Source of the DNA: an uncultured virus (IMG/VR IMGVR_UViG_3300037088_000332)
Taxonomy: Duplodnaviria > Heunggongvirae > Uroviricota > Caudoviricetes
DNA length: 64,000 nucleotides
Strand: one strand, 5' to 3'
IMG/VR virus record: IMGVR_UViG_3300037088_000332
Shown here: positions 1-64,000 of the stretch, piece after piece
How the letters are laid out: every line of letters starts with the position of its first letter
Position numbering within the stretch: the stretch's first letter is position 1
Notes under the pieces: generated by a model
What the model was told of the DNA's origin: nothing
What the model saw: only the letters and a program-made list of their open reading frames with translations
Databases searched by the model: none
Made by a program: the position numbers and the translations under genes

Positions 1-161
1 AGTGCTGCTCAGCACAGAGTGCTGCTCAGCACAGAGTGCTGCTCAGCACAGAGTGCTGCTCAGCACAGAGTGCTGCTCAGCACAGAGTGCTGCTCAGCAC
101 AGAGTGCTGCTCAGCACAGAGTGCTGCTCAGCACAGAGTGCTGCTCAGCACAGAGTGCTGC
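1..161. repeat. 17-bp tandem repeat (AGTGCTGCTCAGCACAG) x9 plus partial, truncated by the window edge
   Basis: Perfect units read directly; each contains the inverted repeat GTGCTG-CT-CAGCAC. Confidence 0.97.
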
Positions 162-163
162 AA

Positions 164-391
164 CACTGGCAGGCTTATGAAAAGGCCTGTCTAATTTTTC
201 CCAATGGGGTCCCCCCGGAAAGGTGTAACCGGGGGTAGGGGGGGTCAAAACACTGGCTGGCTTATGGTATCGTTTTGCTTTGTGTATCCAATGGGGTCCC
301 CCCGAAAAGGTGTAATCGGGGACACAGGAGGCTATAATACTGGCTGGCTTATGGAACCGGTTCATGGGAAAATCTCAATGGGGTCCCCCCT
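164..391. repeat. ~87-bp degenerate direct repeat, about 2.6 copies
   Basis: ACTGGCWGGCTTATG at ~165, ~252, ~338; CAATGGGGTCCCCCC and AAAGGTGTAAYCGGGG also recur. Confidence 0.85.
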
Positions 392-693
392 TGCATCCGC
401 TGCTGCGGACGAAAAAGAACGGAGGTTACTTTCCTCTGTGGCCAGTAGGTCAGGTGTAGACCAGGTTTCCGGTTCTTCTTTCTCTCCTCGAACCCCTTGG
501 CTTGCTCCTTCAAGGCACATATCTCTTCCGGGACCACGGGCGGTTGGAATACCCGCTTCCAGTCCTCCTCGATGAGCCTTTGTACCACGTCGTCCAAGAC
601 CACGCCCGTGACTATGCCCTCGTAGTGCATGGCCAGCATTCGCAGCTTGGGGATGACAAAGCCTGGGACTACCACTGTCTGGTTGTCTACCAT
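349..693 (-). CDS. hypothetical protein
   Basis: 114-aa ORF starting inside the heptamer repeat; N-terminal half looks protein-like. Confidence 0.45.
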   Translation of the reverse strand: MVDNQTVVVPGFVIPKLRMLAMHYEGIVTGVVLDDVVQRLIEEDWKRVFQPPVVPEEICALKEQAKGFEERKKNRKPGLHLTYWPQRKVTSVLFRPQQRMQGGTPLRFSHEPVP

Positions 694-777
694 CTACCAT
701 CTACCATCTACCATCTACCATCTACCATCTACCATCTACCATCTATCATCTACCATCTATCATCTACCATCTGTCAT
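687..777. repeat. heptamer tandem repeat (CTACCAT) ~13 copies
   Basis: Read directly; variants CTATCAT and CTGTCAT at the right end. Confidence 0.95.
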
Positions 778-1045
778 CCCTCACTATACGCCTGACCCTT
801 ACCTCAACTTCAACGATGCCGCACGGGGCATCATTCCCTGTTACGCATTTGCGGTGCTTCTTAAGGTCTTTCACGGAGGGATACACGGTGCTCCCGCCCA
901 TGGAGTGGCCAAGCTCATGGTCAAAGTCAACCTTGCACATGTATCCACGGACGACATACTGTGCATACCTGATGCCACGCTTGAAGACTTTCTTCTCTGC
1001 CATCCGTTCTTTTCTCATCATTGGTGTACCCTCCTCAGACTGGCC
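764..1045 (-). CDS. hypothetical phage protein
   Basis: Part of ORF 764..1087; start uncertain; stop lies in the heptamer repeat. Confidence 0.5.
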   Translation of the reverse strand, partial: GQSEEGTPMMRKERMAEKKVFKRGIRYAQYVVRGYMCKVDFDHELGHSMGGSTVYPSVKDLKKHRKCVTGNDAPCGIVEVEVRVRRIVRDDRW

Positions 1046-1877
1046 TCGGGGTATTCCTCTGTCCAGCGGCGGTTGGCGAACCCACATCTAAGCTGTAGGG
1101 TGTCACCCCTGTCGGGAGAGAGCCAGTAGAGCGCAGCTCCGTCGTGGTCGTTGCCACGATACACGACGAAGAGCCGTATGCCTTCTTCTGTCTCCACCAA
1201 GGTTCTCAGCGGTATCATAACCACACTATAGGGTCAAGGAACTTCGTCTTGTCGAACATTCTCATCAACCCCCCTTTCTCTTTTACCCTTTGCTCGGTAG
1301 TTCTTGTCTTCTGGAACAGCTTGAGGCAGGCATCGGCGAATGCCCATGAGAGGATACATGGATGTACCTGTCGAGCTTCCCTGCTTGTTCCAGGTCAGTG
1401 AGTTTGCTCTTCGAGAGCATGTCCTCCAGCCACCAGAAGTCTGTTGGCTGGCTAGGTGTATTGATGGGGTCGTTGGCATAAAGGATATGGCAGAGCGTCT
1501 TGATGTCCATGCTGGACGATGGGTTCTCCCATGGCCAGTGGGTAAGCTACCTGCAATCGAAGAGTTTTGAGAGTATGTGCAGTTGGCTTATGATGCCGGG
1601 GCGAGGCTTTGGCGGGGTCTTTGGGAGGTATTGTCCCATGATGGTGCCGTCGATGTCGATGTACAGGCGTGGTTTGTTTGTTGTTTTCATGGAAACTTGC
1701 GAAAAAGCTTCGCCTATTCTTAATTAAGCCCCGCCGCCTCGGGCGGCTTTGGCCCTTGGCAGCCCTCTACCTCGCACATCTTGAAGTCGTCCCCTGGCAA
1801 CCGACCCTTCCCCTTGAAGCTCAGGTCGTGGTGGCTCGCCAGCACTTGCTCCTCGGCTTGAGGGTTCTTTGGTGTGG

Positions 1878-2081
1878 TCACTGCCTGTTCTCCCTTGCCC
1901 ACTTGAGTATCCCATGGGCAGTCTCCCTCGCCGCTTCGGATATATTGGTGCATCCCCGCATCGCACGGGCTACCTCTTGCGCCAAGGGGGACAGCCTTCT
2001 GGCCAGCCTCCGGGCGTGCTTGTCGTCCATGTCGTCCAAGGAGGCCAAGGCGGTGCAGTCACCGAGGCTCAGTCCAGTCAT
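1878..2081 (-). CDS. small hypothetical protein, paralog of 5966..6169
   Basis: Shares LSPxAQEVARxMRGC..SEAARETAHGILKWAREN with the second copy. Confidence 0.8.
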   Translation of the reverse strand: MTGLSLGDCTALASLDDMDDKHARRLARRLSPLAQEVARAMRGCTNISEAARETAHGILKWARENRQ

Positions 2082-2125
2082 CTGGGTCCGCCCCTAGGGT
2101 CTTCAAGCTTATCAAACTCCCTCGT

Positions 2126-2758
2126 TCAGTTATGGCTGGCCCGCTTTTTCTTCCCGAGCATGACCCTTACCCCTGCCTCGAATACCGAACCATAGCGCCC
2201 TGTGCAGGCGGAGGAGCAATAGGAAGGCTCGGTGTAGTGGTCCAGTCCTGCCATAAAGACGGGGCGTACCCGTCTATTGCCTATCTCTAGCGTGACTTGC
2301 AGAGACTGGTTGTGGTTCTGGTCTAGTGCGACGGGGTAGAGATAGTCTATATATACCCAGCTCTTGTTGACGGGAATGCCCGCCCCGCCGATGACCCATA
2401 GGCTGGACTTACTCCATGAGGGGGTGTGCAGGTTGAGGTACTCCACTCCCCCGCCAAGATAGATTTTGCGGGCACGGAAGTATTCCTTGCTCCTATATCC
2501 GATGCTATATCCTGCCCCTGCCCCAAGCTTGTCCACCTTGGGGGAATAGAGGAACTCGTTGATGCAAAGAAGAGCGGGCCCGTTGTGCTCAATTCCGCCC
2601 CGTATGACCCCCTCGGCGGAGCCATATCCCATCCCCATCATTCCCTTGATGCTTCCTTGAACATAAGGAACCGTGTTTTGGAACGGGTCTTGGGCGTGTG
2701 TGCCTATCGGCACCAGCATCATCATCAGCAATAGCGTGGTAACCAGTAGATTCCTCAT
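2126..2758 (-). CDS. exported, outer-membrane beta-barrel-like protein
   Basis: Signal peptide MRNLLVTTLLLMMMLVPIGTHA; alternating Gly/aromatic beta strands. Confidence 0.6.
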   Translation of the reverse strand: MRNLLVTTLLLMMMLVPIGTHAQDPFQNTVPYVQGSIKGMMGMGYGSAEGVIRGGIEHNGPALLCINEFLYSPKVDKLGAGAGYSIGYRSKEYFRARKIYLGGGVEYLNLHTPSWSKSSLWVIGGAGIPVNKSWVYIDYLYPVALDQNHNQSLQVTLEIGNRRVRPVFMAGLDHYTEPSYCSSACTGRYGSVFEAGVRVMLGKKKRASHN

Positions 2759-2786
2759 ATCCCCCTTCTCCTACAAGCTATGGTTT

Positions 2787-3278
2787 TTAGCGCTGCTCGA
2801 ACTTGAAGCCCAAAAGCCGACCGATGCGCTCCTCCTCCACCTTCTCCAATAGCTGGAAGAGGACAACGAGGACCTCGGAGTAGCCCATGGCGTGCTGGAG
2901 CGGCCTTCTGTCGTCCAAGGCGTTGCCGGTCGGCTCCCGTGTGTCGTCCCAGTAAAGGCTGAAGGGGCACGACGGCGTCCTTCCCGTGACCTCGTACATG
3001 CTGAGCCAGCGACCGCCGATGCAGAAGTCCTGCACGGGCAGCATTGACTCACTGGCCATCGGGAAGCGTTCCCTGTCGCTGATGTTCGGCGACCTCGACC
3101 TCGACCTGAATACAGGCTTCTCATGCCACTTTTCAGGAGTATAGGGGGGGATGCATTGGTTATGGTCGCAGTCGGAGACCAAGACCCCGCCCTCATAGGT
3201 GGCCTCGTCGCCCTTACCGTAGACCTTAGTGCTATCCCACGGGAGAATCGTCTTGGGTTTTTCCATGCTCCCTGGCAT
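2787..3278 (-). CDS. hypothetical protein with N-terminal CBM5/12-like carbohydrate-binding motif
   Basis: PWDSTKVYGKGDEATYEG...PP...KW resembles the WxxxxxYxxGDxVxYxG motif. Confidence 0.5.
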   Translation of the reverse strand: MPGSMEKPKTILPWDSTKVYGKGDEATYEGGVLVSDCDHNQCIPPYTPEKWHEKPVFRSRSRSPNISDRERFPMASESMLPVQDFCIGGRWLSMYEVTGRTPSCPFSLYWDDTREPTGNALDDRRPLQHAMGYSEVLVVLFQLLEKVEEERIGRLLGFKFEQR

Positions 3279-3487
3279 AATCCACCTATTTGCTCAATAC
3301 TGCCGGTGCGAGAATTTTCTCCCACTTTACCGAGGAGAAGGGGTTGTTGCAGAAGTTATTGTTTTCCTTGGATACGAACATGCTGTCCCCGAACAAGCAC
3401 TCATGTCCCTTGCCGTAGACGATGGCGGCGTTCCACTGGCGGGACTTGGGGGTTTTGTCCGAAGATTGTGGACTACTGTGGACGGAT

Positions 3488-3874
3488 TTAGCCATGGTCC
3501 ACCTTTGCCCACATCTGGTCCCACCGAGCGGAGACTTCCTTCATCATCTTTTCGTTGCCTTCCCACCCGCCGCATGCCTTCGCCCGGCGATTCAGGGCGT
3601 TTGCTTTGGTTTTGAGTGCTCTGGGACCAATCAACACTTCTGTGAGGTCGTAGCGCCCGCCGTCGCCCAGCAACAGGCATCCCTTGAGTTTTTCCTGTCG
3701 AAACCAGTTCATAGCGTCCCCAAGGGCCTCCTTCTCGCTGGTGTAATTCTTGCCAGTGTTGTGGTATAGGATGTGGTACCGGTTGTTGCACTCGTCGCTT
3801 ACGGCCACCCAGTAGTGGGCCGCCTCGGGGGCAAACCCCACCCATGTGGATACCTTGGCGGAGTAGATGTTCAT
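3488..3874 (-). CDS. hypothetical protein
   Basis: 128-aa ORF in a tightly packed minus-strand run. Confidence 0.65.
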   Translation of the reverse strand: MNIYSAKVSTWVGFAPEAAHYWVAVSDECNNRYHILYHNTGKNYTSEKEALGDAMNWFRQEKLKGCLLLGDGGRYDLTEVLIGPRALKTKANALNRRAKACGGWEGNEKMMKEVSARWDQMWAKVDHG

Positions 3875-4352
3875 AGTCCGTCCGGTCCCCGTGCCACCAT
3901 GGCTCGGAAATCCTTGTTGCCGTCAAAGTAGAAGGTGGCGTGATATTCCCTCTTCCCGATGTGTATCCACGCTTCTTCCGGCTCTCTGGATTGCCGCTTG
4001 AACTCATGGTTCTCGACCTTGAGACCGTCCATAAGTTTGAGGACCTTGAGCAATGCACGGTAGTCATTGGGCTTGTTCTTCTTTGGTCTTGGCTTGGAGT
4101 TTTTTAGCATCACGCTCCTGGATTGTAGACGAAGCATCCCGTCTTGTCCGCAAGCTTCTGTTCCGCCTCCTGTAGGGTCTTGGCGGCCACGGCCGTCGGG
4201 TAGTCTTCGTTGGTGACGAGGATGTAGTCTTTCCCGTCCCGCAGGATTGAGCAGGTCCTCCTCCCGTGGTTGCTGCATCTATGCTTCATCTTCCCCTCCC
4301 TCACCGGCTCATTAACGTCTTCAACCTTAGTGTGACCATCTCGTTCCCCTTC

Positions 4353-5486
4353 CTACTCATAATCCCGTATAGCAAGACCCACGGGGAAGCGGGGTCTTTT
4401 GTCCTGCGTCCAGTTCTGGAACTGGACCGTCAGGACTTTGCCTTCCCACAGGCTGTGGTCCTCAAAGTAATCCTTGAGCTTCTTGAGGCTGCCTTTTTGC
4501 TTCGCCCGGAACTCCAAGTTGTTCTTGGTAAGGCAGACGAACTTGCCGACATGCCCTTGCAGCCTGCCCCTACCTTCTTCAATACCGATAATCTGGAATT
4601 CGTTGGTGTCGAAATGCTTAAACTTCAGGAGGTCGTAGGAGCGCTTGAAGACATATAGTCCGGCTGCGTTGCGCAGTATCAAGCCTTCGTAGCCCAATTC
4701 CACCATCTTGTCGTGCCACATAAGGACATCGTCTGCCGACTCAATGATGAACGTCTCCACCCGGACAAGCGGATTGTTTGGGAGATTGCTTTGGAGATTG
4801 TTTGGGATGTTGTCCTCCATCCATACATTCCTAGTTTCGAAGTCTCCAAGCAGGACGGCATCATAGATGTGGTACTGGACGACCTCGTGTCCGGCGACAG
4901 GGGCGTCGGGGCGGACAAGCTCGACGATGTTCTCGAAGTCGTCCCTGTAGTCGTGGTTGTACAGTTCCCCGTCCAGGGTAGTGTCCCAGTATGGGAAGGC
5001 AGCAAGAATGGCGGCCTCGATATGGGGCATGGACCTGATGCGCTTGCGGGTCCGGGTCCAGAGGGATACATCATTGCCCTTCTTGATGGCGGTGCATCTG
5101 ATGCCGTCGAGCTTTGGCTGGCCAAAGCAGGGGAAATGCATCTTGGCGGCGTGGTCCTTGTATCCGTGCGCCAGCATTGGCAGGATGCCGCCCTCTATGA
5201 CCCCATCCACCTCATCAGCCTCGGCAAGGGCGGGCGTCCTGACATACCCTTTCTTAAGCTGCTTGTTCCATTTGGCCTTTGCTTCCAGGCTTGCCTGCTC
5301 CTCGGGGGTGGTGGAATTCGCCCGCCCAACATTCTTGCCTTCCTTGATGGTGTCGGTTGTTTCCTGTGGGGAATTTGTGCCCACCTGCCCATAACGGGTG
5401 ATGATATTTGCCCCGGATGCAATAATTTCCCAGAACTGGATGGCTCCCGTGCTGGTCTTCTTGTAGAGTTTTGGAAATGCTTCCAT
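4353..5486 (-). CDS. lig: ATP-dependent DNA ligase with N-terminal WGR-like domain
   Basis: QPKLDGIRC (motif I), LDGELY, YEGLILR, LLKFK, C-terminal PRFP; SD GGTGG. Confidence 0.95.
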   Translation of the reverse strand: MEAFPKLYKKTSTGAIQFWEIIASGANIITRYGQVGTNSPQETTDTIKEGKNVGRANSTTPEEQASLEAKAKWNKQLKKGYVRTPALAEADEVDGVIEGGILPMLAHGYKDHAAKMHFPCFGQPKLDGIRCTAIKKGNDVSLWTRTRKRIRSMPHIEAAILAAFPYWDTTLDGELYNHDYRDDFENIVELVRPDAPVAGHEVVQYHIYDAVLLGDFETRNVWMEDNIPNNLQSNLPNNPLVRVETFIIESADDVLMWHDKMVELGYEGLILRNAAGLYVFKRSYDLLKFKHFDTNEFQIIGIEEGRGRLQGHVGKFVCLTKNNLEFRAKQKGSLKKLKDYFEDHSLWEGKVLTVQFQNWTQDKRPRFPVGLAIRDYE

Positions 5487-5495
5487 TTAAACCAC

Positions 5496-5834
5496 CTATC
5501 CTAACTCTCCCTTGAGGATGTTCAGTAAATAGTCCTTGAGCTGCTGGCGCTCCTCTTCATTGAGAGACACAGTGAACTCCCCCCATTCCGGGTGATGCTC
5601 TAAAAACCATGCGCTGAGGACGGGGGTGAGCTTCTTGACCACATCCTCAGGATAGTTATAAGGGATACCACTGCTGGTACGGTCATAAGAGTGGTCAAGG
5701 GCGCAGTCCAAGACCCCCTCCACCATATCCTCGGGGTCGGTGGGGTCGATGTAGCCTTGCCGGTCGCTCCACTCCACCAGGATGAGCCCGCAGTGGCAGT
5801 CGGGGCATTCGGGATGCTTTGCTGGCTTTTTCAT
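5496..5834 (-). CDS. hypothetical protein
   Basis: 112 aa, SD AGGAAGG, CPDC motif. Confidence 0.7.
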   Translation of the reverse strand: MKKPAKHPECPDCHCGLILVEWSDRQGYIDPTDPEDMVEGVLDCALDHSYDRTSSGIPYNYPEDVVKKLTPVLSAWFLEHHPEWGEFTVSLNEEERQQLKDYLLNILKGELG

Positions 5835-5965
5835 AATATTTCCTTCCTTTTTGGCTTTCTGAAGGGGGTCAGATTATGCTTCCGCTTCCTTCTCGCCGTC
5901 TTCAAGGGTGGCTCTTGACGACCAGCAGCGCACATCTCCCGTGTCTATCTTATACTTGTTTTCGG

Positions 5966-6169
5966 TCATTTTTTGTTCTCTCTCGCCCACTTGAGTATCC
6001 CGTGGGCTGTTTCTCTGGCTGCCTCCGATACACCAATACATCCACGCATCCCACGGGCAACTTCCTGCGCTTGGGGGGATAATTTCTTGGCCAGCCTCAT
6101 TGCGTGCCAGTCGTTCATGTCGGCCAAGAGGGCTAGGGTAATACAGTCGTTGGTGTTTATCTCAATCAT
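5966..6169 (-). CDS. small hypothetical protein, paralog of 1878..2081
   Basis: Near-identical C-terminal half to 1878..2081. Confidence 0.8.
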   Translation of the reverse strand: MIEINTNDCITLALLADMNDWHAMRLAKKLSPQAQEVARGMRGCIGVSEAARETAHGILKWARENKK

Positions 6170-6419
6170 CAGGGTGTCTCTGGCTCCTCTTCTCAGCCTC
6201 GAACTCGGCGTCACGGAACTGTTCTCGGGTTAGGAGTTTTTGACTCATGGCATCAGTACTCTATGTATCCAATTAGCACGCTCAAGACCGCTGGGATGAG
6301 CATCCCTAGACCGAAGAAGGCACACGCCCCAGCCTTGTTTGCCGGGTTGTTAAAGTAGATGGTTAGGGCAATGAATGCCAAGCCTGCCACATACATGATG
6401 AATAGTTTCATGGCTTCTC

Positions 6420-6788
6420 CTAGTACCGCAAAAACCCCGCATATCCTTTCCAGTCGTCGTTGCTCAGCATCCCGAACACGATGTGGAGGCACCGGACGGT
6501 GGACCACTCAATCTTGTCGTCCCGTTTCTCCTCAAGGGTTCTGCGGAAGGCTAGGGATGTTTCCTTGAGGACCTCCCAGTCCCTCTTCTTGGTGCCCGCC
6601 TTCTCCTCTACTACCAAGTTGAGGTAGACGGTGTCAAGGTAAGCTTCCCACACCCCGTTGTCGATGAAGTGGAAGAGGTTCCAGAGCAGGATCATGGGGG
6701 TGGAGTAACAGCATTTCCGCAGGGCTGCGTGCAAAGCCTCCCCGAGGGTATCCTTGTCAACTAGCTTTAGTGCTTTTGCTTTGGGCAT
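6420..6788 (-). CDS. hypothetical protein with internal duplication
   Basis: 122 aa, SD AAGGAG; LWNLFHFIDNGVWEAY resembles LHIVFGMLSNDDWKGY. Confidence 0.7.
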   Translation of the reverse strand: MPKAKALKLVDKDTLGEALHAALRKCCYSTPMILLWNLFHFIDNGVWEAYLDTVYLNLVVEEKAGTKKRDWEVLKETSLAFRRTLEEKRDDKIEWSTVRCLHIVFGMLSNDDWKGYAGFLRY

Positions 6789-7203
6789 CGTTAAGCTCCT
6801 TTTCCTTGCATAGGTCGATTAAAACTTTGCGGACAGTGCTGGCATTGAATATGTAGCCTCCGGTTGAACCCGCCAAGGCGATTGAGCCAATCTTGATTAC
6901 TGCCTTTTCCAGAGCCTTGTCATCAGTGAGTGATGCCCCTTCAAAGTCGCTCCACTTTTTGCGGGGAGGTGCTTCCCCCTTGTTCTTGACGATAAGCACA
7001 ACGGGGGCTTCTGAGGAACTATCTTTGCTCTTAATGCCCACGGTCATCTTCGCCGACTTGTCCCCATTGACCCAGCAGGTCTCACAGGGACCAAAGGACT
7101 TCAGGAAGACATCCCACATGGTGGGCCATATACCATGCTGTGTTTCTTTCGGGTGCAACTTATCGTAGCATGTTTTACAGATAAACGCCATATCATACCT
7201 CAT
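6757..7203 (-). CDS. hypothetical protein with two CxxC motifs
   Basis: ORF track; CKTC and CETC. Confidence 0.65.
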   Translation of the reverse strand: MRYDMAFICKTCYDKLHPKETQHGIWPTMWDVFLKSFGPCETCWVNGDKSAKMTVGIKSKDSSSEAPVVLIVKNKGEAPPRKKWSDFEGASLTDDKALEKAVIKIGSIALAGSTGGYIFNASTVRKVLIDLCKEKELNDAQSKSTKAS

Positions 7204-7215
7204 CGTTAAGCTTGC

Positions 7216-7812
7216 TCATTCTGGTCTCCAAAGGTCCAGGTAGTCGAGGATGCCACCTGTCTTGACGAACAGGATGGGCTCCGTGGCGATGGCGGTCATG
7301 ACCCTATGGGGGCTGCCGTCTTCCTTGACTCCGTAGACTTCCCTGTTCTCGTCGTAGAAGGGGTAGACCCGACCGCTGAGGCGCTGGTCCAGGAGCCGAT
7401 AAACATGGTGAAGCTCAAAGCTGTCCCGTGCCGCCAGCATAATGCTGGTGACGGGCTTGGCGATGATGTCCCACAACTTGCTCAGATATATATCCCTGTC
7501 TTCCTTTTCGGATATCCGATACTTTCCCGCTAGGAATGGCACAAGGACACGCTCCGCCATTTTTAGATGGACTAATGCCTTGGCGTGCCCGACCTGCATA
7601 GCCGCCCGCCCAGCGACCTGCTTAACGCTCACGGCGTTAGGAATTCGGGACAACATCTCGTGCCCGTCAACCAATTCCAGACCTACTGGAATCTGGACTG
7701 AATTTGCGACCACGACATAGATGCGCCTGTCGTCCCCGCCAAGGATATCCACGGCCCGCAGGAGCAAGTCCTGGAATTCACCACCGTCATTTTCAGGTTT
7801 ATTTGACATCAT
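7216..7812 (-). CDS. hypothetical protein, possibly peptidyl-tRNA hydrolase 2-like fold
   Basis: RIYVVV...GRAAMQVGHA...VMTAIATEPI...LDLW resembles the PTH2-family pattern; start uncertain. Confidence 0.45.
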   Translation of the reverse strand: MMSNKPENDGGEFQDLLLRAVDILGGDDRRIYVVVANSVQIPVGLELVDGHEMLSRIPNAVSVKQVAGRAAMQVGHAKALVHLKMAERVLVPFLAGKYRISEKEDRDIYLSKLWDIIAKPVTSIMLAARDSFELHHVYRLLDQRLSGRVYPFYDENREVYGVKEDGSPHRVMTAIATEPILFVKTGGILDYLDLWRPE

Positions 7813-7974
7813 TTCCCCCTCACATAAATCCAAAGACATTGGCGACCACAAAGAAGCCGCCCCAGACCATAATCAACCCGGTCCACCACAGCTTCTTTTC
7901 GCTGTGGACCACCATGTATCCAAGGAAAACCAGACCGGTTCCGACAGCAATCTGGAGGATGTCAAGAAGCTCGC

Positions 7975-8313
7975 TCACTTTTTCCTCCCCTTTATATAAT
8001 ATATCGCTACGGAGTCAATTTCAGAGCAAACTGCCATAAGCCTGAAAGCCACGGCGTCATGGGCGTGCTTGGCCGCCGCACGCAGGGTGGTGTCAGCCTT
8101 GCTGTGCCCGAGACCTTTGGTCCATTGCTTCACCTTGTAACCGAGCTTTTCGAGCGAAACCTGGTGGAAAAGCTCCACGTCCTTGAGCAAAGCCTTGAGT
8201 TCCTTCTGCGGCCACTTGCCGAGGACGGGAAACAACCCTTCGACGCCGCCAGCTTGGAAGCACTGCTTGAGCCGGGCGCTCGGGATGGCATCCACTACCA
8301 TGGGTTTTGACAT
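7975..8313 (-). CDS. hypothetical protein
   Basis: 112 aa, SD GAGGAG. Confidence 0.7.
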   Translation of the reverse strand: MSKPMVVDAIPSARLKQCFQAGGVEGLFPVLGKWPQKELKALLKDVELFHQVSLEKLGYKVKQWTKGLGHSKADTTLRAAAKHAHDAVAFRLMAVCSEIDSVAIYYIKGRKK

Positions 8314-8944
8314 TCTATGCTCCTCACCATCTCACCCTGCGCCATGTCACGGGCGGGACGGGTTTCCGCAGGATGTCCCCAAGCTCCCGTAGGGACTCGG
8401 AAAGCCTTTGGTTGACTTCGTTCATCTCTTTCAGGATTCCAAGACCCTCATTCCTTGTTTCATGGAAGGTTGCAGCGGCTTCTCTGACTGCGCTCTTATC
8501 ATCCGGGTTCATGCGCTCTCCAGTTCATTGTTCGTCGGAGCGAACACGTGACTAATGATGGTGCCGCAGCCCCCGCACTCTAGGTAGGCGTGGGCGCTTG
8601 TGTACCTTGCGTGCATGCTGGGCTTGAAGGGCGGAAAACCGTTCTCGTTATGGGCTGTCCGCCACGCTTCAGCAGCCGGGCAGTCGTGGTGCTCAAGGTA
8701 TAGCTCAATGGTCAGGTGCGGTGGTTTCGCTAATGCCATAGTTATCTCCTTTTTTCGACCTTGACTACGGCGCTGACGAGGTAGCCGTTTGCATCGCCTC
8801 GGTCACGTAGTTGTGCGGCTCGCCGAACAATTTCTTCCCAGACATAGATTTGGGGAACCTTATGATTCATGATGCCTACACATTCTTGGGCTATCATAAT
8901 TGTAACCGCCAAGTCCATGGCGTCCTTGCCGTTAAGTGGCTCTG

Positions 8945-9307
8945 TCATACTGTCTCCTCAATGGAGGCTTGCAACGCTTCCAATATTTCGGCAATATCCC
9001 CACTCTTTCTTATTGTGTGGTAGCCATCCTCCTCCATCTTACTGCGCTGGCGGTCGTCGCCGGTAAATCCCACGAAGCCTTTTCCCAGTTGTTCCGATAA
9101 CCGTGCCACCTTTGGCCAACAGACATCTTCGAACGCGCCGAGGGCTGGGGGGAAAATACCGTCGCAGAGCACGGTGTCACACCAGGGAACCTCTGCCAGT
9201 GCCGAATTTAGGTAGGGTACGGCATGCACCTCGTGACCAGCGTCTTCGAACGCCATGGTCAGGGCTTCCCGTAGCTCGTCGTGGTCTTCCACCAGTAGAA
9301 TTTTCAT
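8945..9307 (-). CDS. single-domain response regulator receiver (CheY-like)
   Basis: MKILLVEDH, VLCDG (phospho-Asp), FTG, conserved Lys; SD GAGGAG. Confidence 0.85.
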   Translation of the reverse strand: MKILLVEDHDELREALTMAFEDAGHEVHAVPYLNSALAEVPWCDTVLCDGIFPPALGAFEDVCWPKVARLSEQLGKGFVGFTGDDRQRSKMEEDGYHTIRKSGDIAEILEALQASIEETV

Positions 9308-9752
9308 TGGTTCTCCTCAGTTGAACAAGCATCCTTGGAGCGGACGGCATCCCTCTGCCTTCATTATGGTCCGATGCAATATTGACCGCAGGATTGCCCC
9401 CTGCTGCATCGTAAGCTCCGTCCAGCTTGCTGCCGGTGTTTCCCGGTACTTGGGGACCAGAATCCGGTTTCCCCATTCTAAGCGGACACCCTTGCTCTTG
9501 TGGTCAAGGCTCATGGTCTTGGCGGCGTGTGGCCAAGCCTTCATAAGCTGGCTCATAGACCACCGGTTGATTTTCCTGTTGCCTGTCCTTAGCATAAGCT
9601 TAACCCGTGTGCCCTGCCGACTGACGCCCCGGTATCGCCTCAGAAGCCCTGTGTAGGGGCAATGATTATTGTCCGGGTGTGCAACGCCACCACACTGGCG
9701 TGTCTGTCGGCAGGGCACACGGGGCGACCTTTGGGGGGTCGCCCTATGCCTT

Positions 9753-10973
9753 CTACGCAGCCACCACTTTGGCAGCTTCGTAGGTGATTCCGTTCGGTGC
9801 ATCCTTAAGCCGCATGATGGCGGCAAGGTAGTCGTCAATGAACCGTTGGCTCGGGTCCTCAAGCTGTTCCCCGTGGTAAACAACGGAAGCCTTGAGGTCC
9901 ATTTCCTTGGCGACCTGTAGCACCGTCAGCTTGGCGGTGATACGTGCCGGACGGGTGGGGTTGGAGAGCAGTACCGCCGCCATTCCCGGAAGAGTGGGGG
10001 TGTCGGCGGTGAAGCGCTGGTACCAAGTCTGGAGCCGACCGAAGGACGCCTTCTGAACAGCCTTCTTGGTCAACCCGGCGACCTCGACCTTCGGGTGCTT
10101 GTCGCCGAGCTTGCGGCGGGTCTTCAGATATTCTGCCTGCGCACGCTCGGTTCGGGCGATGAGCCGCTTGACCATCGGGAGAGCCAGCAGTTTCCTGATG
10201 AGAAGATTGCGGTCCTTGCCGACCGTGATAAGCGGGTTCTGGAAGTAGGCGGCGTCAAGTTCCGTGTAGTTATCGTTAGGGATTTCGGCGATGACCTCGT
10301 AAGTCCAGCAGCGGCCCTTGCCGCACGAGACTTCGGGAATTTCGTCCACGTCCTTAGGGTTGACCTTGATTGCCATCAGGCGAGCCCCTGAGAAGTTCTG
10401 GAGGTACGCACGGGAGCAGAAGTGATAGCCACGGCTGCACTGTTGCTTGCTGTCTTTGTCAACGTCCCGGCGAGGCATCACGGGTACCTGACCAATGTGG
10501 TTGTCCACCTTGCTGCTGTGGCAGTCCGTGTAGTCGGCATTGACCCGTTTGTAGGCGACGAAGCAGCCGTCGTCCGTTATCGGCATATTGTACAGGTTGA
10601 GGAACTCGTACAAGCCCAGAATTGCCGAGGGGTTGGGGTTTTTGTACAGGTTATCCATGAACTTAATCATATGGGTAACGGGCTTGTCGTGCTCAATCAG
10701 GTTGAGCATCATCTTCGTCAGGCTGGAGTGGACGGGGCTTCCCTTGTAGAAGACTTCCCCGTTGATGACTTCCACATTGCCGTGGCTCCGGTTGGAGATG
10801 GACTGGGCGATATTGACGAGGTCGGGAACCTTCGTCCATTTCTTGGCGCGGAGCGCCTTGACCATCTTCTTGAAGGTCGGGTGGCTGGCGAGCAGTTGGA
10901 ACGGGCGACCGTTCAGGACAACGCTCACAAAATTGTCTTGGATGACATACGGAACTTTGTTGGCTTTTGCCAT
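9753..10973 (-). CDS. rIIB: rIIB-like protein
   Basis: PITDDGCFVAYKRV..DYTDCHS..VDN.IG..MPR.DVD...CSRGYH; next to rIIA; SD GAGGAG. Confidence 0.9.
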   Translation of the reverse strand: MAKANKVPYVIQDNFVSVVLNGRPFQLLASHPTFKKMVKALRAKKWTKVPDLVNIAQSISNRSHGNVEVINGEVFYKGSPVHSSLTKMMLNLIEHDKPVTHMIKFMDNLYKNPNPSAILGLYEFLNLYNMPITDDGCFVAYKRVNADYTDCHSSKVDNHIGQVPVMPRRDVDKDSKQQCSRGYHFCSRAYLQNFSGARLMAIKVNPKDVDEIPEVSCGKGRCWTYEVIAEIPNDNYTELDAAYFQNPLITVGKDRNLLIRKLLALPMVKRLIARTERAQAEYLKTRRKLGDKHPKVEVAGLTKKAVQKASFGRLQTWYQRFTADTPTLPGMAAVLLSNPTRPARITAKLTVLQVAKEMDLKASVVYHGEQLEDPSQRFIDDYLAAIMRLKDAPNGITYEAAKVVAA

Positions 10974-11235
10974 AGTTGATGTTCTCCTCACTTATAGTAT
11001 ACCTTGCGCCGAGGCTTTTTTCCAAGGTTTTTTACAACCAACCAAGAGCCAGTAGCAATACACCGACTCCGATTGCCGCCCACATGAATCCGAGGGCGAT
11101 GGAGGGGGTCTTTTCCCACGGTTCCCCCTCCCTTATCCGAGTTGCGTTGCACTTGACCATCATTGTGCAGAACAGTATGACCAAGGTATAGATGATTCGG
11201 TCTGTCGTGGTCGGCTCAATGTTCATATTTTTTCC

Positions 11236-13644
11236 TTAAGCGGCCGCACCAGTCGCCGTGGCAACCTCAACCATGTCGTTTTGCTTGGCTTTCGCCGCTT
11301 CCTGCTTCTTCTTCTCGACGTAGTGCTTCTGAGCTTCCACTTTGCGGAGCCGATAAGCTTCCCTCTTATCGGCTTCCCTCTTGGCTGGCTCCTGTGCCTT
11401 AACAGCTTCGGCGTCGTTCATGCGGAGGTAGGCAACCAGAGCCTTGGCTTCCTCGTCGCCGTCGTTGTAGTTGCTCTTGCGGCAGATTCCTAGCAAGGGA
11501 TAGTGGGACTTGACGCTTTCCCAAAGCTGATTGAAGTCCGTGATATTGCTGACCTTGTACTTCAGGATGCTCAGCACGTTGGACAATCCTTTGTTCTCCT
11601 CGTTCGCATCCTTCTGTGCGGCATTGAGCAGGATGGCAAAATTCTGGAATTTGCTCATAGCATCCATCGGCAGGTGTTTGGAGACATAGTCCAAGATGAA
11701 TCCCCAGTCGGTTCGGAAGGGCTTCATCTGGAGGCTCAGGGCGGCTTCCTTCGTCGGGGTCATAATAGTCGGGACGACATTGACCAGCGTCTTGAACTCC
11801 ACCCAGTCGTGGTGCTTGCGCAGCGGGGAGGTCGGGCGCAAGGCATAGATAGGCATTCCGGGTGTCAGACCGAATAGTCCGCTGTTCCGCATACCCTTGA
11901 CCAGGTTGGACATAGTGTCGGGGATATCAACTCCCTCGATTCCCGTGATTCCCTTTCGACTGGGACCCATAACGGTAATATAATACTTGGTTCCGGGCTC
12001 GACGGCCGCATCCTCATCCGCTCGTTGCCAAGCGTGCCACCAAGAGCCATAGTTACCGCGATAGTAGCTTTTCTCCTCAAAGGTGACTAAGCCCTTGGTT
12101 CGGGGAGCCGACACACGCTTGGGGAACGCCCAGGCGTACTTTGTGGCAAGGCTGCTGGCAAGGACAGTCGGGGGGTTACCAAGGTTCGCAAGCAGTTTGG
12201 CGACTTCCACGGCGGCGACATTCTGGTCTGCGTCCTTGACCGGGGAAATCACATACCCATCCTGCTTTTCGTTGTCCTGAGCTTTCTGAATGAAGTAGTT
12301 TATGAACTTGTTGCCACGTCCCACCTTCATATCGTCAAGGATGACGACGACCTTCGGGGTGACCTCGATTTCCACGTTGAAATCTTTTCTCTCCGCTGTG
12401 CCGGTGGTAATCTCATTGGCGGCACGGTTTCGGTTTTCAGCGGTCATCCCGAGAACCTGCTCACGGGATGCCTTGCCCGAGCCACGGCGGCTGTACTGGT
12501 GACGGAAGTGGGTGACCTTGATGTTATCGTAGTCAAGCTCGTTGACCACGAGCCCTTTGTTGCCGTCAAAGGTAAAGTTGGAGTAGTTTCCTGCCAGAGC
12601 ACCCGTGTTGAATGCTTCGTTAACGATGTGGGCGATGGCTCCGTGATTGAGCAAGTCCCACACGACCATCTTGGCTTCCCACATGTCGGCCGCGGCCTCA
12701 ATCTTTTGCTTGACCTCTTCCAGAATCCCGGCGTTTACCTCGTCCAGAGCCTTGAGGATGGCGTCAATCGTTGGTCCGTCAAGCTGGAGTTGCTCACGGC
12801 TGACAGCGGGGTTGACCTCGCCAATCTCGAAGAAGATGTCCAAGGGCATCTCAAAGATGTGCTTCTGTGCCTCTGACATACGGCTAACATCAATGTTTCC
12901 CACGGCATATGCCACGATTCCCATGATGGCACGGATGCCGTCGCCCTGTGCGGTGGTTCCGTTCTTGCGCAACCCCCAGCGCTTAGTCTTGATGGTGTAC
13001 TCGGGCTTCTCGATGTTCAGTTGTTTGTTGAGAGTGGGCATCGGTTCGCAGAACTCAAACACAATCTTTGCCTTATTCTCGAACTCCCACACATCCAGCT
13101 GCTCAACCGGGAAGATGACCTCAAGCCCATCAGGCTCAGTTGTTTCCATCTCGCTTTGGAGTTCGACCTTGGGGAATCCGCTGTCAATGAACGCCGCATA
13201 TGTGCGGGCGGTGCCCTTCTGGTAGCTGACGACGGCGAACCCACCCGCTTTGCCGTTTCTCAGGAAGTAGGCGAAGGGGCTTTTGGAGCCGAGTCCAAAT
13301 GCTCCGATGAGCTTATTGTTGTCGTTCTTGGATGAGCTAAAGTACGTGCAGTATAGGGACAACACCTGTTCATTGGTCATTCCCATACCAAAGTCCCGAA
13401 TCTTGAAGCTCGGGTCCATGTTGGTAGGCAAGGTGACGATAAAGGGGGTGTTGGACTTTCCCGCTTCCACATTAGCGTCCTGAGCATTGCAGGACAATTC
13501 CCTGATGACCGCACGTATGGGGTCAGTATAGAGCCGGGACGATAGCGTCTCAAACGCTATTGCCGAATTTTGTATGGAAAACTGCTGGGGAACGCCGATT
13601 CCCCCGGAGGTCTCTGTCTTGGCTGCCGAGGTTCCGAATTTCAT
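11236..13644 (-). CDS. rIIA: rIIA-like protein (N-terminal GHKL/HATPase domain)
   Basis: LSSRLYTDPIRAVIRELSCNAQDA, IRDFGMGM, GAFGLGSKSPFAY; SD GGAGG. Confidence 0.92.
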   Translation of the reverse strand: MKFGTSAAKTETSGGIGVPQQFSIQNSAIAFETLSSRLYTDPIRAVIRELSCNAQDANVEAGKSNTPFIVTLPTNMDPSFKIRDFGMGMTNEQVLSLYCTYFSSSKNDNNKLIGAFGLGSKSPFAYFLRNGKAGGFAVVSYQKGTARTYAAFIDSGFPKVELQSEMETTEPDGLEVIFPVEQLDVWEFENKAKIVFEFCEPMPTLNKQLNIEKPEYTIKTKRWGLRKNGTTAQGDGIRAIMGIVAYAVGNIDVSRMSEAQKHIFEMPLDIFFEIGEVNPAVSREQLQLDGPTIDAILKALDEVNAGILEEVKQKIEAAADMWEAKMVVWDLLNHGAIAHIVNEAFNTGALAGNYSNFTFDGNKGLVVNELDYDNIKVTHFRHQYSRRGSGKASREQVLGMTAENRNRAANEITTGTAERKDFNVEIEVTPKVVVILDDMKVGRGNKFINYFIQKAQDNEKQDGYVISPVKDADQNVAAVEVAKLLANLGNPPTVLASSLATKYAWAFPKRVSAPRTKGLVTFEEKSYYRGNYGSWWHAWQRADEDAAVEPGTKYYITVMGPSRKGITGIEGVDIPDTMSNLVKGMRNSGLFGLTPGMPIYALRPTSPLRKHHDWVEFKTLVNVVPTIMTPTKEAALSLQMKPFRTDWGFILDYVSKHLPMDAMSKFQNFAILLNAAQKDANEENKGLSNVLSILKYKVSNITDFNQLWESVKSHYPLLGICRKSNYNDGDEEAKALVAYLRMNDAEAVKAQEPAKREADKREAYRLRKVEAQKHYVEKKKQEAAKAKQNDMVEVATATGAAA

Positions 13645-14089
13645 TGTTGTATTTCCTCCCACTCATATTATACATCGGTAGAAAGGAAATTTCCAGGGAT
13701 TATTGGCCGATGCTGGCCTACTTGGGTATAATTACTTTTCGCTTGCTTGCACAGAAGGAGGAGGGGACATAGAGTTCCCTTGCCAGCCAGACTCCAGTAC
13801 GGCTTCGGGGCTTCGGTCTTACCCCCTTGGCAAAGGCTGCGGAGAAATATTACTTCCCCTTGGTGAGCCGGTTGAACTTGTTTACAGTATCCATGTCCTT
13901 AAGGATATGGAATCCCGCCCTGTAACGGCGTCCCTTACCGTCTCGGACAAGATTAGACTTGGAGACCAGCCAAGTGTCCATAGGGACTGTGAGGCTCCCG
14001 AAGTGTCCACGGAAGAGGAAGCAGAGGTTCCTGTTCCTCTTCCTGAACGCTTTCCAGAAAAGATAATAGGGTCTTACCATGCCTTTCTC

Positions 14090-15838
14090 CTATTCTCCTG
14101 GACCGAAAGTTGGAATACAGTCGCAACACCTGCATCCTGACTTGTGAGTATCCACTGCTGGTACAACGGAACTTGGAAGAGAGGGGATACTGGGGTTTAG
14201 GGTGCCCTCGACGGTTCTTGTTTCCAACTCCTCGGGAGGCGTCAGGGTTCGTTTCTCTCCCCGCTTTTCCCGAAGCGCCCGGTTGCGGATGAGGGCGTCC
14301 TCGTTCGGCACATAATCGCCTTCATGCGGTCTGACGGCGGCGATTTGCTTATAGTAGCCAAGTGCCTGCACCTGCTGCATATAGTTGTTGAATTCCTTGT
14401 CGCCAATTACAAGTTCCGGGTTGGTAAACACGGGGGTGAGGATGGAATACAGCTTGGCCATATTGGGCTTGTCGGCTTCATCACCCTTTGTGCTACGCTC
14501 CTCAGCGTCCACCCAGATTATAAATAATTCTTGCTTTAGCGGATTTCTTAGGATTTCCCCCATAATGGCCGCATGGGGGTCAAGCTGGACCTCCGTTTCC
14601 GGCTCAGTGTAGGAGTTTATCGGCTCCAGCTTGCCAGTGAGCAGGTCGTGGCAGTCCTCAAGGGCGTTTTGTGATGCCGTGGCAAGCTGCTCCTTGAGGC
14701 GCTCCTCATAGGGCTTTCTAGTGACCCCTGAGATGTAACTGAGGAGTTTGGCCATCAGGGCAGCCTTGTTATCTGGCCATTCTTTTGTTTCAAAAGTATC
14801 TTCGCTATATCCGTTCGGAGCTATGGTTGGGATTATGGTCGGCTCATAGACCATACGGAGCAGGGTATCACGTTCAAGGTCGGTGAGGCGGGGGTCACCT
14901 CCGGTTAGGGTTTTGAGATGAGATTGGATGCCAAGGCTGCGGAGAATCTTGGCCGCAGTCGCCCGCATCGTCGCCCGGTAGGTTAGTGCCTTTTCTAGGA
15001 TGTCCACCTCAAGGAAGACCTGTGCAGGTTGGTCCACGACATTGTCATGCCGTGCTAGGTCCAAGGCGAACTTCGGTCCGCCTGGCTCCGTGTCACGGAC
15101 GGGAACCACGTCTTCGGTGTCAAGCTCAATGTAAATGTCCACGAGCGGTGTCGGACAGTAGTCGGCGATAAGCCCGAGCAGGTCCGACCGGAACAGGTCA
15201 AACAGGCGCTTTGCCATGCCGTTGGGTTTGTCTTCCTTGGTGAAGTAGTTGGGGCACTCGGCCTTTACCAGGTCCCAGAGATAGTCATCCGGGGCGTCTT
15301 TGATGGTGCGAGGGTCTTTGGAGTTATAGAAGGGTGCTTTGGTTCTAGGCTTGGTTGCCACTTTGCATACGCACTTAAGATTGTCTCCGGGGGTGGGGAC
15401 CTTCCCTCCCTTGGCCGCAACCATGCTGGGGTAGATGCGCTCGTACCATAGGCGCACTGGGCACCGTTCTTCTGGATGCGTGAGGACGAGCCAGAAGTAG
15501 CGTCCCTCGCCGAGGACCTCGGAGTATTCTTCTAAGTCTCCTATCGTACTTACGAACATTCCATCCGAGGACATATATTGCTTGCCTGTCCTGGCGTCTC
15601 CTCCGAATATTGCTCTGCGACTGATAATGAAAGCCCCCTCAATTTTCAAAAATCTCGGGTCATGTATCATTTCCCAAGTTTGACCTAGCGTCTTGATATA
15701 GCCCCTGTCTCCGAAAACTAAGGTATCAAGGAGTTGACAGTATTGGTACTCTTCTCTCTGCACTTCCCCATCGGCAAAACGGTATATCCGTTTTTGGTCA
15801 TCGAGGATTCCCAAGAGGCTCTGAATTGATTTGTCCAT
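14090..15838 (-). CDS. large hypothetical protein
   Basis: 582-aa open frame; ATG 6 nt after a TATTAT -10-like box. Confidence 0.8.
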   Translation of the reverse strand: MDKSIQSLLGILDDQKRIYRFADGEVQREEYQYCQLLDTLVFGDRGYIKTLGQTWEMIHDPRFLKIEGAFIISRRAIFGGDARTGKQYMSSDGMFVSTIGDLEEYSEVLGEGRYFWLVLTHPEERCPVRLWYERIYPSMVAAKGGKVPTPGDNLKCVCKVATKPRTKAPFYNSKDPRTIKDAPDDYLWDLVKAECPNYFTKEDKPNGMAKRLFDLFRSDLLGLIADYCPTPLVDIYIELDTEDVVPVRDTEPGGPKFALDLARHDNVVDQPAQVFLEVDILEKALTYRATMRATAAKILRSLGIQSHLKTLTGGDPRLTDLERDTLLRMVYEPTIIPTIAPNGYSEDTFETKEWPDNKAALMAKLLSYISGVTRKPYEERLKEQLATASQNALEDCHDLLTGKLEPINSYTEPETEVQLDPHAAIMGEILRNPLKQELFIIWVDAEERSTKGDEADKPNMAKLYSILTPVFTNPELVIGDKEFNNYMQQVQALGYYKQIAAVRPHEGDYVPNEDALIRNRALREKRGEKRTLTPPEELETRTVEGTLNPSIPSLPSSVVPAVDTHKSGCRCCDCIPTFGPGE

Positions 15839-15842
15839 AGTG

Positions 15843-16106
15843 TTATAATACCCTCGTTTCTTGGAAGTTCACTATCTTGTAAATATGTTCAAGGAAGTCC
15901 TGTTCTGAGAGCTTCTCTTTCATTGCATTGCAGATGCGGCAACAGGGAACGATGTTCTTGGAAGTATATCCTAACTTGTTGTTCAGCCTGTCCACTCCCG
16001 AGTAGACAAAATTAGGATATCCCTTCCTCCTTACATAGTTGGATGAGGAAGCCCTGCAGTAATAGCAGTTCCTTTTTATCAGGACGTAGAAAGCCTCATC
16101 TGGCAA
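15843..16106 (-). pseudogene. HNH endonuclease C-terminal fragment
   Basis: CYYC...GVDRLNNKLGYTSKNIVPCCRICNAMK; lacks an N-terminus and a good start. Confidence 0.55.
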
Positions 16107-16639
16107 CTGCCAAATGTGGATTTGGGGTCGGTAAGAATTTCCACGTCCTTGGCTTCTTGCTTTTTTAGTTCTTCCTCGTGCTTCAGCCGGTCCTCTGAGG
16201 TTTCCTCATCCGGGGAGATGAGCAGTTTGATAATCCCAAACTGCTCGCATTCCTTGGGTTTATTTTTTTTCAAGAGGGCACGGGAGTCGGCGAAATCCAC
16301 CTTTGAAATGGATTTTCTTATCCCTTGCGGGCTAAATCCACCTATTCCCTGAAGGATCATCCAGTCGTCCTCGGTGACGAATGCCGTTGTCCCGCTTGTT
16401 CCCCGCTTTGCCTCTTTGACGGTAAGGCGCTCTATACCTATCAGCTTGTCGGTATGAAGCCGTCTCGTCAGGTCTTGGCTGCGTGACAGCCCGTAGGTCT
16501 TGGCTATTCGGGATATCGTGCTGTAGGCCACTCCGAGGTCGTTTGCTATGGTCTGGAAGCTGTCGTTCGGGTGGGACTGTATGTAGTTGGCGACCGACTT
16601 ATGTACTTTGCTGGTCTTCTTGTTCTTTGCCATTGTCAT
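16079..16639 (-). CDS. helix-turn-helix domain protein
   Basis: SFQTIANDLGVAYSTISRIA HTH motif. Confidence 0.7.
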   Translation of the reverse strand: MTMAKNKKTSKVHKSVANYIQSHPNDSFQTIANDLGVAYSTISRIAKTYGLSRSQDLTRRLHTDKLIGIERLTVKEAKRGTSGTTAFVTEDDWMILQGIGGFSPQGIRKSISKVDFADSRALLKKNKPKECEQFGIIKLLISPDEETSEDRLKHEEELKKQEAKDVEILTDPKSTFGSCQMRLSTS

Positions 16640-17272
16640 CCCCCTATAGGACAAGTTGTCTTTTCTACTTGTTCTATATGAAGACCTGAATAGTCAAGAT
16701 ATTTAGATTGTCCGCTATTCCCAGAAGGCTTTGTATCGTCCTGTCCATTTACTTCCCCCTCTTCTCTTTGCCTATTTTTTATTACTGTCTTGATGCAGAC
16801 TTTGAAGCAGGTGTCCCATCCCTTGCCATCCGGGCTGGCCCACTTGTTCATGGGATTCCCATTTATAAGCTCGCAGTTCGACATTGCCTGTCGTATCGCT
16901 CGCTCTCCCACACGCCATTTCAGCGTGCCGTTCTTCGTCTTCCCCTTGAGGGTCTCTATGATTGCTGCCACAGTTCCTCCTTACGGAATGGATACAAAGA
17001 TTGGTCGGATATGCCACCAGCAGTTCCACCAGCGTACGGCTGGGCATCGTAATTCGGTCAACCCACGCCGACCGTACATTCGCCACCTTTTTACCATTTC
17101 ACGTCCGCATTTGCAAGCCATGGACCCTCCCGCCACCCAGCCCTTAAGCATAGAAATACCACTTTCACACCGAAAGGAGATTGACCATGCTCATCACACG
17201 ACCCAGAGGGAGACCCGAGGGGAGGTGGTCTGTATCTGCACGATGCCGGGGAAGTATACCCCGATGAGCCGT

Positions 17273-17620
17273 CTATAGGTCGTTCCCCTCACAGTCAAGA
17301 CCAGAGAACCGATGCCCCATTACTTCCAGCCTTACCTCGACCTCCCATACAGTGATGAGAGTGCTTGCCTCCTGCTGGAGGAACAGCATAAGACCCTTTA
17401 TCGGGAATTTTGACGGAATGTCGGTAAAGATGGTGCTGAGACCGGCTGCAGCCTCCCCCGTAATTCCTGGCATGGGGGTGGACTGGTGGGTTCTCATCCT
17501 CTTTAAAAGCTCGCTATCCCATGTCAGGTTCTTGAATTTCTCAAGGCGGTCAGAGTGTAAATGGAGTGTGGTTATTGTATTGTTATCTGTGTGCCGAACT
17601 TTGGCTTCTGTGAGTTTCAT
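17273..17620 (-). CDS. hypothetical protein
   Basis: 115-aa ORF. Confidence 0.65.
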   Translation of the reverse strand: MKLTEAKVRHTDNNTITTLHLHSDRLEKFKNLTWDSELLKRMRTHQSTPMPGITGEAAAGLSTIFTDIPSKFPIKGLMLFLQQEASTLITVWEVEVRLEVMGHRFSGLDCEGNDL

Positions 17621-17649
17621 GTATACTGATACTAGGGCGGAGGAGAAAA

Positions 17650-18270
17650 GTGCCGTTAGTAAATCTGGTTATTTGTACCCATGAGCTGGACTGTCCGAAC
17701 TGTGGCAAGGGCTATGCTCCTCTATTTCGGGGCGGCAACTGGTACCATTGTATCCCGACCAATATCAACGCCAAGCCTGAATGGCAGTTTCCCCTGCTGG
17801 CCACCAAGTTCATTCGGCTCGGCCTGCTCAGCGAGGCCACACGGGAGCCAATGACCGCCCGAGGGGTGAGGTCCGTTTGCACGCATAAGGTGGGTTACCG
17901 CTCGGCGGCATCGGTGAAGGTTGCGGCGGCGGAGTGCATCAGAAAGTACGGCTCGCTTGGCCTGGAGGCATACGAGTGCCCTTGCTGCGATTCCTACCAT
18001 GTGGGACACCCGAATATTGTCCGTCCGGCCATGGTGTTCAACGAGGACTGCATCACGGCCATCAGGAAGCTCGCCCCGGATGACATGACAGCGGCGAGGC
18101 GGTTTGTCGTCTACAGCTATCGCTTCAACAAGGATAAGGTTGATGGTATGCCCATCTCTGCCAAGACGGAGCGGAGTCGCAGGTGTATTGAGGCTGTTAA
18201 GGTGCAAACTATGGTGGTATTATCTCTGAGAGAGAAGGGAAACAAAGATGCCGAACGACTGCCCGACTGA
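17650..18270 (+). CDS. hypothetical Zn-binding protein
   Basis: SD GGAGGAG plus GTG start; CPNC and YECPCCDSYHVGH. Confidence 0.7.
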   Translation: MPLVNLVICTHELDCPNCGKGYAPLFRGGNWYHCIPTNINAKPEWQFPLLATKFIRLGLLSEATREPMTARGVRSVCTHKVGYRSAASVKVAAAECIRKYGSLGLEAYECPCCDSYHVGHPNIVRPAMVFNEDCITAIRKLAPDDMTAARRFVVYSYRFNKDKVDGMPISAKTERSRRCIEAVKVQTMVVLSLREKGNKDAERLPD

Positions 18271-18528
18271 AATCCACGACTTACAGTGTTACAGATGTGG
18301 CTGGAAGATATATCGGTGCTCTAGGTGTCAGGGTTGTTATGCTTGTGAGCATACCGCCGTCTACGACCACGGGAGTGGCAGGTGGCATTGGATATGCCGT
18401 GATGGCAAGAAACGACCGGTCCTCCAAGAGCTTTGCGGCTGCCAGACTGACGAGCGGGAGAAACGGCAGAGGGCATTCCTTGCCAACCTCTTGTGGCCAG
18501 CCTCCGCCCCTCAGCAAAGTTGGCCATT

Positions 18529-18840
18529 CTAGTTCGCCCAAGACCGGACATTGAAAATCACTTCCAAATCCAAGGCACGACGGCGCTTGCGCTTCTCCTT
18601 GAAGTACTTGTTGGAGTGGCATTGCTTGCATCCACAGTTCATGTTCCACTTGGCATAACGACCCCACTGCATTGGGGTCCACTTGAAGCGGGGGTCATAC
18701 AATGCACGATAGAGGTAGGTGTGTTCATACGGTGGGGGGTTGAAGTTGTTCCAGACATGCTCGGCGACATAGCGGCGGCGGGCAATCCAGCCGAGGCGTA
18801 CAGAACGGCGCTCGACCCTCGAACGGGGATGATTCATGGC
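18529..18840 (-). CDS. basic hypothetical protein
   Basis: SD AAGGAG before MNHPRSR; CGCKQC. Confidence 0.65.
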   Translation of the reverse strand, partial: AMNHPRSRVERRSVRLGWIARRRYVAEHVWNNFNPPPYEHTYLYRALYDPRFKWTPMQWGRYAKWNMNCGCKQCHSNKYFKEKRKRRRALDLEVIFNVRSWAN

Positions 18841-19664
18841 TATTCTCCTTCTGACTGCCGGTCTCTTCACCCGGCATGAGTCAGGGACGCCATAAAATCC
18901 TCCTTTTGTTCTAATAACCCCCACTTTGTTCCAGACTGAGATACGGGGGCACTACTTTGCACCGGCCACCGTCTTCTTGGCAGCCTTGCGGGCGGCGGAC
19001 TTGAGGGCATTGGTGGACTCCCTCTGAACTAGGGGAACGAAAGTCCGATTGCCAGTCGGCTTTCCCTCGGCGTTCTTTTCGTCCGCCATACTGCCGACGA
19101 GGACCAGTGCAACAGCACCGCCTCTCCACGGCTTGCGTCGGTAGACCTTGTCATCCATCTCAATTGTGTCCTGCGGCATCGGTACCGGCATCATATCCTC
19201 CACGCGATTGTTCTGTGATTTCTATTTCTAGTTTTCCAGGTAATTGAGTTGTTTATTCCACTCACGTAAACAGTCCGTCCAGTCGCTTTCGTCGGACTTG
19301 TCAAGGTTAAACAGCGTAATCTCTCCGTAGATGCTCTCTGATTCGCATGTTCCGACTATGCCAATGCGATGTGCCTCACATAGTGCCCGCAAATCTGCCA
19401 CGAATCTCTTACGTCGCTCCAGACTGACCATCTTAGCCTACCATGCGCCCGTTTCGGGACGACCCTTCGTCCAGGTTTTGGAGACGGGGTACTGGACCAC
19501 CCGTCCTCCGGGATAAACCTTGTACAACCATTCGGGGCGGTCAGCTATCTGTGTCCAGACGATGCGACCGAGGCTTTCCGCATACCCCTTGGCGTCGTTC
19601 AGAGAGGCTACGACCCTAACATTGTTCTTGTCGCAATCAAGCAGCATATTGTATTCCTTGGAAA

Positions 19665-19741
19665 TGGTACCCCCGGAGAGATTTGAACTCCCGACCTTAC
19701 GGGTAGAAACCGTCTGCTCTTGTCCGCTGAGCTACGGGGGC
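19665..19741 (-). tRNA. tRNA-Arg(TCT)
   Basis: GCCCCCG/CGGGGGT acceptor, loop TTTCTAC, TTCAAAT T-loop, CCA. Confidence 0.9.
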
Positions 19742-19914
19742 ATAATTTGATGGGGCTAAGACCTACGGTTAGCTGGCTCCCGGCTTGACATCGGAGAACT
19801 AAGCGCCATAGCCAGTAGTCAGCCTCTCCGATGTTCAACCCCAAACTTGGTGGGGGTGACCAGGCGACAGGTGCGGCAAAGTCATCTGGGCGTTTGAACC
19901 CTGCCCCCATATGT

Positions 19915-20004
19915 TGGTACCCCCGGCAGGACTCGAACCTGCGATGCCTTTCGGCATAGACAGTTCAGGAAACTGTTGCGATATCCATCTCCGCTCACGG
20001 GGGC
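19915..20004 (-). tRNA. tRNA-Arg(CCT) with atypical long variable arm
   Basis: ACAGT-TTCCTGA-ACTGT; variable hairpin ATGCC-GAAA-GGCAT; CCA. Confidence 0.85.
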
Positions 20005-20039
20005 AAAAATCTGCCGGGCGGTTGCCCGTCCGGACTTGG

Positions 20040-20588
20040 TTATTCCTTGTCAATCTCCACGTTCCAGTATAGATATGGGGCGTAGTCCGACCATTCTTCC
20101 CTTATCTTGTTGATGTGAAGCTTGAAATTGAAGCGAGGGTCAGTCGGCTTGGGGGTATAAGGCCTACTGATAAGCCTCATTCCCGCCTGTTCCGGTGTTT
20201 TGCCACCCTTCTCCTTGTTGCATTTCTGGCACGCAATCGCTAAGTTTGGCCAGTCGGACTTTCCCCCCTGGCACAAAGGGGTAACGTGGTCAATAGTGTA
20301 CTCGTGTGTCTTGGTTATCCGTCCGCAGTACTGGCACGAGGCGTTGTCCCGGACCAAGAGATTTCGCCGTGTGCATGGGACGGACTGCTTCTTGCGCCGA
20401 GTCCAGGCATTTTTTACGACGATTATTCTCGGCATCTTCATTTCAAAGTTGGGGCTGTGAAGCACACGACCAGCTTCGTCTTCCTTGACAATCTGGGCAC
20501 GTCCCTCCCACCAGAGCTTGACTGCGTTCTGGTAATCGCAAAACCCAACCGGTTTCCAATACATATCTAAAACTAAGCAATCCTGCAT
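20040..20588 (-). CDS. HNH endonuclease
   Basis: RRNLLVRDNASCQYCG..TIDHVTP..GG..NLAIACQKCNKEKG. Confidence 0.92.
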   Translation of the reverse strand: MQDCLVLDMYWKPVGFCDYQNAVKLWWEGRAQIVKEDEAGRVLHSPNFEMKMPRIIVVKNAWTRRKKQSVPCTRRNLLVRDNASCQYCGRITKTHEYTIDHVTPLCQGGKSDWPNLAIACQKCNKEKGGKTPEQAGMRLISRPYTPKPTDPRFNFKLHINKIREEWSDYAPYLYWNVEIDKE

Positions 20589-20699
20589 GTTAGTCTATGT
20601 TCCCCTTCCCAACCATCTGTGAGGAGCCCTAATAATGCTTCAAGAAAAACTAATTTTCTGATTGAGCCTTTGTGTATCCAGAAACGACCAATAATCAAA

Positions 20700-21097
20700 A
20701 ACCGCCCGCTGCCACGGTTGAGAGGACTCAACGACGCCTTCAACTTCAGAGCTACCTAGCTACCTAGCTGCTTCGCTGCATTGCTCGTGCCCAGAGAAGG
20801 CAATTAGGGCCAGCGTATAGCAGTCAACTTACGCCCGTAAGGACTAGGCAGTGGGGGGAACCTAAAATCTTAGAGCGGAGGTAGCTGGTCTTGGTCCCTG
20901 TCTAAAGGGCAGGTTCTTGGCCAGCCTCATTTCCCTACACCACACGGGTTGATACAGCAGGGTATGTTGATGGTGTCTCACCCCCGCCGCTGCGTTATCC
21001 TAACGCTCCCCCCCGCTCATCCCACTCCTGTGGCCACGCCCTTTAGGCATCGCCGTGTTGAAAGGATAAGCCCACGGCTTAGGCACAACAGGAGCAG
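20700..21097 (-). ncRNA. putative structured ncRNA region (2-3 domains)
   Basis: Downstream of the 21101 promoter motif; long-range stems GCTCCTGT/ACAGGAGT, GAGCGGGGG/CCTCCGCTC, CCCACTGCC/GGCAGCGGG; no credible ORF. Confidence 0.5.
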
Positions 21098-21230
21098 CAC
21101 TTATATAATACATCGGAAAACTGGGAAATTTGAACTTATTTTGAAGCGGTGAGTCCGAGTAGCCTTGTTGGCACCGCTCCGCTCCGCAAGGCTCAAAAGA
21201 TGGGAAGCGGTAAAAACCATCTACCCCGGA

Positions 21231-21449
21231 CTAAGGAGTGATACTTATAATCTCGGAGATTGGATGGAGAAGTAGGACCCCATCGTGCTTTATCGCAAGG
21301 TGCTTGAATCCGTCAAACTCCGTAAACTCGGCTTCACCTTCAGGAAGGCTGTCCCATATCTTCTTGTCCACCACTACGACTTTTGGGATGATGGGATGCC
21401 TTGAGACTTCTTCAAATGCACTTGAAAGGTCCAGCATTACGCTCTCCAC
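21231..21449 (-). CDS. hypothetical protein
   Basis: 72-aa ORF after tRNA-Trp. Confidence 0.55.
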   Translation of the reverse strand: MESVMLDLSSAFEEVSRHPIIPKVVVVDKKIWDSLPEGEAEFTEFDGFKHLAIKHDGVLLLHPISEIISITP

Positions 21450-21454
21450 TGATT

Positions 21455-21529
21455 TGGCAGGGGTGGAGAGATTCGAACTCCCACTGCAGCGTTTTGGAGA
21501 CGCGCCGACTGCCGTTATCTTACACCCCT
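21455..21529 (-). tRNA. tRNA-Trp(CCA)
   Basis: AGGGGTG/CACCCCT, GCGT-CTCCAAA-ACGC, GCCA end. Confidence 0.9.
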
Positions 21530-22044
21530 GAATTTTTGTTCCTATGCCTCCACGGTTTTGAGGTCGGTTGCTGTGTATGACAATGTGGACATAGAAACCT
21601 TAAATTTTCTGACCGGTCATCATACAGTAAACCATTGCGATGGTCTACATGTAGAACAAGTGGTTTTTTATTCCAGATGGGACCTTGACCACAAAGTTCA
21701 CATTTATACTCACGACCGATGTCTATTAGGCAACGCCTTAGTCTATGAGCCTGCTGCCGTGGTTCTGAGGGGTCTCTGAGCACCAATCGTTTATCTGGAG
21801 GAACCCTTTCCGTACCACCTTTATGATTCAGTCCTTTATTATACCCGCACCCCAAAAAATGAGAAGTGTCTATTTTGTGTCTTTTCAATAATCTTCCAAC
21901 ATAAGCATTACTGGTTTTACTTGCGCCAAGAAGTAAAGTCACATTGGTTATGGTTTTAGATACCTTGGCACATCTACTCAAATCTTCGTAAATATATCCC
22001 ATACTTATGGTTTGAGTAGTTGGTTTATAAACCACTGTCGCCAT
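21520..22044 (-). CDS. HNH homing endonuclease
   Basis: CELCG..WNKKPLVLHVDHRNG..DDRSENLRFLCPHCH. Confidence 0.9.
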   Translation of the reverse strand: MATVVYKPTTQTISMGYIYEDLSRCAKVSKTITNVTLLLGASKTSNAYVGRLLKRHKIDTSHFLGCGYNKGLNHKGGTERVPPDKRLVLRDPSEPRQQAHRLRRCLIDIGREYKCELCGQGPIWNKKPLVLHVDHRNGLLYDDRSENLRFLCPHCHTQQPTSKPWRHRNKNSGV

Positions 22045-22067
22045 CTTATGGTGATATTATAACTTTC

Positions 22068-22502
22068 GCTGGCGTCCTATCCGATAAACGAAGACCACGA
22101 CCGAGGGTACCATGGTTACCACGGTCACTGCTACCATTATGGCTACGCAGCACATGCGGTCTTGCGGGAGTCGAACCCACATTACCAGCCTGCCAGCGCT
22201 CTACCAACTGAGCTACGAGTCCCTTGTGGACCCGGAGGATTCGAACCCCATCTCTGGCTGTCTTAATGAGAGCGGAGAGCCTTGCTCAATCAACGCTCCA
22301 GATACGGACAGTGTCCTGAACCACTAGACGAATGCTCACAGCCAGCTACCATTAAGGCTATGCTGGCTCTTCGTGGCCACGAAGCACAGAGCATGCTGGA
22401 TTTGAACCAGCGTTCCCATCCTACTTAACGGCGGGGTCTTGGCTGATTAGATGACCGAGGAGCTAGGCTCCCCGATGGGGATTCGAACCCCAGTTTCCCG
22501 CC
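22068..22502 (-). ncRNA. RNA of four tandem circularly permuted tRNA-like modules
   Basis: Each module runs T arm -> acceptor hairpin -> D arm, closed by an anticodon-stem-like helix. Confidence 0.75.
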
Positions 22503-22507
22503 TGACT

Positions 22508-22586
22508 TGGTCCCAGCGAATGGCATCAAACCACCGACCTCCTTCCAGCCGAAGCGGAAGGTGCTCTTTAGCTGAGCTACGCCGGG
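22508..22586 (-). ncRNA. tRNA-like RNA with cUUCGg-capped anticodon arm (copy 1)
   Basis: CCCGGCG/CGCTGGG acceptor, ACCA end, CCTTCC-GC-TTCG-GC-T-GGAAGG. Confidence 0.8.
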
Positions 22587-22593
22587 ACAAACT

Positions 22594-22670
22594 TGGTTCC
22601 GAGGGCTGGGGTCGAACCAACAGTCTCACCGGTTCAGAGCCGGGGATTTTACCAGTTAAACTACCTCGGA
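22594..22670 (-). tRNA. tRNA-Gln(CTG)
   Basis: TCCGAGG/CCTCGGA, CCGG-CTCTGAA-CCGG, CCA. Confidence 0.88.
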
Positions 22671-22790
22671 ACAATCTTTGCAGAGGGATGATGCAACAGG
22701 TTTCTCAATGCCGTTGGCATCGGCTCCCGGAATTCACAACCTGCCTCTGCACCAGTCGTGAACCCAATCGGGACCTGAAGCTATCAATCT

Positions 22791-22869
22791 TGGTCCAGGC
22801 GAAAGGAATTGAACCCCCGACCTCCTCCCAGCCGAAGCGGAAGGTGCTCTTTCTCTGAGCTACGCCTGG
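22791..22869 (-). ncRNA. tRNA-like RNA with cUUCGg-capped anticodon arm (copy 2)
   Basis: CCAGGCG/CGCCTGG, ACCA, CCTTCC-GC-TTCG-GC-T-GGGAGG. Confidence 0.8.
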
Positions 22870-22876
22870 ACAAACT

Positions 22877-22955
22877 TGGAGCCGGTGAATGGCATCGAAC
22901 CATCGACCCCCCTCTACCCGAAGGAGAAGGTGCTCTCTAGCTGAGCTACACCGGC
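22877..22955 (-). ncRNA. tRNA-like RNA with cUUCGg-capped anticodon arm (copy 3)
   Basis: GCCGGTG/CACCGGC, TCCA, CCTTCT-CC-TTCG-GG-T-AGAGGG. Confidence 0.8.
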
Positions 22956-22962
22956 ACAAACT

Positions 22963-23036
22963 TGGTCTGGGCACTGAGAATCGAACTCAGGTCTTATGCT
23001 CCCGAAGCATAGGCTAGACCTTCCAGCTATGCCCAG
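22963..23036 (-). tRNA. tRNA-Pro(CGG)
   Basis: TATGC-TTCGGGA-GCATA; C1:G72, A73, CCA. Confidence 0.9.
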
Positions 23037-23042
23037 TAAAAA

Positions 23043-23116
23043 TGGTCGGGGTGCTCGGAATTGAACCGAGGTCTTATGCTCCCAAAGCATAGGCTTGACC
23101 GTCCAGCAACACCCCG
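23043..23116 (-). tRNA. tRNA-Pro(TGG)
   Basis: TATGC-TTTGGGA-GCATA; CCA. Confidence 0.9.
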
Positions 23117-23126
23117 TTCTAAATTT

Positions 23127-23205
23127 TGGTCAGGGCACCCGGATTCGGACCGGGGAAACCTCTTGCACCCCAAGCAAGCGCTCTACCAGGCTGAGCTATG
23201 CCCTG
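23127..23205 (-). tRNA. tRNA-Pro(GGG)
   Basis: CTTGC-TTGGGGT-GCAAG; CCA. Confidence 0.88.
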
Positions 23206-23508
23206 ACAAATACTTTGAAGGCTCATCGGTTAAAACCGATGAATTGCCATATGTTTGGCGGAGAAGCTACTCGTAGCTAGCGGGTACGAGTCAATTCATC
23301 TCCTTCAGCAATCAGCACCTCACTCGCAATAGCGGCGGGTGTTTCAGTGCTCACCTTCAAACTTGGCGGTAGGCAGAAGGAGGGTCACTCCTTGGAGCGG
23401 CACGGGGATTGTGCCCCGACGCCCCACACACGCAAACTGGTTAGCCTCGCCAGCCCAGTGTGCTCCTACCATAACCCAGACTTTCAAATGCTTGGATAGA
23501 GGAACACA

Positions 23509-24195
23509 ATGCAAACTATTGATACTACCGCAAGCATTAAGCTACTGAACAAAATCCATGCTGCCAAGTTGGGTGGAAAAGCCACAGGGGTAATTTCTCG
23601 GCGACTGGCGGTTGAAGCGAAAGAACGATATAACTCCAACCCCAACCACTGTATCACTTGTAACATCCCTATCTTGGCTTCTGATAATCCAAAAATCAAA
23701 CTACAGCAGACTCAGAGAAAAAAGCACTGCTCTCATTCTTGTGCCGCCAAACACCGAAAAGGCTTGACCGCTCCTCGATTGTGCCATCACTGCAATAAGA
23801 CCCCTGTGTTAAAGGATAGAATTGTGTGTGATGTGTGCAAAATTCTTCATACTAAGCCTGCGTGGTTTGGCATATTAGCCAACCTAAGCAAGGAGAGTGT
23901 TTTTTCTCGTTGCAAAAACTGGCAGTCGGCTAGAACCGTAATTCGTCAACACGCCGCTTATATCTACGCCTTATCCAACCAGCCGAAAATATGTAAAGTT
24001 TGCGGCTATTCAACCCACGTTGAGGTATGTCATATACAGGCTGTTAGCAGCTTTCTCCACTCTACTCTGATTAGTGAGATAAACAATGGCACTAATCTTG
24101 TTGCCCTTTGCCGTAACCACCATTGGGAGCTTGACCACGGCATTCTTAAATTGGTACCAGGAGTGGGGGTTGAACCCACGACTTCTTCGTTATGA
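23509..24195 (+). CDS. HNH endonuclease, antisense to the tRNA array
   Basis: CKVCGYSTHVEVCHI...NLVALCRNHHWELD; SD GAGGA. Confidence 0.88.
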   Translation: MQTIDTTASIKLLNKIHAAKLGGKATGVISRRLAVEAKERYNSNPNHCITCNIPILASDNPKIKLQQTQRKKHCSHSCAAKHRKGLTAPRLCHHCNKTPVLKDRIVCDVCKILHTKPAWFGILANLSKESVFSRCKNWQSARTVIRQHAAYIYALSNQPKICKVCGYSTHVEVCHIQAVSSFLHSTLISEINNGTNLVALCRNHHWELDHGILKLVPGVGVEPTTSSL

Positions 24196-24228
24196 GCGAA
24201 GCGTTCTCCCACGCTGAACTACCCTGGC
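24152..24228 (-). tRNA. tRNA-Met or Ile2 (CAT)
   Basis: CTTCG-CTCATAA-CGAAG; CCA. Confidence 0.88.
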
Positions 24229-24430
24229 ACAAAACTTGGGTACGTGGTGTTCGGGAGCCATGGTGGTTGCGCACGCTGCACCATGGGTATGTTGCCCGGC
24301 AATCACGCCGCCCGGACAATGGCCTTTATGGGCGCTCACGTACCTGCTTGAAGCATGAGGATGGGTTCGAACCACCGACCCCCCGGAATCCGGTTGCTCT
24401 TCCTAGCTGAGCTATTCAATGCTTCTAATG

Positions 24431-24509
24431 TTGCGGGGGTGGGAATCGGACCCACTTTGCTTTCGCTGGAGCTTATGAGACTCCCGAACGCCCGGTGTTC
24501 TTCCCCGCG
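24431..24509 (-). tRNA. initiator-like tRNA-Met(CAT), atypical
   Basis: C1xA72 mismatch (CGCGGGG/CCCCGCA), GGAGT-CTCATAA-GCTCC, GC-GAAA-GC variable hairpin, no encoded CCA. Confidence 0.7.
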
Positions 24510-24671
24510 TCAAACTTTCTTCTCTTTCGTCATCGCCGCAAGCTTGGTTGCTTGGGTCAGGGTAGCCCAGCGCATCTGCATCAATCGCTTTGTGCCATAC
24601 CATCCCCAATACTCCATCGGGATGATTTTTCCCCACACCCATTTATCAAGCCATACATAAATCTTGGACAT
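24510..24671 (-). CDS. small hypothetical protein (53 aa, MSKIYVWLDKWVWGKIIP...)
   Basis: Hand-translated; below the ORF-track cutoff. Confidence 0.5.
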   Translation of the reverse strand: MSKIYVWLDKWVWGKIIPMEYWGWYGTKRLMQMRWATLTQATKLAAMTKEKKV

Positions 24672-24942
24672 TAGCCAACTGTTCCTTCTCTAATACCCGA
24701 GTCTTGGCATTTTCATGGAACCTAACTCGGCTGCGAACAAACTTTTTAGCGCCTCGGATGTTCTTGGCCACACCGTGTTTGCCGTCCGTCTGGTCATGGG
24801 TACTGGCTCCTGCTGTTACCACCATATCAGCCAATACTGACCTAGCAGTAAAATGCTTGGTCCCTTTGCCGTATCCGTTGCGACCGGGTCCGACATACGC
24901 CGTCATTTGTTCTTTAAATCCTCGTTGATGATTCGTTTTCAT
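24646..24942 (-). CDS. hypothetical protein
   Basis: MKTNHQRGF... starts right after tRNA-Phe. Confidence 0.65.
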   Translation of the reverse strand: MKTNHQRGFKEQMTAYVGPGRNGYGKGTKHFTARSVLADMVVTAGASTHDQTDGKHGVAKNIRGAKKFVRSRVRFHENAKTRVLEKEQLANVQDLCMA

Positions 24943-25798
24943 AAAATTTGGTGGCCAGGACTGGATTTGAACCAGCAACGCCTACCTCTTCAGGGTAGCG
25001 CTCTACCATTGGAGCTACCTGACCACAATCTATAAAATTCACAACTGACAACACTTTTTTTGAAGTTCGTGCCATCGGTATCCATGACCCAAATAGCCCC
25101 TTACTGCTCATTTCTTTAAGAGTCGGCACAAGGTAAATCCATGCATCATATGGCATGTCCCGGCGAAGATAATTACATCGAATACAGGCTGGGTTGACGT
25201 TGTCTTTAGTGTGCCCTTTCGTGTTGTCAATGCGGTCGAGAGTCATCCTAAGCTCTTTTTCTCCACAATAAACACAGCCATTCAAAAAGGCCAATGTAAT
25301 GAATTCTTTATTCAAATCATTATTGTATCCACGTTTTTTATCAGATTGACGACAGTCTTTGAGTACAGTCATCGGCAATCTATTTGGGTCTTGTCTGTAT
25401 TTCCGATTGTAGGAGTTTATAAGCTCCCGATTAGCCTTTCCTTTTTTAAATCGCTTTCTGTATTCTCGGTTGCAAATGTGACAAATATGTCGTTTATATT
25501 GTCTTCCATTCACCCTACGTTTATGAAAGTGAACTTCTGGTTCTGTTTTTCCACAATCATTGCAGCGGTGTTTTCCAAACGATGGGTCATTTTTAATGTA
25601 CGCTGCATCCTTAGCCGCCTGCACATTAAGGCGATGACGAATTGAATTTTTTACATACCAGGCTTCTTGAAACTCCTTTTTACAGGGTTTACATAAAGAA
25701 GCAAATCCATCTTTCTTGGTTTTGTTTCTGTCAAAATTTCTAGATGTAAGCTCCAGTTCTTTTTTGCATTTGTGACATTGTTTAAACTTTGAATCCAT
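24914..25798 (-). CDS. HNH endonuclease with N-terminal Zn-ribbon repeats; 3' end runs through tRNA-Phe
   Basis: CVYCG..MTLDRIDNTKGHTKDNVNPACIRCN; multiple CxxC. Confidence 0.88.
   Translation of the reverse strand: MDSKFKQCHKCKKELELTSRNFDRNKTKKDGFASLCKPCKKEFQEAWYVKNSIRHRLNVQAAKDAAYIKNDPSFGKHRCNDCGKTEPEVHFHKRRVNGRQYKRHICHICNREYRKRFKKGKANRELINSYNRKYRQDPNRLPMTVLKDCRQSDKKRGYNNDLNKEFITLAFLNGCVYCGEKELRMTLDRIDNTKGHTKDNVNPACIRCNYLRRDMPYDAWIYLVPTLKEMSSKGLFGSWIPMARTSKKVLSVVNFIDCGQVAPMVERYPEEVGVAGSNPVLATKFYENESSTRI
24949..25024 (-). tRNA. tRNA-Phe(GAA)
   Basis: CTACC-CTGAAGA-GGTAG; CCA. Confidence 0.9.
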
Positions 25799-25865
25799 CT
25801 CTTAACCCCTTAACTAAATACTGATAATTAAGTTTTTAGTTAAGGGTTGATGCTTTTTGATATTT

Positions 25866-25944
25866 TGGTGGAATCGGCGGATTGGGTGCCCGCAACTTTC
25901 GGCTTAAGAGGCCGCTACGCTTAACCCTTTTGCGTCACGATTCC
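25866..25944 (-). tRNA. tRNA-Lys(CTT), aberrant T-loop
   Basis: GGAATCG/CGATTCC; CGGC-CTCTTAA-GCCG; T-loop lacks TTC. Confidence 0.75.
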
Positions 25945-25962
25945 AAACTTAGTTCTAAATTT

Positions 25963-26039
25963 TGGTACCCCCGATGGGAATTGAACCCACATTTATGTCC
26001 GCTTAAAAGGCGGCTGCATTGCCGGTCTGCCACGGGGGC
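25963..26039 (-). tRNA. tRNA-Lys(TTT)
   Basis: CCGC-CTTTTAA-GCGG; CCA. Confidence 0.88.
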
Positions 26040-26046
26040 TAAATTT

Positions 26047-26132
26047 TGGCTCCGAGGGAGGGAATCGAACCCCCACTAGGCTTGCGCCAGTCTGGTTAAC
26101 AGCCAGATGCCATACCTTTAGGCGACCTCGGA
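26047..26132 (-). tRNA. tRNA-Asn(GTT) with atypical long variable arm
   Basis: TCTGG-CTGTTAA-CCAGA; GGC-GCAA-GCC variable hairpin; G73, CCA. Confidence 0.87.
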
Positions 26133-26175
26133 ACAATCTTTAATGCTGCTTTAAATATGGCAGCAAGTTTAAATA

Positions 26176-26254
26176 TGGTACCCCCGGAGAGATTTGAACT
26201 CCCGCCCGTTCGCTTCGAAGGCGACCGCTCTGTTCCAGGCTGAGCTACAGGGGC
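26176..26254 (-). tRNA. tRNA-Arg(TCG)
   Basis: TCGC-CTTCGAA-GCGA; CCA. Confidence 0.88.
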
Positions 26255-26283
26255 ACATTTTTTACTGTCCACTCCTTCAAACT

Positions 26284-26358
26284 TGGTACCCCCAAGAGGA
26301 ATCGAACCCCTGTCTCATCGTTCGTAGCGATGTGCGTTCTCCACTACACTATGAGGGC
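26284..26358 (-). tRNA. tRNA-Arg(ACG)
   Basis: CATCG-CTACGAA-CGATG; CCA. Confidence 0.9.
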
Positions 26359-26439
26359 ACAATTTTCCGGCGTGGGTCGCCTATTCTAAGTCCGGGGATT
26401 GGATACCCACACCCTAGAGGTACAGACCCACGCCAAACT

Positions 26440-26514
26440 TGGTAGTCCCGCTCGGGGTCGAACCGAGATTTTAGCCTTCGGAGGGCTACGCCCTATCCAT
26501 TGGACGACGGAACC
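26440..26514 (-). tRNA. tRNA-Arg(CCG)
   Basis: TAGCC-CTCCGAA-GGCTA; CCA. Confidence 0.9.
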
Positions 26515-26549
26515 ATAAACTCGTGGGAGGAGTTTCCCTCCTCCCCGCA

Positions 26550-26618
26550 GGGAGCCTTCTTCCTCTTGAACTACAGCCTTGGTTTGGCTGGCGGGTCTCG
26601 ATTCCCGCATTGTCTCCC
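26550..26618 (-). ncRNA. single circularly permuted tRNA-like module
   Basis: GGGAG..GCGGG-AATCGAGA-CCCGC, CAGCC/GGCTG hairpin, TA-GTTCAAGAGGAAGAAG, CTCCC. Confidence 0.6.
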
Positions 26619-26727
26619 GTGACTTAGTGGCGGTGTCCAGCAGCGTAACATATCGGGTTTCACCGGGTCATGACTCCCGGCTACTTATTAGGTCCCTGCT
26701 CACTCGCTGCCAATCTTCCGCCCATAT

Positions 26728-26802
26728 TGGGGTGACCGGTGGGTGACAATCCCACGACCTCCTGGTTCACAGCCAGGCGCTCTATCGTTGAGCTACGGCC
26801 AC
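26728..26802 (-). tRNA. tRNA-His(GTG), aberrant T-loop
   Basis: CCTGG-CTGTGAA-CCAGG; C73 then CCA; T-loop ATTGTCA. Confidence 0.78.
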
Positions 26803-26882
26803 ACTCTGCGCAACGGTTATCTTCACGTCACGACTTAATCTTGAAATAATCCCAGTTCCTTGACCACCTGTCCCCTTAAACT

Positions 26883-26960
26883 TGGGCGCAAGGGACGGAT
26901 TTAAACCGTCGTCCATCCGGCACCACTGCCGGTGCTCTCTCTACCTGAGCTACCCTACAC
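26883..26960 (-). ncRNA. tRNA-His-like RNA with 4-nt anticodon loop
   Basis: G-1:C73 and CCA; CCGGCA-GTGG-TGCCGG. Confidence 0.65.
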
Positions 26961-27049
26961 ATAAAAATGAAAAGCCCAATCTTAAACTCAGGGCAGGGCT
27001 TATACCTTGATGCCCAATGGGTCTTATAACCTGCTGCCTGCCCTAATCT

Positions 27050-27124
27050 TGGCGGGAGAGGAGGGACTCGAACCCCCGTACTTGGTTTTGGAGACCAAGG
27101 TCCTAGCCGCTAGACGACTCGCCC
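27050..27124 (-). tRNA. tRNA-Trp(CCA)
   Basis: TTGGT-CTCCAAA-ACCAA; GCCA. Confidence 0.9.
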
Positions 27125-27132
27125 GAAAAACT

Positions 27133-27208
27133 TGGGGGGAGGGATGGGACTCGAACCCACAACTACCTGCTCCACAGGCAGGCGTTCTACCATTGAACTA
27201 CCCTTCCC
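27133..27208 (-). tRNA. tRNA-His(GTG)
   Basis: CCTGC-CTGTGGA-GCAGG; G-1:C73, CCA. Confidence 0.9.
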
Positions 27209-27210
27209 AT

Positions 27211-27254
27211 AAAAACGAAAACCCCCACCAGAACTTTCGCTCGATGGGGGTTTC
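27211..27254 (-). terminator. attenuator-type intrinsic terminator before tRNA array 1
   Basis: GAAACCCCCATC-GAGCGAAAGTTC-TGGTGGGGGTTTT-CGTTTTT, ending 2 nt before the first tRNA. Confidence 0.85.
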
Positions 27255-27276
27255 TTTCATTCTGTTTTGCTAGGTC

Positions 27277-27381
27277 TTACCTTGTACAACCCCTTGCTAA
27301 CAGAGCCCCACCGAACCTTGGGCGGCTAAAATTATGCCGCTTAGGCTGCCACTTCATCGGATTTGGTTTCCTGTTTCGCAT
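27277..27381 (-). CDS. putative leader peptide of array 1 (MRNRKPNPMKWQPKRHNFSRPRFGGALLARGCTR)
   Basis: Hand-translated; 22 of the first 23 codons are read by array-1 tRNAs; contains the antiterminator strand 27306-27315. Confidence 0.8.
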   Translation of the reverse strand: MRNRKPNPMKWQPKRHNFSRPRFGGALLARGCTR

Positions 27382-27660
27382 TTGTCTCTCTATGATGCTG
27401 GTAGTGCAGTCAAGGTTTCCTTGTTCCCTCTCAAACTGAGTACTTCTCATCAGGAAACAGTGTTGCCCACAACTAGCCTAGACCTCGGCAACCCGCAGCA
27501 GCGTCTTTTGACCCGCTGTACCCTACCAGCAAACTTGCTGGCGGCAAGTCTGGGTAACTCTTCTTTCCAGCAACTCAAGCCGCCTTAGCTGGCCACCTTA
27601 GTGGTGTCTTTCTCCTACACTCATATAATACCTTCGGTAGTCGTGGTTTTCAGGAAATTT

Positions 27661-27915
27661 TTATTTTACCGGTGCTGCGGGACCCGTTGGACCTGTGGGA
27701 CCCTGAAGCGGATACTCACAGCGTTTAGCTAGCACAAAGCCTTCTGGCGTGGTCTTGAACACATTTCCGCCCGACACTAACAGGGTTCGAGAAATAAGTT
27801 GGGTCTTATATTCGTTGTACCATTTTTCGGCCGCAGCCACGTTGTTGAAGTCTCGTCCTACTCCTGCTAACCCTGCTGGGACAGGTTCGGGAAACTCCCA
27901 GAAAATCGTCGGCAT
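27661..27915 (-). CDS. hypothetical protein with short GPT collagen-like tail
   Basis: SD GGAAGG; QGPTGPTGP. Confidence 0.7.
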   Translation of the reverse strand: MPTIFWEFPEPVPAGLAGVGRDFNNVAAAEKWYNEYKTQLISRTLLVSGGNVFKTTPEGFVLAKRCEYPLQGPTGPTGPAAPVK

Positions 27916-27916
27916 A

Positions 27917-28153
27917 TTACCTTCCAGATCTAAATTTGACTCCTCGATAACTCGTTTGCGTCCCGTCGCTTATACGTCCCTCCCGTGCATGGTACAAGGA
28001 TGTGCCCCTCTTGCACGATTGGCGGAACCAAGCGCACACCGTCTGGTGCAAGACGAAGGTGTTAAGCTCGCAGAACACCATGTAGCAGTACTCGCCCTGG
28101 CAGTGCGGGCAGTACTAGAGGTGGAGGCGGCACTCCTTGCAGCGTCGTCTCAT
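27917..28153 (-). pseudogene. Zn-finger ORF interrupted by an in-frame TAG
   Basis: MRRRCKECRLHL*YCPHCQGEYC..., ATGA-coupled to the upstream gene; TAG at 28115-28117. Confidence 0.5.
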
Positions 28154-28680
28154 CTCAGCCCGGTGAATAGCAAGTTCGGTCCGTCAATTTCTTCCAGTGC
28201 CCGTACTAGAACGGCCGCAACCTTGACAAAGCTATTCAGGGTAGCCCCTTGGTTTTCACATATCCAGTTACTTCTGGCCAGATAGATTCTATTCTCCACC
28301 AATAGCAGATGGGGGGCGGAGAACTTGTACTGGCCAGCCATGCCCTCGGTCCTCCAGCATCTACCATCCTGATAGTCTTGCTCGGCGCTAACAGCCGATA
28401 TAATCTCGTGCTGGGTCATAAAGTGACCGCTTTTGTCAACAATCTCCTCCAGTGCCCGGAAGGCTATGGTCGCCATCTTGGCGATGGTCTTTAAGACACC
28501 GACCTCGTCCTGTGATTTCGTCCACAACGCCCTTGCCTTGGTCGCATATTCCTCCAGCAGGAGCAGGTGGGGAGCGGCGTAGGCATACTGTTTTATGAGC
28601 GGGTGGTTGTCCCGTGGCCATTTCCCGTTCTGGTACTCCCGTTCCTTCTCGATTACCTTGTAGACCGTCCCCCTGTCCAT
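28150..28680 (-). CDS. tandem-duplicated helical domain protein (MazG-like, tentative)
   Basis: Two repeats: E..YQ.G.W...Y...APHLLL.E...AR..W...K.A....RALEEI. Confidence 0.7.
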   Translation of the reverse strand: MDRGTVYKVIEKEREYQNGKWPRDNHPLIKQYAYAAPHLLLLEEYATKARALWTKSQDEVGVLKTIAKMATIAFRALEEIVDKSGHFMTQHEIISAVSAEQDYQDGRCWRTEGMAGQYKFSAPHLLLVENRIYLARSNWICENQGATLNSFVKVAAVLVRALEEIDGPNLLFTGLR

Positions 28681-28691
28681 AGCATTTTTCC

Positions 28692-29153
28692 TCAGTCCAA
28701 GCCGTCAATCGGTCCCGTGGAACCGATGACCATCCACCGGCAGCGCCTCCCCAAGGTAACCTTCTGCCGTTCCTTCATGTTGGGGAAGGTCTCCTTGCGG
28801 TCTTTCTCCATCCATTTCTCCGACAGGGTCTCGCTGGCGTTGACACGCTTGAAGGTCTTGAAGGGAATGTACCGTGCGCCGAAGCTGGAGACATACACCT
28901 TGCCTTTGTGGAAGGTGTAGGCATAGTCGGTGGTGCAGGAGTCCTCCCATGGCCACGGCCAGCCGTCCTTCGGTCGGGTAACGTCGTTCCGGTCGTTCTC
29001 AAAGAACGCCTCTACCCGCTTGCGGTAGGTCTTCTCCGTCTTGGCGGTGAAGATTCTGGGGGCGATGCCCTCGGGGTAGCCGTCCCATGCGATGCTTCCA
29101 ATCCATTCCGCATCGCTTCCCTTGCCGACATAGAAGTCTGCTCTGGTTCCCAT
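28692..29153 (-). CDS. conserved hypothetical phage protein
   Basis: MGTRADFYVG..WIGSIAWDGYPEG..GWPWPWEDS; SD GGAGG. Confidence 0.8.
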   Translation of the reverse strand: MGTRADFYVGKGSDAEWIGSIAWDGYPEGIAPRIFTAKTEKTYRKRVEAFFENDRNDVTRPKDGWPWPWEDSCTTDYAYTFHKGKVYVSSFGARYIPFKTFKRVNASETLSEKWMEKDRKETFPNMKERQKVTLGRRCRWMVIGSTGPIDGLD

Positions 29154-29833
29154 CGTTATTCCTCCTCGGTCCAATGTTCCTTGATGACTGATACGAGCCT
29201 CTTCACCATTTTATCCACCGTGGCGTGGTCTACATCGTCGTAGTCCACTGCCAACCGTAGCTCAGCATACTTGCCAAGTTCAATGACGAAGCTCTTGTCA
29301 ATCTGTGTGTGCGGCTCGACCCTTATTCGCATAAAATGCTTCTTTTGCCTCTTCCTCGGATTTATGTATCAACTGGGCTACAGGACCATTGTGGTGTTCC
29401 TCTGTCAGCTTCTTGAGGAGTTTCTCATCTTTTTCGCAGAGCTTGCCTCGCAGGTCCATTTTCCTATAACATAAACTTGTGTCTTTCCGGGAATGGTAAG
29501 CATAAATCACCGCGAATGGACAGTATGGCTGGAGTTTCGCATCATGCCGCCTACCACTAGCTCCAGTCCCCCGACCCCAGCGTGCCCTTTCTTACCCTAA
29601 ACATTACCGCATGCTGCCAAGCTTTGGAGAGAAGAACCGGATAAGCATAAGGTGCCTAGACTACGTTCTAACGCCGTGGCGTAGTAGTCGAAAACAGAGG
29701 AAGTTGCAGCCCGCTCCAGTGGCTCGGAAGTATAGTAGCTTGGCTCCCATTGCTGAGTAAATCCACGGTTAATCTTCGGTTCTTCCCACATCTCAATGAC
29801 TATTTTTGCAGCGCCGATACTTGAATCTTTGTT

Positions 29834-30352
29834 TTAGTGATTTCGGGTCTTGCCCGGCTTATAGATGCTGTTCAGGAGGGTGACAAAGGCGTTCAACCCC
29901 TCCTGTGTGTCGATGTGGTAATTGTCCACGGCGAACCCTTCATACCATTCCAGCGGTGATGGGCACTCGCAATGACCCGCCACCCGTACTTGCTGCCCCC
30001 ATACCCTATGGAACTCCTCGGCTACGTCTGGGGGGACGCCCGCTCCCTCCGCCCGATAGTAATACCACGCCCGTTCAAACTTCCAGCGGTGCCAAAATCC
30101 AATGATTCCGGTGGGGACTTCCCTCTGTCTGAAAGAGTCTCCCATGTTGATGGCACCTTGACGTGCCTCTCCTAAGTTGGCATAGGGAAGACCAGCCGTC
30201 TCAAGCTCCCTGCGGACGACGGAGTCTACCTCCTCGAAGATTGCCTTGAGTTGGCTCACCAACAAGCCTTCTGTGTGCTTGGCAAGGTTAGGAAATACTC
30301 CGAATTTGGCATTGCTGGGACATAACCCCCCAGCGTTTGTGATTAGCGTCAC
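29834..30352 (-). CDS. hypothetical protein
   Basis: 172 aa; WKFERAWYY..YHIDTQEGL. Confidence 0.75.
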   Translation of the reverse strand: MTLITNAGGLCPSNAKFGVFPNLAKHTEGLLVSQLKAIFEEVDSVVRRELETAGLPYANLGEARQGAINMGDSFRQREVPTGIIGFWHRWKFERAWYYYRAEGAGVPPDVAEEFHRVWGQQVRVAGHCECPSPLEWYEGFAVDNYHIDTQEGLNAFVTLLNSIYKPGKTRNH

Positions 30353-30383
30353 GGTATCCTTCGAGTTACGGTTGTACTTACGG

Positions 30384-31031
30384 TTAGATGTTCAACTCCC
30401 AGCCACGCTTCCGGTTAAGACCCAGCAACGCTAGAAGCCCGAGGAAGTCCGCTGTGAGCATTAGACTCATGGGAGACTCGGGTGTGGTGACCAAGAATTG
30501 CTGCGGGCGTCCACCCTCCGTCTGTGTCCCTACTATGGGCGTATAGAAACCCACGTTGGGGGTATACACGCCAGCGTAGTTAATAGCGTTGTCATACAAG
30601 ATTTGAGCGTCGGGAGCATTGCCGAGATAAGGCACGACCGCAGGGTCAAATACTGCCCATATGGCAGCGTTGACCGCAACGTCGTTTGAGCCGTTAAGCT
30701 GGGTGTACAGCCAAGCCGCCTCATTATAGTCGGCAGCGGGGTTGGTCACGTTGAGGTAGTTGGATGAGGCTGCCAACGAAGTCGTCTGGAGGTCAGCCTG
30801 CCAGCTTTCTCCGACATAGATGGTGTCCATCCAGTCGTCGCATAGCAGTAGTATGTTGGGATTCCCGTTGATGGTGAAAACATAGGGATAGGCATAGGGC
30901 GTTTCCCCTGGACCCGAAAAGGTGTTGCTCGGACCAACTCCCGTGAGGGTAAGGGTGTCAGAGAAAGCAGCCATGGAGACAAACAACACGACCACCAGTA
31001 AGAGCAGTGAAACAAGACTTAATTTCTTCAT
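30384..31031 (-). CDS. PEP-CTERM-like surface protein
   Basis: Signal peptide; LLCDDW..IYVGESWQA; C-terminal TPES + hydrophobic helix + RKR; SD AGGAGG. Confidence 0.8.
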   Translation of the reverse strand: MKKLSLVSLLLLVVVLFVSMAAFSDTLTLTGVGPSNTFSGPGETPYAYPYVFTINGNPNILLLCDDWMDTIYVGESWQADLQTTSLAASSNYLNVTNPAADYNEAAWLYTQLNGSNDVAVNAAIWAVFDPAVVPYLGNAPDAQILYDNAINYAGVYTPNVGFYTPIVGTQTEGGRPQQFLVTTPESPMSLMLTADFLGLLALLGLNRKRGWELNI

Positions 31032-31767
31032 TTTTATCTTTCCTCCTGTAGAATAATACGGTAGTTACGTCTTTTTTCCTATTTCCGTGAGACCGCTTAT
31101 GTCTCGCTGGCACCAGCAAGTGACCTTGCAGCATTCAGGCTCACTGTGCTCATGCTTTTGATGACACCTATGGTCGTGGGGCGTCATCAATCCTGATATC
31201 CCTTGCTCTTGTAAAAGGGCGAGGACCTCTCTCGATTCTTTACGGTTTGCCTCCACTATTTCTTGGAGGAACGTCTTTTGCTTGGACAGGAACTCCAGCC
31301 TCTTCCATAGGTCCAACACCCTCATGAACATAGCCTCCGTTCCGTAGTTCTACCGGGACTTAAAGGCGACTTGACCAAGCAGTTCGTGCCTTTCCGGTGG
31401 CGTGAATTTGTTCCATCCGTGCCCTGTTCGGATTTCCTCCGACTCTATGAAGTCAATCGCAACCACATGGTCGGCGAGGGCATAGCGGAAGTCAGGCTCT
31501 GATTCCCCTTCGTTTGGCTGGCGGAACTTGTGTATCTCCGCTGCGGCCTTTAACGATTCCATATTCGGAAAGTCCATCGGCATAATAGTCACCCTTTCTT
31601 GGTTTCACAGTTAATGTCATTTTTCGCATTCGTTGCATACAGCGTTGTTTCCCGAAACGCAGCAGTCCAACCCGCGCTTGCCGCATACGACACATTCGTA
31701 AACTGGCTCAGGGTCCCGCTCGGGATAATTGCTTCCGCAGCACGGACAAGTATTGGCAAGCTCCTCG

Positions 31768-32805
31768 TTATTTTGAGGTCTTACTGGTGACTTTTTTGAC
31801 CTTGGCATGGGTCACCTTGTTTGGCTTTCTCCCCGATTTACAGGGCGGCTTTACCATCTGTGGCCACTTGAGGATGCGCTTCCAGATGTCCTTGGTGAGG
31901 CTGACATATGCCTTCTTGAGGTAACGGATGGCTAGTTTGACTTCCTCTTCTTTGATGTTCTTGATGACCACGGCACGCCCGCAGCCCTTCCGGGGGTGGA
32001 GAATCCATAGGACTAGTTCGAGGCGGGGCTCTAAGGCGGTGTAGATGTACCCACCACCCTTGCAGGTCTCGCAGTAGTGGGGGATGCCGAGGCGCTTGAG
32101 GCGTGCCTTGCAGCAAACCAGCCGGTTGATGGCGTCGTGCCCGAGTCCCTTGCGTTCTCTCGCCCACAGGTTGACTGCTTCGGCGGTCGGTTTGTCTTTG
32201 AACTCCAGACCGAGCCGCTTGTTCTCCCACAAGGCATCAACCTCGTCCTGCGTGAGGTTCGTGGACCACTCTCCGCCATTGCTGATGGTGTCCATGCAAT
32301 GCTCGGTGAACGGCTCCCCATACTTGGCTACCATGGCAAGATAGGGGTCATTCTTGGGACCTTGCCCACGAGGGATTACGCTCTGGATGGGGCTTGAACC
32401 ACACATTCGTTCCACAACCATTTTGGTCTGGTACTCGGCGAAGTCTGGCGTGGTGAACGGACTGGAATGCTTGTACCAGCTTTCCGTAACCCACTGTGCG
32501 TCCGGGTGCGCCCCGATTCCCCCGCAGGTCTCGCACTGCTTGCTATCCCGGTCAATGTGGAAATAGAAGTTGGCGATGACGTTCAGGTCGTTGGGCTCCC
32601 ACTTGAAGTCCGTCCAAATTTCAATGAAGTGGTTCTGCGACCAGCCGTAGTCCCGCCCCTTCTGCTGGACCATGTAATCCTCGTGTGGTCCCCATCCCAT
32701 GTAGGAGGGGTTCAAGGTTAGGGCACGGAGCATCCACGGCTTCGCTCCCAGTTCCTCGGCGTCCTTCAAGGCGTCTGGGTCTTTCTGGTCAATAGGATAT
32801 CTCAC
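31768..32805 (-). CDS. hypothetical protein with DnaJ-type CxxCxGxG repeats
   Basis: CETCGGIG and CETCKGGG; WILHPRKGCGR. Confidence 0.75.
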   Translation of the reverse strand: MRYPIDQKDPDALKDAEELGAKPWMLRALTLNPSYMGWGPHEDYMVQQKGRDYGWSQNHFIEIWTDFKWEPNDLNVIANFYFHIDRDSKQCETCGGIGAHPDAQWVTESWYKHSSPFTTPDFAEYQTKMVVERMCGSSPIQSVIPRGQGPKNDPYLAMVAKYGEPFTEHCMDTISNGGEWSTNLTQDEVDALWENKRLGLEFKDKPTAEAVNLWARERKGLGHDAINRLVCCKARLKRLGIPHYCETCKGGGYIYTALEPRLELVLWILHPRKGCGRAVVIKNIKEEEVKLAIRYLKKAYVSLTKDIWKRILKWPQMVKPPCKSGRKPNKVTHAKVKKVTSKTSK

Positions 32806-33428
32806 AGTCGGTTGTTTCCTCTCTTAGCCGAAAATTGGGAAGTACTCGATTATGTAGTTCATCAGGGCGTCGGCAGCCTTGTCCTCTTGATGCTTCTTGA
32901 GGTAGTTCACGACTCTCACCAATACCGTTCTTATCGCTGCTTTGCTTTTCATGGCTACCCCCTTGCCTTTCTGGCGTTTATCTGCCGTGAGTGCCGTTGT
33001 GTCTGGCGCTTCGCCCGGCGCTTTCTCGGTTGGTGGTAGTATACCATTGTGCCCTTCTTGGTGACACGGTCGGGTGTAACCTCGTGTGTCCCCAAATGCT
33101 CGGTGATGAAGGAGAGGACTTCCCCGAGGGTTCCTACCTTCTTTTCCTCTTCCTCTTTTGGCGTATGCGTTTCGAGAAATGTCCTATCCCCTGGTGATAC
33201 AACCATCTGTTTCTGCATCAGGTTCCTCCGATTCAGGCGAGTTTGGGATGAGTGCAATGCGGTTGGATGTGCAGAAATAAGCGAGTAGCACTCCATTATC
33301 AGTTACAACCAAGGGGAGAGACTCGCTCTCCTCGCATAGCCGCCAGAAGTGTGGTTCTGGCTTGTGGCTTCTCGGTATTATGTCAAAGCGGTATGCCTCG
33401 TACCGACCACTCCGTTTGATTTCGATAA

Positions 33429-34106
33429 TCATAAGGCATCCTTGATTCCGGTCATTACGGGAGCCGTAGCTTCTGGTTCCTTTAGCTGCTGCACGTCGTC
33501 GGCTATGACCTCAACCTGCGCCACGTCGCCATCCTTGGGGTACTTAATGGTATAATACAGCCAGTAGTCCTTGACGGTCGCCTTGAAGGTGACCCCGCCA
33601 CCGTAGTGCCCCCCACCCTTGTTGTGGTCGGACACGGCGAAGAGGACGGCTTTCCCCTCAGGAATAAGCTCTGCGTCCAAGACGGCAATGTCGGCGTTGG
33701 GAACCATGCGGGTGCCCTCGGGAGTTCCGACCATATAATAGCCGTTTCTACTTTTGTCAAGAACCGTGGCGTTTACAACACCATAGCTGTAGGCGGGGGA
33801 CTTGACAACGACCTTGGTGCCGTTCGGAAGCTGGTCGATGTCATCCTGTTCTTCCCCATTAGAACACCGGGAACAATTACACTCTTTCTGGTCGTAGAGG
33901 TCGTCAAGAGGCTCCTCCAAGGTTTCACTGTACGCAGGCTTTTTTGCAAAAGTCCGTTGGATGGCCGCACCGATGCTATAGAGGCTGGAAATTTTGGATG
34001 GGAAGTAGCGGACGATGACGATGGTCAAAAGCAGTTCAAACAGCCCGTAGCTGAGCCATCCAGCGAGAAAGTCAATGTTGATATGCATAAGTATTTGTTC
34101 CTCCAC
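33429..34106 (-). CDS. membrane-anchored hypothetical protein
   Basis: N-terminal hydrophobic segment; promoter motif immediately upstream. Confidence 0.7.
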   Translation of the reverse strand: MEEQILMHINIDFLAGWLSYGLFELLLTIVIVRYFPSKISSLYSIGAAIQRTFAKKPAYSETLEEPLDDLYDQKECNCSRCSNGEEQDDIDQLPNGTKVVVKSPAYSYGVVNATVLDKSRNGYYMVGTPEGTRMVPNADIAVLDAELIPEGKAVLFAVSDHNKGGGHYGGGVTFKATVKDYWLYYTIKYPKDGDVAQVEVIADDVQQLKEPEATAPVMTGIKDAL

Positions 34107-34651
34107 TTATAGTATACATCGGGCGAAGACTTTTCTGGGGGATTATTGGTTGTCTTCTTCAGCCCACTCGTACAGCAAGGAGAAGGCAACCTTGGTCACG
34201 AAGAAGGAATGCCCTTGCCCGACCTCGGTGTTCCACCTGGCGACCGAGGCGTTCTGGCACATGCCTTGGTAGTAGGCACCGTGCGCAAGGCGGTCCTTGG
34301 GAATCGTGGTTTCGCTCATTTTTAACCTATAAGCTCAAACACCAAGTAGTTGCCATCGCCTGACACGCTTGGTTCATAGCGACGACCGATATTAAAGTTG
34401 TTCCGGTAGACCACATTGTACTCTTTAACTTCCTTCGGGGCGACCAGCCGGGCTACCAGATTGATGGCATCTTCGTACTTCAGCGCAGCCTGTACACTTG
34501 CATCTGAAGCCGCCCGCATCGCTTTGAATGCATTGGCGATTGGGTCCTTGTGCTTATCGGGGATTGTTGCTACGTGGAATTTTCTCATAGTTCCCTCCAA
34601 GGATACATTACTGAGTTTTTCAAGGAATATTGTAAAAATTCCGTGTGGCCA

Positions 34652-35383
34652 TTACTCTGTTGAACAGAATATGCATTTTAATTCCTTAATCCCCCTGGAG
34701 ACATGCCAGCGAGTATGCCTACCTTTATCTGCCCTCAGCCTACGTTCCTTGCTATAGAGTTTGGGGTTTCCTCTAAGCCCCTTAGAAATGGCCAATTTAT
34801 GGGAACCAGAGAGATGATGTCCTCTTTTCCTATGTCGCATTTTTTCAATTTGTTCGTGACGCCAGTTAGGGTCAGCCCATCCTTTTTTAAGCCCTTCACG
34901 CATTTTGGCACCGGCTATAACACGTAACTCTGGATGGGCATCCCACTTTTGTTTCTTGGCTTTGACCAACTTAGCAGTCGTTTCAGTACGATATCTACGG
35001 TCGCTCCACATCAATTTGTGGGTTTTAGACATTCGAACACGAGTCTCTAGGGATACAGGTCCCGTGAATCCCTCCCCTCCTCGACAGATGTTGTAGCCAT
35101 ATTCGGAGTCTTGAGCTTTGAGGAACTTGATAAAGTCTTGTTCAGTTTCGTCAAGTTCGGGTTTGGTCTGGATATCCGACCGAAGGGCATGAATGGACCA
35201 AGCAGAAGGGTCTGGGTGTTTTCGCATGGAGCGAAACAAGCGGGAACATTCGGATACTCCTGTTCGAGCGTGACTAAACTTCTGCTGTAGGTACCTTTTT
35301 AAGCTGCTTCCCTTATGCTGACCAACATAATATTTACCAGTTTTATGGTTTACGATGAGATAGATGAACATAACAACTCCCAT
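34652..35383 (-). CDS. GIY-YIG homing endonuclease
   Basis: FIYLIVNHKTGKYYVGQ ... E..FI ... GYNICRGG; NUMOD3-like tail. Confidence 0.9.
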   Translation of the reverse strand: MGVVMFIYLIVNHKTGKYYVGQHKGSSLKRYLQQKFSHARTGVSECSRLFRSMRKHPDPSAWSIHALRSDIQTKPELDETEQDFIKFLKAQDSEYGYNICRGGEGFTGPVSLETRVRMSKTHKLMWSDRRYRTETTAKLVKAKKQKWDAHPELRVIAGAKMREGLKKGWADPNWRHEQIEKMRHRKRGHHLSGSHKLAISKGLRGNPKLYSKERRLRADKGRHTRWHVSRGIKELKCIFCSTE

Positions 35384-35404
35384 TTAAGGAAATGAAAGTT
35401 GTTT

Positions 35405-35752
35405 TTATTTTCTCATAAGCTCGATATACCACTTGGGCGGCCAATCAAGGTTGGATTTCCAAAAATGTGGGTAGCTGTCAATGCCAATACGTTGCACCGC
35501 CATACAATGGTCACTCCAGCAGCGGGCGTCTGGTACCTGCCAACGCTGGCTGCCGTCACGGCTCCAGTTGTAGACTTCGTTCCTAGGGCAACTGCGGAAA
35601 TGGGGCATTTCGAGGTCGGGGTTGGTCGCCATCATGCGGGCGATGTGGTTCTGGACATGGCGGACACCACGATGAGCAAGCTTCTTGTCTTCTTTAGCGG
35701 AGCAGTTTCCCGTTACGGAAGCAAAGGGCTGATGACGGTAGCTTCTTGACAT
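35405..35752 (-). CDS. conserved hypothetical phage protein (MSRSYR...MRK)
   Basis: SD GGAGG. Confidence 0.75.
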   Translation of the reverse strand: MSRSYRHQPFASVTGNCSAKEDKKLAHRGVRHVQNHIARMMATNPDLEMPHFRSCPRNEVYNWSRDGSQRWQVPDARCWSDHCMAVQRIGIDSYPHFWKSNLDWPPKWYIELMRK

Positions 35753-36146
35753 AGTTTGTTCCTCCCTATGTCATGGTGTCCTCCGATGTATTTTTCTCTA
35801 TGATATGCATACTTACGCTTCCGCTAGTCGATTTCTTTAAGCGGAACATAAATTGTGGCTGTAAGGGATGACAAGGGTTCTCTTGTGCGTCCATAGGATG
35901 GTGACCATGTTGGACGATGTAGGTCCAAGTCTCCCGCATCTCCTGCTTGACATCATCCTTAAGTCCCCACAGGAGTTGGTTGAATCCTGCCCGGCTGCCG
36001 AGGTCGCACAGGAGGGCTTGGACGACTTTCTGTGCCTTCTTGTTTTTCACTATACCCTCACTTTTCACCGATAATTCACCGACTACTTAATCTTGGAAAA
36101 TACGCCGTGGCAAGCCCTGTATTTACGGTCAACATTTTGAGGATGT

Positions 36147-36650
36147 TCAAGGAAATTCCATACCTCTAAACTTTAGCCAGTCAATCTCCTGAGGACTTAG
36201 AGGACATGGGGGTGGGTCTCCCGGCTTCCATTTATGGCTATGGTCAGGGAGATTGTTGAAGCTTTTGTCTCGAAAGCCAGCGTGGGTCCAGATGCTCATT
36301 TGAAGCGCATTCAAGAAGTTCCAGATGGCCTGTGGCAAGTGTGGCTCTGACCTGTCTCCCTCAAGGAAGCGCTCGGCGTGGCGGATACCGCTCCCCACAA
36401 GGTCGGCAATCTTCATTCCATTTTCCCAGTTGCGGGTATCACCGTTCCCGTCGCCTTTGTAGTTAGAGTCTTGGGAAAGTTTGTTGAGCCGGTCTCGCTG
36501 TTTGTTGCCTATCTCGTATATGCGACTGACTAAAAATAAAGCTAGAGTCGGCATCCATTGTGGAGCGCCTTTGCCATTTGCACTGTCACGCTGGGCACCG
36601 CCCTCATATTTACGCTCTTCTGTTGAGGTCTTCTTGAATTCTTCGTTCAT
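36147..36650 (-). CDS. dATP/dGTP diphosphohydrolase domain protein (DUF5664-like)
   Basis: GAQRDSANGKG...NWENG...RH...GDRSEPHL...WN. Confidence 0.8.
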   Translation of the reverse strand: MNEEFKKTSTEERKYEGGAQRDSANGKGAPQWMPTLALFLVSRIYEIGNKQRDRLNKLSQDSNYKGDGNGDTRNWENGMKIADLVGSGIRHAERFLEGDRSEPHLPQAIWNFLNALQMSIWTHAGFRDKSFNNLPDHSHKWKPGDPPPCPLSPQEIDWLKFRGMEFP

Positions 36651-37812
36651 ATTTTATAATACCGTCTTGACATAGCTACGCCTCGGGAGAAACCCGTGGC
36701 TCCTTAGTTCGTAGTTCTCCTTCATCCTTGATGTCAGTGCGTTCTTTTCTCGTCCCAATGGGCACCCACCTCTCTTCGTTGTCATCGTAAACCCAACCCA
36801 GCTTAGCCATAGTTTCGTGGTGCTCCCGTTCCTGCTGGTTATCTACGGTATCTAGGTAGTTATTGACAGTCGTTCCAGCAAGTATGCAGATGGCGATGAC
36901 TAAAATCACTATCCCAGCCATTAGACTGTCGTTAAGCTGGACCATGTGTCCTCCTCGGGGGGCGGGACATACCCCTTTTTAATGTCCCACACGTCGTCCG
37001 TAGTCTTGTTGCTTCTCCGCCAAGCCTCAACTGCCTTGGCGGCATTGACTTGGCTGTTGAGGTGGGCAACGACCTGTTCAGACGGGGCGTCCCCTGTTAT
37101 GAGCACCTCGGCGAAGTGGAGGTTAAACTGGATTTCCTTGAGCGCCAGAATCAGACCGAGCGGGTACTTTGACTTAAGTATCATTTTCTAGCTCCTTTTA
37201 GCTATCGGGGGGTTGGAACCCCTATGCCGCTTTGTCTTTGTCTTGGTCATCTGATGCTCCCTTCGTGACATATCCCTTGCCGTTGCAGGTAGGGCAAGTC
37301 TCATGCTCGTCTTTCAGGGGCAGGGATGTCTGGGCGGGGTTGAACGAGCCGCAACCGGCGCACACGGTCTTGCCGCATTCCCCGCACCGGATGTGCCGGT
37401 ACTCGTCGCAGCTACAGGTTGGGGTCTTGTGCTCGCACTTCGGTGTATTCATACAATTCCCCAAGAAGATAAATACGAAGAAATTTGCCATTTTTATGGA
37501 AGATTTTGTAACACATAGGAAACGGTCAGGTAGTCCCTGTCAAGCAGCTTGAAGCTCTGAAGCTCGGCGTCCTTCTGGATGATGCCCCCCTGCTTCAATA
37601 CCTCGAAAAAGGGCAGAAAGCATTCAAGGATGGGGAATACCCGCATATGGGGAAAAAGGACGCAGACCTCTTCAATGTAGGGTGGCCTCACTCCGGTGTA
37701 CTGGGACAGGAGCATGCTCCTTAGATGCTTAGGCTCTTTGGTGAGGTAGCGAAGCATTATTTTTACGTGTCCAGGCAGCCCGATGGACAGCTCTATCTTG
37801 GTCTTTGGAGCC

Positions 37813-38460
37813 TTAGCGTCTATGGTCAAGGAATCTCTCCACTACATCCCGGATTTCCTTCACGCTACCCTCATGGGGCATTCCTGCTGGGGGAGCTTGC
37901 GGGGCGGTGGGTTCCGGTATTATGGGAGACGGTATGGTGGCTGGTTCCTCCCTGTTTACCTTCTTGTTGACCGCCATCGGCTGGCCACTCTTGTACTTGG
38001 CCATATATCGACTGAGGTTATAGCTGTCCTCGGCAAGAACCGGATGCTGCAAGGCACCGAAGGTAAGCCTCGTCCGCATACCGATGCCCATGAAATGTGC
38101 GTCCCTAACTCCTTCCTTCTTAACGTCCGTGAAAGCATAGGAGAAGTCAAGGTCCTGCACGTCAATACCATGGCGGCTGAACAGAGCATAGATGGCGTCG
38201 GACGACAAGGGAATTGCAATTCCGACCTCAACGATGGAGACCTCTTCCTCGCTCAGGGTGGTCTCCCCTTCCTCGTCATAGAACTCCTCAAGGCTGTCTA
38301 TGATGGTCTCTTTGGCTGCGCTTAGGACGCCGGGGTCGTTGGTGATGCCATAGAGGTGGAGGGCAAGCCCTGCTGCCTTCTCGCTGTTCAGGCGCTCAAT
38401 CATCCCCAGCACGTCCATCAGGGCAAGGATAAGCTTCTCATTAATCTCGTAGTAGTCCAT
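37813..38460 (-). CDS. hypothetical protein
   Basis: 215 aa, SD GGGGAG. Confidence 0.7.
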   Translation of the reverse strand: MDYYEINEKLILALMDVLGMIERLNSEKAAGLALHLYGITNDPGVLSAAKETIIDSLEEFYDEEGETTLSEEEVSIVEVGIAIPLSSDAIYALFSRHGIDVQDLDFSYAFTDVKKEGVRDAHFMGIGMRTRLTFGALQHPVLAEDSYNLSRYMAKYKSGQPMAVNKKVNREEPATIPSPIIPEPTAPQAPPAGMPHEGSVKEIRDVVERFLDHRR

Positions 38461-39203
38461 GGCTCCCCCTATAAAGGGGATTGGAAATCCCTTTACTTGG
38501 AAGTTTTTTTTCTGAAAATGCCGTTGAATAAATCGTTAAAGCCGCCGCTCTTTGCTCCAAAAATGCTATCAATCAACGCTTTGCCGGTCTTTGGGTTGGG
38601 GGGTATCTCTGAGGCTCTTGGGGTAGCCTTCCTGGTGACTTCGATTTCAACAAGCTCGCCGACCCGGATGATTACAGTCTCCCCGTGGGAAATCCTCGTG
38701 ATAGTGGCCTCGCTCAGGCTTACTTTGGGCACTAACATACTTGGCAGACCTATGCCGCCTTTGCCTCTTGTATGCCCGTGCTTCCGGGTGTAATCTCCCT
38801 TCACCCATTAGAGGATACAAGCATGGATGACCAAAATAATCTCAGCACAGATGAAGAACTCAAGAGCATAAAGGCTCGACTTGAGGCTTTGGAGAAACCA
38901 GCGAAGCAAGGAACTTCTGGTGGCGGTTCCTACTCTCCTCTTCGGAGGAGGCTAAACGAAGTTGCTCTTCAAGTGGAAGCTCTTCACGATACAGTGGTTC
39001 AAGTTCTGCGAGAGCATCCTGAATTCCACGAACTATACGAAGAAGTCTATAATGACTTGAAAAAGAAGCACGAGACTCGCGATGAAGCTGATTATGATGA
39101 TTGGTAGAACTATCAAGGATTTTAGACATAGCTTGTACCCCTCTAAAAGATTCTCATAGTCTTAATACTGTGAAAACCACGAATTTAATGTTCGGAGGCT
39201 AAA

Positions 39204-39686
39204 ATGAACAAGGGCAGGCTTATCGGAATGGTAGTGCTGGTCGTCATGCTTGTGTCGGGGGTTATCATTTGGCAGCATGAAAAAGAGGTCGCATCCGAGG
39301 ATAAGGCTGTTACAGAAAAATTTAATTCGCAACTCCAGATGATGAAGCAACTGGAGCCATCATTGGTACTCCCTCCACATGAAAAACTGACACCAGAACA
39401 AGGCGAGCCGATTGAATACCGCTACTTCTATGCAAAGGCGAAAAGCATGGGTTTGCCGATTGGCAAGCGTTATCGTTTTAGGGCGCAGATTGGCAGCACT
39501 TATTTGGGTCTAGCCGAGGCTAGTGATACAATTCCGAGTCTGGAGCATAAGTTGAGTGGGAACGATGCAGCCTTTGACGACGAGTCTCAGCACGAAAAGT
39601 TTCTCCTCGGTCCTACATACCAGAACCGCACAGTCGTTGCCTCGATGGGAGCCGATGGGAACATTAAAATTCACAGGATTGAGTAG
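39204..39686 (+). CDS. membrane-anchored hypothetical protein
   Basis: SD GGAGG; N-terminal TM helix. Confidence 0.75.
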   Translation: MNKGRLIGMVVLVVMLVSGVIIWQHEKEVASEDKAVTEKFNSQLQMMKQLEPSLVLPPHEKLTPEQGEPIEYRYFYAKAKSMGLPIGKRYRFRAQIGSTYLGLAEASDTIPSLEHKLSGNDAAFDDESQHEKFLLGPTYQNRTVVASMGADGNIKIHRIE

Positions 39687-39706
39687 AGGGTGTATAGCTG
39701 CGAGCC

Positions 39707-39862
39707 TCAAGCCTTAGATACAGCCTTCCGCCTCTTGTCAATCGCCAGCTTGGTCTTCAGGGCTTTCTTCGGCACCCGCACCAGCTTACCAAGCAGTGTC
39801 CTAAACTTGGTCATTGCCAGGTCCGCATCAGCTACCACGATGTCTTCAGCTTTGAGTTTCAT
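39707..39862 (-). CDS. small basic protein (MKLKAEDIVV...FRTLLGKLVRVPKK)
   Basis: Hand-translated 51 aa; resembles small ORFs found beside IS1595-type transposases. Confidence 0.5.
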   Translation of the reverse strand: MKLKAEDIVVADADLAMTKFRTLLGKLVRVPKKALKTKLAIDKRRKAVSKA

Positions 39863-40054
39863 AGCTGTTTACTCTACTTAATTGGAATTCCCGCTTGACT
39901 CCCAAACGCCGGTAAAATAGACTTTCCAAGATGAGTGAAGAACCCAAGAAACCATCCGCAAAAACGACTGAGGAAAAACCGTCTGCCTCTAAGTCAGCCC
40001 AACGGCAAAGTGGTGACGCTGGAACTCAAGTCACACAAATTTCTCAATTTCAAG

Positions 40055-40618
40055 CTAGTGACCATAAGATTGTGATAAGAGCATCCAAGAATAAAAACCT
40101 GAAAAAAGTAATCCAAACGAAACCACTAAAAAAATAAATCCAGCAAGCACACACCAAGATTTCCCTGTGGCTGCCTGTTCCTGAAAATCACTGCATAGTT
40201 TTAGTCCCAATCCAAATCTGCCTTGTGCTTGTGGTGAGCTTTCTGGGTTTTCGTTTATGAATCTGATAGCCACTTCTTCTCCATATAGGAGCAACTTTCT
40301 AACTGGCAATAGACAATAGACGCTAGAAGCCGCAGATAGACATAAACTAGCCAAGCCTAGCACAATCTTGAGATTAAAGGCTTGTGCTAAAGGCAGGCAG
40401 CTTCCCTTAACGAAATACACGAACAATGCCCAAAATGCCCCGAACCCATAGATAACGAATTTGAGAAGGTCGCCCGCTTTCTTCTCCACTTTATCTACAT
40501 CTGAGATGGTTTGGTTGAATCGGAATTTGGCATACTCCCAAACCCAGTCATAATCACGGTTGTCAAGAATAGGTATGGCATTGATTTCTTTGGCCTTTGA
40601 TTCTACTTCATCCAGCAT
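40055..40618 (-). CDS. membrane protein (3 TM)
   Basis: Three hydrophobic segments; AT-rich. Confidence 0.75.
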   Translation of the reverse strand: MLDEVESKAKEINAIPILDNRDYDWVWEYAKFRFNQTISDVDKVEKKAGDLLKFVIYGFGAFWALFVYFVKGSCLPLAQAFNLKIVLGLASLCLSAASSVYCLLPVRKLLLYGEEVAIRFINENPESSPQAQGRFGLGLKLCSDFQEQAATGKSWCVLAGFIFLVVSFGLLFSGFYSWMLLSQSYGH

Positions 40619-40682
40619 AGCCTTCCTCGTTTCTTATAAAAGACACTTGAATAATACCAACTTTTCCGCTATTTTATTGGCG

Positions 40683-41621
40683 TCACTCCGTATCCCCCAC
40701 CAACTGCTTGTAGGTGATGCGGCGACCAACGGTCTGCTTCATAACTTCCGAAAACCTCTGCGCATCATTCCCGTGCCGTTCGTTGTACCGGAACACCTGC
40801 TCACCCAAATACCTGACCAAGTGGAACGGCTCAACGCTGACATAAGTTCCCTTGACGGTGCGCTTCAACAGGCTCCAGAAGTTCTCCAGCCCGTTTGTAT
40901 ACACCCGCCTCCGGACGTACTCGACGGCATGGTCAACAAATTGGTGGTCATATTGACCAGCTAATCCACCGTAAGAGGCTAATGCATCGGTATAAACGGA
41001 TGACCCGCCAGCGACTTGCGCCCCTACAAGGTTGTGCAAAGTCTTTTTCTTACGGTTTGGAATCACGGTGGCAATCACCTTTCCGCCCCGTTCCAAGCAT
41101 CCTAGCACGGGAATCTTATCTTTGCCGCCAGTCCCGGTAATGCTCTCAGCTCGCCTGCCTTCGTGCATGTTCTTGGAAAGTCCGCCGATGAAGGTCTCGT
41201 CAACCTCAACTTCGCCCGCAAGCTTCATGAAGGAGCCGGTCTGCATTGCCTTGCGGATACGGTGCAGCATGAACCAAGCCGACTTCTGCGTCACACCCAG
41301 GGCACGGTGAAGCTCGTAGGAACTAATCCCGTTCTTGCATACCGACAGGAGCCACACGGCGGGGAGCCATTTTTCCAAACTGATTGGACTGTCCTCGAAG
41401 ATGGTCCCGACCTTGAGCGAGAACTTGGGGCTCTTGTGGCCAGCATAGCATTTATAAACCCGTGCCTTCTCCAGATAGGCCACATGGTCAGAATCACACT
41501 TGGGACATTTGACCACTCCGTCCAGCCAACGGACCTCGACCATGAATTTGTGGCAGTTGGAGTAGTCGCCGAAGAACCTGACCGCTTCGAGCAAAGTATG
41601 GGGAGAATTTATCGTTTCCAT
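40683..41621 (-). mobile_element. IS1595-family (ISXO2-like) transposase
   Basis: Zn ribbon CPKC..YKC; GTIFEDS; VEVDETFIGG; VYTD; HAVEYV; TNGLENFWSLLKR; YLGEQVFRYN. Element ends not identified. Confidence 0.92.
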
Positions 41622-41746
41622 ACCTATAGTATACATCGGAAACTATGGTCTGTCAGGTACAAAATTTAGTTTCCCACTGGTATTTTCAGTGGGGTGAGCA
41701 TATAGTTTTTACGGTTTTAATTCACTGATAAAAGAGGACTTATACA

Positions 41747-42517
41747 TTATTCTTCAGTGTCCACTATTTCTGTTTTATTTTTGTCGTTATAGCTGGCCGC
41801 ACCTTCGATTGAATGTTTGTTATCCAGCGTATCAGTCAAAGTCAACCGTGGGTGAGCACAAAGTACGTTTATATCCTCGTCTTTGAAGGCGAACGCCAGC
41901 CAACCATCTACCAGCGCACCTTGTTTAAGCGGTCTTTCACGAACAAGTTCTCTCAAGTCTTCAAGCTCTTCATATTTCGTTGTGGTGGCTGAATGAGCTG
42001 TCGTAATGGAATGCGACACTTTTTTTGCTTTTGACCACCCGGCAAGAGGACAGGTTTCAGTCGTTTTATAGGTAGAACCGTCAGTGTCGATAAGCTCCAA
42101 TTCCCATGCTTTGATTCCAGCCGCCAGGGGGAAGTGATTTACAAGGGACACTTTGAGCAAAGCCACCGATGCAATGCCCGGTCTTGTAGACCAAGGTATC
42201 TGCGGCTGGTATTCAAGTATTTCTCCTTTGATATTTGCACTCGTTTGAGGTTGCGTTTTTTGTTTTGCGTTATACAGGTGGAGCCGGTTTGCTACGAGAT
42301 AGGCAAAAAGTGTGACCACCGCAAAACCACCTAATCTCTGTCCCCAGTTGAAATGCATCGAATTTGTGATAATGAGCGCTGCACCAACAAGGACGCAAAG
42401 TGGAAGAATGGCTTTCTCTGCAAGTATGGGCATAAGCGGAGCTTGCCATATACTTCGTTGATAGTCAAAGATTGCGTATATCATGTACAATATTAAAATG
42501 ATGCCACTGTCTGTCAT
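41747..42517 (-). CDS. membrane-anchored hypothetical protein
   Basis: N-terminal TM segments; AT-rich; start uncertain. Confidence 0.65.
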   Translation of the reverse strand: MTDSGIILILYMIYAIFDYQRSIWQAPLMPILAEKAILPLCVLVGAALIITNSMHFNWGQRLGGFAVVTLFAYLVANRLHLYNAKQKTQPQTSANIKGEILEYQPQIPWSTRPGIASVALLKVSLVNHFPLAAGIKAWELELIDTDGSTYKTTETCPLAGWSKAKKVSHSITTAHSATTTKYEELEDLRELVRERPLKQGALVDGWLAFAFKDEDINVLCAHPRLTLTDTLDNKHSIEGAASYNDKNKTEIVDTEE

Positions 42518-42564
42518 ATAAGTTTAGGTCTGCCAAGTATGTTGGTACCTTACTTTGGCTCTGG

Positions 42565-43854
42565 TCATAGCACCTTCTCAAGGACGTAGTCTTCGGCGTT
42601 GCCGATTTCCGTCCACGGGATGTGACACTCGTCGAGAATCCTCTTCGTGGCTATTAACGACTCCGCCCAGCGCCCCAGCTTGTCGGCGTCCGGGCATGGG
42701 AACACGAACCGTTTGATGCCTGCCTGCATCATCTGCACGGCGCACCGTATGCAGGAGCAAAACGGCCACGTATAGAGGACACAGCCTTTCACCGGCCCGT
42801 TGGCGAAGAGCAGGGCGTTTATCTCGCAGTTATGCATTGGGAAACCTTCTACAATCATCGTGCGGGTGGAGGTTTGTACTTTAGCAATCTCTTGGGTACC
42901 GGCTGGTTCTACCGCCATGACACAACGTATGCAGTGTCGAGAAGAGTGCATTCTTCCAAACTTGTCAGGATTAAGCTTATTCAGTAGTCGTTTTGGTCTG
43001 ACAGTACCTAGAAAAGATAGACGTTCAGACAACCTGCCACGTATATGGGCAGCGAGACAGTCCTTTTTTCCTAATCCCCCTTGCATTGGGAATGAGTGTG
43101 TCCAAATGTGAAAATCTTGTGCTCGGTTTTTTAAGAGTCTCAGGACCTCCTCCAGAACCAATCCCGGTCTTTGTGCAAATTGTAAGGTGTGTCCGTGTTT
43201 AGAAATTGAGCCTTCCCCATCTAGCAAACCCGCTAAGTACCCAGCATCATAATCCGTAGCGGTAACCCAAGGTGTAAACAATTTATAAATTTTAGATGAG
43301 TGGTGGGCGAGGCCATCTTTTGTCAACCTAGCATTCTTGGGGGGTATGAGCAATTCGTCAGTTCTCCTCCACCGCCTCACATTGTTTGACCTAACCCCCA
43401 GTAACCAGCGGTGTTCTGCTGTACAGAGAATTTCGCTATTGTCATTAAAAATGACCCTAAAGACAGGCTCTTTGGCAAAGCTTATGTGTTCAACAATAGA
43501 CCTTCGGTATTTTCTACCACTTCGAGTTAGAGGGAATTCGTCAAACCCAACGAGGGCGTCCCCCACCTTGACTCCCCCCAATTCCACCCAACGTAAATCT
43601 GCGGTCAATGTTTTGTGAGATGGAACAGTGCAATGAACGATGTGGTCATACTTATAGGTCCGGTCGGTGTAAAGCTCGGGGTCATCTTTGGCCCCCTGCG
43701 GGAAGCCGTTGAATCCCACGCCCACCACCGACTTGTTCGGGCGCACGATGACCGCTCCCGTTTTAGTACTTGAATCTTTTGACCATGATGCTATGTGCGC
43801 CGAAAGTTCTAAGAAACGCCTATCCCACTTGTCGCTAATCTTGATTTTTTCCAT
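42565..43854 (-). CDS. dCMP deaminase containing an intein
   Basis: WSKDSSTKTGAVIV, GFNGFP, H|CE.NA, PFCSCIRC. Confidence 0.92.
   Translation of the reverse strand: MEKIKISDKWDRRFLELSAHIASWSKDSSTKTGAVIVRPNKSVVGVGFNGFPQGAKDDPELYTDRTYKYDHIVHCTVPSHKTLTADLRWVELGGVKVGDALVGFDEFPLTRSGRKYRRSIVEHISFAKEPVFRVIFNDNSEILCTAEHRWLLGVRSNNVRRWRRTDELLIPPKNARLTKDGLAHHSSKIYKLFTPWVTATDYDAGYLAGLLDGEGSISKHGHTLQFAQRPGLVLEEVLRLLKNRAQDFHIWTHSFPMQGGLGKKDCLAAHIRGRLSERLSFLGTVRPKRLLNKLNPDKFGRMHSSRHCIRCVMAVEPAGTQEIAKVQTSTRTMIVEGFPMHNCEINALLFANGPVKGCVLYTWPFCSCIRCAVQMMQAGIKRFVFPCPDADKLGRWAESLIATKRILDECHIPWTEIGNAEDYVLEKVL
42829..43632 (-). mobile_element. intein with LAGLIDADG endonuclease (268 aa)
   Basis: Starts CTVPSHKTLTADL, block B TAEHRW, YLAGLLDGEG, ends MHN before Cys. 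Confidence 0.9.
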
Positions 43855-44581
43855 ACTCGCTTATCTTAGTCTTTCATAGTCTTCGTCATACCAGACAAAG
43901 GCATCAGCCTTTTGGGTAAAGACCAGCCACGCCAGTCTGATACGGTCGGAGAATTCTGATATCGTCTTTGGTCGGACGGAACGATGCCTTCCATCGGTTC
44001 CGTATTCCCACCGCCAGTTGGACAGGTTACGCAATTCGCTCAGTCTGTAAATCCTCCCTAACATAAGCTATGCCTCCTTCGGCTGTTTCGGCACGGTGAC
44101 CGAAACCAAGTCGTTGAATATCACGGGAATCTTTTCTTGGAACTTCCTGAGGAGTGGGGTGGCTTCCTCCCGCGTTTTCCGTTCTTTGGCTTCTCGGGAT
44201 TGGCTTCTCATCTCCCCGTACTCAGATATAGGCTCCGGTGTCTCCCCGATGGAGCATGGTAATGTAGGGACCAAAATCATCACAGTTCGCCTCGGTGCAT
44301 GCTTCCCTACCGTCGTGAGTGAATGTAAACTCTTGCGGATAATTTAGAGCGATAACTTGGAACTCTGCCTCGGGGTTGACGTTCTTTAGACGTTCAATGA
44401 GGTCTTTTATCTTTATTTTCATAATGATGCCTTTCATGTCGCCGTTCGGGCCTACATTTAGAAAGTCGCCTATCGGCGACTTTCATCCCCTGCCCCGTGC
44501 CAACCTCCGCTAGTGAAAAATCTGTATATGATATCAACATTAACAATGTATGCAGTCTCCGGCTGTATCAATGTTAATACC

Positions 44582-44607
44582 GGGGTGGCACCAAGTGGTG
44601 CCACCCC
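44582..44607. terminator. strong hairpin after the beta-helix gene
   Basis: GGGGTGGCACC-AAGT-GGTGCCACCCC. Confidence 0.6.
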
Positions 44608-44621
44608 CCGAATACAGGGGG

Positions 44622-46208
44622 TTAATAAATTCCCATGGACCAAGTAGAGGAACGCTGTACCCCGTCCTTGGTAAGGCACAAGGGGACCAGTTTAGGGTTA
44701 CTACTGCACTCTGATGTAAGGTTCACTCCCTTCTGTATAACGGGGCTTCCGGGTCCGGGGCGACCGGTCGGGTCCAGATTCGGGTTAGAGATTATGCTGT
44801 GAATGTCTTGTCCTATACCCTGCCATTTGGCAAAGGTGTAGTAGACATTTCCAGCCTTGAATGCTTGTGAGCCAGAATTAAGTACTATGTTTATCCCGAA
44901 CCAGTCATTGTAATCAGAAGTCAGTATTCCGCCTGCCGCCATGCGCGTCCCAAGCAGACTAACTTCTATATTGTTCTTCCAGACCCCGATAGTAGCAGCC
45001 ACCGTCTGTCCGTAGACGGCGCTTCCTCCACGGATTGTACCTTGACAGGAGGGAACCTGGCTAGCGTCAAACGTATTGTTGAAACTACTAATCTCTGCAA
45101 TTGGCCATACGGCAGCAATCCAGCCGTTTGAGGCACACTGCCTGCCCGGAACGGTCGAAGTGCTGCTTGGCCTAAACAGGTTGTTGAACACGAAATTGTG
45201 CTTCCCGCCGTACTGGCTGAAAAAGATTATCCCGGTCATGTTGCCCAACGGACCAAAGAAATCATTGTCATAGATGTAGACATCTGAGTAAGAAGCTCCA
45301 GCTCCCGGCGCTCGGATGAATACCGGGTCCGCATGGCATGAATTATCGGTGTTCCAAAAATCAGAGTTGTCGTGAAACTTGTTGTGATGTACCGAAGCGA
45401 AGCTGAACGCGATGTTGGGCGACCCAGCCGATAGGTCCACAAACCAGCAACTCCTTGATACATCGTTGTAAGCAACTTCCCAGTTCGTGCTTGGCGCTAC
45501 AGAGGAAGAAGCTGTGGATGGGTTGATTTCAATTCCAGTCTTCCCACTCCGAATAATCGTATTCCCAACCACTTGGATGTTCGAGCCCATTGACGCAAGG
45601 CTAATGCTGTTTGACGAACTGTAAATAGCCTCATCGAGAGTAGAATTTACAACATACTGATAGGCATTCAGCAACTTCCAGTTCTTGATGATGATATCGT
45701 GGCTCCTGCTGCCCATGGAACTGGCATTGCTAATCAGATTGGAAACCTGCTGGTACGTCAGCCCGGAGCCATTGGCGGTATTTTGAACCATTCCTACATT
45801 GTTGCCGTCAAGGACAATGTAGCTCTGCCCATTCAAATTGATGGCACCATACTTGGACCACGCAGGAGAACTCAGCGATGACCCCGTTTCGGCTTTAACG
45901 GTAATGGGATTTCCTGCCGCTCCTGAGGTTCTAAGGACAAGTGCGCTTGTGTTGACCGCCCCCGTAATCGGACCACAGAGGTGGATAGTGGTTCCCGGTC
46001 CTACTTGGGCTGCCCCCGTCCCCCAGTTGCTAACGGAGGCTAGCCACGATATGGGCTGGGTCTTGCTGCAGGGCGAGAGTGCTGAAGGAACCGGAACGGG
46101 TTTGCCGTCCTGTGATACAAACACGTCTTTTATGGATGCGGCTGCCGTGAAACTCGTGGTTAACAGCAGTATTGTTGCCAAAAATAGTTGCATGCCTGCT
46201 TTTTTCAT
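44622..46208 (-). CDS. secreted parallel beta-helix (pectin lyase-like) protein
   Basis: Signal peptide; GPGTTIHLCG; many Asn-ladder repeats; SDYN..SNP..GSPVI..G.NL tail. Confidence 0.8.
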   Translation of the reverse strand: MKKAGMQLFLATILLLTTSFTAAASIKDVFVSQDGKPVPVPSALSPCSKTQPISWLASVSNWGTGAAQVGPGTTIHLCGPITGAVNTSALVLRTSGAAGNPITVKAETGSSLSSPAWSKYGAINLNGQSYIVLDGNNVGMVQNTANGSGLTYQQVSNLISNASSMGSRSHDIIIKNWKLLNAYQYVVNSTLDEAIYSSSNSISLASMGSNIQVVGNTIIRSGKTGIEINPSTASSSVAPSTNWEVAYNDVSRSCWFVDLSAGSPNIAFSFASVHHNKFHDNSDFWNTDNSCHADPVFIRAPGAGASYSDVYIYDNDFFGPLGNMTGIIFFSQYGGKHNFVFNNLFRPSSTSTVPGRQCASNGWIAAVWPIAEISSFNNTFDASQVPSCQGTIRGGSAVYGQTVAATIGVWKNNIEVSLLGTRMAAGGILTSDYNDWFGINIVLNSGSQAFKAGNVYYTFAKWQGIGQDIHSIISNPNLDPTGRPGPGSPVIQKGVNLTSECSSNPKLVPLCLTKDGVQRSSTWSMGIY

Positions 46209-46431
46209 ATGTACTCTCCTTTTGTTGGTACTTTATCGGGTTTTTGATAATCTGGTCTGCATAAGGCACAATTTCCGTCCCCATCCGTGTCAATGCCGAG
46301 ACCACAGCCGGGGCATGTCGCCCCGTAATAGCCGGGCGACTTGTGGCGTACCGTCTCTGTGAAGGTGGGGTCATCCTCGGGGAGACCACCATCGTTGACG
46401 ATTTGTGATGCTGTCCGTGCCTTGTATGCCA

Positions 46432-46884
46432 TTAGTGGACCTCGTTGATGATAAAGCAACTGGCTGTTTCTCCAAGGGTCATGCTTTTTGCCATGGGTAT
46501 AATCCAGCGTAAGTTTGGAATTGTATCAATAGTCTCCAAAAGTCCCACCCTGTAAATTCCAACCTCTTCATCGGTCTTTGTCTCAATGAGGTCGTAGAGA
46601 CAGCTTCTCCCCCAGAAGAACCAGATTACCGCCTCGTCTAAATTCAAGCGAACGAGAGGATTCCACTCCAAGTGCTCCAGTCCCGTTTCCTCAAGGAATT
46701 CACGCTGCATGCCTCGAAGAGGGGTCTCACTGTCAAGCAGCTTGCCACCTATGCCATTGAGCTTGTTTGCCTGCCACTCCGGGCGGTTCTTACGGATGAG
46801 GACGACCTTGGACATATCGGGGCTGAATAGGAAGCCTACGCAGAACCGTGTTCTACCATCAGACACACTATCCCATTTTTCCAT
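46432..46884 (-). CDS. NUDIX hydrolase
   Basis: GGKLLDSETPLRGMQREFLEETGL Nudix box. Confidence 0.92.
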   Translation of the reverse strand: MEKWDSVSDGRTRFCVGFLFSPDMSKVVLIRKNRPEWQANKLNGIGGKLLDSETPLRGMQREFLEETGLEHLEWNPLVRLNLDEAVIWFFWGRSCLYDLIETKTDEEVGIYRVGLLETIDTIPNLRWIIPMAKSMTLGETASCFIINEVH

Positions 46885-47500
46885 AGTGACTAATACTGCG
46901 TCAGCACATTACTTGCGAGCCGAAGATGTGGTGGCCATCGGGATGCACCGGGCACGAGATGTGGCCGCCGCTCGGAGGGATGACCATCCACAGCGGCTTT
47001 TTGAGGCTGCACTCGGCGTAGGGGTGACGAGGCGGTCTTGGAGGACAATGGGGGCAGTGTTCTGGTGGGGGGAAATCCCGTCTGTTGACGATGACTGTGG
47101 AGCCTTCCCACGGAGGAGCTTGGGTTATAGTTTTTGTTAGCATAGAGTTTACCTTTCGTTAAGTAGCGGTCCGGTCGTGGTGATAAAATCTTCCCTCATT
47201 ATGGAGCCTCCCATCGGGGAGGGTAGGGGGATTATGGTGGATGTGGGAGTTAGGAGTACGGGAGCTATCACATTGGACATCCCGCATCCGCACGGTGGGG
47301 CTTGTCCCCTTCCGAATCCGCACACCGGGCAAGTATAGTCGTGGTCGGGGCAGCTTCCGATTGTTCGTGCCGGGGCGAGTGGGTTACCTAGCAATTCCGG
47401 GTGGCTACACATCCTGAATTCACCCATAGTTATCTCCTGTTGATATGTGGGATTATATCAATATAATCCCACGATATAATCCCACATATCGGTTGTCTTG

Positions 47501-48394
47501 CTATACGAGTTCAAGAGAAGTCCCGCATTCGCGGCAGAACTTCACCCCGCTTTTGTTGGTGGTTCCACAGGTGTGGCACTTCGTCTTGGTCTTAACCGTG
47601 ATGGCCTTGAGGACTTGTTTCCCGCCCTTTGTCCCCATGAGCTTTAGGACGATGATGTGGGACTGCTCCTCAGTCGGGAAATAACCAGCCTCGTAGAACT
47701 GCTGATTGCTCTGGCTTCCCTCCACGGTGATTCCGGGGTCAAGTGATGCCTCCCGGTACTCATCCCCAGCAGCGCCGAGGCTGTTAGAGGACGACATAGT
47801 GCTACAATTGGTAGCACTTGGGGGCGTAGCGCACTTGGACAAATTGAATGCATTCGACTGCACGCCGCCGAGACTACTCCCCCTGACGCCTCCCTTGCTG
47901 CGGAGGATGCTGTTGGGCAGGCTGCCGCTGTTGTTGACGGTATAGGGCGTGTTCCAATATCCCCACGGGTAATATGCCCAGTAGTGGTCATAGTTATAGT
48001 GGTAATGGTCGTAGTGATGGGTGTGAACCTCGGGGTCGGGCTGCTTCTCAAACTTGTACTCGATGCGCACAAGCCCATCCTCTGCCTTGATGCCTCGATG
48101 CTCCTCTATCTTGCCGGTCCGCTTGATGAATTTGAACCGGTTGCCACTGTTCCAGTTGCCGTTCTTGATGAACCTTTCCAGGTCAAGGCTGCTGTTGGGG
48201 TTGATGACGAGCCAAGTCCCTTCGGTTACATCGGTGCCGTCAATTTCCACCTTGGCTTGAGCACGGACGGAGGATAGGTTCTTCAGGTAGATTTGAAATT
48301 CTGAGCCGAATGGGATGACAACGGTGCCAGCTGTTTCTCTCAGAGTTTTTTGGTTTATACGGATTGCTGCTACGAAGTTACTACTGTAGGTCAT
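47501..48394 (-). CDS. conserved hypothetical phage protein with C-terminal double zinc ribbon
   Basis: SD AAGGAG; CHTCG..KFCRECG. Confidence 0.8.
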   Translation of the reverse strand: MTYSSNFVAAIRINQKTLRETAGTVVIPFGSEFQIYLKNLSSVRAQAKVEIDGTDVTEGTWLVINPNSSLDLERFIKNGNWNSGNRFKFIKRTGKIEEHRGIKAEDGLVRIEYKFEKQPDPEVHTHHYDHYHYNYDHYWAYYPWGYWNTPYTVNNSGSLPNSILRSKGGVRGSSLGGVQSNAFNLSKCATPPSATNCSTMSSSNSLGAAGDEYREASLDPGITVEGSQSNQQFYEAGYFPTEEQSHIIVLKLMGTKGGKQVLKAITVKTKTKCHTCGTTNKSGVKFCRECGTSLELV

Positions 48395-48545
48395 ATGTTT
48401 CTCCTTGACTGGCCATGGGCTATGGCCATATACAACTAACAGCGAGCCCATTGGAGTTTTGCTGTCTATTCATAGATACTGAAAGTCAAAGTGTTTTTGA
48501 ATGGGTCCGACCGCTTTTCTTGCTTCCCATGCTGCTTTCTTCGCC

Positions 48546-49007
48546 TTAGCTTTCCCTAGTGTATTCCCGTAGGATTTCGTCTTTGGTAAGGATAACGCCG
48601 TAGTAGGCTACCCGTGGGGTGGTCGTCTCAAGGACCTTGTCATTGCTGACTATCCACGAATGCTCCCTCCACAGACCGTCCTCGGTCAAAGAGAACCCAT
48701 TGACAAGGTCGCCCTTTCCGGCTTTCCAGAGGACATAGCTATTCTGGTGGCAACTGATAGGTGCCATTCTGACCAAGTTGCTCTTTTCCCCGGACCACAG
48801 TTCTCCCCGCTTGAGCAGGCGGAAGATGTCGGCAGGCACTACCCCCCTGACATTGACCTCCCCACCGCCGATGGCAAGGAGTCTCTCCCGGATTTCCTGT
48901 GCCTCTGGGGAGCGTTCGAACACGTCCTCCTGTGACTCTTGCAGGCGGTCCTTCCAGTCCTGCGCCATGGGCTTGGTGAGGAACTCGGCAGTAAACTTGA
49001 ATATCAT
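48546..49007 (-). CDS. hypothetical protein
   Basis: CHQNS..G.SLTEDGLWREHSW; transglutaminase-like Cys/His spacing (tentative). Confidence 0.7.
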   Translation of the reverse strand: MIFKFTAEFLTKPMAQDWKDRLQESQEDVFERSPEAQEIRERLLAIGGGEVNVRGVVPADIFRLLKRGELWSGEKSNLVRMAPISCHQNSYVLWKAGKGDLVNGFSLTEDGLWREHSWIVSNDKVLETTTPRVAYYGVILTKDEILREYTRES

Positions 49008-49492
49008 CTGCGCCCCTTGGGGGCGCTGCCTAGGTCATAGATGGTCACGAGGTCCCAGCCTATCCCCCTGGCCGCCGGGTTTTCGAAGTAGGAGTAGACC
49101 CGCACGGCAGCCACGTCTCCCCCCACGCTGTCGAATTCCTCGGACACATGGTCCTCCTCCCCCGGCTCCAGTATCCTCTCCCCCTCGTTGCATGCATCCT
49201 CGCTGTTGACGAGTACCTTCCTCTCCGGGATAAGCTCGTAGAGCCTTATCTTTCCGCACTTCAGGTCAAGGGGGATGTTCCCCACGTTGGTCAGCACCAC
49301 GTCCACGACGAGGAGCTGCCTGTCCTTCGAAAGCCTATGGTGGGAGATATGGTGCTCGACCTTGAGCCGGGGGCGATTCTGGCCCTGGCGGTAGAACCAC
49401 CAGCCCGCCGCGAGGAAGGCGATGATGGTCAGGGTGATTTGGGCAATCTCAAGCCACCCCTTTGTTGTCTCCCTGAAGGATGGGCGGTCCAT
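49004..49492 (-). CDS. membrane-anchored hypothetical protein
   Basis: N-terminal TM followed by an Ig-like beta domain. Confidence 0.7.
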   Translation of the reverse strand: MDRPSFRETTKGWLEIAQITLTIIAFLAAGWWFYRQGQNRPRLKVEHHISHHRLSKDRQLLVVDVVLTNVGNIPLDLKCGKIRLYELIPERKVLVNSEDACNEGERILEPGEEDHVSEEFDSVGGDVAAVRVYSYFENPAARGIGWDLVTIYDLGSAPKGRR

Positions 49493-49848
49493 CAGGGCTT
49501 ACCCCCGTCGCCCCTCTTGGGGTCTTCCGGGAAGGGCTTCTCGGAATGCTGCCTTGCTATGCTGGAGGAGTCCGCTGTCGCGCCTGGGAGCATGATGACG
49601 GAGATACCCTTTGTTATTCTCATTGAGGATGACGGCGGGGCGGATGCTGTCTTGGGCGCTGGCTTTGCAGGCGGTGTTGGCTTGGGGGCTGGCGGTCTCT
49701 TGGCAGGGTTCGCCTTCTTGACGGGGGTGGCCTTCTTGGCGTCTTCCGGGAACTTCTTCTCCGGGGCTTGCTGGGCGACGGCAGTCCCCACCATAACTAT
49801 CAGCATCATGGACATGACGAGTGCGGTCAGCTTCTTGGGGATAGACAT
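49492..49848 (-). CDS. secreted Pro/Lys/Ala-rich protein
   Basis: Signal peptide; SD AAGGAG. Confidence 0.7.
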   Translation of the reverse strand: MSIPKKLTALVMSMMLIVMVGTAVAQQAPEKKFPEDAKKATPVKKANPAKRPPAPKPTPPAKPAPKTASAPPSSSMRITKGISVIMLPGATADSSSIARQHSEKPFPEDPKRGDGGKP

Positions 49849-50330
49849 TATTTCTCCTTATGGGTTTCGTTTTCCAGAGCCTTGTGGAGGTCCTCCAGCA
49901 TCTCGTCAAGCTTTCGGTAGATGGGGATGTTGTCAAACTCGCAATACAGGTGAAGGTTTCCTTGTCTGTAGAACCCCTCCTCCACGCAAACTATACAATC
50001 TTTTTCATCTCCGAACCGACCAAGCTCATACATCGTAACAGGAGCCTTGCTTTCCTTGGTAAAGCAGTATAGGATGAGGTCTGCGGAGCGCATTGCATTA
50101 AACTCCCAAGTGACCTGCTCCCTGAACTGAGGGTCGTCAGCCTCCTGTGTCCAAGAGTCGTCCCAGTCGTCCCGTTTCGGGGATAGTATCTGTATGTCTA
50201 AGTCTTTTAATGCTTTGAAGACTTCCTCATGCCAAGGTCGGGTCTTCCCCATATCAATGCTTCCAGCAAGGAAGATAGTGTACTTGCCCATTCGGGGATA
50301 CGGGTTGGGGGCCTTTATTACTGTCGCCAT
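49848..50330 (-). CDS. nucleoside 2-deoxyribosyltransferase-like protein
   Basis: IFLAGSIDMG..W..P.RDDWD..QVTWE..AD..SKAPVTMYELG. Confidence 0.85.
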   Translation of the reverse strand: MATVIKAPNPYPRMGKYTIFLAGSIDMGKTRPWHEEVFKALKDLDIQILSPKRDDWDDSWTQEADDPQFREQVTWEFNAMRSADLILYCFTKESKAPVTMYELGRFGDEKDCIVCVEEGFYRQGNLHLYCEFDNIPIYRKLDEMLEDLHKALENETHKEK

Positions 50331-50513
50331 AAAGTCTCCTACTTAGGTCTGGATAGCGGGCGTTGCTGGGGTTTTGTTATAAGAGATAGTTATTCTGAAT
50401 AATCCCCCAAATTTGCCCTTTGACCATATCAGGACAACGATGTTCCGTCTCTTCAATAGTTAGCTTGTTCACATTTATAGTATACATCGGGGATTGGGAA
50501 AATTGGAGGATTT

Positions 50514-50599
50514 TGGCGGAGGATGGAGAAATCGAATCTCCTGGTTTTACCCAGCCCTGGTTTTCGAAGCCAGTTACAGACCATTCCGTGGCATCCTCC
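50514..50599 (-). tRNA. tRNA-Ser(CGA)
   Basis: Loop TTCGAAA, long variable arm, G73 CCA. Confidence 0.85.
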
Positions 50600-50753
50600 G
50601 TGCAGCTATCATGGACTTGTAGACCCCTCTTACCGTAAACTCAAAGAGGTCATCAAAGGGTCTAGTTTCCCAGAGGTGGATGATGTCCTCTTGACTAGCC
50701 CCACATTCTTCAAGAATTTCTGTAAATCGTTCTTTGGTCATACTCTATGATAC

Positions 50754-50847
50754 TGGCGGAAGGGATGGGACTCGGACCCACATGTCCCGTTCGTCACGGG
50801 AGCGCCTGCTTTCCAGGCAGGTGAGCTACCAGTTGCTCAACCCTTCC
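50754..50847 (-). tRNA. tRNA-Ser(GGA)
   Basis: CCTGC-CTGGAAA-GCAGG, long variable arm. Confidence 0.88.
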
Positions 50848-50852
50848 AAAGA

Positions 50853-50942
50853 TGGCGGATAAAGTAGGATTCGAACCTACGGAGCCCTCTCGGGCTCTCC
50901 GGTTTTCAAGACCGGTGGTTTAAGCCACTCACCCATCTATCC
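50853..50942 (-). tRNA. tRNA-Ser(TGA)
   Basis: CCGGT-CTTGAAA-ACCGG, long variable arm. Confidence 0.92.
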
Positions 50943-51021
50943 GAATAGCCTTGCCTATTCCGTCATCGGTACCTATGAGGAAAGGGCACGGATTGTAAGC
51001 CCGCACCTTTATCGGCAAACT

Positions 51022-51114
51022 TGGCGGAAGCGACCTGATTCGAACAGGTGAACCCCCTTCCGAGGGTCAGCACTTTAGCAAAGTGCTGGGTTAATCCATC
51101 TCCCCCACGCTTCC
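51022..51114 (-). tRNA. tRNA-Ser(GCT)
   Basis: GCACT-TTGCTAA-AGTGC, long variable arm. Confidence 0.9.
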
Positions 51115-51120
51115 GTAACT

Positions 51121-51207
51121 TGGTGCCGCAGGACGGATTCGAACCGTCACTGGATTTCTCCAACCAGTTTTTGAGACTGGCGGGTCTACCGATTCCCCCA
51201 CTGCGGC
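51121..51207 (-). tRNA. tRNA-Leu(CAA)
   Basis: CCAGT-CTCAAAA-ACTGG; A73 CCA. Confidence 0.92.
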
Positions 51208-51214
51208 ATAAACT

Positions 51215-51301
51215 TGGTGCGAGAGGGGGGAGTCAAACCCCCATCTGATTGCTCAGACCAGTTTTTAAAACTGGCGTGTCTGTCGGTTCCACCACTCTCG
51301 C
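51215..51301 (-). tRNA. tRNA-Leu(TAA)
   Basis: CCAGT-TTTAAAA-ACTGG; A73 CCA. Confidence 0.88.
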
Positions 51302-51916
51302 AAGTTCCTTAAGGTTCTTTACGTTCTTACCAGTAAAAGTATCAGTCTGAGTATGACAATTAGGACAAACCTTTCTAAGGTTTTCCCAACGGTTATCGCT
51401 GACAAACCCATTTTTGTGGTCAACTTGTAACCGTAAAAATCTGCCATTCCAAGTGGAACTTTGACCACATATCTCACAAATATGGGGTGTTCGTTTATAG
51501 TAGCGGCTCTTAGCCACCTTCTGATGCTGCGTGGTACCTTTGCAAAAAACTAAAGAATCAGACAATTCTCGTTTCTTTAACCCCGCATCAATCCGAGCAT
51601 CAGTATCTCTCGTTAGTCCCCGACTCCACCCACGCTTCTCTAATCCCACTTTAGAAATTGTCGGTCCCCCATAGACACAATGCATTCTATGGGCACTGAC
51701 AGCCTCTATAGTTCGAAACTTTCGGCTACATTTTTCACATCCATGAGACCAAGGGTTAACTCCTGTTTTTCTACCCTTTAATTTTATTGAGACAGCTTGA
51801 TTTATCTCCTGCCTCTTCTCTTTGGATGAAAAAGAACGAGCGCACTTTGAAGAGCAAAACCTTCCTGAGCCATACGCTCCATCTGTTTGTGTGCCACATA
51901 ACTCACAATTAGCCAT
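51233..51916 (-). CDS. HNH endonuclease; 3' end overlaps tRNA-Leu(TAA)
   Basis: CEICG..WNGRFLRLQVDHKNG..DNRWENLRKVCPNCHTQT; SD AGGAGG. Confidence 0.9.
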   Translation of the reverse strand: MANCELCGTQTDGAYGSGRFCSSKCARSFSSKEKRQEINQAVSIKLKGRKTGVNPWSHGCEKCSRKFRTIEAVSAHRMHCVYGGPTISKVGLEKRGWSRGLTRDTDARIDAGLKKRELSDSLVFCKGTTQHQKVAKSRYYKRTPHICEICGQSSTWNGRFLRLQVDHKNGFVSDNRWENLRKVCPNCHTQTDTFTGKNVKNLKELARVVEPTDTPVLKTGLSNQMGV

Positions 51917-51956
51917 AACTGACCTCCTAACTATGGGTTAGAAAGTCAGTTTGAAC

Positions 51957-52045
51957 TGGTGCGACCGGAGGGACTCGAACCCACACGCCCATTGCTGAGC
52001 CATAGATTCTGAATCTATGTTGTCTACCGATTCCAGCACGGTCGC
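51957..52045 (-). tRNA. tRNA-Leu(CAG)
   Basis: ATAGA-TTCAGAA-TCTAT; long variable arm. Confidence 0.9.
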
Positions 52046-52050
52046 AAATT

Positions 52051-52128
52051 TGGTCCGTAGAGGGGGACTCGAACCCCCAAGCCTTGCGTTCTAAGCGCAA
52101 GAGGTATGCCAATTCCCTTCACCTACGG
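52051..52128 (-). tRNA. tRNA-Leu(TAG) lacking the long variable arm
   Basis: TTGCG-CTTAGAA-CGCAA; 5-nt variable loop; A73 CCA. Confidence 0.85.
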
Positions 52129-52135
52129 ATAATTT

Positions 52136-52219
52136 TGGTGCGGAAGGGGGGACTTGAACCCCCACCCCTTTCGGGACCAGATTCTTAGTCTGGCGAGTCT
52201 GCCATTCCACCACTTCCGC
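52136..52219 (-). tRNA. tRNA-Leu(AAG)
   Basis: CCAGA-CTAAGAA-TCTGG; long variable arm; CCA. Confidence 0.9.
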
Positions 52220-52327
52220 AAACTATTGGCAGCGTCGTGGGACCGGTGACACTTCTGCGGTTGCCCATACGGTTGTTCGTGTGTCCTACCACACGCTGTA
52301 CTCATTTTCGCTGGACACTGCCAAACT

Positions 52328-52406
52328 TGGTGGCACCGGAGGGAGTCGAACCCCCAATTTCTCGGTTTACAACCGAGTGTTCTGCCTGTTGAACTACAAC
52401 GGTCCC
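52328..52406 (-). tRNA. tRNA-Tyr(GTA), atypical short-variable-arm form
   Basis: CTCGG-TTGTAAA-CCGAG; 5-nt acceptor-D linker; CCA. Confidence 0.75.
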
Positions 52407-52420
52407 ACAAACTTAAAACT

Positions 52421-52514
52421 TGGTGGGTGTGGGAGGATTCGAACCCCCAACGTCTGGACAAGCCAAATTCCGGGTTACAGCCGGATGCAGCCAAGCCGTA
52501 TCTGCTTCACACCC
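52421..52514 (-). tRNA. tRNA-Tyr(GTA)
   Basis: CCGG-CTGTAAC-CCGG; long variable arm; CCA. Confidence 0.88.
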
Positions 52515-52693
52515 CAAACTTTTAGCCTCCCAGCCGGTCGGTTCATCACCATAGCAACAGGGGGATTATCCGAGATTAACTCGCCCGCTATTACCAGCCC
52601 TGATATTCGGGGCATCGGGTCTCGCAGCCGAAGCTACGGTGTTTTTCCACCCACTCAAGGGGGTCCACACGGATTGCTAAAACCTACTCCTAC

Positions 52694-52721
52694 AAACAAA
52701 AATGGCGGCTTTTCAGCCGCC
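52694..52721 (-). terminator. attenuator-type intrinsic terminator before tRNA array 2
   Basis: GGCGGC-TGAAAA-GCCGCC-ATTTTTGTTT. Confidence 0.85.
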
Positions 52722-52748
52722 CTCGTCTTGCCCGATTTTTGGGAGGTT

Positions 52749-52838
52749 TTACCCGTCCCATCCCTCGGACAACACGAGGACGCTAAGCAGCGATGAGCTA
52801 CTATAGGATGACAACGAGTTGTTCGATAAGCGATTCAT
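52749..52838 (-). CDS. putative leader peptide of array 2 (MNRLSNNSLSSYSSSSLLSVLVLSEGWDG)
   Basis: SD AAGGAAG; 17 of codons 4-24 are Ser/Leu/Tyr; contains the antiterminator strand 52765-52782; in frame with an upstream ATG at 52943. Confidence 0.82.
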   Translation of the reverse strand: MNRLSNNSLSSYSSSSLLSVLVLSEGWDG

Positions 52839-52956
52839 ATCTTCCTTTGCAAGCCGCGGCCGGGGGGATGGAAAATGGACCCCCCGGCCGGTACTGCGAC
52901 TGCAACTGCAACTACGGACGGAACGTCTCACTTCAAACCACATACTACCTTACATT

Positions 52957-52990
52957 CATATAATACTTCCGATAGTCACAATTTTCAGGA
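52957..52990 (-). promoter_or_regulatory. sigma70-like promoter of the array-2 leader
   Basis: CTGAAA-17 nt-TATTAT. Confidence 0.7.
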
Positions 52991-53021
52991 AAATTTTTTA
53001 TGGCCAGCCTCTATACGTGTC

Positions 53022-54062
53022 CTAGTTGGCGTCTTTCCATTCTTTCATGGATACCCGCTGCACCGCAGCGGGATTGACGGCAAAGCCAGATTCCTCGCTG
53101 ATGGAGAACCCGAAGAACGGCCCGGGGTAACAAACTTCATGCCCGACATTGTTGATGTGCAGGTCGTCGAAGAGCGATAACATATTAAGCCTCACCTTGT
53201 CAACGACATACCCTGCATATATTCCGTCGTCGGTACCATCTACTACCTTTGTGGCCTCGGTCTTCCCAGTGACATACATATACCCCTCGGGAACTGACCG
53301 GCTTTGGTAAATGTCAGTGTTGCCTATCCCCCCCATCAATCCGGTTTTAAGGCTTTTTTCAACATAGTTACAGTCCAGCCGAACTTTGTCTTTCAGCTTG
53401 AGTATCTTAGTATAATCATAAGGATGGACAAAGACGAACAATACGGTCATTACACCTCTGTTTGATAACTTATCCCTTGTTTTGGTCAAAAAGTCGGGAC
53501 CAAACGGAATGTCGTTCTCATCCTTGGACACGGCGTCAATTAAAGAGAACATCTGGGCGTTTTCGGCCGCAACCATTTCTGCTTTACCGAGGTTAAGACC
53601 ACGGGCGATAAGGTCAAACCGGCGCTCCTCGATATACGTTATTGGGAACACGGGGTTAGACGTAATTTTGAATGTCGGAACAGCCATATCTTGGTCGCAG
53701 TAACACCACGCCGTCTGCTTGCCAGTGGGGACGGTAGAAGGCAATAGGTTAAGTTTGTTGAGGCTGGACACATGGTTCCCATCCACCACACGGAACGCCT
53801 TGCGGACAAGGCTCATGTAATCCCGGCGACGGGAGATAACGGGTCCGAGGGTAACCGCAAGTTTCTGGCGACCAGTGGTGGTGCTTAACAGGCTGTAGAG
53901 AGATGTAATCTGTTCCATAGTTTCAACTTCAGCGACGTTCGTAACTACGGTTTGGGCAAAATCGGTGCCTTCGGGGACTGACGGAATGTCCGTCGTGAAC
54001 TCGGCTCCCGTGATTGTTGTCATTCCCCCTAGTCTGGCCTGAAATAAACTGCGGTGTTCCAT
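53022..54062 (-). CDS. divergent HK97-fold major-capsid-like protein
   Basis: RRRDY..LVRKAF.V, VPTFKITSNPVFPI..IEERRFDLI.R..KAE..AAE resemble large-phage capsid proteins (recognition only, not searched). Confidence 0.6.
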   Translation of the reverse strand: MEHRSLFQARLGGMTTITGAEFTTDIPSVPEGTDFAQTVVTNVAEVETMEQITSLYSLLSTTTGRQKLAVTLGPVISRRRDYMSLVRKAFRVVDGNHVSSLNKLNLLPSTVPTGKQTAWCYCDQDMAVPTFKITSNPVFPITYIEERRFDLIARGLNLGKAEMVAAENAQMFSLIDAVSKDENDIPFGPDFLTKTRDKLSNRGVMTVLFVFVHPYDYTKILKLKDKVRLDCNYVEKSLKTGLMGGIGNTDIYQSRSVPEGYMYVTGKTEATKVVDGTDDGIYAGYVVDKVRLNMLSLFDDLHINNVGHEVCYPGPFFGFSISEESGFAVNPAAVQRVSMKEWKDAN

Positions 54063-54100
54063 AGTGGTGCTTCTGCCTTATAATACTAAACTTATCGCTA

Positions 54101-54133
54101 AAAACAGGAAGGGGGGAGCTTTCGCTCCCCCCT
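54101..54133 (-). terminator. intrinsic terminator
   Basis: GGGGGGAGC-GAAA-GCTCCCCCC-TTCCTGTTTT. Confidence 0.85.
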
Positions 54134-54464
54134 CTTAATCTACCTTAATATTTGATGCACTTTGATTAGATGGTTGAAATAGGATTTAGGTTCCCTACAT
54201 CATACACCTCCTGGTTTGAAGTAGGAAACGGGGATTTAAGGTTGTTTGCTCCCCGTTTCCTATGGGGGTGCGTACCGTGATGAGCACGACTCGCTCCCCT
54301 CCACCACCGGTTTCCCTCGTGACCCGGAAACGTTCATTGGATGTACTGCCACTTATATAATACATTGGATATTGGAAAATTTAGGGAGGAATTTTTCTGG
54401 CCATTGAACTACTTGCTTCCTATATGTGAGGGCTTAAGGGGCGTCCCCACTCCGAGGAGGTCAT

Positions 54465-56366
54465 ATGAACATAAGGGTTTCGCCTAAGACAGGAAGAAAG
54501 TACGGTTTCCAGCACTGGAAGGCAGAGGGGACCCACGGACCTTATCAGAACACCTATACTATGATGACGGTTGACCAGCCTCCACTAGAGGTCAGCCAAC
54601 TACAGTGGATGCCGCCTGTTTACGACCAAGGACAGGAAGGCTCTTGCACCGCTTTCGGGGCAAAGAACGTCAGGGAATTCCTTAGCATCAAGTATGTAAA
54701 AAAGCCGGTTTCGCTCAGCGCCCAGTTTCAGTACTATTGCGAGCGCCTGCTTAACGGAAACGTAGGCCAAGATGCCGGGTCCACAGTATCGACAGCAATG
54801 CTGTCAATGCGGATGTTCGGCATCTGCCCCGACGCTGATGAGTCGTACACAACCCCCTTTGTGACCAAGCCGTCTCAGAAGGATTTCGTGGATGCCGCCC
54901 GCTATAAGATTGGGAACATTTATACTATCAACACCTTGACGGACATGAAGAACGTCCTTAACGCCGGATGGGTCTTTGAACTTGGATTCCTCGTCTATGA
55001 ATCTTTTGAGTCCGATTCCGTGGCCACAACTGGCATCATGACCATGCCATCTTCCAAGGAGCAACTTCTCGGAGGTCATGCGGTCTGCCTTACCGCAGAT
55101 ACCAAGATATCCTTGCTGGACGGAACGGAGAGATCCATCCTAGACCTATGCAAGGGGTTTGAGGATAGGTCGTTCTGGGTATATAGCTGTGACGAAAACG
55201 GGGGTGTGGTTCCAGGGCTGGCACATCATCCACGAAAGACTGGAGAAAAAAAGCCGATAGTGAAGGTTACCCTGGATAATGGGGAGACAATCCGCTGCAC
55301 CCCGGATGAGTGGTTCATGCTGCGCGATGGGTCGTATCGGGAGGCATTCAACCTAGTAGCGGGAGACAGTCTGATGCCATTGTACCGCAAGATAGACGAG
55401 AAGCAGTTGCCTGGCTATGAGATGGTGTATAACCTTGCCACGAAGCGGTGGAGGCATACTCATCGTGCTTCTTACAGCGGAACTTACGGGAAATATGACA
55501 GAGGCGTTATACACCACGACGATTTCAATAAGCGCAACAATGTTCCCGATAACCTGATTCATATGACATGGGAACAGCATACTGCTTTGCACAGTCAAAA
55601 CATTGCCTTATTAGAAGATTATGCAAAAAGTGATGAGGGCAGAGAGCATAGCCGTCAACTTATGACCAAACTCTGGGGTGACCCAGATTGGCGGGAAGAG
55701 TCTATGCTACGGATTAAAGAGAACGGTAAGAAGGTATCCTATCAGTTGGCGCTAGAGGGACGTTGCGGATTTCAAGCTATGGATAAGGATGTGATAGCTG
55801 CAATCGGGCACATAACTGGTCCAAAGAATATCCTAAAGACTCAAACCCCTGAGGCGCGGACAAAGCAAATAGCTACCCTAAAATTTCGCTATGCAACCGA
55901 CTCCGAATTTTCCAAGGTTGTACTGGAAAAAGCATTGAGGGCATCACAGGTTGCGGCTCTTCTTGCCCCGACGCAGGCGCAGATAGAGGCTCGTCAAGAG
56001 AATGTGAAAGTCGCCAGGGCTACCAAGGCTAAAAAGTTCGCTATGGCTGCCGTAAACAACCATAAGGTTGTCTCTGTGGAGGATGCTGGATATGAGGATG
56101 TCTATGATTTAACCGTAGATAGATACCACAACTTTGCTCTTACTTCTGGGATATTTGTCCACAATTGTGTCTGGGGGTACAACGACACCTTTATGTTCCC
56201 CGGTCTCCCGAACGGTGCGCTGGCCATCCGCAATAGTTGGGGTACTTGGGGCAACAACGGTAACTTCTTCATGCCCTACGGTTATCTGAACGGAATTGAC
56301 CCTAGTGGCAATGGACCGTTTGTGAGCGATGCCCATTTGTGCCATTTGGGACCGGTTTGGTCGTGA
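54465..56366 (+). CDS. papain-like (C1A) cysteine peptidase containing an intein
   Basis: DQGQEGSCTAF, LSAQFQYY, GGHAV|CVWGY, IRNSWG.WG.NG.F; SD GAGGAGG. Confidence 0.92.
   Translation: MNIRVSPKTGRKYGFQHWKAEGTHGPYQNTYTMMTVDQPPLEVSQLQWMPPVYDQGQEGSCTAFGAKNVREFLSIKYVKKPVSLSAQFQYYCERLLNGNVGQDAGSTVSTAMLSMRMFGICPDADESYTTPFVTKPSQKDFVDAARYKIGNIYTINTLTDMKNVLNAGWVFELGFLVYESFESDSVATTGIMTMPSSKEQLLGGHAVCLTADTKISLLDGTERSILDLCKGFEDRSFWVYSCDENGGVVPGLAHHPRKTGEKKPIVKVTLDNGETIRCTPDEWFMLRDGSYREAFNLVAGDSLMPLYRKIDEKQLPGYEMVYNLATKRWRHTHRASYSGTYGKYDRGVIHHDDFNKRNNVPDNLIHMTWEQHTALHSQNIALLEDYAKSDEGREHSRQLMTKLWGDPDWREESMLRIKENGKKVSYQLALEGRCGFQAMDKDVIAAIGHITGPKNILKTQTPEARTKQIATLKFRYATDSEFSKVVLEKALRASQVAALLAPTQAQIEARQENVKVARATKAKKFAMAAVNNHKVVSVEDAGYEDVYDLTVDRYHNFALTSGIFVHNCVWGYNDTFMFPGLPNGALAIRNSWGTWGNNGNFFMPYGYLNGIDPSGNGPFVSDAHLCHLGPVWS
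55086..56165 (+). mobile_element. intein with HNH endonuclease (360 aa)
   Basis: CLTADTKISLLDG, CTPDEWFM, HHDDFNKRNNVPDNL, VYDLTV..HNFAL..GIFVHN before Cys. Confidence 0.92.
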
Positions 56367-57195
56367 CGACTTACATTTTGAACTTTCCAGAATATTAGGA
56401 AATAAAAAAGTTGTAGGTGCCTTAAAAAGGGGACATTTAAGCAGGTGAATCTTTAGCCTTGATGCGGGTCCTTAAACCCGACGACCTCTTGGCTATCCGG
56501 GGTCAAAAATCCTTCTTTGAGAAGCTCCTGCTCGATGAGGGCGGACTCGCTATGACCGACCTCGCCTGACTTTAGGCTATCCTGTGCCTTGACCGCCCCT
56601 CTTAGGATGGCGTTCCTTGCCTTGGTCCAGTTTGATGGTGCTTCCATAATTCCTCTTTTCAAAAGGGATTGCGTTCTGGATAAAAATCTCCCTCATCCTC
56701 TATCAAGCATCCTGTATTCGTCTTCCTTCCGTAGAAGTAGGCAAACTCCCTAATCTTGGTAGCATTCCATCCGCACGAATTGGCGATGCAGGATGCCTCC
56801 TGTAGGTCGTGGGCGGCGATTAGCCAGAACTCCCCGGTGTCGGGGTTGCCCAGCCGGAACATCCGTGGCTCCACATAAGGTTTGGGAGTGGGGGTGTGCT
56901 CGCAAGTTAGATGTATGGCCATTAGTCCCTGTAAACTAATCGTATAAATCGGGCGTAAAGGATGTTGCCCACGAGGTTGACATGCTGCAACATGGTTCTG
57001 TCCGGGAATATGTTGGGAGGGAAGTCCATAGCTCGTCCCGCTGAGGTATTGTAGCAGAGGTCGCATAACCATTTGTAGTTTTCTTCGGTCGGTCTCTTTC
57101 TCCACTCCTCTTCGGTCATATGGAGACCTATACGGTCCCGCTCGCATTCCGTCAGTTTATCGGTGGTGAAGCCACAACTTTGGCATTCACCTGGA

Positions 57196-58170
57196 TTACT
57201 GGTTTTCGACATATCTTTTCCCTTCTGCCAGTTCCAGCATCCAGAATTGCTTGTGCATCCGCCAGAACGCCGCCCTGACCGCCGCTCCCTGCTCGTCAGA
57301 TACCACGAGGACTGAACTCATCCTGGGGATGATGATGCAGGTCTCGTGGACGATGTCGTGCTCGGAGAACACCTCAAAGGCGACCTTGCGGGAGAACAAA
57401 ACTTGGTTGAGAATCTCACCCCCGGATTTGGAGTGGAAGGGATAGGCAATCTCATCTGCAAGTAAGTCTTCAGGACGGGTGGAATCGTGCTTGACCATCA
57501 TTGGAGCGCTTCCCGGCACCCAGTGGATGTACCAAGCCTTAAGGCTTGGCATTACCTTCAAGTAATTGTCCGAGCCTATACCAAGCATGGATATGTTATT
57601 GCTATCTGAAAATACTGGGGTCTGCCCCCTTGGGCTTACCCGGAAGGATAGCTGCGGCGTGAAGCCTGCGATAATCTTGAGGGACTTGAGGGTACTGAGG
57701 TCATGGTTGAACTTATCGTCTTCGGTCGTCAGGTGAGCAGCGTGGGATGCCCTGACCATCTTGGCACCTGGCTCAAGGGGGCTATGCTTGCTGTCCTTCC
57801 ATTCCCCCTCCAGCTTCTTGATGTCGTCTTCGGCGTCCCTTGCTTGGTACCCCATGCCGACATAGGACTGGAGGTTGAGCAAGACCTGCGTGAAGATGTT
57901 GTAGTCCAGCAACCTATGCCCGTGGAGCTTCTTAAGGACGACATTGCGGTCATAGCCTGTCGGCTCTCCCTTGACCTCGGGGCCCACTTCCATCCAGCAG
58001 TCACGAAAGACTTTCCAGATTACACTTCCCCAGTGGTCGGTTCGACTGAATTCCAAAGCAGGCAATATCTCCAAGAACTTTGCCTTGAGGGTATCTTCGG
58101 ACTCAAATAATTCAGATATTCTCGCTGCAAAAAGGTTGGTTACCCGCTGGTAGATTTGTTCCATTTCCAT
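57196..58170 (-). CDS. hypothetical protein
   Basis: 324-aa open frame. Confidence 0.75.
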   Translation of the reverse strand: MEMEQIYQRVTNLFAARISELFESEDTLKAKFLEILPALEFSRTDHWGSVIWKVFRDCWMEVGPEVKGEPTGYDRNVVLKKLHGHRLLDYNIFTQVLLNLQSYVGMGYQARDAEDDIKKLEGEWKDSKHSPLEPGAKMVRASHAAHLTTEDDKFNHDLSTLKSLKIIAGFTPQLSFRVSPRGQTPVFSDSNNISMLGIGSDNYLKVMPSLKAWYIHWVPGSAPMMVKHDSTRPEDLLADEIAYPFHSKSGGEILNQVLFSRKVAFEVFSEHDIVHETCIIIPRMSSVLVVSDEQGAAVRAAFWRMHKQFWMLELAEGKRYVENQ

Positions 58171-58324
58171 GTAATTTTTCCAATCGTCATCTCAAGTGTT
58201 TCCAGTTCACTGTCATGGAAGTGATGGTGGGTCTTGGTATCGTCAGGTGTTATCACCACAACATAACCATTCTCATAGTAGACTTGTTCGGCATTGGCGT
58301 AGTCCCACTGTCCTTCCATGGCGG

Positions 58325-58672
58325 TTATTCGGACATGCATTTTTGCATTCTTATTTCGTCATCCTCTGCACACGCTGGGCAGCCTGAGACATTCTCCCCG
58401 CCTAGGTGGTTGTGCATAAGTTCAGGCTTAGCCACATTGCCGTACCAGCGCTTGTGGTTGTCCCCACGGGCGAAGTCTGCCGGGCATGGAAGTTCCTTAT
58501 CCTCGGGTTCATACCCCGTGAATGAAATTCCCCACGCTACCCTTAGTTCCTGCCAATCCTTATGCCTGTCACAAAACTCGCATTCACCTGGGGCATAGAG
58601 GATGCGTTGGTCACAGTGTGGGAATTGAGCAATGTGTTTTACAGTTGTAAGAGGCTTGATTCTCTTGAACAT
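58325..58672 (-). CDS. Cys-rich hypothetical protein
   Basis: FPHCD..CEFCD..PCPAD; SD AAGGAG. Confidence 0.7.
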   Translation of the reverse strand: MFKRIKPLTTVKHIAQFPHCDQRILYAPGECEFCDRHKDWQELRVAWGISFTGYEPEDKELPCPADFARGDNHKRWYGNVAKPELMHNHLGGENVSGCPACAEDDEIRMQKCMSE

Positions 58673-59111
58673 ACTGTTCTCCTTTTACCACTCATAGTGA
58701 CAATATTGGTCCCAGATTTCGTTGGTAAATTGACCACATCGGTGCTTCCCCACATGCCCTTGTTTCAAGGTGCATACGTGAGGGGAATCCTCCTTACGGT
58801 GGGTGACAATAATCCCAGAAAAATCGGGAAGCGTGACGAGGGGGACTTGGCGTATCTTCCCGCAAAGCTTGGACAGGTCAACCACCATTACTCCTCCGAG
58901 GTTCTGGAAAGACGTTTCATCCCAGTCAGGTACTTGCTCCTGAGCGCCAGTGTCTCGGTGCTCCCGCAGTCGGGGCACTCCACGAAGGCATAAGGAATCT
59001 CAACCAGTCCGCCCACTGCTCGTATCTTCTGAACCCTCGTTTGGACATACTCGTTCAATTCTTTCTGACATCTGAGGCAATTTACCGCCATATTGTACTT
59101 CCTTTCTTTAG

Positions 59112-59711
59112 TTACTTACGCTCTAAAGGGCAATGTCCATACACTCCACGGGAACAGTTGCAATTCCAGCACATCGCTCTGAATTCATCCTTTGGATATC
59201 CGTGTGCTTTAAGCCATCTATAGAAATGAAAACCACCACTGACCTTTATAGATTTTCTATGTTTATGCCCCCCACCTACAATATGGTCAATGGTGAGAAG
59301 CTCAAAAATTGAAATTGAACATCCGCAAGGACATTGGCATTTTCCCCCATAGGCGGCAATGACCTCTGCCTTGATGGTCCTAGAGTACTGGCGTTTCCTA
59401 TCTGAGCAAATTTGACAGGAGAGCCCCTCTCTATTTTGAAGTCTACCACATCTGCATTTCCCTTGTTTTAAGTTTAGACGCTGGTGGTCGTTCAGCCTTT
59501 GAGTACATTTTTTACAAAGCTTCCTTTTTGGTAGAGCCTTTCTACCACACCCACAAAATCCTTTTGATTTTCTAAGGTTCTTTAGGGCTGTTTGTGTTTT
59601 TACGCAACATACTTTACAGATTCTACGACGACCCCCTAAACTAGAGCCGTGTTTAGCAAACTGGTTAATCGGTTTTGGGGCGTCACATCTTTTACAAATT
59701 CGGATTTCCAC
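59112..59711 (-). CDS. HNH endonuclease with Cys-rich repeats
   Basis: AYGGKCQC..LTIDHI..GG..CWNCN. Confidence 0.85.
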   Translation of the reverse strand: MEIRICKRCDAPKPINQFAKHGSSLGGRRRICKVCCVKTQTALKNLRKSKGFCGCGRKALPKRKLCKKCTQRLNDHQRLNLKQGKCRCGRLQNREGLSCQICSDRKRQYSRTIKAEVIAAYGGKCQCPCGCSISIFELLTIDHIVGGGHKHRKSIKVSGGFHFYRWLKAHGYPKDEFRAMCWNCNCSRGVYGHCPLERK

Positions 59712-60297
59712 GCAATAAGGTTTCCATTTCTGAGGCTAATTGAGCAGCCTTGTTGAATATGGGCTGACACTCATTGTGGCCTTCCAAGATAGCCTGCATA
59801 AGATAACTTAGGAAGTCTAAAACCTCCTGGTAGGCATCAAGAAAGGCGTCCCGCCCGTTGTTGGTCCTAAGTCTTTGGCCATATTTCTTCTCGCCCATTT
59901 CAATGCGCTTCTCGTGGTCGGTGGCCACTTCCGGCATATGCAAGGATATCAAATGGTTGATTACGAACCTACCTACATCCTGCTCTGTGTCCGGGGCGGT
60001 AGGCCTTTGCTGCACAATGGTGGGGTCATAGCTTACCGTAAGGGTTGGGTCATAACTTACAGGGATGGTTGGTCTAAACTTGATGGTATTGTCACACTGA
60101 GGACACGCAGGGGGTCGCCACGGCTCCTTGCTTATATAATCGCCGTGCGTAAAGCATTTTCCCCCTGAATGATGGCTGCCTTCGTGTCCAAAGGGGAGAG
60201 CACAGGGAAACCAAGACCCCTCCCGTGCGATAAAAGAACAGACAAAGGCTTTGCACAGGTCGCTACTTATAGCGATGTTGGTATCAGACTGTGTTAG
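59692..60297 (-). CDS. hypothetical protein with C-terminal nucleotide pyrophosphohydrolase-like helical domain
   Basis: RIEMGEKKYGQRL..NGRDAFLDAYQEVLD..YL. Confidence 0.6.
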   Translation of the reverse strand, partial: LTQSDTNIAISSDLCKAFVCSFIAREGSWFPCALPFGHEGSHHSGGKCFTHGDYISKEPWRPPACPQCDNTIKFRPTIPVSYDPTLTVSYDPTIVQQRPTAPDTEQDVGRFVINHLISLHMPEVATDHEKRIEMGEKKYGQRLRTNNGRDAFLDAYQEVLDFLSYLMQAILEGHNECQPIFNKAAQLASEMETLLRGNPNL

Positions 60298-60949
60298 CAT
60301 TTTCTTCCCCCTCCTCATCCAATACTGAGAATCCCGAGCTTTCCCACGGCTGCCCCCGAACCTTATCCTTCCATTCTTGCCAGGCTGGCATCTTGGCGTT
60401 CATCTTCTGGATGACCTGCTCAATAGATACCGGGCGGAAGTCCCAAGCATCCACGCCCACATCAAACGACAGGTAATGGGGAATCTCGGGGAGATTGCTG
60501 TGCGAGTGCCCGTAGAGCTGCCAACTGGAATACCCCATGTTGCGCCAAGTGCGCATAGCATAGTGGCAGAGGGTAATCATCTTATTCTGCTTGTCGTCGA
60601 ACCACGGCTGACCGACCTTTATCTCCTCGTAGGGGCGGAACCAGACGAACGCCCCCTTCTTGGCCATATTCCTGGCGATGTTGTCGTGATTGCCGTGGAT
60701 GAAGTAGTGGTTCCCGTTGTAGCGCTTCTGGATGGTCAATGCTTGGTCAAGCGACAGCTTGAGGTAGCCGTCTCCGAGGTTGTAGACAAGGTCCCCCGGC
60801 TTGACCACGGCGTTGTGGCGCTCAATCATCGTCTCGGTCATCTCCTCCACTGAAGCGAACGGGCGCTTCTTTTCCCGTACAAGAAAAGTGTGCCCATGGT
60901 GATAGTCAGCAGTGAAGAATAGATTAGGATAGTTTTTAAGGATGGTCAT
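60284..60949 (-). CDS. calcineurin-like metallophosphoesterase
   Basis: ADYHHGH, LGD, GNHD, CHY, GHSH, DVGVD. Confidence 0.9.
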   Translation of the reverse strand: MTILKNYPNLFFTADYHHGHTFLVREKKRPFASVEEMTETMIERHNAVVKPGDLVYNLGDGYLKLSLDQALTIQKRYNGNHYFIHGNHDNIARNMAKKGAFVWFRPYEEIKVGQPWFDDKQNKMITLCHYAMRTWRNMGYSSWQLYGHSHSNLPEIPHYLSFDVGVDAWDFRPVSIEQVIQKMNAKMPAWQEWKDKVRGQPWESSGFSVLDEEGEENANTV

Positions 60950-61356
60950 TTTATACCTATAGATACCAAATTATTTAGGCGTTTTAGGCGTTTGTGGTGT
61001 TTCTCATCAAATACACACAGACCCTCACCTTGGGTGGGAGTAAAGTTACGACAGGTCCAAGGTCGGTCTTTATAGATTGAGCATCTGCCGTCTTTTAGTT
61101 TAGAGCATCGAAATGACCAATACCCGTAACGCTTACCTGTCTCCTCGTCAACCCAAACACTCCTGCTTTCCGCATTGAAGCGGATGGGGTGGAAGTGGTT
61201 AATCCCAATTCTCTTCATAACGTCTTCGAGGGTGTCATCCTCCCAGTGAGTTTGTACTATGGTAAAGTTATCGCAACACGACCCTGGCTTGGGGCATATG
61301 GTGCACAGAGACATCTGTGGAACGTTTTCCTTTAGGATGATGAATTCATCCCCCAT
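60946..61356 (-). CDS. YkgJ-like CxxCxxCC Zn/Fe-S protein
   Basis: CTICPKPGSCC ... C..L..GRCSIYKDRPWTCR.F. Confidence 0.75.
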   Translation of the reverse strand: MGDEFIILKENVPQMSLCTICPKPGSCCDNFTIVQTHWEDDTLEDVMKRIGINHFHPIRFNAESRSVWVDEETGKRYGYWSFRCSKLKDGRCSIYKDRPWTCRNFTPTQGEGLCVFDEKHHKRLKRLNNLVSIGIK

Positions 61357-61639
61357 CAGATTTCCCTTCCTCCGGTTGAAGGCGGCCATAGCGGAGGCTG
61401 TGGTAAATGAGGAGGTGAGGAAGGAAGTGCCAAGATGAAGAGTCTAAGCGTCTCATCCAATAGTTCTCGGCATTCCTCTGTGGAGTGGTCGTTCTCCAGC
61501 CTCCATGCCCGAAGATAGACAAGCTCGGCGTGCTCCGCTTCCGCCTCCATCAGGTGCTGGCATTGGGTTATCTGATATGACGCCGTACCAAGCATTATCA
61601 CGAAAACTATCCCGAGAGTTTCGACCCAGCGCACGAGGG

Positions 61640-62107
61640 TCATAAGTTCAGTTCTTCCATTTCCCTGACGATGCTGTCTATCTCCCGGTAGGCATCGCTG
61701 AATGTCGGGACGAGAGCGTCCGCATGGGCCAAGAGCCAAGGGCTTGGGCACTTGTTGTCGCAGACCACGATAACCCGCTTGTCAAGGTCGTGGGCGTATA
61801 GTATCTCCATTGCTGTTCCCCATGATGGAACCGGGGCATAGACAAGGAGGATGTCGGACCTGGCTATGGCCATCTTGTCCCGCTTGATTATCCACTCGGC
61901 GGCAGCCTTGACGCTCATGTCCGGGCGGTATTCAATCCTAGTGGGGATAATGAACCCTATCTCGGGTCTTCCACACCCTTGCCCCCCAAAAAGATAAGGA
62001 ACTCCGTCCTCACGGCAGCCATGGTGCTTGCAGACCTCATGTCTCCATCCGAAGGCTTGCTCATCGGTCAGCCCCTTGATTCCCCCGGATAAATAGATTG
62101 TAACCAT
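61640..62107 (-). CDS. nucleoside 2-deoxyribosyltransferase-like protein
   Basis: IYLSGGI..W; RD..AI.RSDILL; SWGTAMEI.YA. Confidence 0.85.
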   Translation of the reverse strand: MVTIYLSGGIKGLTDEQAFGWRHEVCKHHGCREDGVPYLFGGQGCGRPEIGFIIPTRIEYRPDMSVKAAAEWIIKRDKMAIARSDILLVYAPVPSWGTAMEILYAHDLDKRVIVVCDNKCPSPWLLAHADALVPTFSDAYREIDSIVREMEELNL

Positions 62108-62122
62108 TTGGTCTCCTACTCC

Positions 62123-63163
62123 TTATATCCCACAAAGTTCTTTGGCAAGCGCCAATAAAGAAGGGTCGTCCGGGCATAACAATCTGAGCGCCTCGGCGGG
62201 GTCGGATGTCTCCACCCCATCCACAGCCTCGTCCATCTTGGAGAAGAACTGCTTCATTTCCTCGGATTTCTCCACTTTTCGCACTGCTTGGTCGGCGACC
62301 ACGAATGCTTGTTCTAGTGGCTTTATGGGGATAGGTATCTCCTTAACCTTGACCTCCCCTTCCTCGGGGAAGGATAGGACGGATACGCACACCGGTCGGT
62401 CTACCTGGTCGGTGTCTAGTGCCGCCCGAGCGAGCGAGCCGAGGCGGATATGCGTCACGTTCCCGACCTTGACGGTCTCTTCCCGGCTGTGGTCGTGCCC
62501 CCAGAGCAGGTAGTCGAAGTCACTCTTGGCTACCTCATCGTAGCCGATGCTCTTCTCTCCGAAATAGGTTGAGCTGGGTCCCGGTCCGCCATAAGCGTGG
62601 ACGATGCCCACATGATACTTGGCGTTTGGATGGCGGCGGGAGGCAAGAATCCTTGCTAGCGTGCCCTCCGCCCGGTCGTAGGGAAAGGACTCCACCTGGA
62701 CGCCAAGATATGTTGCTGAGGGACCGTCTAATGTTTTCGGTAAAGTTATCGGGGTATTGTAAAATATGACGGGCTCGCTGGTAAGGTCATGGTAAGCACC
62801 GGCTGCTATCAGGACGCCGAGCGGTTGACTAGGGAGAGAGTCCATCCGTTCACCTTGAGCTAGGTCATGGTTGCCCACGGAACCATATATCATCCCAGTG
62901 GGAAAAGTTCTGAGCAGCCTCAGTGTGGCCACCAATAGGGATAGGCTGTTCGCCGGGTGCTTGGCGGATTTGATGTGAAAAACATCCGCCCCGCATATAC
63001 TCACCCCTCCTATCTTGTGGGCTATATCCCTGACGAACGCTACCTTATCGAGTATCGCTGTTTGGTAGTCGTCAGCCCTGCGACCGGGGGGGATGGCGCT
63101 CAGATGCCAGTCCGTGGAAAAGACTAATCCAATTCTTTCGGTCTTTAGGTTTACTTGGAGCAT
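62123..63163 (-). CDS. SbcD/Mre11-like (T4 gp47-like) recombination nuclease
   Basis: TDWHL, GADVFH, GNHD, IVH, WGHDH, GSL.R. Confidence 0.85.
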   Translation of the reverse strand: MLQVNLKTERIGLVFSTDWHLSAIPPGRRADDYQTAILDKVAFVRDIAHKIGGVSICGADVFHIKSAKHPANSLSLLVATLRLLRTFPTGMIYGSVGNHDLAQGERMDSLPSQPLGVLIAAGAYHDLTSEPVIFYNTPITLPKTLDGPSATYLGVQVESFPYDRAEGTLARILASRRHPNAKYHVGIVHAYGGPGPSSTYFGEKSIGYDEVAKSDFDYLLWGHDHSREETVKVGNVTHIRLGSLARAALDTDQVDRPVCVSVLSFPEEGEVKVKEIPIPIKPLEQAFVVADQAVRKVEKSEEMKQFFSKMDEAVDGVETSDPAEALRLLCPDDPSLLALAKELCGI

Positions 63164-63193
63164 AGTGGTTATTACTGAAAAAACGAGAAAATT

Positions 63194-63676
63194 TTAATCC
63201 CCTAACTTATTACCGTAGGTCTGGAAAGCAGCCACCTGCGCCTCACCGTCAGGGGTTCCGGCACAACCAGGAGACGCCTCCCAGCCCGAAGCCTTAAACT
63301 TTGCTTTAGGAACCTGTGGAAAACTGAACTCAACCATTTCAAAGTTGGAACTATCCATCAGGTACTCAGTGTTTCCTGCTGGAACCTCCCCTCCCCGTGT
63401 TTGACCTCCCGCCACGTATAAGAGTAAGCGCTCCAATATCGGGATGATGGCGTTGCAGTTGGCATTCGTCGTTGAGGGGACATCAGGCTTCCACCTGTCA
63501 ACTATCGCTCGAAGGTGGAACTCAACATCTTTGAGAAAGGGCTTCTTGTAACTGCCGTTGTAGTTGGTGCGATAGTCGTCGTAGGAGTGGAATGCCGTCT
63601 CCATCCGGGCGACCATACCCTTGTGATAATCCAGATTGCTCTGGTCGTTAGTGCTCTTGAGTGTTATTTCAGACAT
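63194..63676 (-). CDS. hypothetical protein
   Basis: 160 aa; GNTEYLMDSSNF.M.EF..P motif. Confidence 0.7.
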   Translation of the reverse strand: MSEITLKSTNDQSNLDYHKGMVARMETAFHSYDDYRTNYNGSYKKPFLKDVEFHLRAIVDRWKPDVPSTTNANCNAIIPILERLLLYVAGGQTRGGEVPAGNTEYLMDSSNFEMVEFSFPQVPKAKFKASGWEASPGCAGTPDGEAQVAAFQTYGNKLGD

Positions 63677-64000
63677 TTGCGGTTACTCCAATACGCCGGG
63701 TAGGTACTTCCTGAGGTTGGTGTATTCCGGCTCCATGTCCAGCGAGTGGATTATCTCTATCGCCGCCCCGTTGGCGATGCCGTCTATGGCGCAGTCGAGG
63801 ACTGGCTGGTCCGCCCTCACCCAGCAGGCCTTCTCAACGGCACGGGCGGCACGGATGGCCGTGAGTACCTGCTGCTTTATCCAGACCTCTTGATCGGCAT
63901 TGACCTTGGCTCTCTGCGTGCAGCACCGCTGTTGACCGGCCGGGGAATCTCGCAGGTCGGCTCTATATCTTGTCTCTTGATTGTTTCGCAGTCCAGACGG

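What the first reader, a model, noticed from the sequence alone, without database searches (positions are those of the whole stretch)
19665..52514. tRNA set split into amino-acid-defined regulons; predicts a third array and leader
Seen: array 1 covers nine amino acids and array 2 covers the three class-II amino acids, with no overlap and isoacceptors grouped. No canonical Ala, Cys, Asp, Glu, Gly, Ile(GAT), Thr or Val tRNA was found in the window. Inference: the arrays are separately inducible modules, and another array for A/C/D/E/G/I/T/V with a matching leader may lie elsewhere in the genome.
Basis: inference. Interest (0 to 1): 0.7.

Follow-up and report, generated by a model that had tools for sequence, protein, structure and literature searches.

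The report
Codon-matched attenuators split phage tRNA genes
An uncultured peat phage keeps its tRNA genes in separate blocks, each behind a tiny test gene written in the codons that block's tRNAs read plus a switchable stop signal, so each block is probably made only when ribosomes run short of it; a near-complete relative has the predicted missing blocks.

Summary
ARAGORN finds 31 tRNA-type genes on the minus strand in two arrays. Array 1 covers nine amino acids and array 2 only Leu, Ser and Tyr. They share no amino acid, and no Ala, Cys, Asp, Glu, Gly, Ile, Thr or Val tRNA is in the window.

Corrections: four calls have no anticodon loop, and Rfam adds a Lys tRNA.

Each array has a shared promoter-like motif found nowhere else in the window. 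It also has a 29-34 codon leader ORF enriched in its own array's amino acids that holds a readable codon for every anticodon (15 of 15; 9 of 9). An intrinsic terminator and a competing antiterminator follow.

The design recurs in five related uncultured phage records examined.

The predicted extra array exists in relatives, as two arrays. One 316,945-base, 99%-complete relative has four arrays covering all 20 amino acids: Ala/Cys/Asp/Glu/Gly/Val and Ile/Thr/Gln complete the set, each with a matching leader and terminator.

The window's own genome beyond 64 kb could not be read.

Nine literature searches found no description. Earlier notes of this scan report the same logic on other phage DNA.

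The parts
27621..27657 (-). Promoter-like motif heading array 1 (sigma-70-like hexamers with a conserved spacer)
   Evidence: The 37-nt motif has only 2 matches in the window, both about 400 nt upstream of an array, against 0 expected in shuffles. It is conserved in front of both G001 arrays and three G004 arrays.
27382..27620 (-). About 240 nt of transcribed leader between the promoter and leader ORF 1; function unknown
   Evidence: It is only patchily conserved with G001. No Rfam family matches at E<=1.
27277..27381 (-). Leader ORF 1 (34 codons plus stop), enriched in array 1's nine amino acids
   Evidence: 23 of 33 residues are in the set (background 0.36). Every one of 15 distinct anticodons has a readable codon. 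It is the only one of 3,498 short ORFs in the window that reaches both values. The first 45 nt are 42/45 identical to G001, G004 and G005, and most differing codons are synonymous.
27306..27316 (-). Antiterminator strand inside leader ORF 1 (codons 22-26); pairs with the 5' arm of terminator 1
   Evidence: duplex -19.4 kcal/mol; shuffle p 0.006.
27216..27254 (-). Intrinsic terminator 1, ending a few bases before the first tRNA
   Evidence: hairpin -23.9 kcal/mol followed by a T run.
19665..27207 (-). tRNA array 1: 17 canonical ARAGORN tRNAs plus Lys-CUU (25869-25944), covering Arg, Trp, Gln, Pro, Met, Phe, Lys, Asn and His. It also holds 5 anticodon-less tRNA-likes, a CyVA-1 RNA match and four HNH/endonuclease genes.
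52956..52992 (-). Promoter-like motif heading array 2
52749..52838 (-). Leader ORF 2 (29 codons plus stop), enriched in Ser, Leu and Tyr
   Evidence: 17 of 28 residues are in the set (background 0.19, binomial p 1.3e-6). 9 of 9 anticodons have a readable codon. 2 of 3,498 short ORFs reach both values.
52774..52786 (-). Antiterminator strand inside leader ORF 2; pairs with the region that includes the 5' arm of terminator 2
   Evidence: With the short core arm alone the duplex test is not significant (p 0.34).
52703..52721 (-). Intrinsic terminator 2
50754..52514 (-). tRNA array 2: Tyr x2, Leu x5, Ser x3, interrupted by one HNH gene (51233-51916)

Best explanation
The window is part of a large uncultured phage of peat.

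Its tRNA genes are organised as separate transcription units. Each unit starts at the same type of promoter, followed by a short translated leader ORF, then an intrinsic terminator, then the tRNA genes. Each leader is written in the codons that the tRNAs behind it read.

Proposed mechanism (inferred):
- If a ribosome translating the leader stalls early because one of those codons is decoded slowly, a strand in the 3' part of the leader ORF stays free. It pairs with the 5' arm of the terminator, and transcription runs on into the tRNA genes.
- If the leader is read quickly, the ribosome covers that strand or sits at the stop codon, which lies about 19-28 nt before the terminator in 11 of 13 scored leaders. 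The terminator then forms.
- Each array would therefore be a self-limiting, separately switched supply unit for one group of amino acids.

Shown here: the arrays, the codon match, the terminators, the alternative pairings, and their conservation in relatives.

Inferred: translation of the leaders, the direction of the switch, and what causes the stalling.

The window holds two such units. By analogy with a near-complete relative, the genome most likely carries two more outside the window: Ala/Cys/Asp/Glu/Gly/Val and Ile/Thr/Gln.
For: Window:
- Two arrays share no amino acid.
- The promoter-like motif occurs only at the two array heads.
- Leader ORFs lie at 27277-27381 and 52749-52838 with purine-rich stretches before the ATG.
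- Own-set residues are 23/33 and 17/28 (p 8.7e-5 and 1.3e-6). Every anticodon has a readable codon in its leader, 15/15 and 9/9.
- The leaders rank 1 and 2 of 3,498 short ORFs in the window.
- Both have strong terminators. The terminator 5' arm pairs with the leader ORF when the 3' arm is left out.

Relatives:
- The window is syntenic with G001 and G004 at about 50-70% protein identity, yet the first 45 nt of leader 1 are 41-43/45 identical across pairs, with mostly synonymous changes.
- Across 15 leader-array pairs in 5 genomes, anticodon coverage is complete in 14; the exception is 5/6.
- 13 of 15 have a scripted terminator plus antiterminator.
- The duplex test over those 13 gives Fisher p 2e-7 (shuffles) and 1.5e-6 (random genome windows). 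The lineages are related, so these are not independent trials.

Leader content tracks array content:
- In G002 and G003 array 2 has lost Ser tRNAs, and those leaders are mainly Leu/Tyr.
- Their array 1 is Pro/Met/Phe, and so are its leaders.
- The G003 and G004 Ile/Thr/Gln arrays have Thr/Ile/Gln-rich leaders.

G004's four arrays together cover all 20 amino acids.
Against: - There are no expression data: no RNA run is listed for this DNA.
- Translation of the leaders is inferred, and the Shine-Dalgarno-like stretches are weak.
- 2 of 15 leaders (array 1 of G002 and of G003) gave no terminator in my script. By eye they have hairpins without a T run.
- For the small five-anticodon arrays the match is modest: p 0.001-0.014, and 64 of 6,317 and 122 of 12,979 short ORFs do as well.
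- The raw fraction for G003 leader 2 is higher for array 3's set (0.43) than for its own (0.30). It exceeds background only for its own set (0.12 against 0.35 background).
- The duplex test is not significant for array 2 of the window and of G001 when only the core arm is used.
- The tails of the leaders hold other amino acids.
- A stalled ribosome cannot tell missing tRNA from uncharged tRNA.
- The extra arrays are not shown for this genome. The G001 record (157,656 bases) has none, although it covers only the part collinear with G004 0.3-138 kb.
Confidence: 0.72

Rival explanations
1. General translation-stress or amino-acid-starvation sensor. The leaders are real attenuators, but they report any slowing of ribosomes (starvation, uncharged tRNA, host shut-off). 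The amino-acid grouping then has little regulatory meaning, and the arrays rise and fall together.
For: All arrays share one promoter type. A stall cannot distinguish absent from uncharged tRNA (established attenuator logic, recalled). The leaders are not perfectly exclusive: 0.09-0.26 of residues belong to other arrays' sets. Earlier notes of this scan describe single pan-codon leaders in other phages (unchecked).
Against: Each leader holds a readable codon for every anticodon of its own array in 14 of 15 pairs and is enriched only for its own set relative to background. Leader content changes with array content between lineages.
Confidence: 0.15
2. The grouping is historical only. Isoacceptors sit together because arrays grew by local duplication and anticodon change, and the upstream ORFs and hairpins are not a working switch.
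For: Some neighbours are alike: the three tetraloop tRNA-likes at 81-86%, two Pro genes at 80%, and Arg-tct/Arg-tcg at 81%.
Against: Most tRNAs are only 65-75% identical to their best partner in the window, so duplication is old. The split and the gene order are kept across genomes with about 50% protein identity. Leaders rank first among thousands of short ORFs and lie exactly at array heads. Leader 1 is far better conserved than neighbouring proteins.
Confidence: 0.08
3. RNA-only element. The leader region acts without being translated, for example by binding tRNA as a T-box does, or as a separate small RNA with its own terminator. The arrays would then use another start site.
For: About 240 nt precede leader ORF 1 and 180 nt separate terminator 2 from the first tRNA. 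The Shine-Dalgarno-like stretches are weak.
Against: No T-box or any other Rfam family matches the leaders at E<=1. Differences in leader 1 between lineages are mostly synonymous, the pattern of a translated frame. Complete codon coverage of the anticodons is hard to explain without decoding.
Confidence: 0.05

Closest known systems
Multivalent leader-peptide transcription attenuators of amino-acid operons (ilvGMEDA with Ile/Leu/Val codons, thr with Thr/Ile codons; also trp, his, leu, pheA) - named from my own knowledge
   Same: A short translated ORF rich in chosen codons, an intrinsic terminator before the regulated genes, and a competing antiterminator whose 5' strand lies at the end of the ORF. 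Several amino acids are sensed by one leader.
   Different: The regulated genes are tRNA genes, not biosynthetic enzymes. The leaders sample up to nine amino acids and every anticodon of the array, rather than runs of one codon. No Rfam leader family matches. In my folds the antiterminator also forms with no ribosome present (mask 0), unlike the trp design as I recall it.
Leader-peptide control of the phenylalanyl-tRNA synthetase operon (pheST) and T-box control of aminoacyl-tRNA synthetase genes - recalled
   Same: Supply of the decoding machinery is tuned to the charging or availability of the matching tRNA.
   Different: Those systems regulate synthetases. T-boxes bind the tRNA directly, and no T-box match is present here.
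tRNA gene clusters of large phages (T4, T5, KVP40-type vibriophages, jumbo phages) - recalled; roles proposed in codon supply and in replacing host tRNAs cut by defence nucleases
   Same: Tens of tRNA genes sit in tight same-strand arrays interrupted by homing endonuclease genes.
   Different: I found no description of leader-peptide control or of amino-acid-defined transcription units in nine full-text searches. I saw listings and abstract starts only.
Earlier notes of this scan on other phage DNA
   Same: Leader ORF written in the codons of the downstream tRNA array, with a terminator and antiterminator. At least eight other genomes are listed.
   Different: Those are AI notes on other genomes that I did not check. 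New here are the four-unit partition covering all 20 amino acids in a near-complete relative, and leader content that changes with array content between lineages.

Membership tests
Ribosome-mediated (leader-peptide) transcription attenuator | Promoter upstream of a short ORF with a start codon and ribosome-binding stretch | tested here: met
   Promoter-like motif. ATG-started ORFs of 29-34 codons preceded by purine-rich stretches. Function of the promoter and ribosome-binding stretch is inferred.
Ribosome-mediated (leader-peptide) transcription attenuator | Leader enriched in codons tied to the regulated genes | tested here: met
   Window: 23/33 and 17/28 residues in the own set. Anticodon coverage is complete in 14 of 15 pairs.
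Ribosome-mediated (leader-peptide) transcription attenuator | Intrinsic terminator between the leader ORF and the first regulated gene | tested here: met
   Both window leaders have one; 13 of 15 over all genomes.
Ribosome-mediated (leader-peptide) transcription attenuator | Mutually exclusive antiterminator that a translating ribosome can mask | tested here: met
   About half of the 13 are individually significant (8 of 13 by the shuffle control, 7 of 13 by random genome windows, at p<0.05). Array 2 of the window is not significant with the core arm alone.
Ribosome-mediated (leader-peptide) transcription attenuator | Read-through rises when ribosomes stall in the leader | not testable with these tools
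   No cultured phage or host. No RNA run is listed.
Ribosome-mediated (leader-peptide) transcription attenuator | Regulated genes encode amino-acid biosynthesis enzymes or synthetases (all described cases I recall) | tested here: not met
   The regulated genes are tRNA genes. I therefore file it as a new variant, not a member of a described leader family.
Rfam leader families and T-box riboswitch | Match to a curated covariance model | tested here: not met
   No family other than tRNA at E<=1 in 27150-27700 and 52450-53050. No leader or T-box match appears in the whole-window gathering scan, whose only non-tRNA match is CyVA-1 at 21154-21230.
Phage tRNA gene array | Cluster of same-strand tRNA genes in a phage genome | tested here: met
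   ARAGORN and Rfam. Phage context: RIIA, RIIB, DNA ligase, dCMP deaminase and HNH genes.

The most novel reading that the evidence does not exclude
The phage runs a multi-channel decoding sensor. Each tRNA array is a feedback-controlled unit that is switched on only when the host's tRNAs for that codon group fail, for instance after cleavage by anticodon nucleases or other tRNA-targeting defences. The phage then replaces just what was destroyed. The anticodon-less, CCA-ended tRNA-likes inside array 1 could be decoys for such nucleases.
Probability: 0.3. Interest if true: 0.9.

Novelty: new variant of a known kind. Interest (0 to 1): 0.8.

Why it matters
Phage tRNA genes are usually discussed as a fixed supplement to the host pool. 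Here the sequence indicates that supply is sensed and switched at the level of codon groups, using the oldest known bacterial regulatory trick on a new class of genes.

If it works as read:
- It gives a direct, testable link between decoding speed and tRNA gene expression.
- It offers an explanation for why large phage tRNA sets are cut into blocks.
- It provides natural sensors of tRNA availability that could be used as reporters for tRNA-targeting defence systems.

The finding also shows that a prediction made from 64 kb alone, that the missing amino acids sit in further leader-headed arrays, is met in a near-complete relative.

Tried and rejected
The metagenome records behind L040 and L041 are not held either, so the 207,614-base contig could be read only at two 20-kb loci.
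- Near-identity searches of GenBank phages found nothing useful. By RIIA protein the best cultured phages are at most 33% identical.
- My first motif pattern was mistyped and gave 0 matches. A spacing-only pattern missed the two real sites. The exact window motif is absent from IMG/VR.
- No RNA holder is listed among 16 runs; the holders are peat metagenomes. I did not lay reads.
- The lone Gly call in G001 (20334-20413) is probably false. It has no CCA end and no Rfam match at E<=0.001.
- My first candidate for the G003 array-3 leader, upstream of an isolated Ala tRNA, was weak. The real one lies directly before the Val tRNA.
- A third promoter-like site inside array 1 (about 21111, minus strand) is not followed by an Arg-rich leader.
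- The tRNA similarity analysis gave no sign of recent duplication as the cause of the grouping.
- The scan's notes hold nothing for this genome.
Full report
**What is in the window**

The 64-kb window is phage DNA. Most genes lie on the minus strand. Profile searches name RIIA (11236-13662), RIIB (9753-10991), an ATP-dependent DNA ligase (4353-5486), a dCMP deaminase with a LAGLIDADG insertion (42565-43854) and many HNH endonucleases.

No whole genome is held for it. It has no near relative among GenBank phages, and RIIA is at most 33% identical to cultured phages. Public runs that hold this DNA are peat metagenomes, and none is on record as RNA.

**The observation**

ARAGORN finds 31 genes, all on the minus strand.
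- Array 1 (19665-27207, 21 calls) covers Arg, Pro, Trp, His, Gln, Met, Phe, Lys and Asn.
- Array 2 (50754-52514, 10 calls) covers Ser, Leu and Tyr.
- No amino acid is shared.
- No tRNA for Ala, Cys, Asp, Glu, Gly, Ile, Thr or Val appears in ARAGORN or among the 29 Rfam tRNA matches.
- All genes encode the 3' CCA.

Four array-1 calls are not decoders. In three the anticodon arm is an eight-pair stem with one bulge and a UUCG tetraloop, and in the fourth it is a six-pair stem with a tetraloop. Rfam adds a Lys tRNA (anticodon CUU) at 25869-25944 and another anticodon-less tRNA-like at 22157-22222.

**Heads of the arrays**

About 400 nt upstream of each array lies a 37-nt promoter-like motif. It occurs only at those two places in the window, with none in 100 shuffles. 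It fits sigma-70-type hexamers with a 17-nt spacer. Beyond the motif the two leaders are not alike.

Each leader holds an ATG-started ORF: 27277-27381 (34 codons) and 52749-52838 (29 codons). Each ORF is followed by a strong hairpin and T run at 27216-27254 and 52703-52721.

**Codon match**

- Leader 1: 23 of 33 residues after the initiator belong to array 1's nine amino acids (background 0.36, binomial p 8.7e-5).
- Leader 2: 17 of 28 are Ser, Leu or Tyr (background 0.19, p 1.3e-6).
- The cross values are 0.09 and 0.18.
- With standard wobble rules, every distinct anticodon of an array has at least one readable codon in its own leader: 15 of 15 and 9 of 9.
- Among all 3,498 short ORFs of the window (12-70 codons, any start, both strands), only 1 and 2 ORFs reach both the fraction and the coverage of leaders 1 and 2.

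**The switch**

When the 3' arm of the terminator is left out, the 5' arm pairs with a stretch in the last third of the leader ORF (leader 1, codons 22-26). This pairing disappears only when that stretch is masked, as a ribosome would mask it.

Most of the matching codons lie upstream of that stretch. The stop codon lies about 19-28 nt before the terminator in 11 of 13 scored leaders.

This is the layout of a leader-peptide attenuator: an early stall gives an antiterminator and read-through, and fast reading gives termination. The direction of the switch is my inference.

No Rfam family, T-box included, matches either leader at E<=1.

**Relatives**

Protein and pattern scans of IMG/VR and the metagenome collection found related uncultured phage records.

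G001 (157,656 bases, GC 62%) is syntenic with the whole window at about 50-60% protein identity.
- It has the same two arrays in the same gene order, plus a His tRNA seen only at a relaxed threshold.
- It has the same promoter motif at exactly the two array heads.
- Its leaders are homologous.

G005 (140,398 bases) also has both arrays and both leaders. G006-G008 gave the same tRNA scores as G005 and were not examined further.

The first 45 nt of leader 1 are 41-43 of 45 identical in all six pairs among the window, G001, G004 and G005. Differing codons are 2-4 synonymous against 0-1 non-synonymous. The terminator arms differ between lineages but stay complementary to the ORF strand.

**The predicted further array**

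G004 (316,945 bases, CheckV 99% complete, GC 54%) is as close to the window as G001. The window matches G004 71.6-136 kb. ARAGORN finds 60 tRNA genes there in four arrays:

| Array | Position in G004 | Amino acids |
|---|---|---|
| 2 | 80.7-82.2 kb | Tyr, Leu, Ser |
| 1 | 108.2-115.4 kb | the same nine as window array 1 |
| 3 | 256.0-258.4 kb, minus strand | Val, Gly, Ala, Asp, Glu, Cys |
| 4 | 311.5-312.5 kb | Ile, Thr, Gln |

Together the four arrays cover all 20 amino acids.

Arrays 3 and 4 each carry the promoter motif and a leader ORF covering 12 of 12 and 5 of 5 anticodons. Only 5 and 7 of 15,697 short ORFs do as well. Each also has a terminator with antiterminator.

More distant relatives have the third array with a matching leader and terminator: G002 (132,623 bases) and G003 (264,912 bases), at 47-48% identity in the query protein. 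G003 also has the Ile/Thr/Gln array.

In G004 these lie 115 kb and more beyond the stretch that matches the window.

G001 shows no such array, but it is collinear only with G004 0.3-138 kb. I could not read the window's own genome beyond 64 kb, and I put the chance that it carries these arrays at about 0.7.

**Leaders follow array content**

- In G002 and G003 array 2 holds only Tyr and Leu genes, and the leaders are mainly Leu/Tyr.
- Their array 1 holds Pro, Met and Phe (plus one Ser in G002), and the leaders are rich in these.
- The Gln codon used in a leader matches the Gln anticodon of the array behind it. This is my reading of the sequences.

Over 15 leader-array pairs in five genomes, anticodon coverage is complete in 14; the exception is 5 of 6.

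**Weak points**

- The five-anticodon arrays give modest statistics: p 0.001-0.014, and up to 122 of 12,979 ORFs do as well.
- Two of 15 leaders had no scripted terminator.
- The duplex test, combined p 2e-7 and 1.5e-6 over 13 leaders, uses related lineages. It is not significant for array 2 of the window and of G001 with the core arm alone.
- Nothing shows expression.
- About 240 nt between the promoter and leader ORF 1, and 180 nt after terminator 2, are unexplained.

**Why the grouping**

tRNAs within the window are mostly 65-75% identical to their best partner. Recent duplication therefore does not explain the clustering, and the split is conserved across lineages.

A leader acts as an OR gate over its codons, so splitting the set lets the phage induce only the group that is short. 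This is inference. I have no explanation for why Leu, Ser and Tyr, or the amino acids with G-starting codons plus Cys, travel together.

**Comparison with what is known**

The logic is that of multivalent leader-peptide attenuators of amino-acid operons (recalled), applied to tRNA genes.

Nine full-text searches found no paper describing leader-peptide or attenuator control of tRNA genes in phages or bacteria. I saw listings and abstract starts only.

The scan's own notebook lists the same reading on at least eight other phage genomes. I did not check those notes, and I had recorded my reading before seeing them.

**Verdict**

- Observation: confirmed.
- Interpretation: supported, with inducibility inferred and the extra arrays shown only in relatives.
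- Novelty: a new variant of a known kind of regulation.
- Interest: 0.8.

Noticed in passing
window 22508-22586, 22791-22869, 22877-22955, 26883-26959, 22157-22222 (minus strand): Five CCA-ended tRNA-like genes inside array 1 have no anticodon loop. Three carry an extended stem capped by a UUCG tetraloop, with compensatory changes between copies. One His-like gene has a four-base loop, and one is degenerate. They may be decoys, processing signals or decayed genes.
   Followed up: partly
window 19915-20004 and 26047-26132; 52051-52128 and 52331-52403: Unusual tRNA shapes: Arg (cct) and Asn carry long variable arms, while one Leu (tag) and one Tyr have short ones.
   Followed up: no
window 21154-21230 (minus strand): A match above threshold to the Rfam CyVA-1 RNA motif (49.7 bits, cut-off 41.4) sits inside array 1 between tRNA genes.
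   Followed up: no
window 20040-20588, 21520-22044, 23509-24195 (+), 24914-25798, 51233-51916: HNH or endonuclease VII-like genes interrupt both arrays. In G002 one sits between the leader terminator and the first tRNA of array 3.
   Followed up: no
window about 21111 and about 54363 (minus strand); G004 about 253789: Further sites share the extended -10-like core of the array promoters. The one at 21111 lies inside array 1, ahead of an HNH gene and the last two Arg tRNAs, and has no Arg-rich leader.
   Followed up: partly
window 42565-43854 and 54465-56366 (+): A dCMP deaminase is split by a LAGLIDADG-type insertion. A papain-like peptidase carries an intein splicing domain with an HNH motif.
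   Followed up: no
window 40683-41636 (minus strand): An IS1595-family transposase gene (DDE domain E 2e-38) lies within the phage DNA between the two arrays.
   Followed up: no
window 36147-36650 and 49848-50330 (minus strand): A marginal match to the N-terminal domain of dATP/dGTP diphosphohydrolase (27.7 bits, cut-off 27) and a clear nucleoside 2-deoxyribosyltransferase-like protein hint at unusual nucleotide metabolism.
   Followed up: no
G002 about 53090-53111 and 84065-84084; G003 about 140388 and 173119: In the more distant relatives the leader ORF start lies only about 6 nt after the -10-like element, so these leaders may be translated from leaderless transcripts.
   Followed up: no
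window 27382-27620 and 52515-52702 (minus strand): The long untranslated stretches before leader ORF 1 and after terminator 2 have no assigned role. A GC-rich hairpin lies at about 52855-52890.
   Followed up: no

Follow-up and report, generated by a model that had tools for sequence, protein, structure and literature searches.

tRNA-shaped elements with a closed anticodon arm in the tRNA array of an uncultured large phage

The tRNA array of an uncultured large phage contains three 79-nt elements, here named c1, c2 and c3, which are called as tRNA genes and in which a UUCG-capped hairpin stands where an anticodon loop is expected. They raise the question of whether such RNAs can read a codon and, if not, what a phage would keep them for. 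The analysis covered the window, by which we mean the whole 64,000-nt stretch of DNA (IMGVR_UViG_3300037088_000332), and related sequences in other contigs.

The tRNA array and the bodies of c1, c2 and c3

The window is a piece of the phage genome and encodes rIIA and rIIB, DNA ligase, inteins, and many HNH and homing endonucleases. Its DNA was found in peat metagenome runs; no RNA runs containing the stretch were among the sequencing runs listed, and no near relative of the window or of this region was found among cultured phages. ARAGORN called 31 tRNA genes in the window, all on the minus strand, and no tmRNA. The elements c3 and then c2 lie directly after three tRNA-Pro genes, c1 follows tRNA-Gln(CUG), and an identical 7-nt spacer precedes each of the three. 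The features of the array are listed below, with scores from R1, the covariance model described in a later section.

22963..23205, minus strand: three canonical tRNA-Pro genes (GGG, UGG, CGG), directly upstream of c3; context, in an order that recurs in the related viral contig G002.
22955..22877, minus strand: c3, 79 nt, G1:C72, U73, CCA, D loop AGCUAGA; ARAGORN Pro(cgg); R1 60.7 bits.
22869..22791, minus strand: c2, 79 nt, C1:G72, A73, CCA, D loop AGAGAAA; ARAGORN Arg(tcg); R1 74.9 bits.
22671..22790, minus strand: 120-nt spacer separating c2 from tRNA-Gln, a possible structured RNA; MFE -42.7 kcal/mol, z-score -2.11.
22594..22670, minus strand: tRNA-Gln(CUG), between c2 and c1; context.
22586..22508, minus strand: c1, 79 nt, C1:G72, A73, CCA, T loop with U56; ARAGORN Arg(tcg); R1 63.3 bits.
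26883..26959, minus strand: fourth CCA-ended tRNA look-alike in the same array, C73, with a closed 16-nt arm (6 bp and a 4-nt loop).

Each of the three elements has a 7-bp acceptor stem, a discriminator followed by CCA, a D arm with a 4-bp stem and a 7-nt loop (AGCUAAA in c1), a 5-nt variable loop and a 5-bp/7-nt T arm. The G18 G19 doublet that pairs with the T loop is absent from all three D loops, and a single elbow pair may be left, G with C56 in c3 and A with U56 in c1. The initial annotation had listed the 7-bp acceptor, the CCA, the T arm and the GG-less D loops, and all were present on the minus strand as claimed. The elements are not chance occurrences: ARAGORN calls all three, and their E-values with the family model range from 1e-15 to 7e-19. 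With the Rfam tRNA model (RF00005, 29-bit line), c2 scored 44.1 bits and c3 39.4 bits, and c1 was absent from the matches at E<=1. For the fourth look-alike, ARAGORN returned '???' with a two-letter anticodon, and the scores were 31.4 bits with Rfam tRNA and 51.8 bits with R1.

The ends C1:G72 and A73 are common to c1, c2 and the window's three Pro tRNAs, which agrees with the Pro-type ends that had been assigned to two copies; the accompanying statement that all copies sit beside the Pro tRNAs holds for c2 and c3 and fails for c1, which follows tRNA-Gln. The 3:70 pairs are C-G, A-U and C-G, so none of the three elements carries G3:U70, the alanine mark of tmRNA.

Copies of c1, c2 and c3 in contigs from four peat runs were identical to the window, and since the covering contigs do not differ, no population variation can be read from them. 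This identity counts in favour of regarding the elements as foldable leftovers, that is, duplicated tRNA genes that lost decoding and were kept only because a tRNA-shaped unit in a polycistronic array can be cleanly processed and leaves the neighbouring genes undisturbed, with an arm that drifts freely and ends as any stable hairpin. The shared 7-nt spacer points the same way, as it suggests a recent tandem duplication.

Two further observations concern the surroundings. In a contig of another, more abundant relative, the match to c3 covers its 5' 52 nt, with 5 differences in 64 bases, and then continues into a different T arm. The spacer at the comparable place in G002 is 108 nt long, with a z-score of only -0.39.

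Pairing and fold of the anticodon arm

The anticodon arm of c1, c2 and c3 is 21 nt long, compared with the normal 17. It had been described as a lengthened arm of 6 bp, a bulged U and 2 bp closing UUCG, and this fold is found in the whole-molecule MFE structure of 3/3 elements. When the arms were folded alone, the ensemble frequency of the sealed form was 0.87-0.89. The individual arms are as follows.

22541..22561, minus strand: c1 anticodon arm, loop at 22550-22553; MFE -10.3 kcal/mol, frequency 0.886.
22824..22844, minus strand: c2 anticodon arm, loop at 22833-22836; MFE -9.8 kcal/mol, frequency 0.884.
22910..22930, minus strand: c3 anticodon arm with a C-G outer pair, loop at 22919-22922; MFE -8.7 kcal/mol, frequency 0.869.

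Separate D and T arms appear in the whole-molecule MFE of c2 only, while c1 and c3 pair D with T sequences. Such mispairing is common for unmodified tRNA sequences. The cloverleaf of c1 and c3 is therefore taken not from the MFE but from the three-copy alignment, in which all stem cells of the cloverleaf and sealed arm are paired (72/72); for c2 it is taken from both.

Two-sided (compensatory) changes were found in six pairs of this alignment; the acceptor stem accounts for three of them, the arm for two and the T stem for the last. The acceptor stems differ between copies yet stay paired in 21/21 cells, as had been noted earlier, with two-sided changes at 1:72, 3:70 and 6:67 and a one-sided change at 4:69. 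The arm pairs listed with a change specific to c3 are 31:41 and 32:39. The latter is the outer pair of the 2-bp helix closing the UUCG loop and reads G-C, G-C and C-G in c1, c2 and c3, which is the covariation reported in the initial annotation. Only 1/500 shuffles equalled these values, and slid controls paired in 44-58% of cells. At the level of predicted structure, these data show a tRNA body under structural selection and an anticodon arm that is closed.

The annotation had also offered an alternative, a UCG anticodon on an extended 7-bp stem, and ARAGORN labels the elements Arg(tcg), Arg(tcg) and Pro(cgg). If the elements were true decoders, they would be tRNA-Arg(UCG) species on a 7-bp stem, or in the case of c3 tRNA-Pro(CGG), with the loop opened by a synthetase, by modification or by the ribosome. 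The 7-nt loop of that register holds C32, U33, UCG and G37. The Arg identity set comprises C35, G36, A or G at 73, and an A as the last letter of the D loop. In the 7-nt register these letters (D-loop-end A, C35, G36, A73) are all present in c1 and c2, where they lie inside or against the tetraloop; their survival means that a synthetase or the ribosome could pry the loop open.

Against decoding, the seventh pair of the 7-bp register is G.U in c1 and c2 and a broken C/U mismatch in c3, whereas the tetraloop helix covaries, and the sealed fold has the high frequencies given above. Canonical tRNAs have a fixed 5-bp anticodon stem. The 5-bp stem with a 7-nt loop (Y32, U33, R37) is absent from c1, c2 and c3, and the two added stem pairs would shift the anticodon away from the acceptor end. 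The window already encodes canonical Arg(UCG), Arg(ACG) and Arg(CCG) together with the three Pro tRNAs, Pro(CGG) included, and the U73 of c3 falls outside the A or G73 of the Arg set. With the evidence from related phages given below, we consider it very unlikely that these elements decode.

Relatives in other phages

Because three paralogs are a small sample, relatives were sought. The exact-arm pattern gave 0 matches in viral contigs. Both of its matches in metagenome contigs were rejected, as they lie within coding sequence with no tRNA, as were 16/17 matches in genome contigs, which are not tRNA-like. The remaining genome-contig match is one odd element in an alphaproteobacterial MAG (L174). 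A scan with the 3'-half pattern was also set aside; among the matches listed were ordinary tRNA-Pro(CGG) genes. When c2 was compared with cultured phages, no match was obtained at E<=0.001 and only canonical tRNAs at E<=10. The best cultured-phage match was a tRNA-Arg(CCU) with 75% identity, a likeness that favours decoding.

A family signature was then taken from the window copies, consisting of a D arm with the 7-nt loop AGNNARA between GCUC and GAGC. It was found at 119 viral loci, with 101 distinct matches, of which we kept 80 that had at least 6/7 acceptor pairs and at least 4/5 T-stem pairs and dropped 21; with c1, c2 and c3 the set comprises 83 members. Judged by sequence, the three elements belong to a widespread phage family of tRNA look-alikes. 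When the window copies were left out, pairing was seen in 97.1% of the cells of the other 80 members, a figure inflated for the acceptor and T stems by the filter applied to them. The five outer pairs of the arm, which played no part in selection, were paired in 89.2% of cells in the same 80 members, and all five covary.

The body of the family is constant. The D loop reads AGNGAAA in 80/83 members, although the search pattern fixed just two of those letters, and CCA is encoded in 67/83. The discriminator is A in 55 members, G in 14, U in 12 and C in 2, and G3:U70 occurs in 4/83. T-loop position 56 is C in 55, U in 20, A in 7 and G in 1, a variability that would follow from a relaxation of the usual G19:C56 pair.

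The anticodon arm, in contrast to the body, varies in sequence and ranges from 12 to 33 nt, and the stretch that runs from position 26 up to and including the variable loop measures 18-39 nt, versus 23 in a normal tRNA. A canonical arm (5-bp stem, Y32-U33...R37 loop) was found in 3/83 members; 36/83 have sealed arms of unusual length and 17/83 a 17-nt arm without U33. When an arm was counted as sealed if it folded into 6 bp or more around a loop no longer than 5 nt, 50/83 arms were sealed, as compared to 7.8 ± 2.2 (maximum 14) in 100 shuffles. The tetraloops are of GNRA or UNCG type in 18/33 cases, and in one subgroup, comprising 8 distinct sequences, an arm of 25-26 nt has been kept that has a GNAA loop and whose base pairs covary.

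Variable arms on a constant body are what the leftover reading would lead one to expect. It sits less well with the conservation of unpaired D-loop letters, with the enrichment of stable GNRA and UNCG loops, or with the subgroup that has kept its GNAA-loop arm through covarying changes.

Relatives of the same kind appear beyond this set. A looser scan that allowed a normal D loop gave 52 well-formed matches, 17 of them sealed, and 3 of these 17 have G3:U70. When a typical family member was used as query against phage records, the only match was one of 25 nt in LR756511.1 (uncultured, 595 kb), which proved to be a sealed member with a GAAA loop (79.2 bits with R1). Gene finders miss 20 of the 80 members, and many others are given two- or four-letter anticodons.

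R1 was built as a covariance model from the 80 family members, with the window copies left out, and serves the homolog search with such a custom model that had been called for. Among 28 matches in the window, c2, c1 and c3 ranked first, second and fourth. The sole other match in the top four was the window's tRNA-Arg(UCU), at 61.7 bits. L155, a related contig found via rIIA, encodes a canonical tRNA-Arg(UCG) that carries the family's D loop and scores 72.9 bits with R1, so the body is tRNA-Arg-like; the two scores also count for decoding. The Pro-type label is accordingly only part of the picture, since the body scores best against phage tRNA-Arg bodies. From these comparisons the family body appears to be a short-D-loop, tRNA-Arg-like one, with the anticodon arm as its variable, usually sealed or non-canonical part. 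The UUCG of c1, c2 and c3 may plausibly have descended from a UCG anticodon loop.

In G002, a 237-kb viral contig, Pro(GGG), Pro(UGG) and Pro(CGG) are followed by a 74-nt element; after the 108-nt spacer come a Pro(CGG) whose D loop is 7 nt long and then Gln. The 74-nt element is the syntenic ortholog of c3 (L389:6061-6134), with which it shares the D arm, U73 and nearly the same T arm, and the differences between their acceptor stems are compensatory. In place of the 21-nt arm it has an unrelated hairpin of 16 nt (6 bp with a 4-nt loop), to which ARAGORN assigns no anticodon. Closure of the arm has thus been retained at the orthologous position, although the arm sequence was exchanged. As to whether homologs conserve the tetraloop pairing, closure is conserved and the UUCG is not. 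An ortholog with no anticodon-like loop counts against decoding, and one that is still sealed after replacement of the arm sequence counts against foldable leftovers.

L155, whose RIIA is 52% identical and whose array order is the same as that of the window, has no counterpart of the elements at this place, so they are dispensable in its lineage. Their absence there again suits leftovers. When both sides are considered, we regard the leftover explanation as unlikely.

The proposal that these are tRNA-shaped RNAs unable to decode is thus supported in silico by the sealed, covarying fold, by the hairpin of the G002 ortholog and by the 3/83 canonical loops in the family. We conclude that c1, c2 and c3 are most probably non-decoding RNAs under selection.

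Candidate functions and known systems

The initial annotation had proposed nuclease-resistant tRNA analogues that would act as decoys, ribosome-rescue adaptors or aminoacyl donors. The mechanism we favour starts from what the elements keep. They appear to retain the parts that processing enzymes, CCA-end enzymes, synthetases and EF-Tu would touch (7-bp acceptor, discriminator, encoded CCA, T arm, D stem and the core of the variable loop), and the anticodon loop seems to have been swapped for a closed, very stable hairpin. Given their location in the phage tRNA array, they are presumably co-transcribed with their neighbours and cut out like them. The conserved enzyme-read parts, combined with diverse acceptor stems and discriminators, point to the acceptor/T-arm/CCA end as the working end. 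With the anticodon sealed, the RNA would be inert in translation and could accumulate without miscoding. It might then serve as a decoy during infection, possible targets being host toxins by which CCA ends are modified or trimmed. Since a sealed arm would not be bound by enzymes that recognise the anticodon loop, decoys of this kind would act only against enzymes directed at the tRNA body or end.

Taken whole, as non-decoding tRNA-shaped RNAs with an acceptor-end mechanism included, we judge this explanation a little better than even. The specific job of a decoy or competitor for proteins acting on tRNA bodies or 3' ends is put forward tentatively.

EF-Tu binding was predicted from three T-stem pairs with the values in Table 2 of PMC3239215, measured with E. 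coli and Thermus EF-Tu. The family mean was +1.16 kcal/mol (82/83 members scorable), weaker than the canonical tRNAs of the window (+0.17, 25/26 scored) and of G002 (+0.20, 22/24). The values for c1 (+1.5) and c2 (+1.3) lie above those of all 25 canonical window tRNAs, and c3 is average (+0.1). These predictions give a weak hint that the family binds EF-Tu less tightly, its members being related and not independent, so that the p-value overstates the difference. As a means of telling the elements from canonical tRNAs, predicted affinity was rejected, since c3 does not depart from the average and a number of canonical tRNAs come out almost as weak (six in the window reach +1.0).

Partner genes were sought as well. 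By Pfam, none of the 74 window ORFs is an aminoacyl-tRNA transferase, a tRNA repair gene or another partner gene, and neither Ro60 (TROVE) nor RtcB was found in the two related, incomplete contigs. A CCA-adding-type nucleotidyltransferase is encoded in G002, though the tRNAs of that contig carry encoded CCA, which is a hint in favour of the mechanism above. PTH2 genes were seen near two unrelated sealed elements, and in G001. There was no consistent association of PTH2 or CCA-adding-type genes with the elements.

The elements could instead be aminoacyl carriers that work outside the ribosome, being charged with little need of an anticodon and passing the amino acid to a transferase, while the sealed loop and weak EF-Tu binding keep them from translation, comparable to the staphylococcal cell-wall tRNA-Gly. 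ArgRS and ProRS depend strongly on anticodon bases, which counts against such charging. Nor do c1, c2 and c3 show any of the features that mark tRNAs charged independently of the anticodon (G3:U70, G-1 or a long variable arm), and the absence of an aminoacyl-tRNA-dependent transferase among the 74 window ORFs likewise speaks against carriers.

Several family features do suit carriers. CCA is encoded in most members, the discriminators are spread much as in real tRNAs, G3:U70 occurs in a few, and the identity positions 1:72 and 73 differ among c1, c2 and c3. Some other sealed phage look-alikes combine G3:U70 with A73, the alanine mark, one of them two genes from a tRNA-Ala(UGC). The predicted weak EF-Tu binding also fits, and the idea that tRNAs with weak T stems are held off EF-Tu for a non-ribosomal enzyme is discussed for non-translational tRNAs in PMC3239215. 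A precedent for charging comes from the irregular or allo-tRNAs of peat and forest-soil Acidobacteria, which lie in polycistrons and of which some are charged in vitro and unused in translation, according to Mukai et al. (PMC5389517). All told, we consider carriers rather unlikely.

The favoured reading, of non-decoding tRNA bodies that work through the acceptor end, can be set against several known systems. The likeness to phage tRNA-Arg (RF00005) lies in the cloverleaf, the encoded CCA and the array location, and extends to a close resemblance in the D stem, the T arm and the variable loop. Canonical phage tRNAs differ from c1, c2 and c3 in that the latter have a sealed 21-nt arm, a 7-nt D loop without GG and low Rfam scores. 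The tRNA-like domain of tmRNA likewise lacks an anticodon; its acceptor/T-arm module ends in CCA, becomes charged and enters the ribosome. It carries the G3:U70 alanine mark and a message part, and the three elements have neither. The staphylococcal non-proteinogenic tRNA-Gly and other cell-wall tRNAs have a normal anticodon loop, through which GlyRS charges them, whereas the arms of c1, c2 and c3 are sealed. Ponchon and Dardel reportedly engineered a 'tRNA scaffold' in which the anticodon arm is replaced by another hairpin and the RNA is stable and correctly processed; that scaffold is man-made, while c1, c2 and c3 are natural and their insert is only a capped helix.

YrlA (RF02553) is a bacterial and phage Y RNA-like, anticodon-less tRNA mimic recognised by tRNA enzymes; it is described by Chen et al. 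(PMC4201824) as carrying a stem that binds Ro60 and as normally lacking a free CCA acceptor end, in contrast to the free CCA ends of c1, c2 and c3. The Rfam scan gave no RF02553 match on these elements. Weak YrlA-like matches were seen near the elements, at 24.2 bits in the window and at 41.9 bits in G002, both below the 69-bit cut-off. The irregular soil tRNAs of PMC5389517 keep an anticodon loop and have an 8/4 or 9/3 acceptor/T split, while in c1, c2 and c3 the split is the normal 7/5 and the loop is gone. Each of the nearest described systems (the irregular soil tRNAs, YrlA, the tRNA-like domain of tmRNA and the cell-wall tRNA-Gly) shares one trait with the elements and fails on others. 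A full-text literature search of limited coverage returned no description of anticodon-sealed, CCA-ended phage tRNA look-alikes.

It is conceivable, if still speculative, that translation-inert, CCA-ended tRNA bodies form a phage class used for counter-defence or as amino-acid carriers for a phage enzyme. In counter-defence each RNA would mimic the acceptor end of a different tRNA and so absorb or block host enzymes that attack tRNA ends or bodies. As part of the same speculation, the class would derive from a tRNA-Arg-like gene and occur in large phages of soil and other habitats. If this were true, arms could be swapped freely as modules on what would amount to a natural 'tRNA scaffold', and the family would be a natural precedent for the engineered one.

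Since gene finders label the elements as tRNAs of odd or undetermined anticodon, phage tRNA inventories are inflated and distorted. Phage tRNA genes are usually read as helpers for codon usage or as replacements for tRNAs cut by host defence systems; conserved tRNA bodies that are unable to read codons would add a third way in which phages exploit the tRNA shape. Should these RNAs act as decoys or carriers, their existence points to enzymes, of the host or of the phage, whose recognition of tRNA is confined to the acceptor half.

A fourth look-alike and other RNA matches in the array

The tRNA array of the window contains a fourth CCA-ended tRNA look-alike, for which ARAGORN called an anticodon of two letters. 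It scored 31.4 bits with the Rfam tRNA model and 51.8 bits with R1, the covariance model built from 80 family members without the window copies. Further tRNA-like sequences, lying at 24349-24508 (-) and 25869-25944 (-), were missed by default ARAGORN, and a match to the Rfam CyVA-1 RNA also falls within the tRNA region.

RNA features of the window tRNA region
26883-26959 (-), fourth CCA-ended tRNA look-alike; closed 16-nt arm of 6 bp and a 4-nt loop; C73
25869-25944 (-), tRNA-like sequence; Rfam tRNA 41 bits
24433-24508 (-), weak tRNA-Sec-like match
24349-24422 (-), tRNA-like sequence; R1 39.9 bits
22175-22270 (-), weak YrlA-like match; 24.2 bits, cut-off 69
22157-22222 (-), weak tRNA match, inside the 22100-22507 run
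21154-21230 (-), Rfam CyVA-1 RNA match; 49.7 bits, above the gathering score of 41.4 bits

Many of the spacers that follow an encoded CCA at 19600-27300 (-) start with AGUUU or AGAUU, which may be a processing signal common to the array. Between c1, one of the sealed-arm look-alikes, and the next ORF (22100-22507, -) there is a row of odd tRNA-derived pieces, including several hairpins resembling T arms. The YrlA-like match is stronger at the corresponding site of the related 237-kb contig (L389:6639-6737, 41.9 bits), yet still below the cut-off of 69.

Among its protein genes, the window has a papain-type protease gene split by an intein with an HNH domain (54465-56366, +), a dCMP deaminase gene bearing a LAGLIDADG domain (42565-43854, -) and a gene for an IS1595-type transposase (40683-41636, -).

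Arms of a family subgroup and of a bacterial element

Eight distinct family members, from loci L275, L292, L313, L326, L350, L352 and L359, have in common a 25-26-nt arm in which a covarying 5-bp base leads through an A-rich internal loop to a short helix with a GNAA loop at its tip. The acceptor stem is identical in six of the eight, and in this subgroup the arm itself looks conserved.

A tRNA-like element without an ARAGORN call was observed on an alphaproteobacterial MAG contig (L174, about 1470-1580). One UUCG-capped hairpin takes the place of its D arm, and a second such hairpin that of the anticodon arm.

Neighbours of the look-alikes in other loci

The neighbours of family members at loci L268-L385 were often called with unusual A34 anticodons: Ile(aat) accounted for 11 of these calls, and Phe(aaa), Ser(act) and His(atg) also occurred. 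Because of these neighbours, the arrays at these loci may harbour further irregular tRNA look-alikes beyond the family as defined here. At L046, L061 and L273, sealed or odd look-alikes adjoin tRNAs with a CUA (amber-reading) anticodon, which hints that some of the phages carrying look-alikes are stop-codon-recoded.

Follow-up and report, generated by a model that had tools for sequence, protein, structure and literature searches.

The window analysed here, a 64,000-nt stretch of DNA from an uncultured giant phage from peat, carries two tRNA arrays on its minus strand. Array 1 (19665–27207) encodes tRNAs for His, Trp, Arg (five anticodons), Asn, Lys (two), Phe, Met, Pro (three), and Gln (anticodon CUG). 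Upstream of it lies a promoter-like site (27625–27662; called by the promoter scanner at 27653–27625) with sigma-70-like hexamers CTGAAA and TATTAT separated by a 17-nt spacer. The motif is common to array 2 and the arrays of related phages, and its core also heads arrays in IMG/VR and metagenome contigs. It occurs at 27631, 52966, 21111, 13673, and 54363; in total, six matches with at most one mismatch were found vs. 0.62 expected. Two candidates from the first promoter scan (L001 and L002) have no tRNAs alongside and were discarded as chance matches.

The 5′ untranslated leader of array 1 (27382–27620) is followed by a minus-strand ORF (27277–27381; ATG at 27381, stop codon at 27279–27277) situated between the promoter-like site and a strong terminator. 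This ORF, leader ORF 1, comprises 34 codons plus the stop, with the conceptual peptide MRNRKPNPMKWQPKRHNFSRPRFGGALLARGCTR, and reads exactly as quoted in the earlier note. Purine-rich GAGAGA is localized 4–10 nt ahead of the ATG. An additional in-frame ATG at 27450 would extend the ORF to 57 codons. A diverged relative (contigs of runs X8 and X13) lacks a 147-nt stretch of the untranslated region, 27392–27538, but retains 27332–27391 with 4 differences in 60 positions; hence, ATG 27381 rather than 27450 is the likely start, as judged from sequence comparison. This relative is known from contig statistics and a single 22-letter loose end, which, when read in frame, continues Asn-Phe-Arg-Pro-Ser-Tyr-Gly-Gly. 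A degenerate pattern for the leader 1 peptide had no match in IMG/VR, so the sequence of a leader 1 homologue could not be read.

The front of leader ORF 1 mirrors the array behind it. By standard wobble pairing, the downstream array can decode 22 of the first 23 codons (27313–27381; below, the regulatory codons), the sole exception being AGC, and each of the nine array amino acids (R, N, K, P, M, W, Q, H, F) is represented, both as previously claimed. All 15 distinct anticodons reported by ARAGORN in array 1 have a readable codon in the leader, and two AAG codons are cognate to a tRNA at 25869–25944 that has a Lys-CUU anticodon loop and was missed by ARAGORN. Among 24,158 six-frame segments of the window, segment 27381–27313 ranks first with a score of 17.3, the next score being 13.3. 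None of 20,000 dinucleotide-preserving shuffles reached 22/23 (mean 10.0, maximum 19), the segment borders, both here and for leader 2 below, having been chosen after the data were seen.

The predicted intrinsic terminator (27211–27254, minus strand) consists of a 16-pair stem with one bulge (27254–27218) and a T tract that ends at 27211, the stem being followed by TTTTCGTTTTT. Its folding energy is −24.5 kcal/mol (z −5.7), which bears out the U-tailed terminator that had been placed upstream of the first tRNA; a simple terminator scanner did not call it due to the bulge. The distance to this tRNA had been given as 2 nt, and this holds if G-1 of tRNA-His is counted; otherwise, the terminator ends 3 nt before the tRNA, which starts at 27207 according to both ARAGORN and Rfam. 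Three further segments could take part in alternative pairings. Region 2 (27300–27316), the 5′ strand of a putative antiterminator, directly follows the regulatory codons. Region 3 (27239–27265), its 3′ strand, includes all 13 paired nucleotides of the terminator 5′ arm. Region 1 (27345–27374), a putative anti-antiterminator, is predicted to pair with 14 nucleotides of region 2 before region 3 exists. The pairing of 27315–27306 with the terminator 5′ arm, suggested earlier from the sequence, is recovered as the predicted fold once the terminator 3′ arm is omitted: 27316–27306 then forms 11 pairs with the 5′ arm, closing a structure of −28.6 kcal/mol (z −3.9).

The same arrangement is found at the second array of the window. 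Array 2 (50754–52514, minus strand) contains two Tyr, five Leu, and three Ser tRNAs, with one HNH ORF inside, and is preceded by a promoter-like site (52960–52997) with a motif identical in kind to that of array 1. Leader ORF 2 (52749–52838; 29 codons plus stop, peptide MNRLSNNSLSSYSSSSLLSVLVLSEGWDG) starts at ATG 52838 with AAGGAAG ahead of it and is rich in Ser, Leu, and Tyr codons. Its codons 8–24 (52817–52767) contain 15 of 17 from the codon set of array 2, and the leader covers 9/9 anticodons; the segment ranks first of 19,222, and 0 of 20,000 dinucleotide shuffles reach 15/17. The antiterminator of leader 2 (52715–52784; region 2 at 52784–52765, region 3 at 52735–52715, with the stop codon in the inner hairpin) has a predicted energy of −43.1 kcal/mol (z −6.6). 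The terminator (52692–52721) is formed by a 7-pair GC stem followed by ATTTTTGTTTGT (−15.2 kcal/mol, z −3.2). A 346-aa protein encoded upstream of array 2 has 161 relatives; none of the 80 loci kept has a tRNA within 5 kb, hence this gene-array neighborhood is not conserved.

The closest cultured phage by rIIA is a match of only about 30% identity, a DNA relative of the window was not found in the phage collection, IMG/VR searches with the neighboring proteins at 53022–54062 and 28150–28680 retrieved no relative, and no RNA runs are listed as containing the window DNA. The earlier note had proposed a search for covarying leaders in other large phages, and related huge-phage contigs yielded 12 matched leaders from at least 7 related phages, which together with the two in the window makes 14. 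They include leaders matching arrays of two further types, Val/Gly/Ala/Asp/Glu/Cys (A3) and Ile/Thr/Gln (A4), arrays 1 and 2 of the window being A1 and A2. All 14 leaders rank first or second among six-frame segments at their own locus. When eight leaders were compared with the codon sets of the four arrays, each fitted its own array best, with one tie by raw count. Thus, 23 of 33 codons of the A1 leader belong to its own set vs. 3, 6, and 2 for the other arrays, and 17 of 28 codons of the A2 leader vs. 5, 6, and 0. The tie involves the A4 leader L021, which has 8/24 codons in both the A4 and A3 sets, the former comprising 8 codons and the latter 18. The leaders of the four arrays cover 15/15, 9/9, 12–13/13, and 5/5 anticodons, respectively.

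The content of the leaders changes with that of the arrays. Leader 1 uses CAG and its array encodes Gln-CUG; the Ile/Thr/Gln leaders use mainly CAA, with Gln-UUG in the array. The Trp/His/Lys/Arg/Asn/Gln array of the complete relative G007 also encodes Ala-UGC and has no Pro, Phe, or Met tRNAs; its Trp/His/Lys/Arg leader contains two Ala codons, no Pro, no Phe, and no Met besides the start codon. In contrast, Pro, Phe, and Met are present and Ala is absent in both array 1 of the window and leader 1. Some arrays of relatives have no leader. In G007, the Pro/Met and Gln/Thr/Cys arrays are without a convincing leader, and the Ala/Val array has only a weak leader candidate without a terminator. 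The Tyr/Leu leader of G008 contains Ser codons, whereas the stretch inspected there yielded no tRNA for Ser.

The least probable of the alternatives that we considered, with a very small chance of being correct, is that these ORFs encode independent small peptides or occur by chance in compositionally biased spacers, their match to the arrays being a coincidence. Indeed, leader 1 is strongly basic, as are RNA-binding peptides, and basic and Ser-rich out-of-frame segments exist elsewhere in the window. However, the leaders top the more than 19,000 segments of the window and are not reached by any of the 20,000 shuffles, four unrelated peptide compositions each fit their own array, and the pattern recurs in 14 leaders, shifting with the array content. 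Moreover, the peptide sequence of the leaders is not conserved among distant relatives, and what is conserved is membership in the amino-acid set of the array.

The substitutions are of the coding type. The six differences between L020 and L027 within codons 1–29 are all synonymous and all at third positions. In the Ile/Thr/Gln leaders, changes are either synonymous or lead into or stay within the array set (Val to Ile, Asn to Thr, Gln to Thr). A purine run of the GAGA/GGAG type precedes the ATG in 8/8 close-clade leaders. These observations bear on a sensor operating without ribosomes, in which the leader RNA would pair with anticodons of uncharged or mature tRNAs in a T-box-like or sponge-like manner. 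Such a sensor would account for the presence in the leader of a triplet complementary to nearly every array anticodon, and sensing of tRNAs by codon-anticodon pairing is known from T-box elements. Still, we consider it very unlikely: the triplets share a single reading frame, which opens with an ATG preceded by a purine run and closes with a stop codon at a fixed spacing from the terminator, and the differences among relatives are synonymous third-position changes. In addition, no Rfam amino-acid operon leader, T-box, or other regulatory match was found with E up to 1 in 19000–29000 and 52400–53100, or with E up to 10 around leader 1 (27190–27680). Rfam families of terminator-bearing leaders gave only chance-level matches, at 16.6–17.7 bits vs. 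cut-offs of 44–55.

Terminators are present in 13 of 14 leaders, with predicted energies between −12.7 and −24.5 kcal/mol and with the 5′ arm beginning 22–27 nt after the stop codon. Both the terminator stems and the inner hairpin holding the stop codon have compensating changes among relatives. In G007, the matched Trp/His/Lys/Arg leader (L111) retains alternative pairings and has no U tract. In both G007 and G008, a −10 box abuts the leader ATG, which suggests that these leaders, by their sequence, may be leaderless mRNAs with other kinetics.

Since equilibrium folding of the full-length leaders with ribosome masks formed the terminator whatever the ribosome position, it does not discriminate, and it was replaced by folding of the RNA as it stands before the 3′ arm. 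With the 3′ arm omitted, the terminator 5′ arm is predicted to pair with the segment after the regulatory codons with a probability of 0.6–0.86 in the eight close leaders, and in all eight this probability drops to roughly 0.0–0.5 once the ribosome footprint clears the last regulatory codons. Five further leaders demonstrate a similar footprint-dependent loss of the antiterminator pairing. Hence, the comparison of folds with and without a ribosome footprint that had been suggested indicates in silico that the antiterminator is masked once the ribosome passes the regulatory codons. Region 2 is always located just 3′ of these codons, which is the layout of stall-induced antitermination.

The earlier expectation that stalling on any hungry codon frees the antiterminator is retained for the early codons only. 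A ribosome stalled on the last 4–5 regulatory codons is predicted to cover region 2 and so to favor termination; thus, not every hungry codon would give read-through. For leader 1, the distance from region 2 to the stop codon is 21 nt when measured from the end of the region and about 36 nt from its start; a ribosome waiting at the stop would leave region 2 uncovered and only disrupt the inner hairpin. Pairing of regions 1 and 2 is predicted in the A1, A2, and A3 leaders and is weak in the Ile/Thr/Gln leaders; the ribosome-free truncated RNA prefers pairing of regions 2 and 3. With the antiterminator as the predicted fold of this RNA, read-through may be the default in the absence of a ribosome.

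It is conceivable, but unlikely, that the ORFs are translated with another outcome: ribosome occupancy might set pre-tRNA stability or RNase processing, or else control a reversed, feed-forward read-through. The antiterminator of the ribosome-free truncated RNA, the termination favored by stalls at the last regulatory codons, the missing U tract of L111 in the presence of alternative pairings, and the −10 boxes abutting the ATG in G007 and G008 would all be compatible with it. On the other hand, the canonical hairpin with a U tract at the fixed 22–27 nt after the stop codon in 13/14 leaders and the constant position of region 2 are not what it would predict, and a feed-forward switch would have no need of a codon for every tRNA species.

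We consider it probable that a ribosome-mediated transcription attenuator of the trp/ilv type, with a codon-matched leader, stands in front of each tRNA array of the phage. The ORFs, codon match, terminators, alternative pairings, and conservation are read from sequence, and from them we infer that the ORFs are translated, that the pairings compete kinetically, and which way the response runs. The attenuator with a leader mirroring its array, as it was originally put forward for array 1, gains from the second matched leader, from the 12 leaders in relatives, and from the covariation with array content, as well as from the set-preserving changes, the conserved stop-to-terminator spacing, and the predicted maskable antiterminator. 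A sigma-70-like promoter would start a transcript whose first product is a leader peptide of 24–36 codons. The front of the leader would act as a checklist with roughly one or two codons per tRNA species of the array behind it, and region 2, directly after the checklist, could pair with the 5′ arm of the intrinsic terminator upstream of the first tRNA. With all tested tRNAs charged and in ample supply, the ribosome would reach the stop codon, covering or unwinding region 2, which would let the terminator hairpin form and end transcription. A shortage of any one of these tRNAs would make the ribosome stall early in the checklist, leaving region 2 free to pair with the terminator 5′ arm, and the array would be transcribed. 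As the equilibrium fold of the full-length leader is the terminator, read-through would depend on an assumed kinetic competition; the same is seen in the trp leader, whose full-length equilibrium fold also favors the terminator.

As to the transcription of the array upon stalling, the layout of promoter, leader, and terminator agrees with the earlier proposal, but its extension to the whole of array 1 probably does not hold. This 7.5-kb array is broken by three ORFs for HNH endonucleases, a CyVA-1 RNA, and another promoter-like site at 21111, and it has a terminator-like sequence near 20700; yet the list of leader 1 includes codons for tRNAs located beyond the internal promoter-like site, the terminator-like sequence, and the HNH ORFs. 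Because of these interruptions, a single attenuator probably does not govern all array 1 tRNAs today. The 411-nt stretch following the promoter-like site 21111 folds no better than shuffled sequences (z −0.13).

Since the product of each array, tRNA, is itself the sensed molecule, each array would be under negative feedback by decoding speed. Whether large phages thereby possess an undescribed class of regulators, self-referential sensors of tRNA supply that poll every tRNA of an array codon by codon, turn the array on once any of these tRNAs runs short, hold decoding capacity steady, and answer host tRNA depletion is, in our estimate, an even bet. Such depletion could arise from anticodon-nuclease cleavage or from decay of host tRNAs during takeover; sensing of a defence would be one form of this response. 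The elements described here bear on why phages carry tRNAs and how they control them, and they would connect the arrays with host defences that target tRNA in a way open to experiment. If the attenuator reading is correct, viral tRNA genes would gain their first example of cis-regulatory logic, and leader-peptide attenuation its first case of sensing the operon's own product. It predicts that depletion of any listed tRNA leads to read-through, and that the codon list of a leader identifies the tRNAs that form one regulatory unit. A possible use is a compact synthetic sensor of decoding capacity that covers many codons at once.

A Phe-rich leader might precede a tRNA-Phe gene of E. coli. The excerpts of PMC3082878 do not mention such a leader. 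Full-text literature searches, whose coverage excludes old scans and subscription journals, retrieved no paper that describes tRNA genes controlled by leader-peptide attenuation, in line with the earlier note, which knew of no description of such control for phage tRNA arrays. The general model of leader-peptide attenuation, as given in PMC1183508 and PMC3082878, provides the frame for comparison. In both window leaders, a promoter-like site is followed by a short ORF that, by its sequence, possesses a start codon and a ribosome-binding signal, and the regulatory codons correspond to the tRNAs encoded by the operon (22/23 and 15/17). A terminator separates the leader ORF from the first gene for 13/14 leaders, and in silico the antiterminator and the terminator exclude each other, a stalled ribosome leaving the antiterminator free and an advancing one masking it. 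The classical targets, enzymes of amino-acid biosynthesis or aminoacyl-tRNA synthetases, are not found downstream, where tRNA genes are located instead. Hence, the mechanism fits the family of ribosome-mediated attenuators, and the target lies beyond its described scope.

Among known systems, multivalent attenuators are represented in enterobacteria by the thr leader, which has codons for Thr and Ile, and by that of ilvGMEDA, where the codons are for Leu, Val, and Ile. The phage leaders share with them a short ORF, translated in the enterobacterial case, with codons for several amino acids, a terminator ahead of the genes, and an antiterminator overlapping the terminator 5′ arm, so that the ribosome position would select the pairing. 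Unlike them, the phage leaders precede tRNAs rather than biosynthetic enzymes, and the sensed molecule would be the product; they poll up to 9 amino acids and 15 anticodons, mostly with one or two codons each and without runs of a single codon; and they belong to a viral system with several copies per genome, one per array, and no sequence similarity to the bacterial leaders. The pheST (pheM) attenuator, which governs phenylalanyl-tRNA synthetase, likewise acts on the translation apparatus and reacts to how much charged tRNA is available, but it senses one amino acid, has a protein product, and resides on a bacterial chromosome. T-box riboswitches similarly couple tRNA status to terminator read-through via a competing antiterminator. 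They bind a single uncharged tRNA with no translation involved, and control synthetase, biosynthesis, or transport genes, whereas the phage leaders contain an ORF with start and stop codons, evolve in a coding-type manner, and have no T-box match.

The window encodes rIIA (closest cultured match approximately 30% identical), rIIB, a DNA ligase and several HNH endonucleases, and its source is a large uncultured phage. Twelve studies contributed the 16 public runs that contain its DNA; of these runs, 14 are labelled as peat metagenomes and two carry no organism label. ARAGORN identified 31 tRNA genes in two arrays, all on the minus strand: array 1 (27207 to 19665) encodes His, Trp, Arg, Asn, Lys, Phe, Met, Pro, and Gln tRNAs, and array 2 (52514 to 50754) encodes Tyr, Leu, and Ser tRNAs. 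Further window tRNAs missed by ARAGORN were matched by Rfam, e.g., the gene at 25869–25944 with the anticodon loop of Lys-CUU. Minus-strand ORFs of the HNH or endonuclease VII type (25798–24914, 22044–21520, 20588–20040, and 51916–51233) lie between tRNA genes and are probably homing elements that split up both arrays.

Ahead of array 1 lies the minus-strand ORF 27381–27277 (leader 1), which the earlier note took for an attenuator of the trp/his type with codons mirroring the array. The sequence reads exactly as reported there, and under standard wobble rules 22 of the first 23 codons are read by array 1 anticodons. For each of the 15 distinct anticodons of array 1, leader 1 contains a codon that it can read. 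When every stop-free stretch in six frames of the 64-kb window was scored for enrichment in the codon set of the array, the segment 27381–27313 ranked first of 24,158 (17.3; runner-up 13.3), and in the permutation test none of 20,000 dinucleotide-preserving shuffles reached 22/23 (mean 10.0, maximum 19), these figures being somewhat generous since the borders of the segment were chosen with the data in view. With the in-frame ATG at 27450 as its start, the ORF would have 57 codons. A diverged relative, represented by contigs from two runs, lacks 27392–27538 and retains 27332–27391 with four differences in 60 positions, and hence the start at 27381 is the conserved one. Within the 147 nt missing from this relative, a 36-nt segment of the array 1 5′ leader (27466–27501) has matches, with six differences, in short contigs of greater depth from each of the four runs compared, and may be a repeat common to other DNA of the samples.

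Array 2 is preceded by the same promoter-like motif as array 1, followed by a 29-codon ORF that begins with ATG 52838 and has a good Shine-Dalgarno sequence (leader 2; peptide MNRLSNNSLSSYSSSSLLSVLVLSEGWDG). Among its codons 8–24, 15 of 17 are Ser, Leu, or Tyr codons readable by array 2, and synonymous codons are spread so that 9/9 anticodons of the array are covered. The segment ranked first of 19,222 for the array 2 codon set, and none of 20,000 shuffles equaled it. Chance is no explanation for this arrangement, because two unrelated peptides occupy the same position and neither is outscored anywhere in the 64 kb as a match to the array directly behind it.

The terminator claimed for leader 1 is present (−24.5 kcal/mol, z −5.7), and its tail TTTTCGTTTTT ends at 27211 on the minus strand, leaving 3 nt before the first tRNA; a simple terminator scanner missed it because the stem is bulged. 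The terminator of leader 2 is a GC-rich hairpin with a T tract (52721–52692, minus strand). It is separated from the first tRNA-Tyr by a 178-nt spacer (52515–52692, minus strand); this distance is 0–13 nt at most other leaders.

The complete leader, folded at equilibrium, gives the terminator in every case. This outcome carries little weight, as the fate of an attenuator is settled before its last strand has been synthesized. The RNA folded was hence the one existing before synthesis of the terminator 3′ arm. In all eight close leaders, the terminator 5′ arm then pairs with the segment right after the regulatory codons with a probability of 0.60–0.86. The predicted antiterminator of leader 1 is formed by region 2 (27316–27300) and region 3 (27265–27239; −28.6 kcal/mol, z −3.9), and that of leader 2 spans 52784–52715 (−43.1 kcal/mol, z −6.6), all on the minus strand. 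A ribosome footprint was modeled by placing the A site at a given codon, hiding 13 nt of mRNA ahead of it, and folding the downstream RNA alone. The antiterminator pairing is kept with the A site on early or middle regulatory codons and drops to roughly 0.0–0.5 once the ribosome is past them; five of six leaders from more distant phages behave in the same way, the exception being L111, a leader from contig G007. In these folds, a stall on an early or middle codon leaves the antiterminator free, as the earlier note proposed for any hungry codon, but a ribosome stalled near the end of the codon list would mask region 2. The stop codon of leader 1 lies 21 nt past the end of region 2 and about 36 nt past its start. 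In several leaders, an earlier region 1 is predicted to pair with region 2, more weakly, and the untranslated truncated leader RNA is predicted to prefer the antiterminator.

As modeled, the leader layout is that of stall-induced antitermination; the general model of leader-peptide attenuation is described in PMC1183508 and PMC3082878. A hungry codon would stall the ribosome and cause read-through into the tRNA array, while smooth decoding of the leader would lead to termination. Since the switch controls the same tRNAs that it tests, the circuit would constitute negative feedback on decoding capacity.

Scanning for the promoter core identified relatives on the IMG/VR contigs G001 (104.5 kb), G002 (127.8 kb), and G003 (23 kb) and on five metagenome contigs. 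G001 has in common with the window only the promoter and tRNA-like stretches and lacks rIIA; it is hence another part of the window's genome or of a related one. The related contigs bear two array types absent from the window, one with Val, Gly, Ala, Asp, Glu, and Cys tRNAs and a tmRNA at its end, the other with Ile, Thr, and Gln-UUG tRNAs, and no amino acid of the 20 is missing from the four types combined. In these relatives, every array has its own leader, e.g., MNMATHITLGDIEAVGIAEAAVVCEGGDTSPSGVIG and MLALHISEADVIAAVAAGCEGDTSPSGGAG for Val/Gly/Ala/Asp/Glu/Cys and MMNITMPHTQTQTQIWAGGGACSG with two variants for Ile/Thr/Gln. Every close-clade leader is one of the two top-ranking segments of its locus and fits the codon set of its own array above the other three, except in raw counts for one Ile/Thr/Gln leader (L021), which scores 8/24 for its own set of 8 codons and likewise for the 18-codon Val/Gly/Ala/Asp/Glu/Cys set. 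Even the Gln codon tracks the array: leader 1 has CAG with Gln-CUG, and the Ile/Thr/Gln leaders have mostly CAA with Gln-UUG.

The leaders show signs of being translated. Between two relatives (L020 and L027), all six differences in the first 29 codons are in third positions and synonymous, and changes among the Ile/Thr/Gln leaders are either synonymous or substitutions that enter or stay inside the array's amino-acid set (Val to Ile, Asn to Thr, Gln to Thr), which argues that selection acts on the tRNA asked for and not on the peptide sequence. Unlike the regulatory part, the remainder of each ORF, past those codons, shows nucleotide-level conservation. Compensating changes between relatives were observed in both terminator arms and in a small hairpin with the stop codon in its loop, and in 13 of 14 leaders the terminator 5′ arm starts 22–27 nt past the stop codon. 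In the Val/Gly/Ala array, the first tRNA, Val-UAC, is highly divergent between relatives with near-identical leader peptides (L020, L022, L027); by this comparison, turnover seems to be faster for tRNA genes than for leaders.

A structural-type protein adjoining array 2 has 161 relatives in IMG/VR; no tRNA is nearby at any of the 80 loci kept from these. The contigs bearing them come from phages as large as 463 kb, and in the five contigs searched the number of Rfam tRNA matches reached 69 on a single contig. Arrays of three of these huge phages (G004, G007, and G008) are similarly sorted by amino acid, and a search ahead of them gave six more leaders, five of them followed by a terminator and each the top segment of its own locus. 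These are one of the Val/Gly/Ala type in G004, three in G008, and two in G007, namely, MRHILLSSYLSSSSLLTGSEPMRGSVE ahead of a Tyr/Leu/Ser array and MNSTKRNRSEAKRQWHRA (L111) ahead of a Trp/His/Lys/Arg/Asn/Gln array. The latter array, of the array 1 type, additionally encodes Ala-UGC but no Pro, Phe, or Met tRNA, and its leader contains two Ala codons, no Pro or Phe codons, and Met as the start codon only, the opposite of array 1 and leader 1. Such covariation of leader and array is what the earlier note had proposed to look for. Taken together, the comparative evidence independently supports reading leader 1 as an attenuator. No U tract was found at L111, where alternative pairings are present. 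No convincing leader was found at the G007 Pro/Met and Gln/Thr/Cys arrays, and the G007 Ala/Val array has only a weak candidate; the G008 Tyr/Leu leader has Ser codons, with no Ser tRNA in the array stretch examined. ARAGORN also reported suppressor-type tRNAs in arrays of G007 (L109 2272, anticodon TTA, labelled Stop) and G008 (L116 1886 and 1965, CTA and the four-base anticodon CTAG), which hint at stop-codon reassignment or frameshift decoding.

Sigma-70-like hexamers, CTGAAA and TATTAT separated by 17 nt, precede both window arrays. The motif, AAATTTCC followed after about 20 nt by GTATTATAT, has six matches in the window versus 0.62 expected. Minus-strand sites at 13673, 21111, 27631, 52966, and 54363 include the one heading rIIA (13673), and two other units are headed likewise; the shared motif looks like an early-type promoter of the phage. 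At L113 619–641 (G007) and L116 4146–4168 (G008), the TATTAT box is just 4–7 nt upstream of the leader ATG, and these leader mRNAs may be leaderless or nearly so. Array 1 now holds HNH genes, the second promoter-like site (21111), and terminator-like sequence near 20700; leader 1 probably dates from an ancestral operon that was more compact, or else controls the first block only.

Several other minus-strand features were observed in array 1. A CyVA-1 RNA match (21154–21230; Rfam, 49.7 bits, cut-off 41.4) lies just upstream of the 21111 site. From this site to a hairpin and T run near 20700 extend approximately 410 nt without a long ORF (20688–21098), for which there is no Rfam match, no ARAGORN tmRNA (relatives carry a tmRNA ending another array), and folding no better than shuffles (z −0.13). 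Between Trp and His, a tRNA-like gene (26886–26959) has a 6-nt anticodon loop and the two-base ARAGORN anticodon "tg"; a gene with the same features (L019 1522–1594, minus strand) occupies the place of the second Gln-UUG of relatives. Immediately before the third tRNA-like gene of array 1, TTTTCATTTTTATG (26960–26975) is like the leader 1 terminator tail TTTTCGTTTTTATG before the first tRNA, and may represent either a duplication of this junction or a terminator internal to the array.

By sequence, the element of the window is not a member of any Rfam leader or T-box family. Full-text literature searches, with old scans and subscription journals outside their coverage, gave no account of leader-peptide attenuation of phage or bacterial tRNA genes, and a leader-peptide attenuator of tRNA arrays is apparently undescribed in print. 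The thr and ilv operons are controlled by multivalent leader-peptide attenuators, which the mechanism proposed here resembles; its targets, tRNA genes, are outside the scope described for the leader-peptide attenuator family.

Follow-up and report, generated by a model that had tools for sequence, protein, structure and literature searches.

The 64,000-nt stretch of DNA analysed here (the window) is phage DNA, encoding RIIA- and RIIB-like proteins, a DNA ligase, a head-like protein and HNH endonucleases, and it carries 31 tRNA genes in two arrays, both on the minus strand. The second array, with tRNA genes for tyrosine, leucine and serine, is preceded by a promoter motif, a short open reading frame (ORF) and an intrinsic terminator, in that order, and the features of the locus are as follows:

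52989-52956, minus strand: promoter motif common to the tRNA arrays (-35-like element 52988-52983, -10 element 52965-52960)
52955-52851, minus strand: conserved 5' leader (about 100 nt) containing a G/C-rich hairpin
52838-52749, minus strand: leader ORF of 29 codons plus TAA (ATG 52838-52836, TAA 52751-52749)
52829-52782, minus strand: putative sensor block, codons 4-19 of the leader ORF, with 14/16 codons for Ser, Leu or Tyr
52782-52765, minus strand: 5' arm of the predicted antiterminator, inside the last codons of the ORF
52764-52736, minus strand: apical part of the long hairpin, containing the stop codon
52735-52718, minus strand: 3' arm of the predicted antiterminator, of which bases 52721-52718 are also the first four of the 5' arm of the terminator
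52721-52694, minus strand: intrinsic terminator (hairpin 52721-52704, T-rich tail 52703-52694)
52693-52515, minus strand: spacer (about 180 nt) separating the terminator from the first tRNA-Tyr gene
52514-50754, minus strand: tRNA array 2, with Tyr (gta, two copies), Leu (aag, tag, cag), an HNH-endonuclease ORF, Leu (taa, caa) and Ser (gct, tga, gga)
51916-51233, minus strand: the HNH-endonuclease ORF within this array
50600-50517, minus strand: possible further class-II tRNA, sub-threshold, with an anticodon loop reading CGA (Ser)

The genes downstream of the leader are thus 10 tRNA genes and one HNH-endonuclease ORF, with no biosynthesis or synthetase genes among them, which places the locus outside the scope of the classical attenuators. 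An earlier note on this DNA had counted two Tyr, five Leu and four Ser tRNAs in the array; the Tyr and Leu counts stand, and both ARAGORN and Rfam find three Ser tRNAs rather than four. The sub-threshold sequence at the end of the array, which scores 36.5 bits with the tRNA-Sec model (gathering score 47) and is not called by ARAGORN, may be the fourth Ser tRNA. A 55-codon ORF (50741-50574, minus strand) follows the last of the called Ser tRNAs and runs into the beginning of this tRNA-like sequence. The spacer ahead of the first tRNA-Tyr gene matches no Rfam family and its fold is not unusual (z-score +0.28), and such a long spacer is lacking in the related phage version G004 (see below), where the tRNA-Tyr gene begins about 11 nt after the start of the T-run.

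Some further features of the window were recorded in passing. The first tRNA array contains a match to the Rfam CyVA-1 RNA (21154-21230, minus strand; 49.7 bits, gathering score 41.4), and tRNA-like genes to which ARAGORN assigns a two-base 'anticodon' are present in several arrays (window 26883-26959, minus strand; L065 1365-1435; L067 3780-3853). A papain-family (C1) peptidase ORF (54465-56366, plus strand) also has Pfam matches to an intein splicing domain and an HNH domain, and a dCMP-deaminase-like ORF (42565-43854, minus strand) also has a LAGLIDADG domain match, so that both show Pfam matches of the intein type.

The promoter originally proposed for the Tyr/Leu/Ser leader (CTGAAA-17-TATTAT) is present at 52988-52960 on the minus strand. 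As a scan of the window with this pattern gave five sites against 4.9 in shuffled sequences, the scan alone is no evidence of a promoter. The 34-nt motif around the site has exactly two matches in the window where none are expected (0 expected matches), one ahead of each tRNA array; the same motif also heads tRNA arrays in related phage contigs, and in G004 it additionally precedes the RNase P RNA gene. A third promoter-like site in the window (33569-33550, two mismatches) was put down to chance, since it lies inside coding sequence. The 5' leader downstream of the motif has a mean column identity of 82% with the versions of this leader in the related phages (G004 and G006), and its hairpin consists of 11-nt arms (52890-52880 and 52867-52857) with 100% complementarity.

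Apart from the leader ORF, no ORF of 20 or more codons ends 25-95 nt before the T-run, and the Shine-Dalgarno sequence AAGGAAG reported for the leader ORF is found at 52847-52841 (minus strand), 4 nt ahead of the ATG, while purine-rich sites occupy the same position in the 14 other leaders described below (the upstream 20 nt were inspected in each). A recount bore out the reported composition of codons 4-24, with 10 Ser, 6 Leu and 1 Tyr codon, and over the whole ORF 11 different codons for these three amino acids are used. Ser, Leu and Tyr together make up 17/28 codons after the Met (binomial P = 5e-5, computed with the larger of two backgrounds), and the enrichment is stronger still when the last nine codons are left out, as these form RNA structure (14/19 codons, P = 9e-6). 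Among the other small ORFs of the window, 1/331 also reaches a Ser/Leu/Tyr fraction of 0.6, and as Ser and Leu are both six-codon amino acids, such a composition is rare but not unique, and it is the position of the ORF and its conservation that carry the argument. All nine anticodons of the array have a cognate codon in the leader (9/9). When synonymous codons were redrawn with the peptide held constant, such full coverage of the anticodons was not significant, with P = 0.41 for the window and 0.13-0.74 for the other leaders.

The terminator consists of a hairpin with seven pairs and a 4-nt loop (-16.4 kcal/mol, within the 42 nt before the T-run), although a scan of the window with the terminator pattern gave no more sites than in shuffled sequences. 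Upstream of it, the two arms of the predicted antiterminator pair at 17/18 positions as had been claimed (15 Watson-Crick pairs, two G:U pairs and one mismatch, counted by hand), and a search for the helix gave wider arms at 52718-52744 and 52756-52782. When folded, a 271-nt region was more stable than all of its shuffles (z = -4.64, 0/200 as stable), and the helix is part of the minimum free energy (MFE) structure. The claim that the helix overlaps the 5' arm of the terminator holds for four of the seven bases of that arm, and in the window copy the two structures are only partially exclusive of each other (terminator probability 0.58) and can coexist in the MFE structure.

The effect of a ribosome on these alternative structures was modelled by computing how the equilibrium probability of the terminator stem varies with the 5' limit of the ribosome-free RNA, with the ORF tail taken as covered when its last 27 nt or so were masked. 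The resulting terminator probabilities were:

Window leader: ORF tail free with sensor block masked, 0.58; whole leader free, 0.82-0.86; ORF tail covered, 0.99
G004 leader: ORF tail free with sensor block masked, 0.00; whole leader free, 0.22-0.28; ORF tail covered, 0.99
G006 leader: ORF tail free with sensor block masked, 0.01; whole leader free, 0.57-0.61; ORF tail covered, 0.98

Values as low as those with the tail free were reached by 1/100 dinucleotide shuffles of the coding part for the window, and by 0/100 for both G004 and G006. In these equilibrium calculations the three-state pattern agrees with that predicted for a classical attenuator, and the modelling supports a switch governed by ribosome position in all three Tyr/Leu/Ser leaders, with the window copy being the weakest. 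The pairing of the 5' arm of the terminator before its 3' arm has been made did not separate the real leaders from shuffles (19/100 shuffles reach the value of the window leader).

Relatives of the locus were found by scanning public viral and metagenome contigs for the promoter motif. In a relaxed scan of the viral contigs, 15 of the 35 loci had a tRNA array on the same strand, two were cut by contig ends, and the 18 loci without tRNA genes were taken as chance matches; of the eight metagenome loci, three had no tRNA genes (L016, L018 and L019). The two viral loci cut in this way, L032 and L033, have a promoter and leader of the type found at L028, and their contigs end before any tRNA gene. 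The tRNA arrays behind the motif belong to uncultured jumbo phages. Other routes to relatives gave little: searches for close relatives of the window among deposited phage genomes gave matches at the level of tRNAs only, the neighbouring head-like protein led to no relatives, and comparison of the window array DNA with G001-G003 gave a single match of tRNA size. Matches to the leader pattern in bacterial and archaeal genomes were rejected, as 22/22 were without tRNA genes, and by eye they look like a shared coding motif.

Orthologues of the Tyr/Leu/Ser leader were present on four contigs, in two distinct versions (G004 and G006) with two contigs each. These two versions differ at 91 of 220 ungapped positions around the leader, a number inflated by indels, and are therefore not assembly copies of one sequence. 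Loss of the helix and of the Ser/Leu enrichment in relatives with the same array had been named beforehand as a possible refutation, and the helix and the Ser/Leu/Tyr enrichment are kept in both versions (2/2), as are the ORF, the terminator and the position of the stop codon in the apical part of the helix. The indels between the ORF of the window and its orthologues (6/9 nt and 3 nt) are all multiples of three, with 1-nt indels found only after the stop codon, and the differences from the window in the sensor block are all either synonymous, exchanges within the Ser/Leu/Tyr set, a change from Asn to Ser (gaining a member of the set), or indels of codons of the set. In G006, a 1.4-kb insertion with several ORFs (L040, about 3640-5060, plus strand) separates the conserved 5' hairpin from the leader ORF, and despite this insertion between promoter and leader, the ORF and the terminator are intact beside the tRNA-Tyr gene. 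Covariation in the helix, which had been put forward as a check, was weak in the three sequences: the helix itself is kept, with one-sided changes at two pairs only, and its core shows no double-sided change. We take the Tyr/Leu/Ser leader to be a real, conserved regulatory element.

The same layout is found at tRNA arrays of other types. The G004 contig (316,945 bp, 99% complete) has 62 tRNA matches and four arrays, each with its own leader, and these arrays jointly cover all 20 amino acids:

Array type 1 of G004: Tyr/Leu/Ser
Array type 2 of G004: Ile/Thr/Gln
Array type 3 of G004: Val/Gly/Ala/Asp/Glu/Cys, followed by a tmRNA gene
Array type 4 of G004: His/Arg/Asn/Lys/Phe/Met/Pro/Gln/Trp

The tRNA genes of G004 are thereby sorted into Tyr, Leu and Ser, which are the tRNA families with long variable arms; all amino acids with GNN codons together with Cys; Ile, Thr and Gln(ttg); and the rest. 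Array 1 of the window is of the fourth of these types, and its leader has the following features:

27654-27621, minus strand: promoter motif
27381-27277, minus strand: leader ORF of array 1
27250-27222, minus strand: terminator hairpin

This ORF, which is conserved in G004, has 23/33 codons after the Met for the nine amino acids of array 1, and the proposal that the two arrays of the window have leaders with the same logic and unrelated sequence is supported, with the promoter motif being common to both.

We extended this comparison to 15 pairs of leader and array, comprising three of the Tyr/Leu/Ser type, five of the Ile/Thr/Gln type, four of the Val/Gly/Ala type (plus one with a partial array) and two of the His/Arg type. 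Each of the 15 leaders has one, and only one, ORF of 20 codons or more whose end lies 25-95 nt ahead of an intrinsic terminator, and all 15 are enriched only for the amino-acid set of their own array: for the codons before the last nine, P values for the own set range from 1e-7 to 2e-2, whereas the smallest P value for a foreign set is 0.08. As the orthologues are related to each other, the independent evidence amounts to four array types rather than 15 leaders. In 14/15 pairs the leader contains one or more cognate codons for each anticodon found in the array, as it does for all 15/15 anticodons of window array 1, and a single leader would poll up to nine amino acids, and 15 (window) or 16 (G004) anticodons. 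The computed folding was less uniform, and for the Val/Gly/Ala-type leaders, most Ile/Thr/Gln leaders and window array 1 an equilibrium switch could not be distinguished from that in shuffles; by eye, the ORF tails of these same leaders hold copies of the 3' arm of their terminator.

Several observations were made alongside in these other arrays. In all Ile/Thr/Gln arrays (L001 551-943, L006, L008, L025 and L028), the leader terminator and the first tRNA gene are separated by a conserved ORF of about 120-130 aa, which given its position downstream of the terminator would be co-regulated with the array. In G003 (L008, about 2830-2880, minus strand), AT-rich DNA and an ORF come after a sequence resembling the 5' part of a tRNA-Ile, with no tRNA-Ile called by ARAGORN in this array, and it is possible that the tRNA-Ile gene carries a mobile insertion. 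In G004 there are genes for a bacterial class-A RNase P RNA (191 bits; L064 11983-12291, minus strand) and a tmRNA (124 bits; L064 14449-14802, minus strand). A copy of the promoter motif, followed by two small ORFs, lies about 490 nt upstream of the RNase P RNA. A tmRNA following a Val/Gly/Ala-type array was also seen in the metagenome loci L012-L017.

Public RNA data were also searched for transcripts of the window locus. Short pieces from peat and other RNA runs fell mostly on the tRNA genes and were mostly 90-95% alike, with one 33-nt piece in the spacer, and in these runs (two peat metatranscriptomes with 4% of sampled words, and two others) no piece covered the leader ORF or the hairpin of the terminator, which is uninformative either way.

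Taken with the codon match and the computed folding, the arrangement of these parts makes it likely that the leader is a ribosome-mediated (leader-peptide) transcription attenuator, which gates the Tyr/Leu/Ser tRNA array and couples its transcription to the speed of decoding. As a codon-matched ORF is joined here to a transcription terminator, the phage probably makes its Tyr, Leu and Ser tRNAs when ribosomes read the corresponding codons slowly. Transcription would begin at a promoter of the type found before stable-RNA genes in these phages, and a ribosome would translate the 29-codon leader while RNA polymerase nears the terminator. With charged Ser, Leu and Tyr tRNAs in plentiful supply, the ribosome would reach the stop codon and cover the last codons of the ORF, which constitute the 5' arm of the helix; the 3' arm would then be free, the terminator hairpin would form, and transcription would stop before the tRNA genes. 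Should any of these tRNAs be scarce, the ribosome is predicted to stall in codons 4 to about 14, leaving the 5' arm free to pair with the 3' arm. This antiterminator pairing would take up part of the 5' arm of the terminator (all of it in the orthologues), stalling would in this way alter termination, and the polymerase would enter the Tyr/Leu/Ser tRNA genes. The predicted direction of the response is therefore a demand-driven supply of exactly the set of tRNAs whose codons the leader contains.

The evidence was weighed against other explanations of the same features. The nearest of these accepts the conserved ORF and terminator and supposes a different form of control, such as protection from Rho by the translating ribosome, processing of the precursor coupled to translation, or a reversed polarity with efficient translation leading to read-through, and in none of these forms would the long helix be an antiterminator. 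The coexistence of helix and terminator in the MFE structure of the window copy, where the terminator has a probability of at least 0.58 in all states, speaks for this explanation, as does the failure to detect a folding switch in several leaders of the other array types. Against this, the helix drives the terminator of G004 and G006 down to 0.00-0.01, compared with 0.94-0.95 in shuffles, and covering the ORF tail restores it to 0.98-0.99, as expected for a classical antiterminator; in addition, each of the three Tyr/Leu/Ser leaders has its stop codon in the apical part of the helix. On balance we regard control of this other kind as improbable, though it is the most serious of the competing explanations.

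It is much less probable that the long helix is an RNase III-type processing site at which the leader is cut from the tRNA precursor, with the ORF encoding a Ser/Leu-rich micropeptide of a composition unrelated to the array. The imperfect duplex of about 25 bp adjoining stable-RNA genes would suit such a site, and duplexes of this kind flank rRNA and some phage RNA precursors. A processing site leaves unexplained the match of each of four unrelated leaders to the amino acids of its own array alone (15/15), the fact that changes in the sensor block keep to membership of the set and not to sequence, and the presence of an intrinsic terminator after each of the ORFs. Chance, in the form of a functionless small ORF near a terminator that is rich in Ser and Leu because these have six codons each, might draw on the one other small ORF of the window with an equal Ser/Leu/Tyr fraction and on the promoter and terminator scans that did no better than shuffles. 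We consider this extremely unlikely, as the ORF is conserved with frame-keeping indels, the promoter motif had no matches expected by chance, and the same design recurs at three other array types, whose amino-acid sets differ. Leader-peptide attenuation of the Tyr/Leu/Ser array remains the preferred explanation.

More tentatively, the four arrays may together form a genome-wide regulon for tRNA supply, in which about 60 tRNA genes, in four arrays covering 20 amino acids, share the same type of stable-RNA promoter and each array has its own multivalent leader polling every isoacceptor. Such leaders could sense the depletion or cleavage of host tRNAs during infection and switch on the replacement set as an inducible counter-defence. 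Cleavage of tRNA-Tyr by defence nucleases, at its variable loop among other sites, has been reported. We consider the full form of this proposal speculative and rather doubtful.

The purpose of phage tRNA genes is an old question, currently answered by codon compensation and by escape from defences that cleave tRNA, the latter role being discussed in PMC10264068 and PMC11555353. If the attenuator reading is correct, the phage gauges the speed of decoding for defined sets of tRNAs and responds by transcribing just those genes, and both the codon-compensation and the defence-escape hypotheses become testable with a simple reporter. It would also mean that leader-peptide attenuation reaches stable-RNA genes and highly multivalent sensing, and regulated tRNA operons would become recognisable to annotators.

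We found no published account of control of tRNA genes, arrays or operons by leader peptides or attenuation, in a search that had subscription journals outside its scope, and the text of PMC10264068 nowhere uses a word beginning with attenuat-, nor leader, terminator or promoter. Leader-peptide attenuation has long been known for amino-acid genes, and its use for tRNA genes, of which we found no account, is probably undescribed. The Rfam leader families and the T-box gave no match to the locus: in the region 52380-53000 only tRNAs were found up to E = 1, and a scan of the whole window at gathering thresholds gave tRNAs and CyVA-1 only.

Leader-peptide attenuators are found at the enterobacterial trp, his, leu, thr, ilvGMEDA and pheA operons, and at pheST. 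As with those of the amino-acid operons, the phage leader has a promoter-proximal short ORF rich in the regulatory codons, the tail of this ORF would provide an arm of the predicted antiterminator, an intrinsic terminator precedes the regulated genes, and the RNA fold would be chosen by the position of the ribosome, which for the phage is seen in computed folding only. Similar to ilvGMEDA and thr, the phage leader is also multivalent, with several amino acids represented in a single leader. It differs from the amino-acid operons in preceding tRNA genes rather than biosynthetic or synthetase genes, so that the charged tRNA that would be sensed is made from the regulated genes themselves; furthermore, the phage leaders hold codons for up to nine amino acids, addressing every anticodon of the array, and each is one of four leaders which jointly cover 20 amino acids. 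The phage leader is related to these attenuators neither in sequence nor by Rfam family. The T-box riboswitches resemble the phage leaders in that the supply or charging of tRNA is sensed, with a choice between terminator and antiterminator upstream of translation-related genes. However, in T-boxes a single uncharged tRNA is bound directly, through a specifier codon and the conserved T-box sequence and without a ribosome, whereas the phage leader has a translatable ORF with many different codons.
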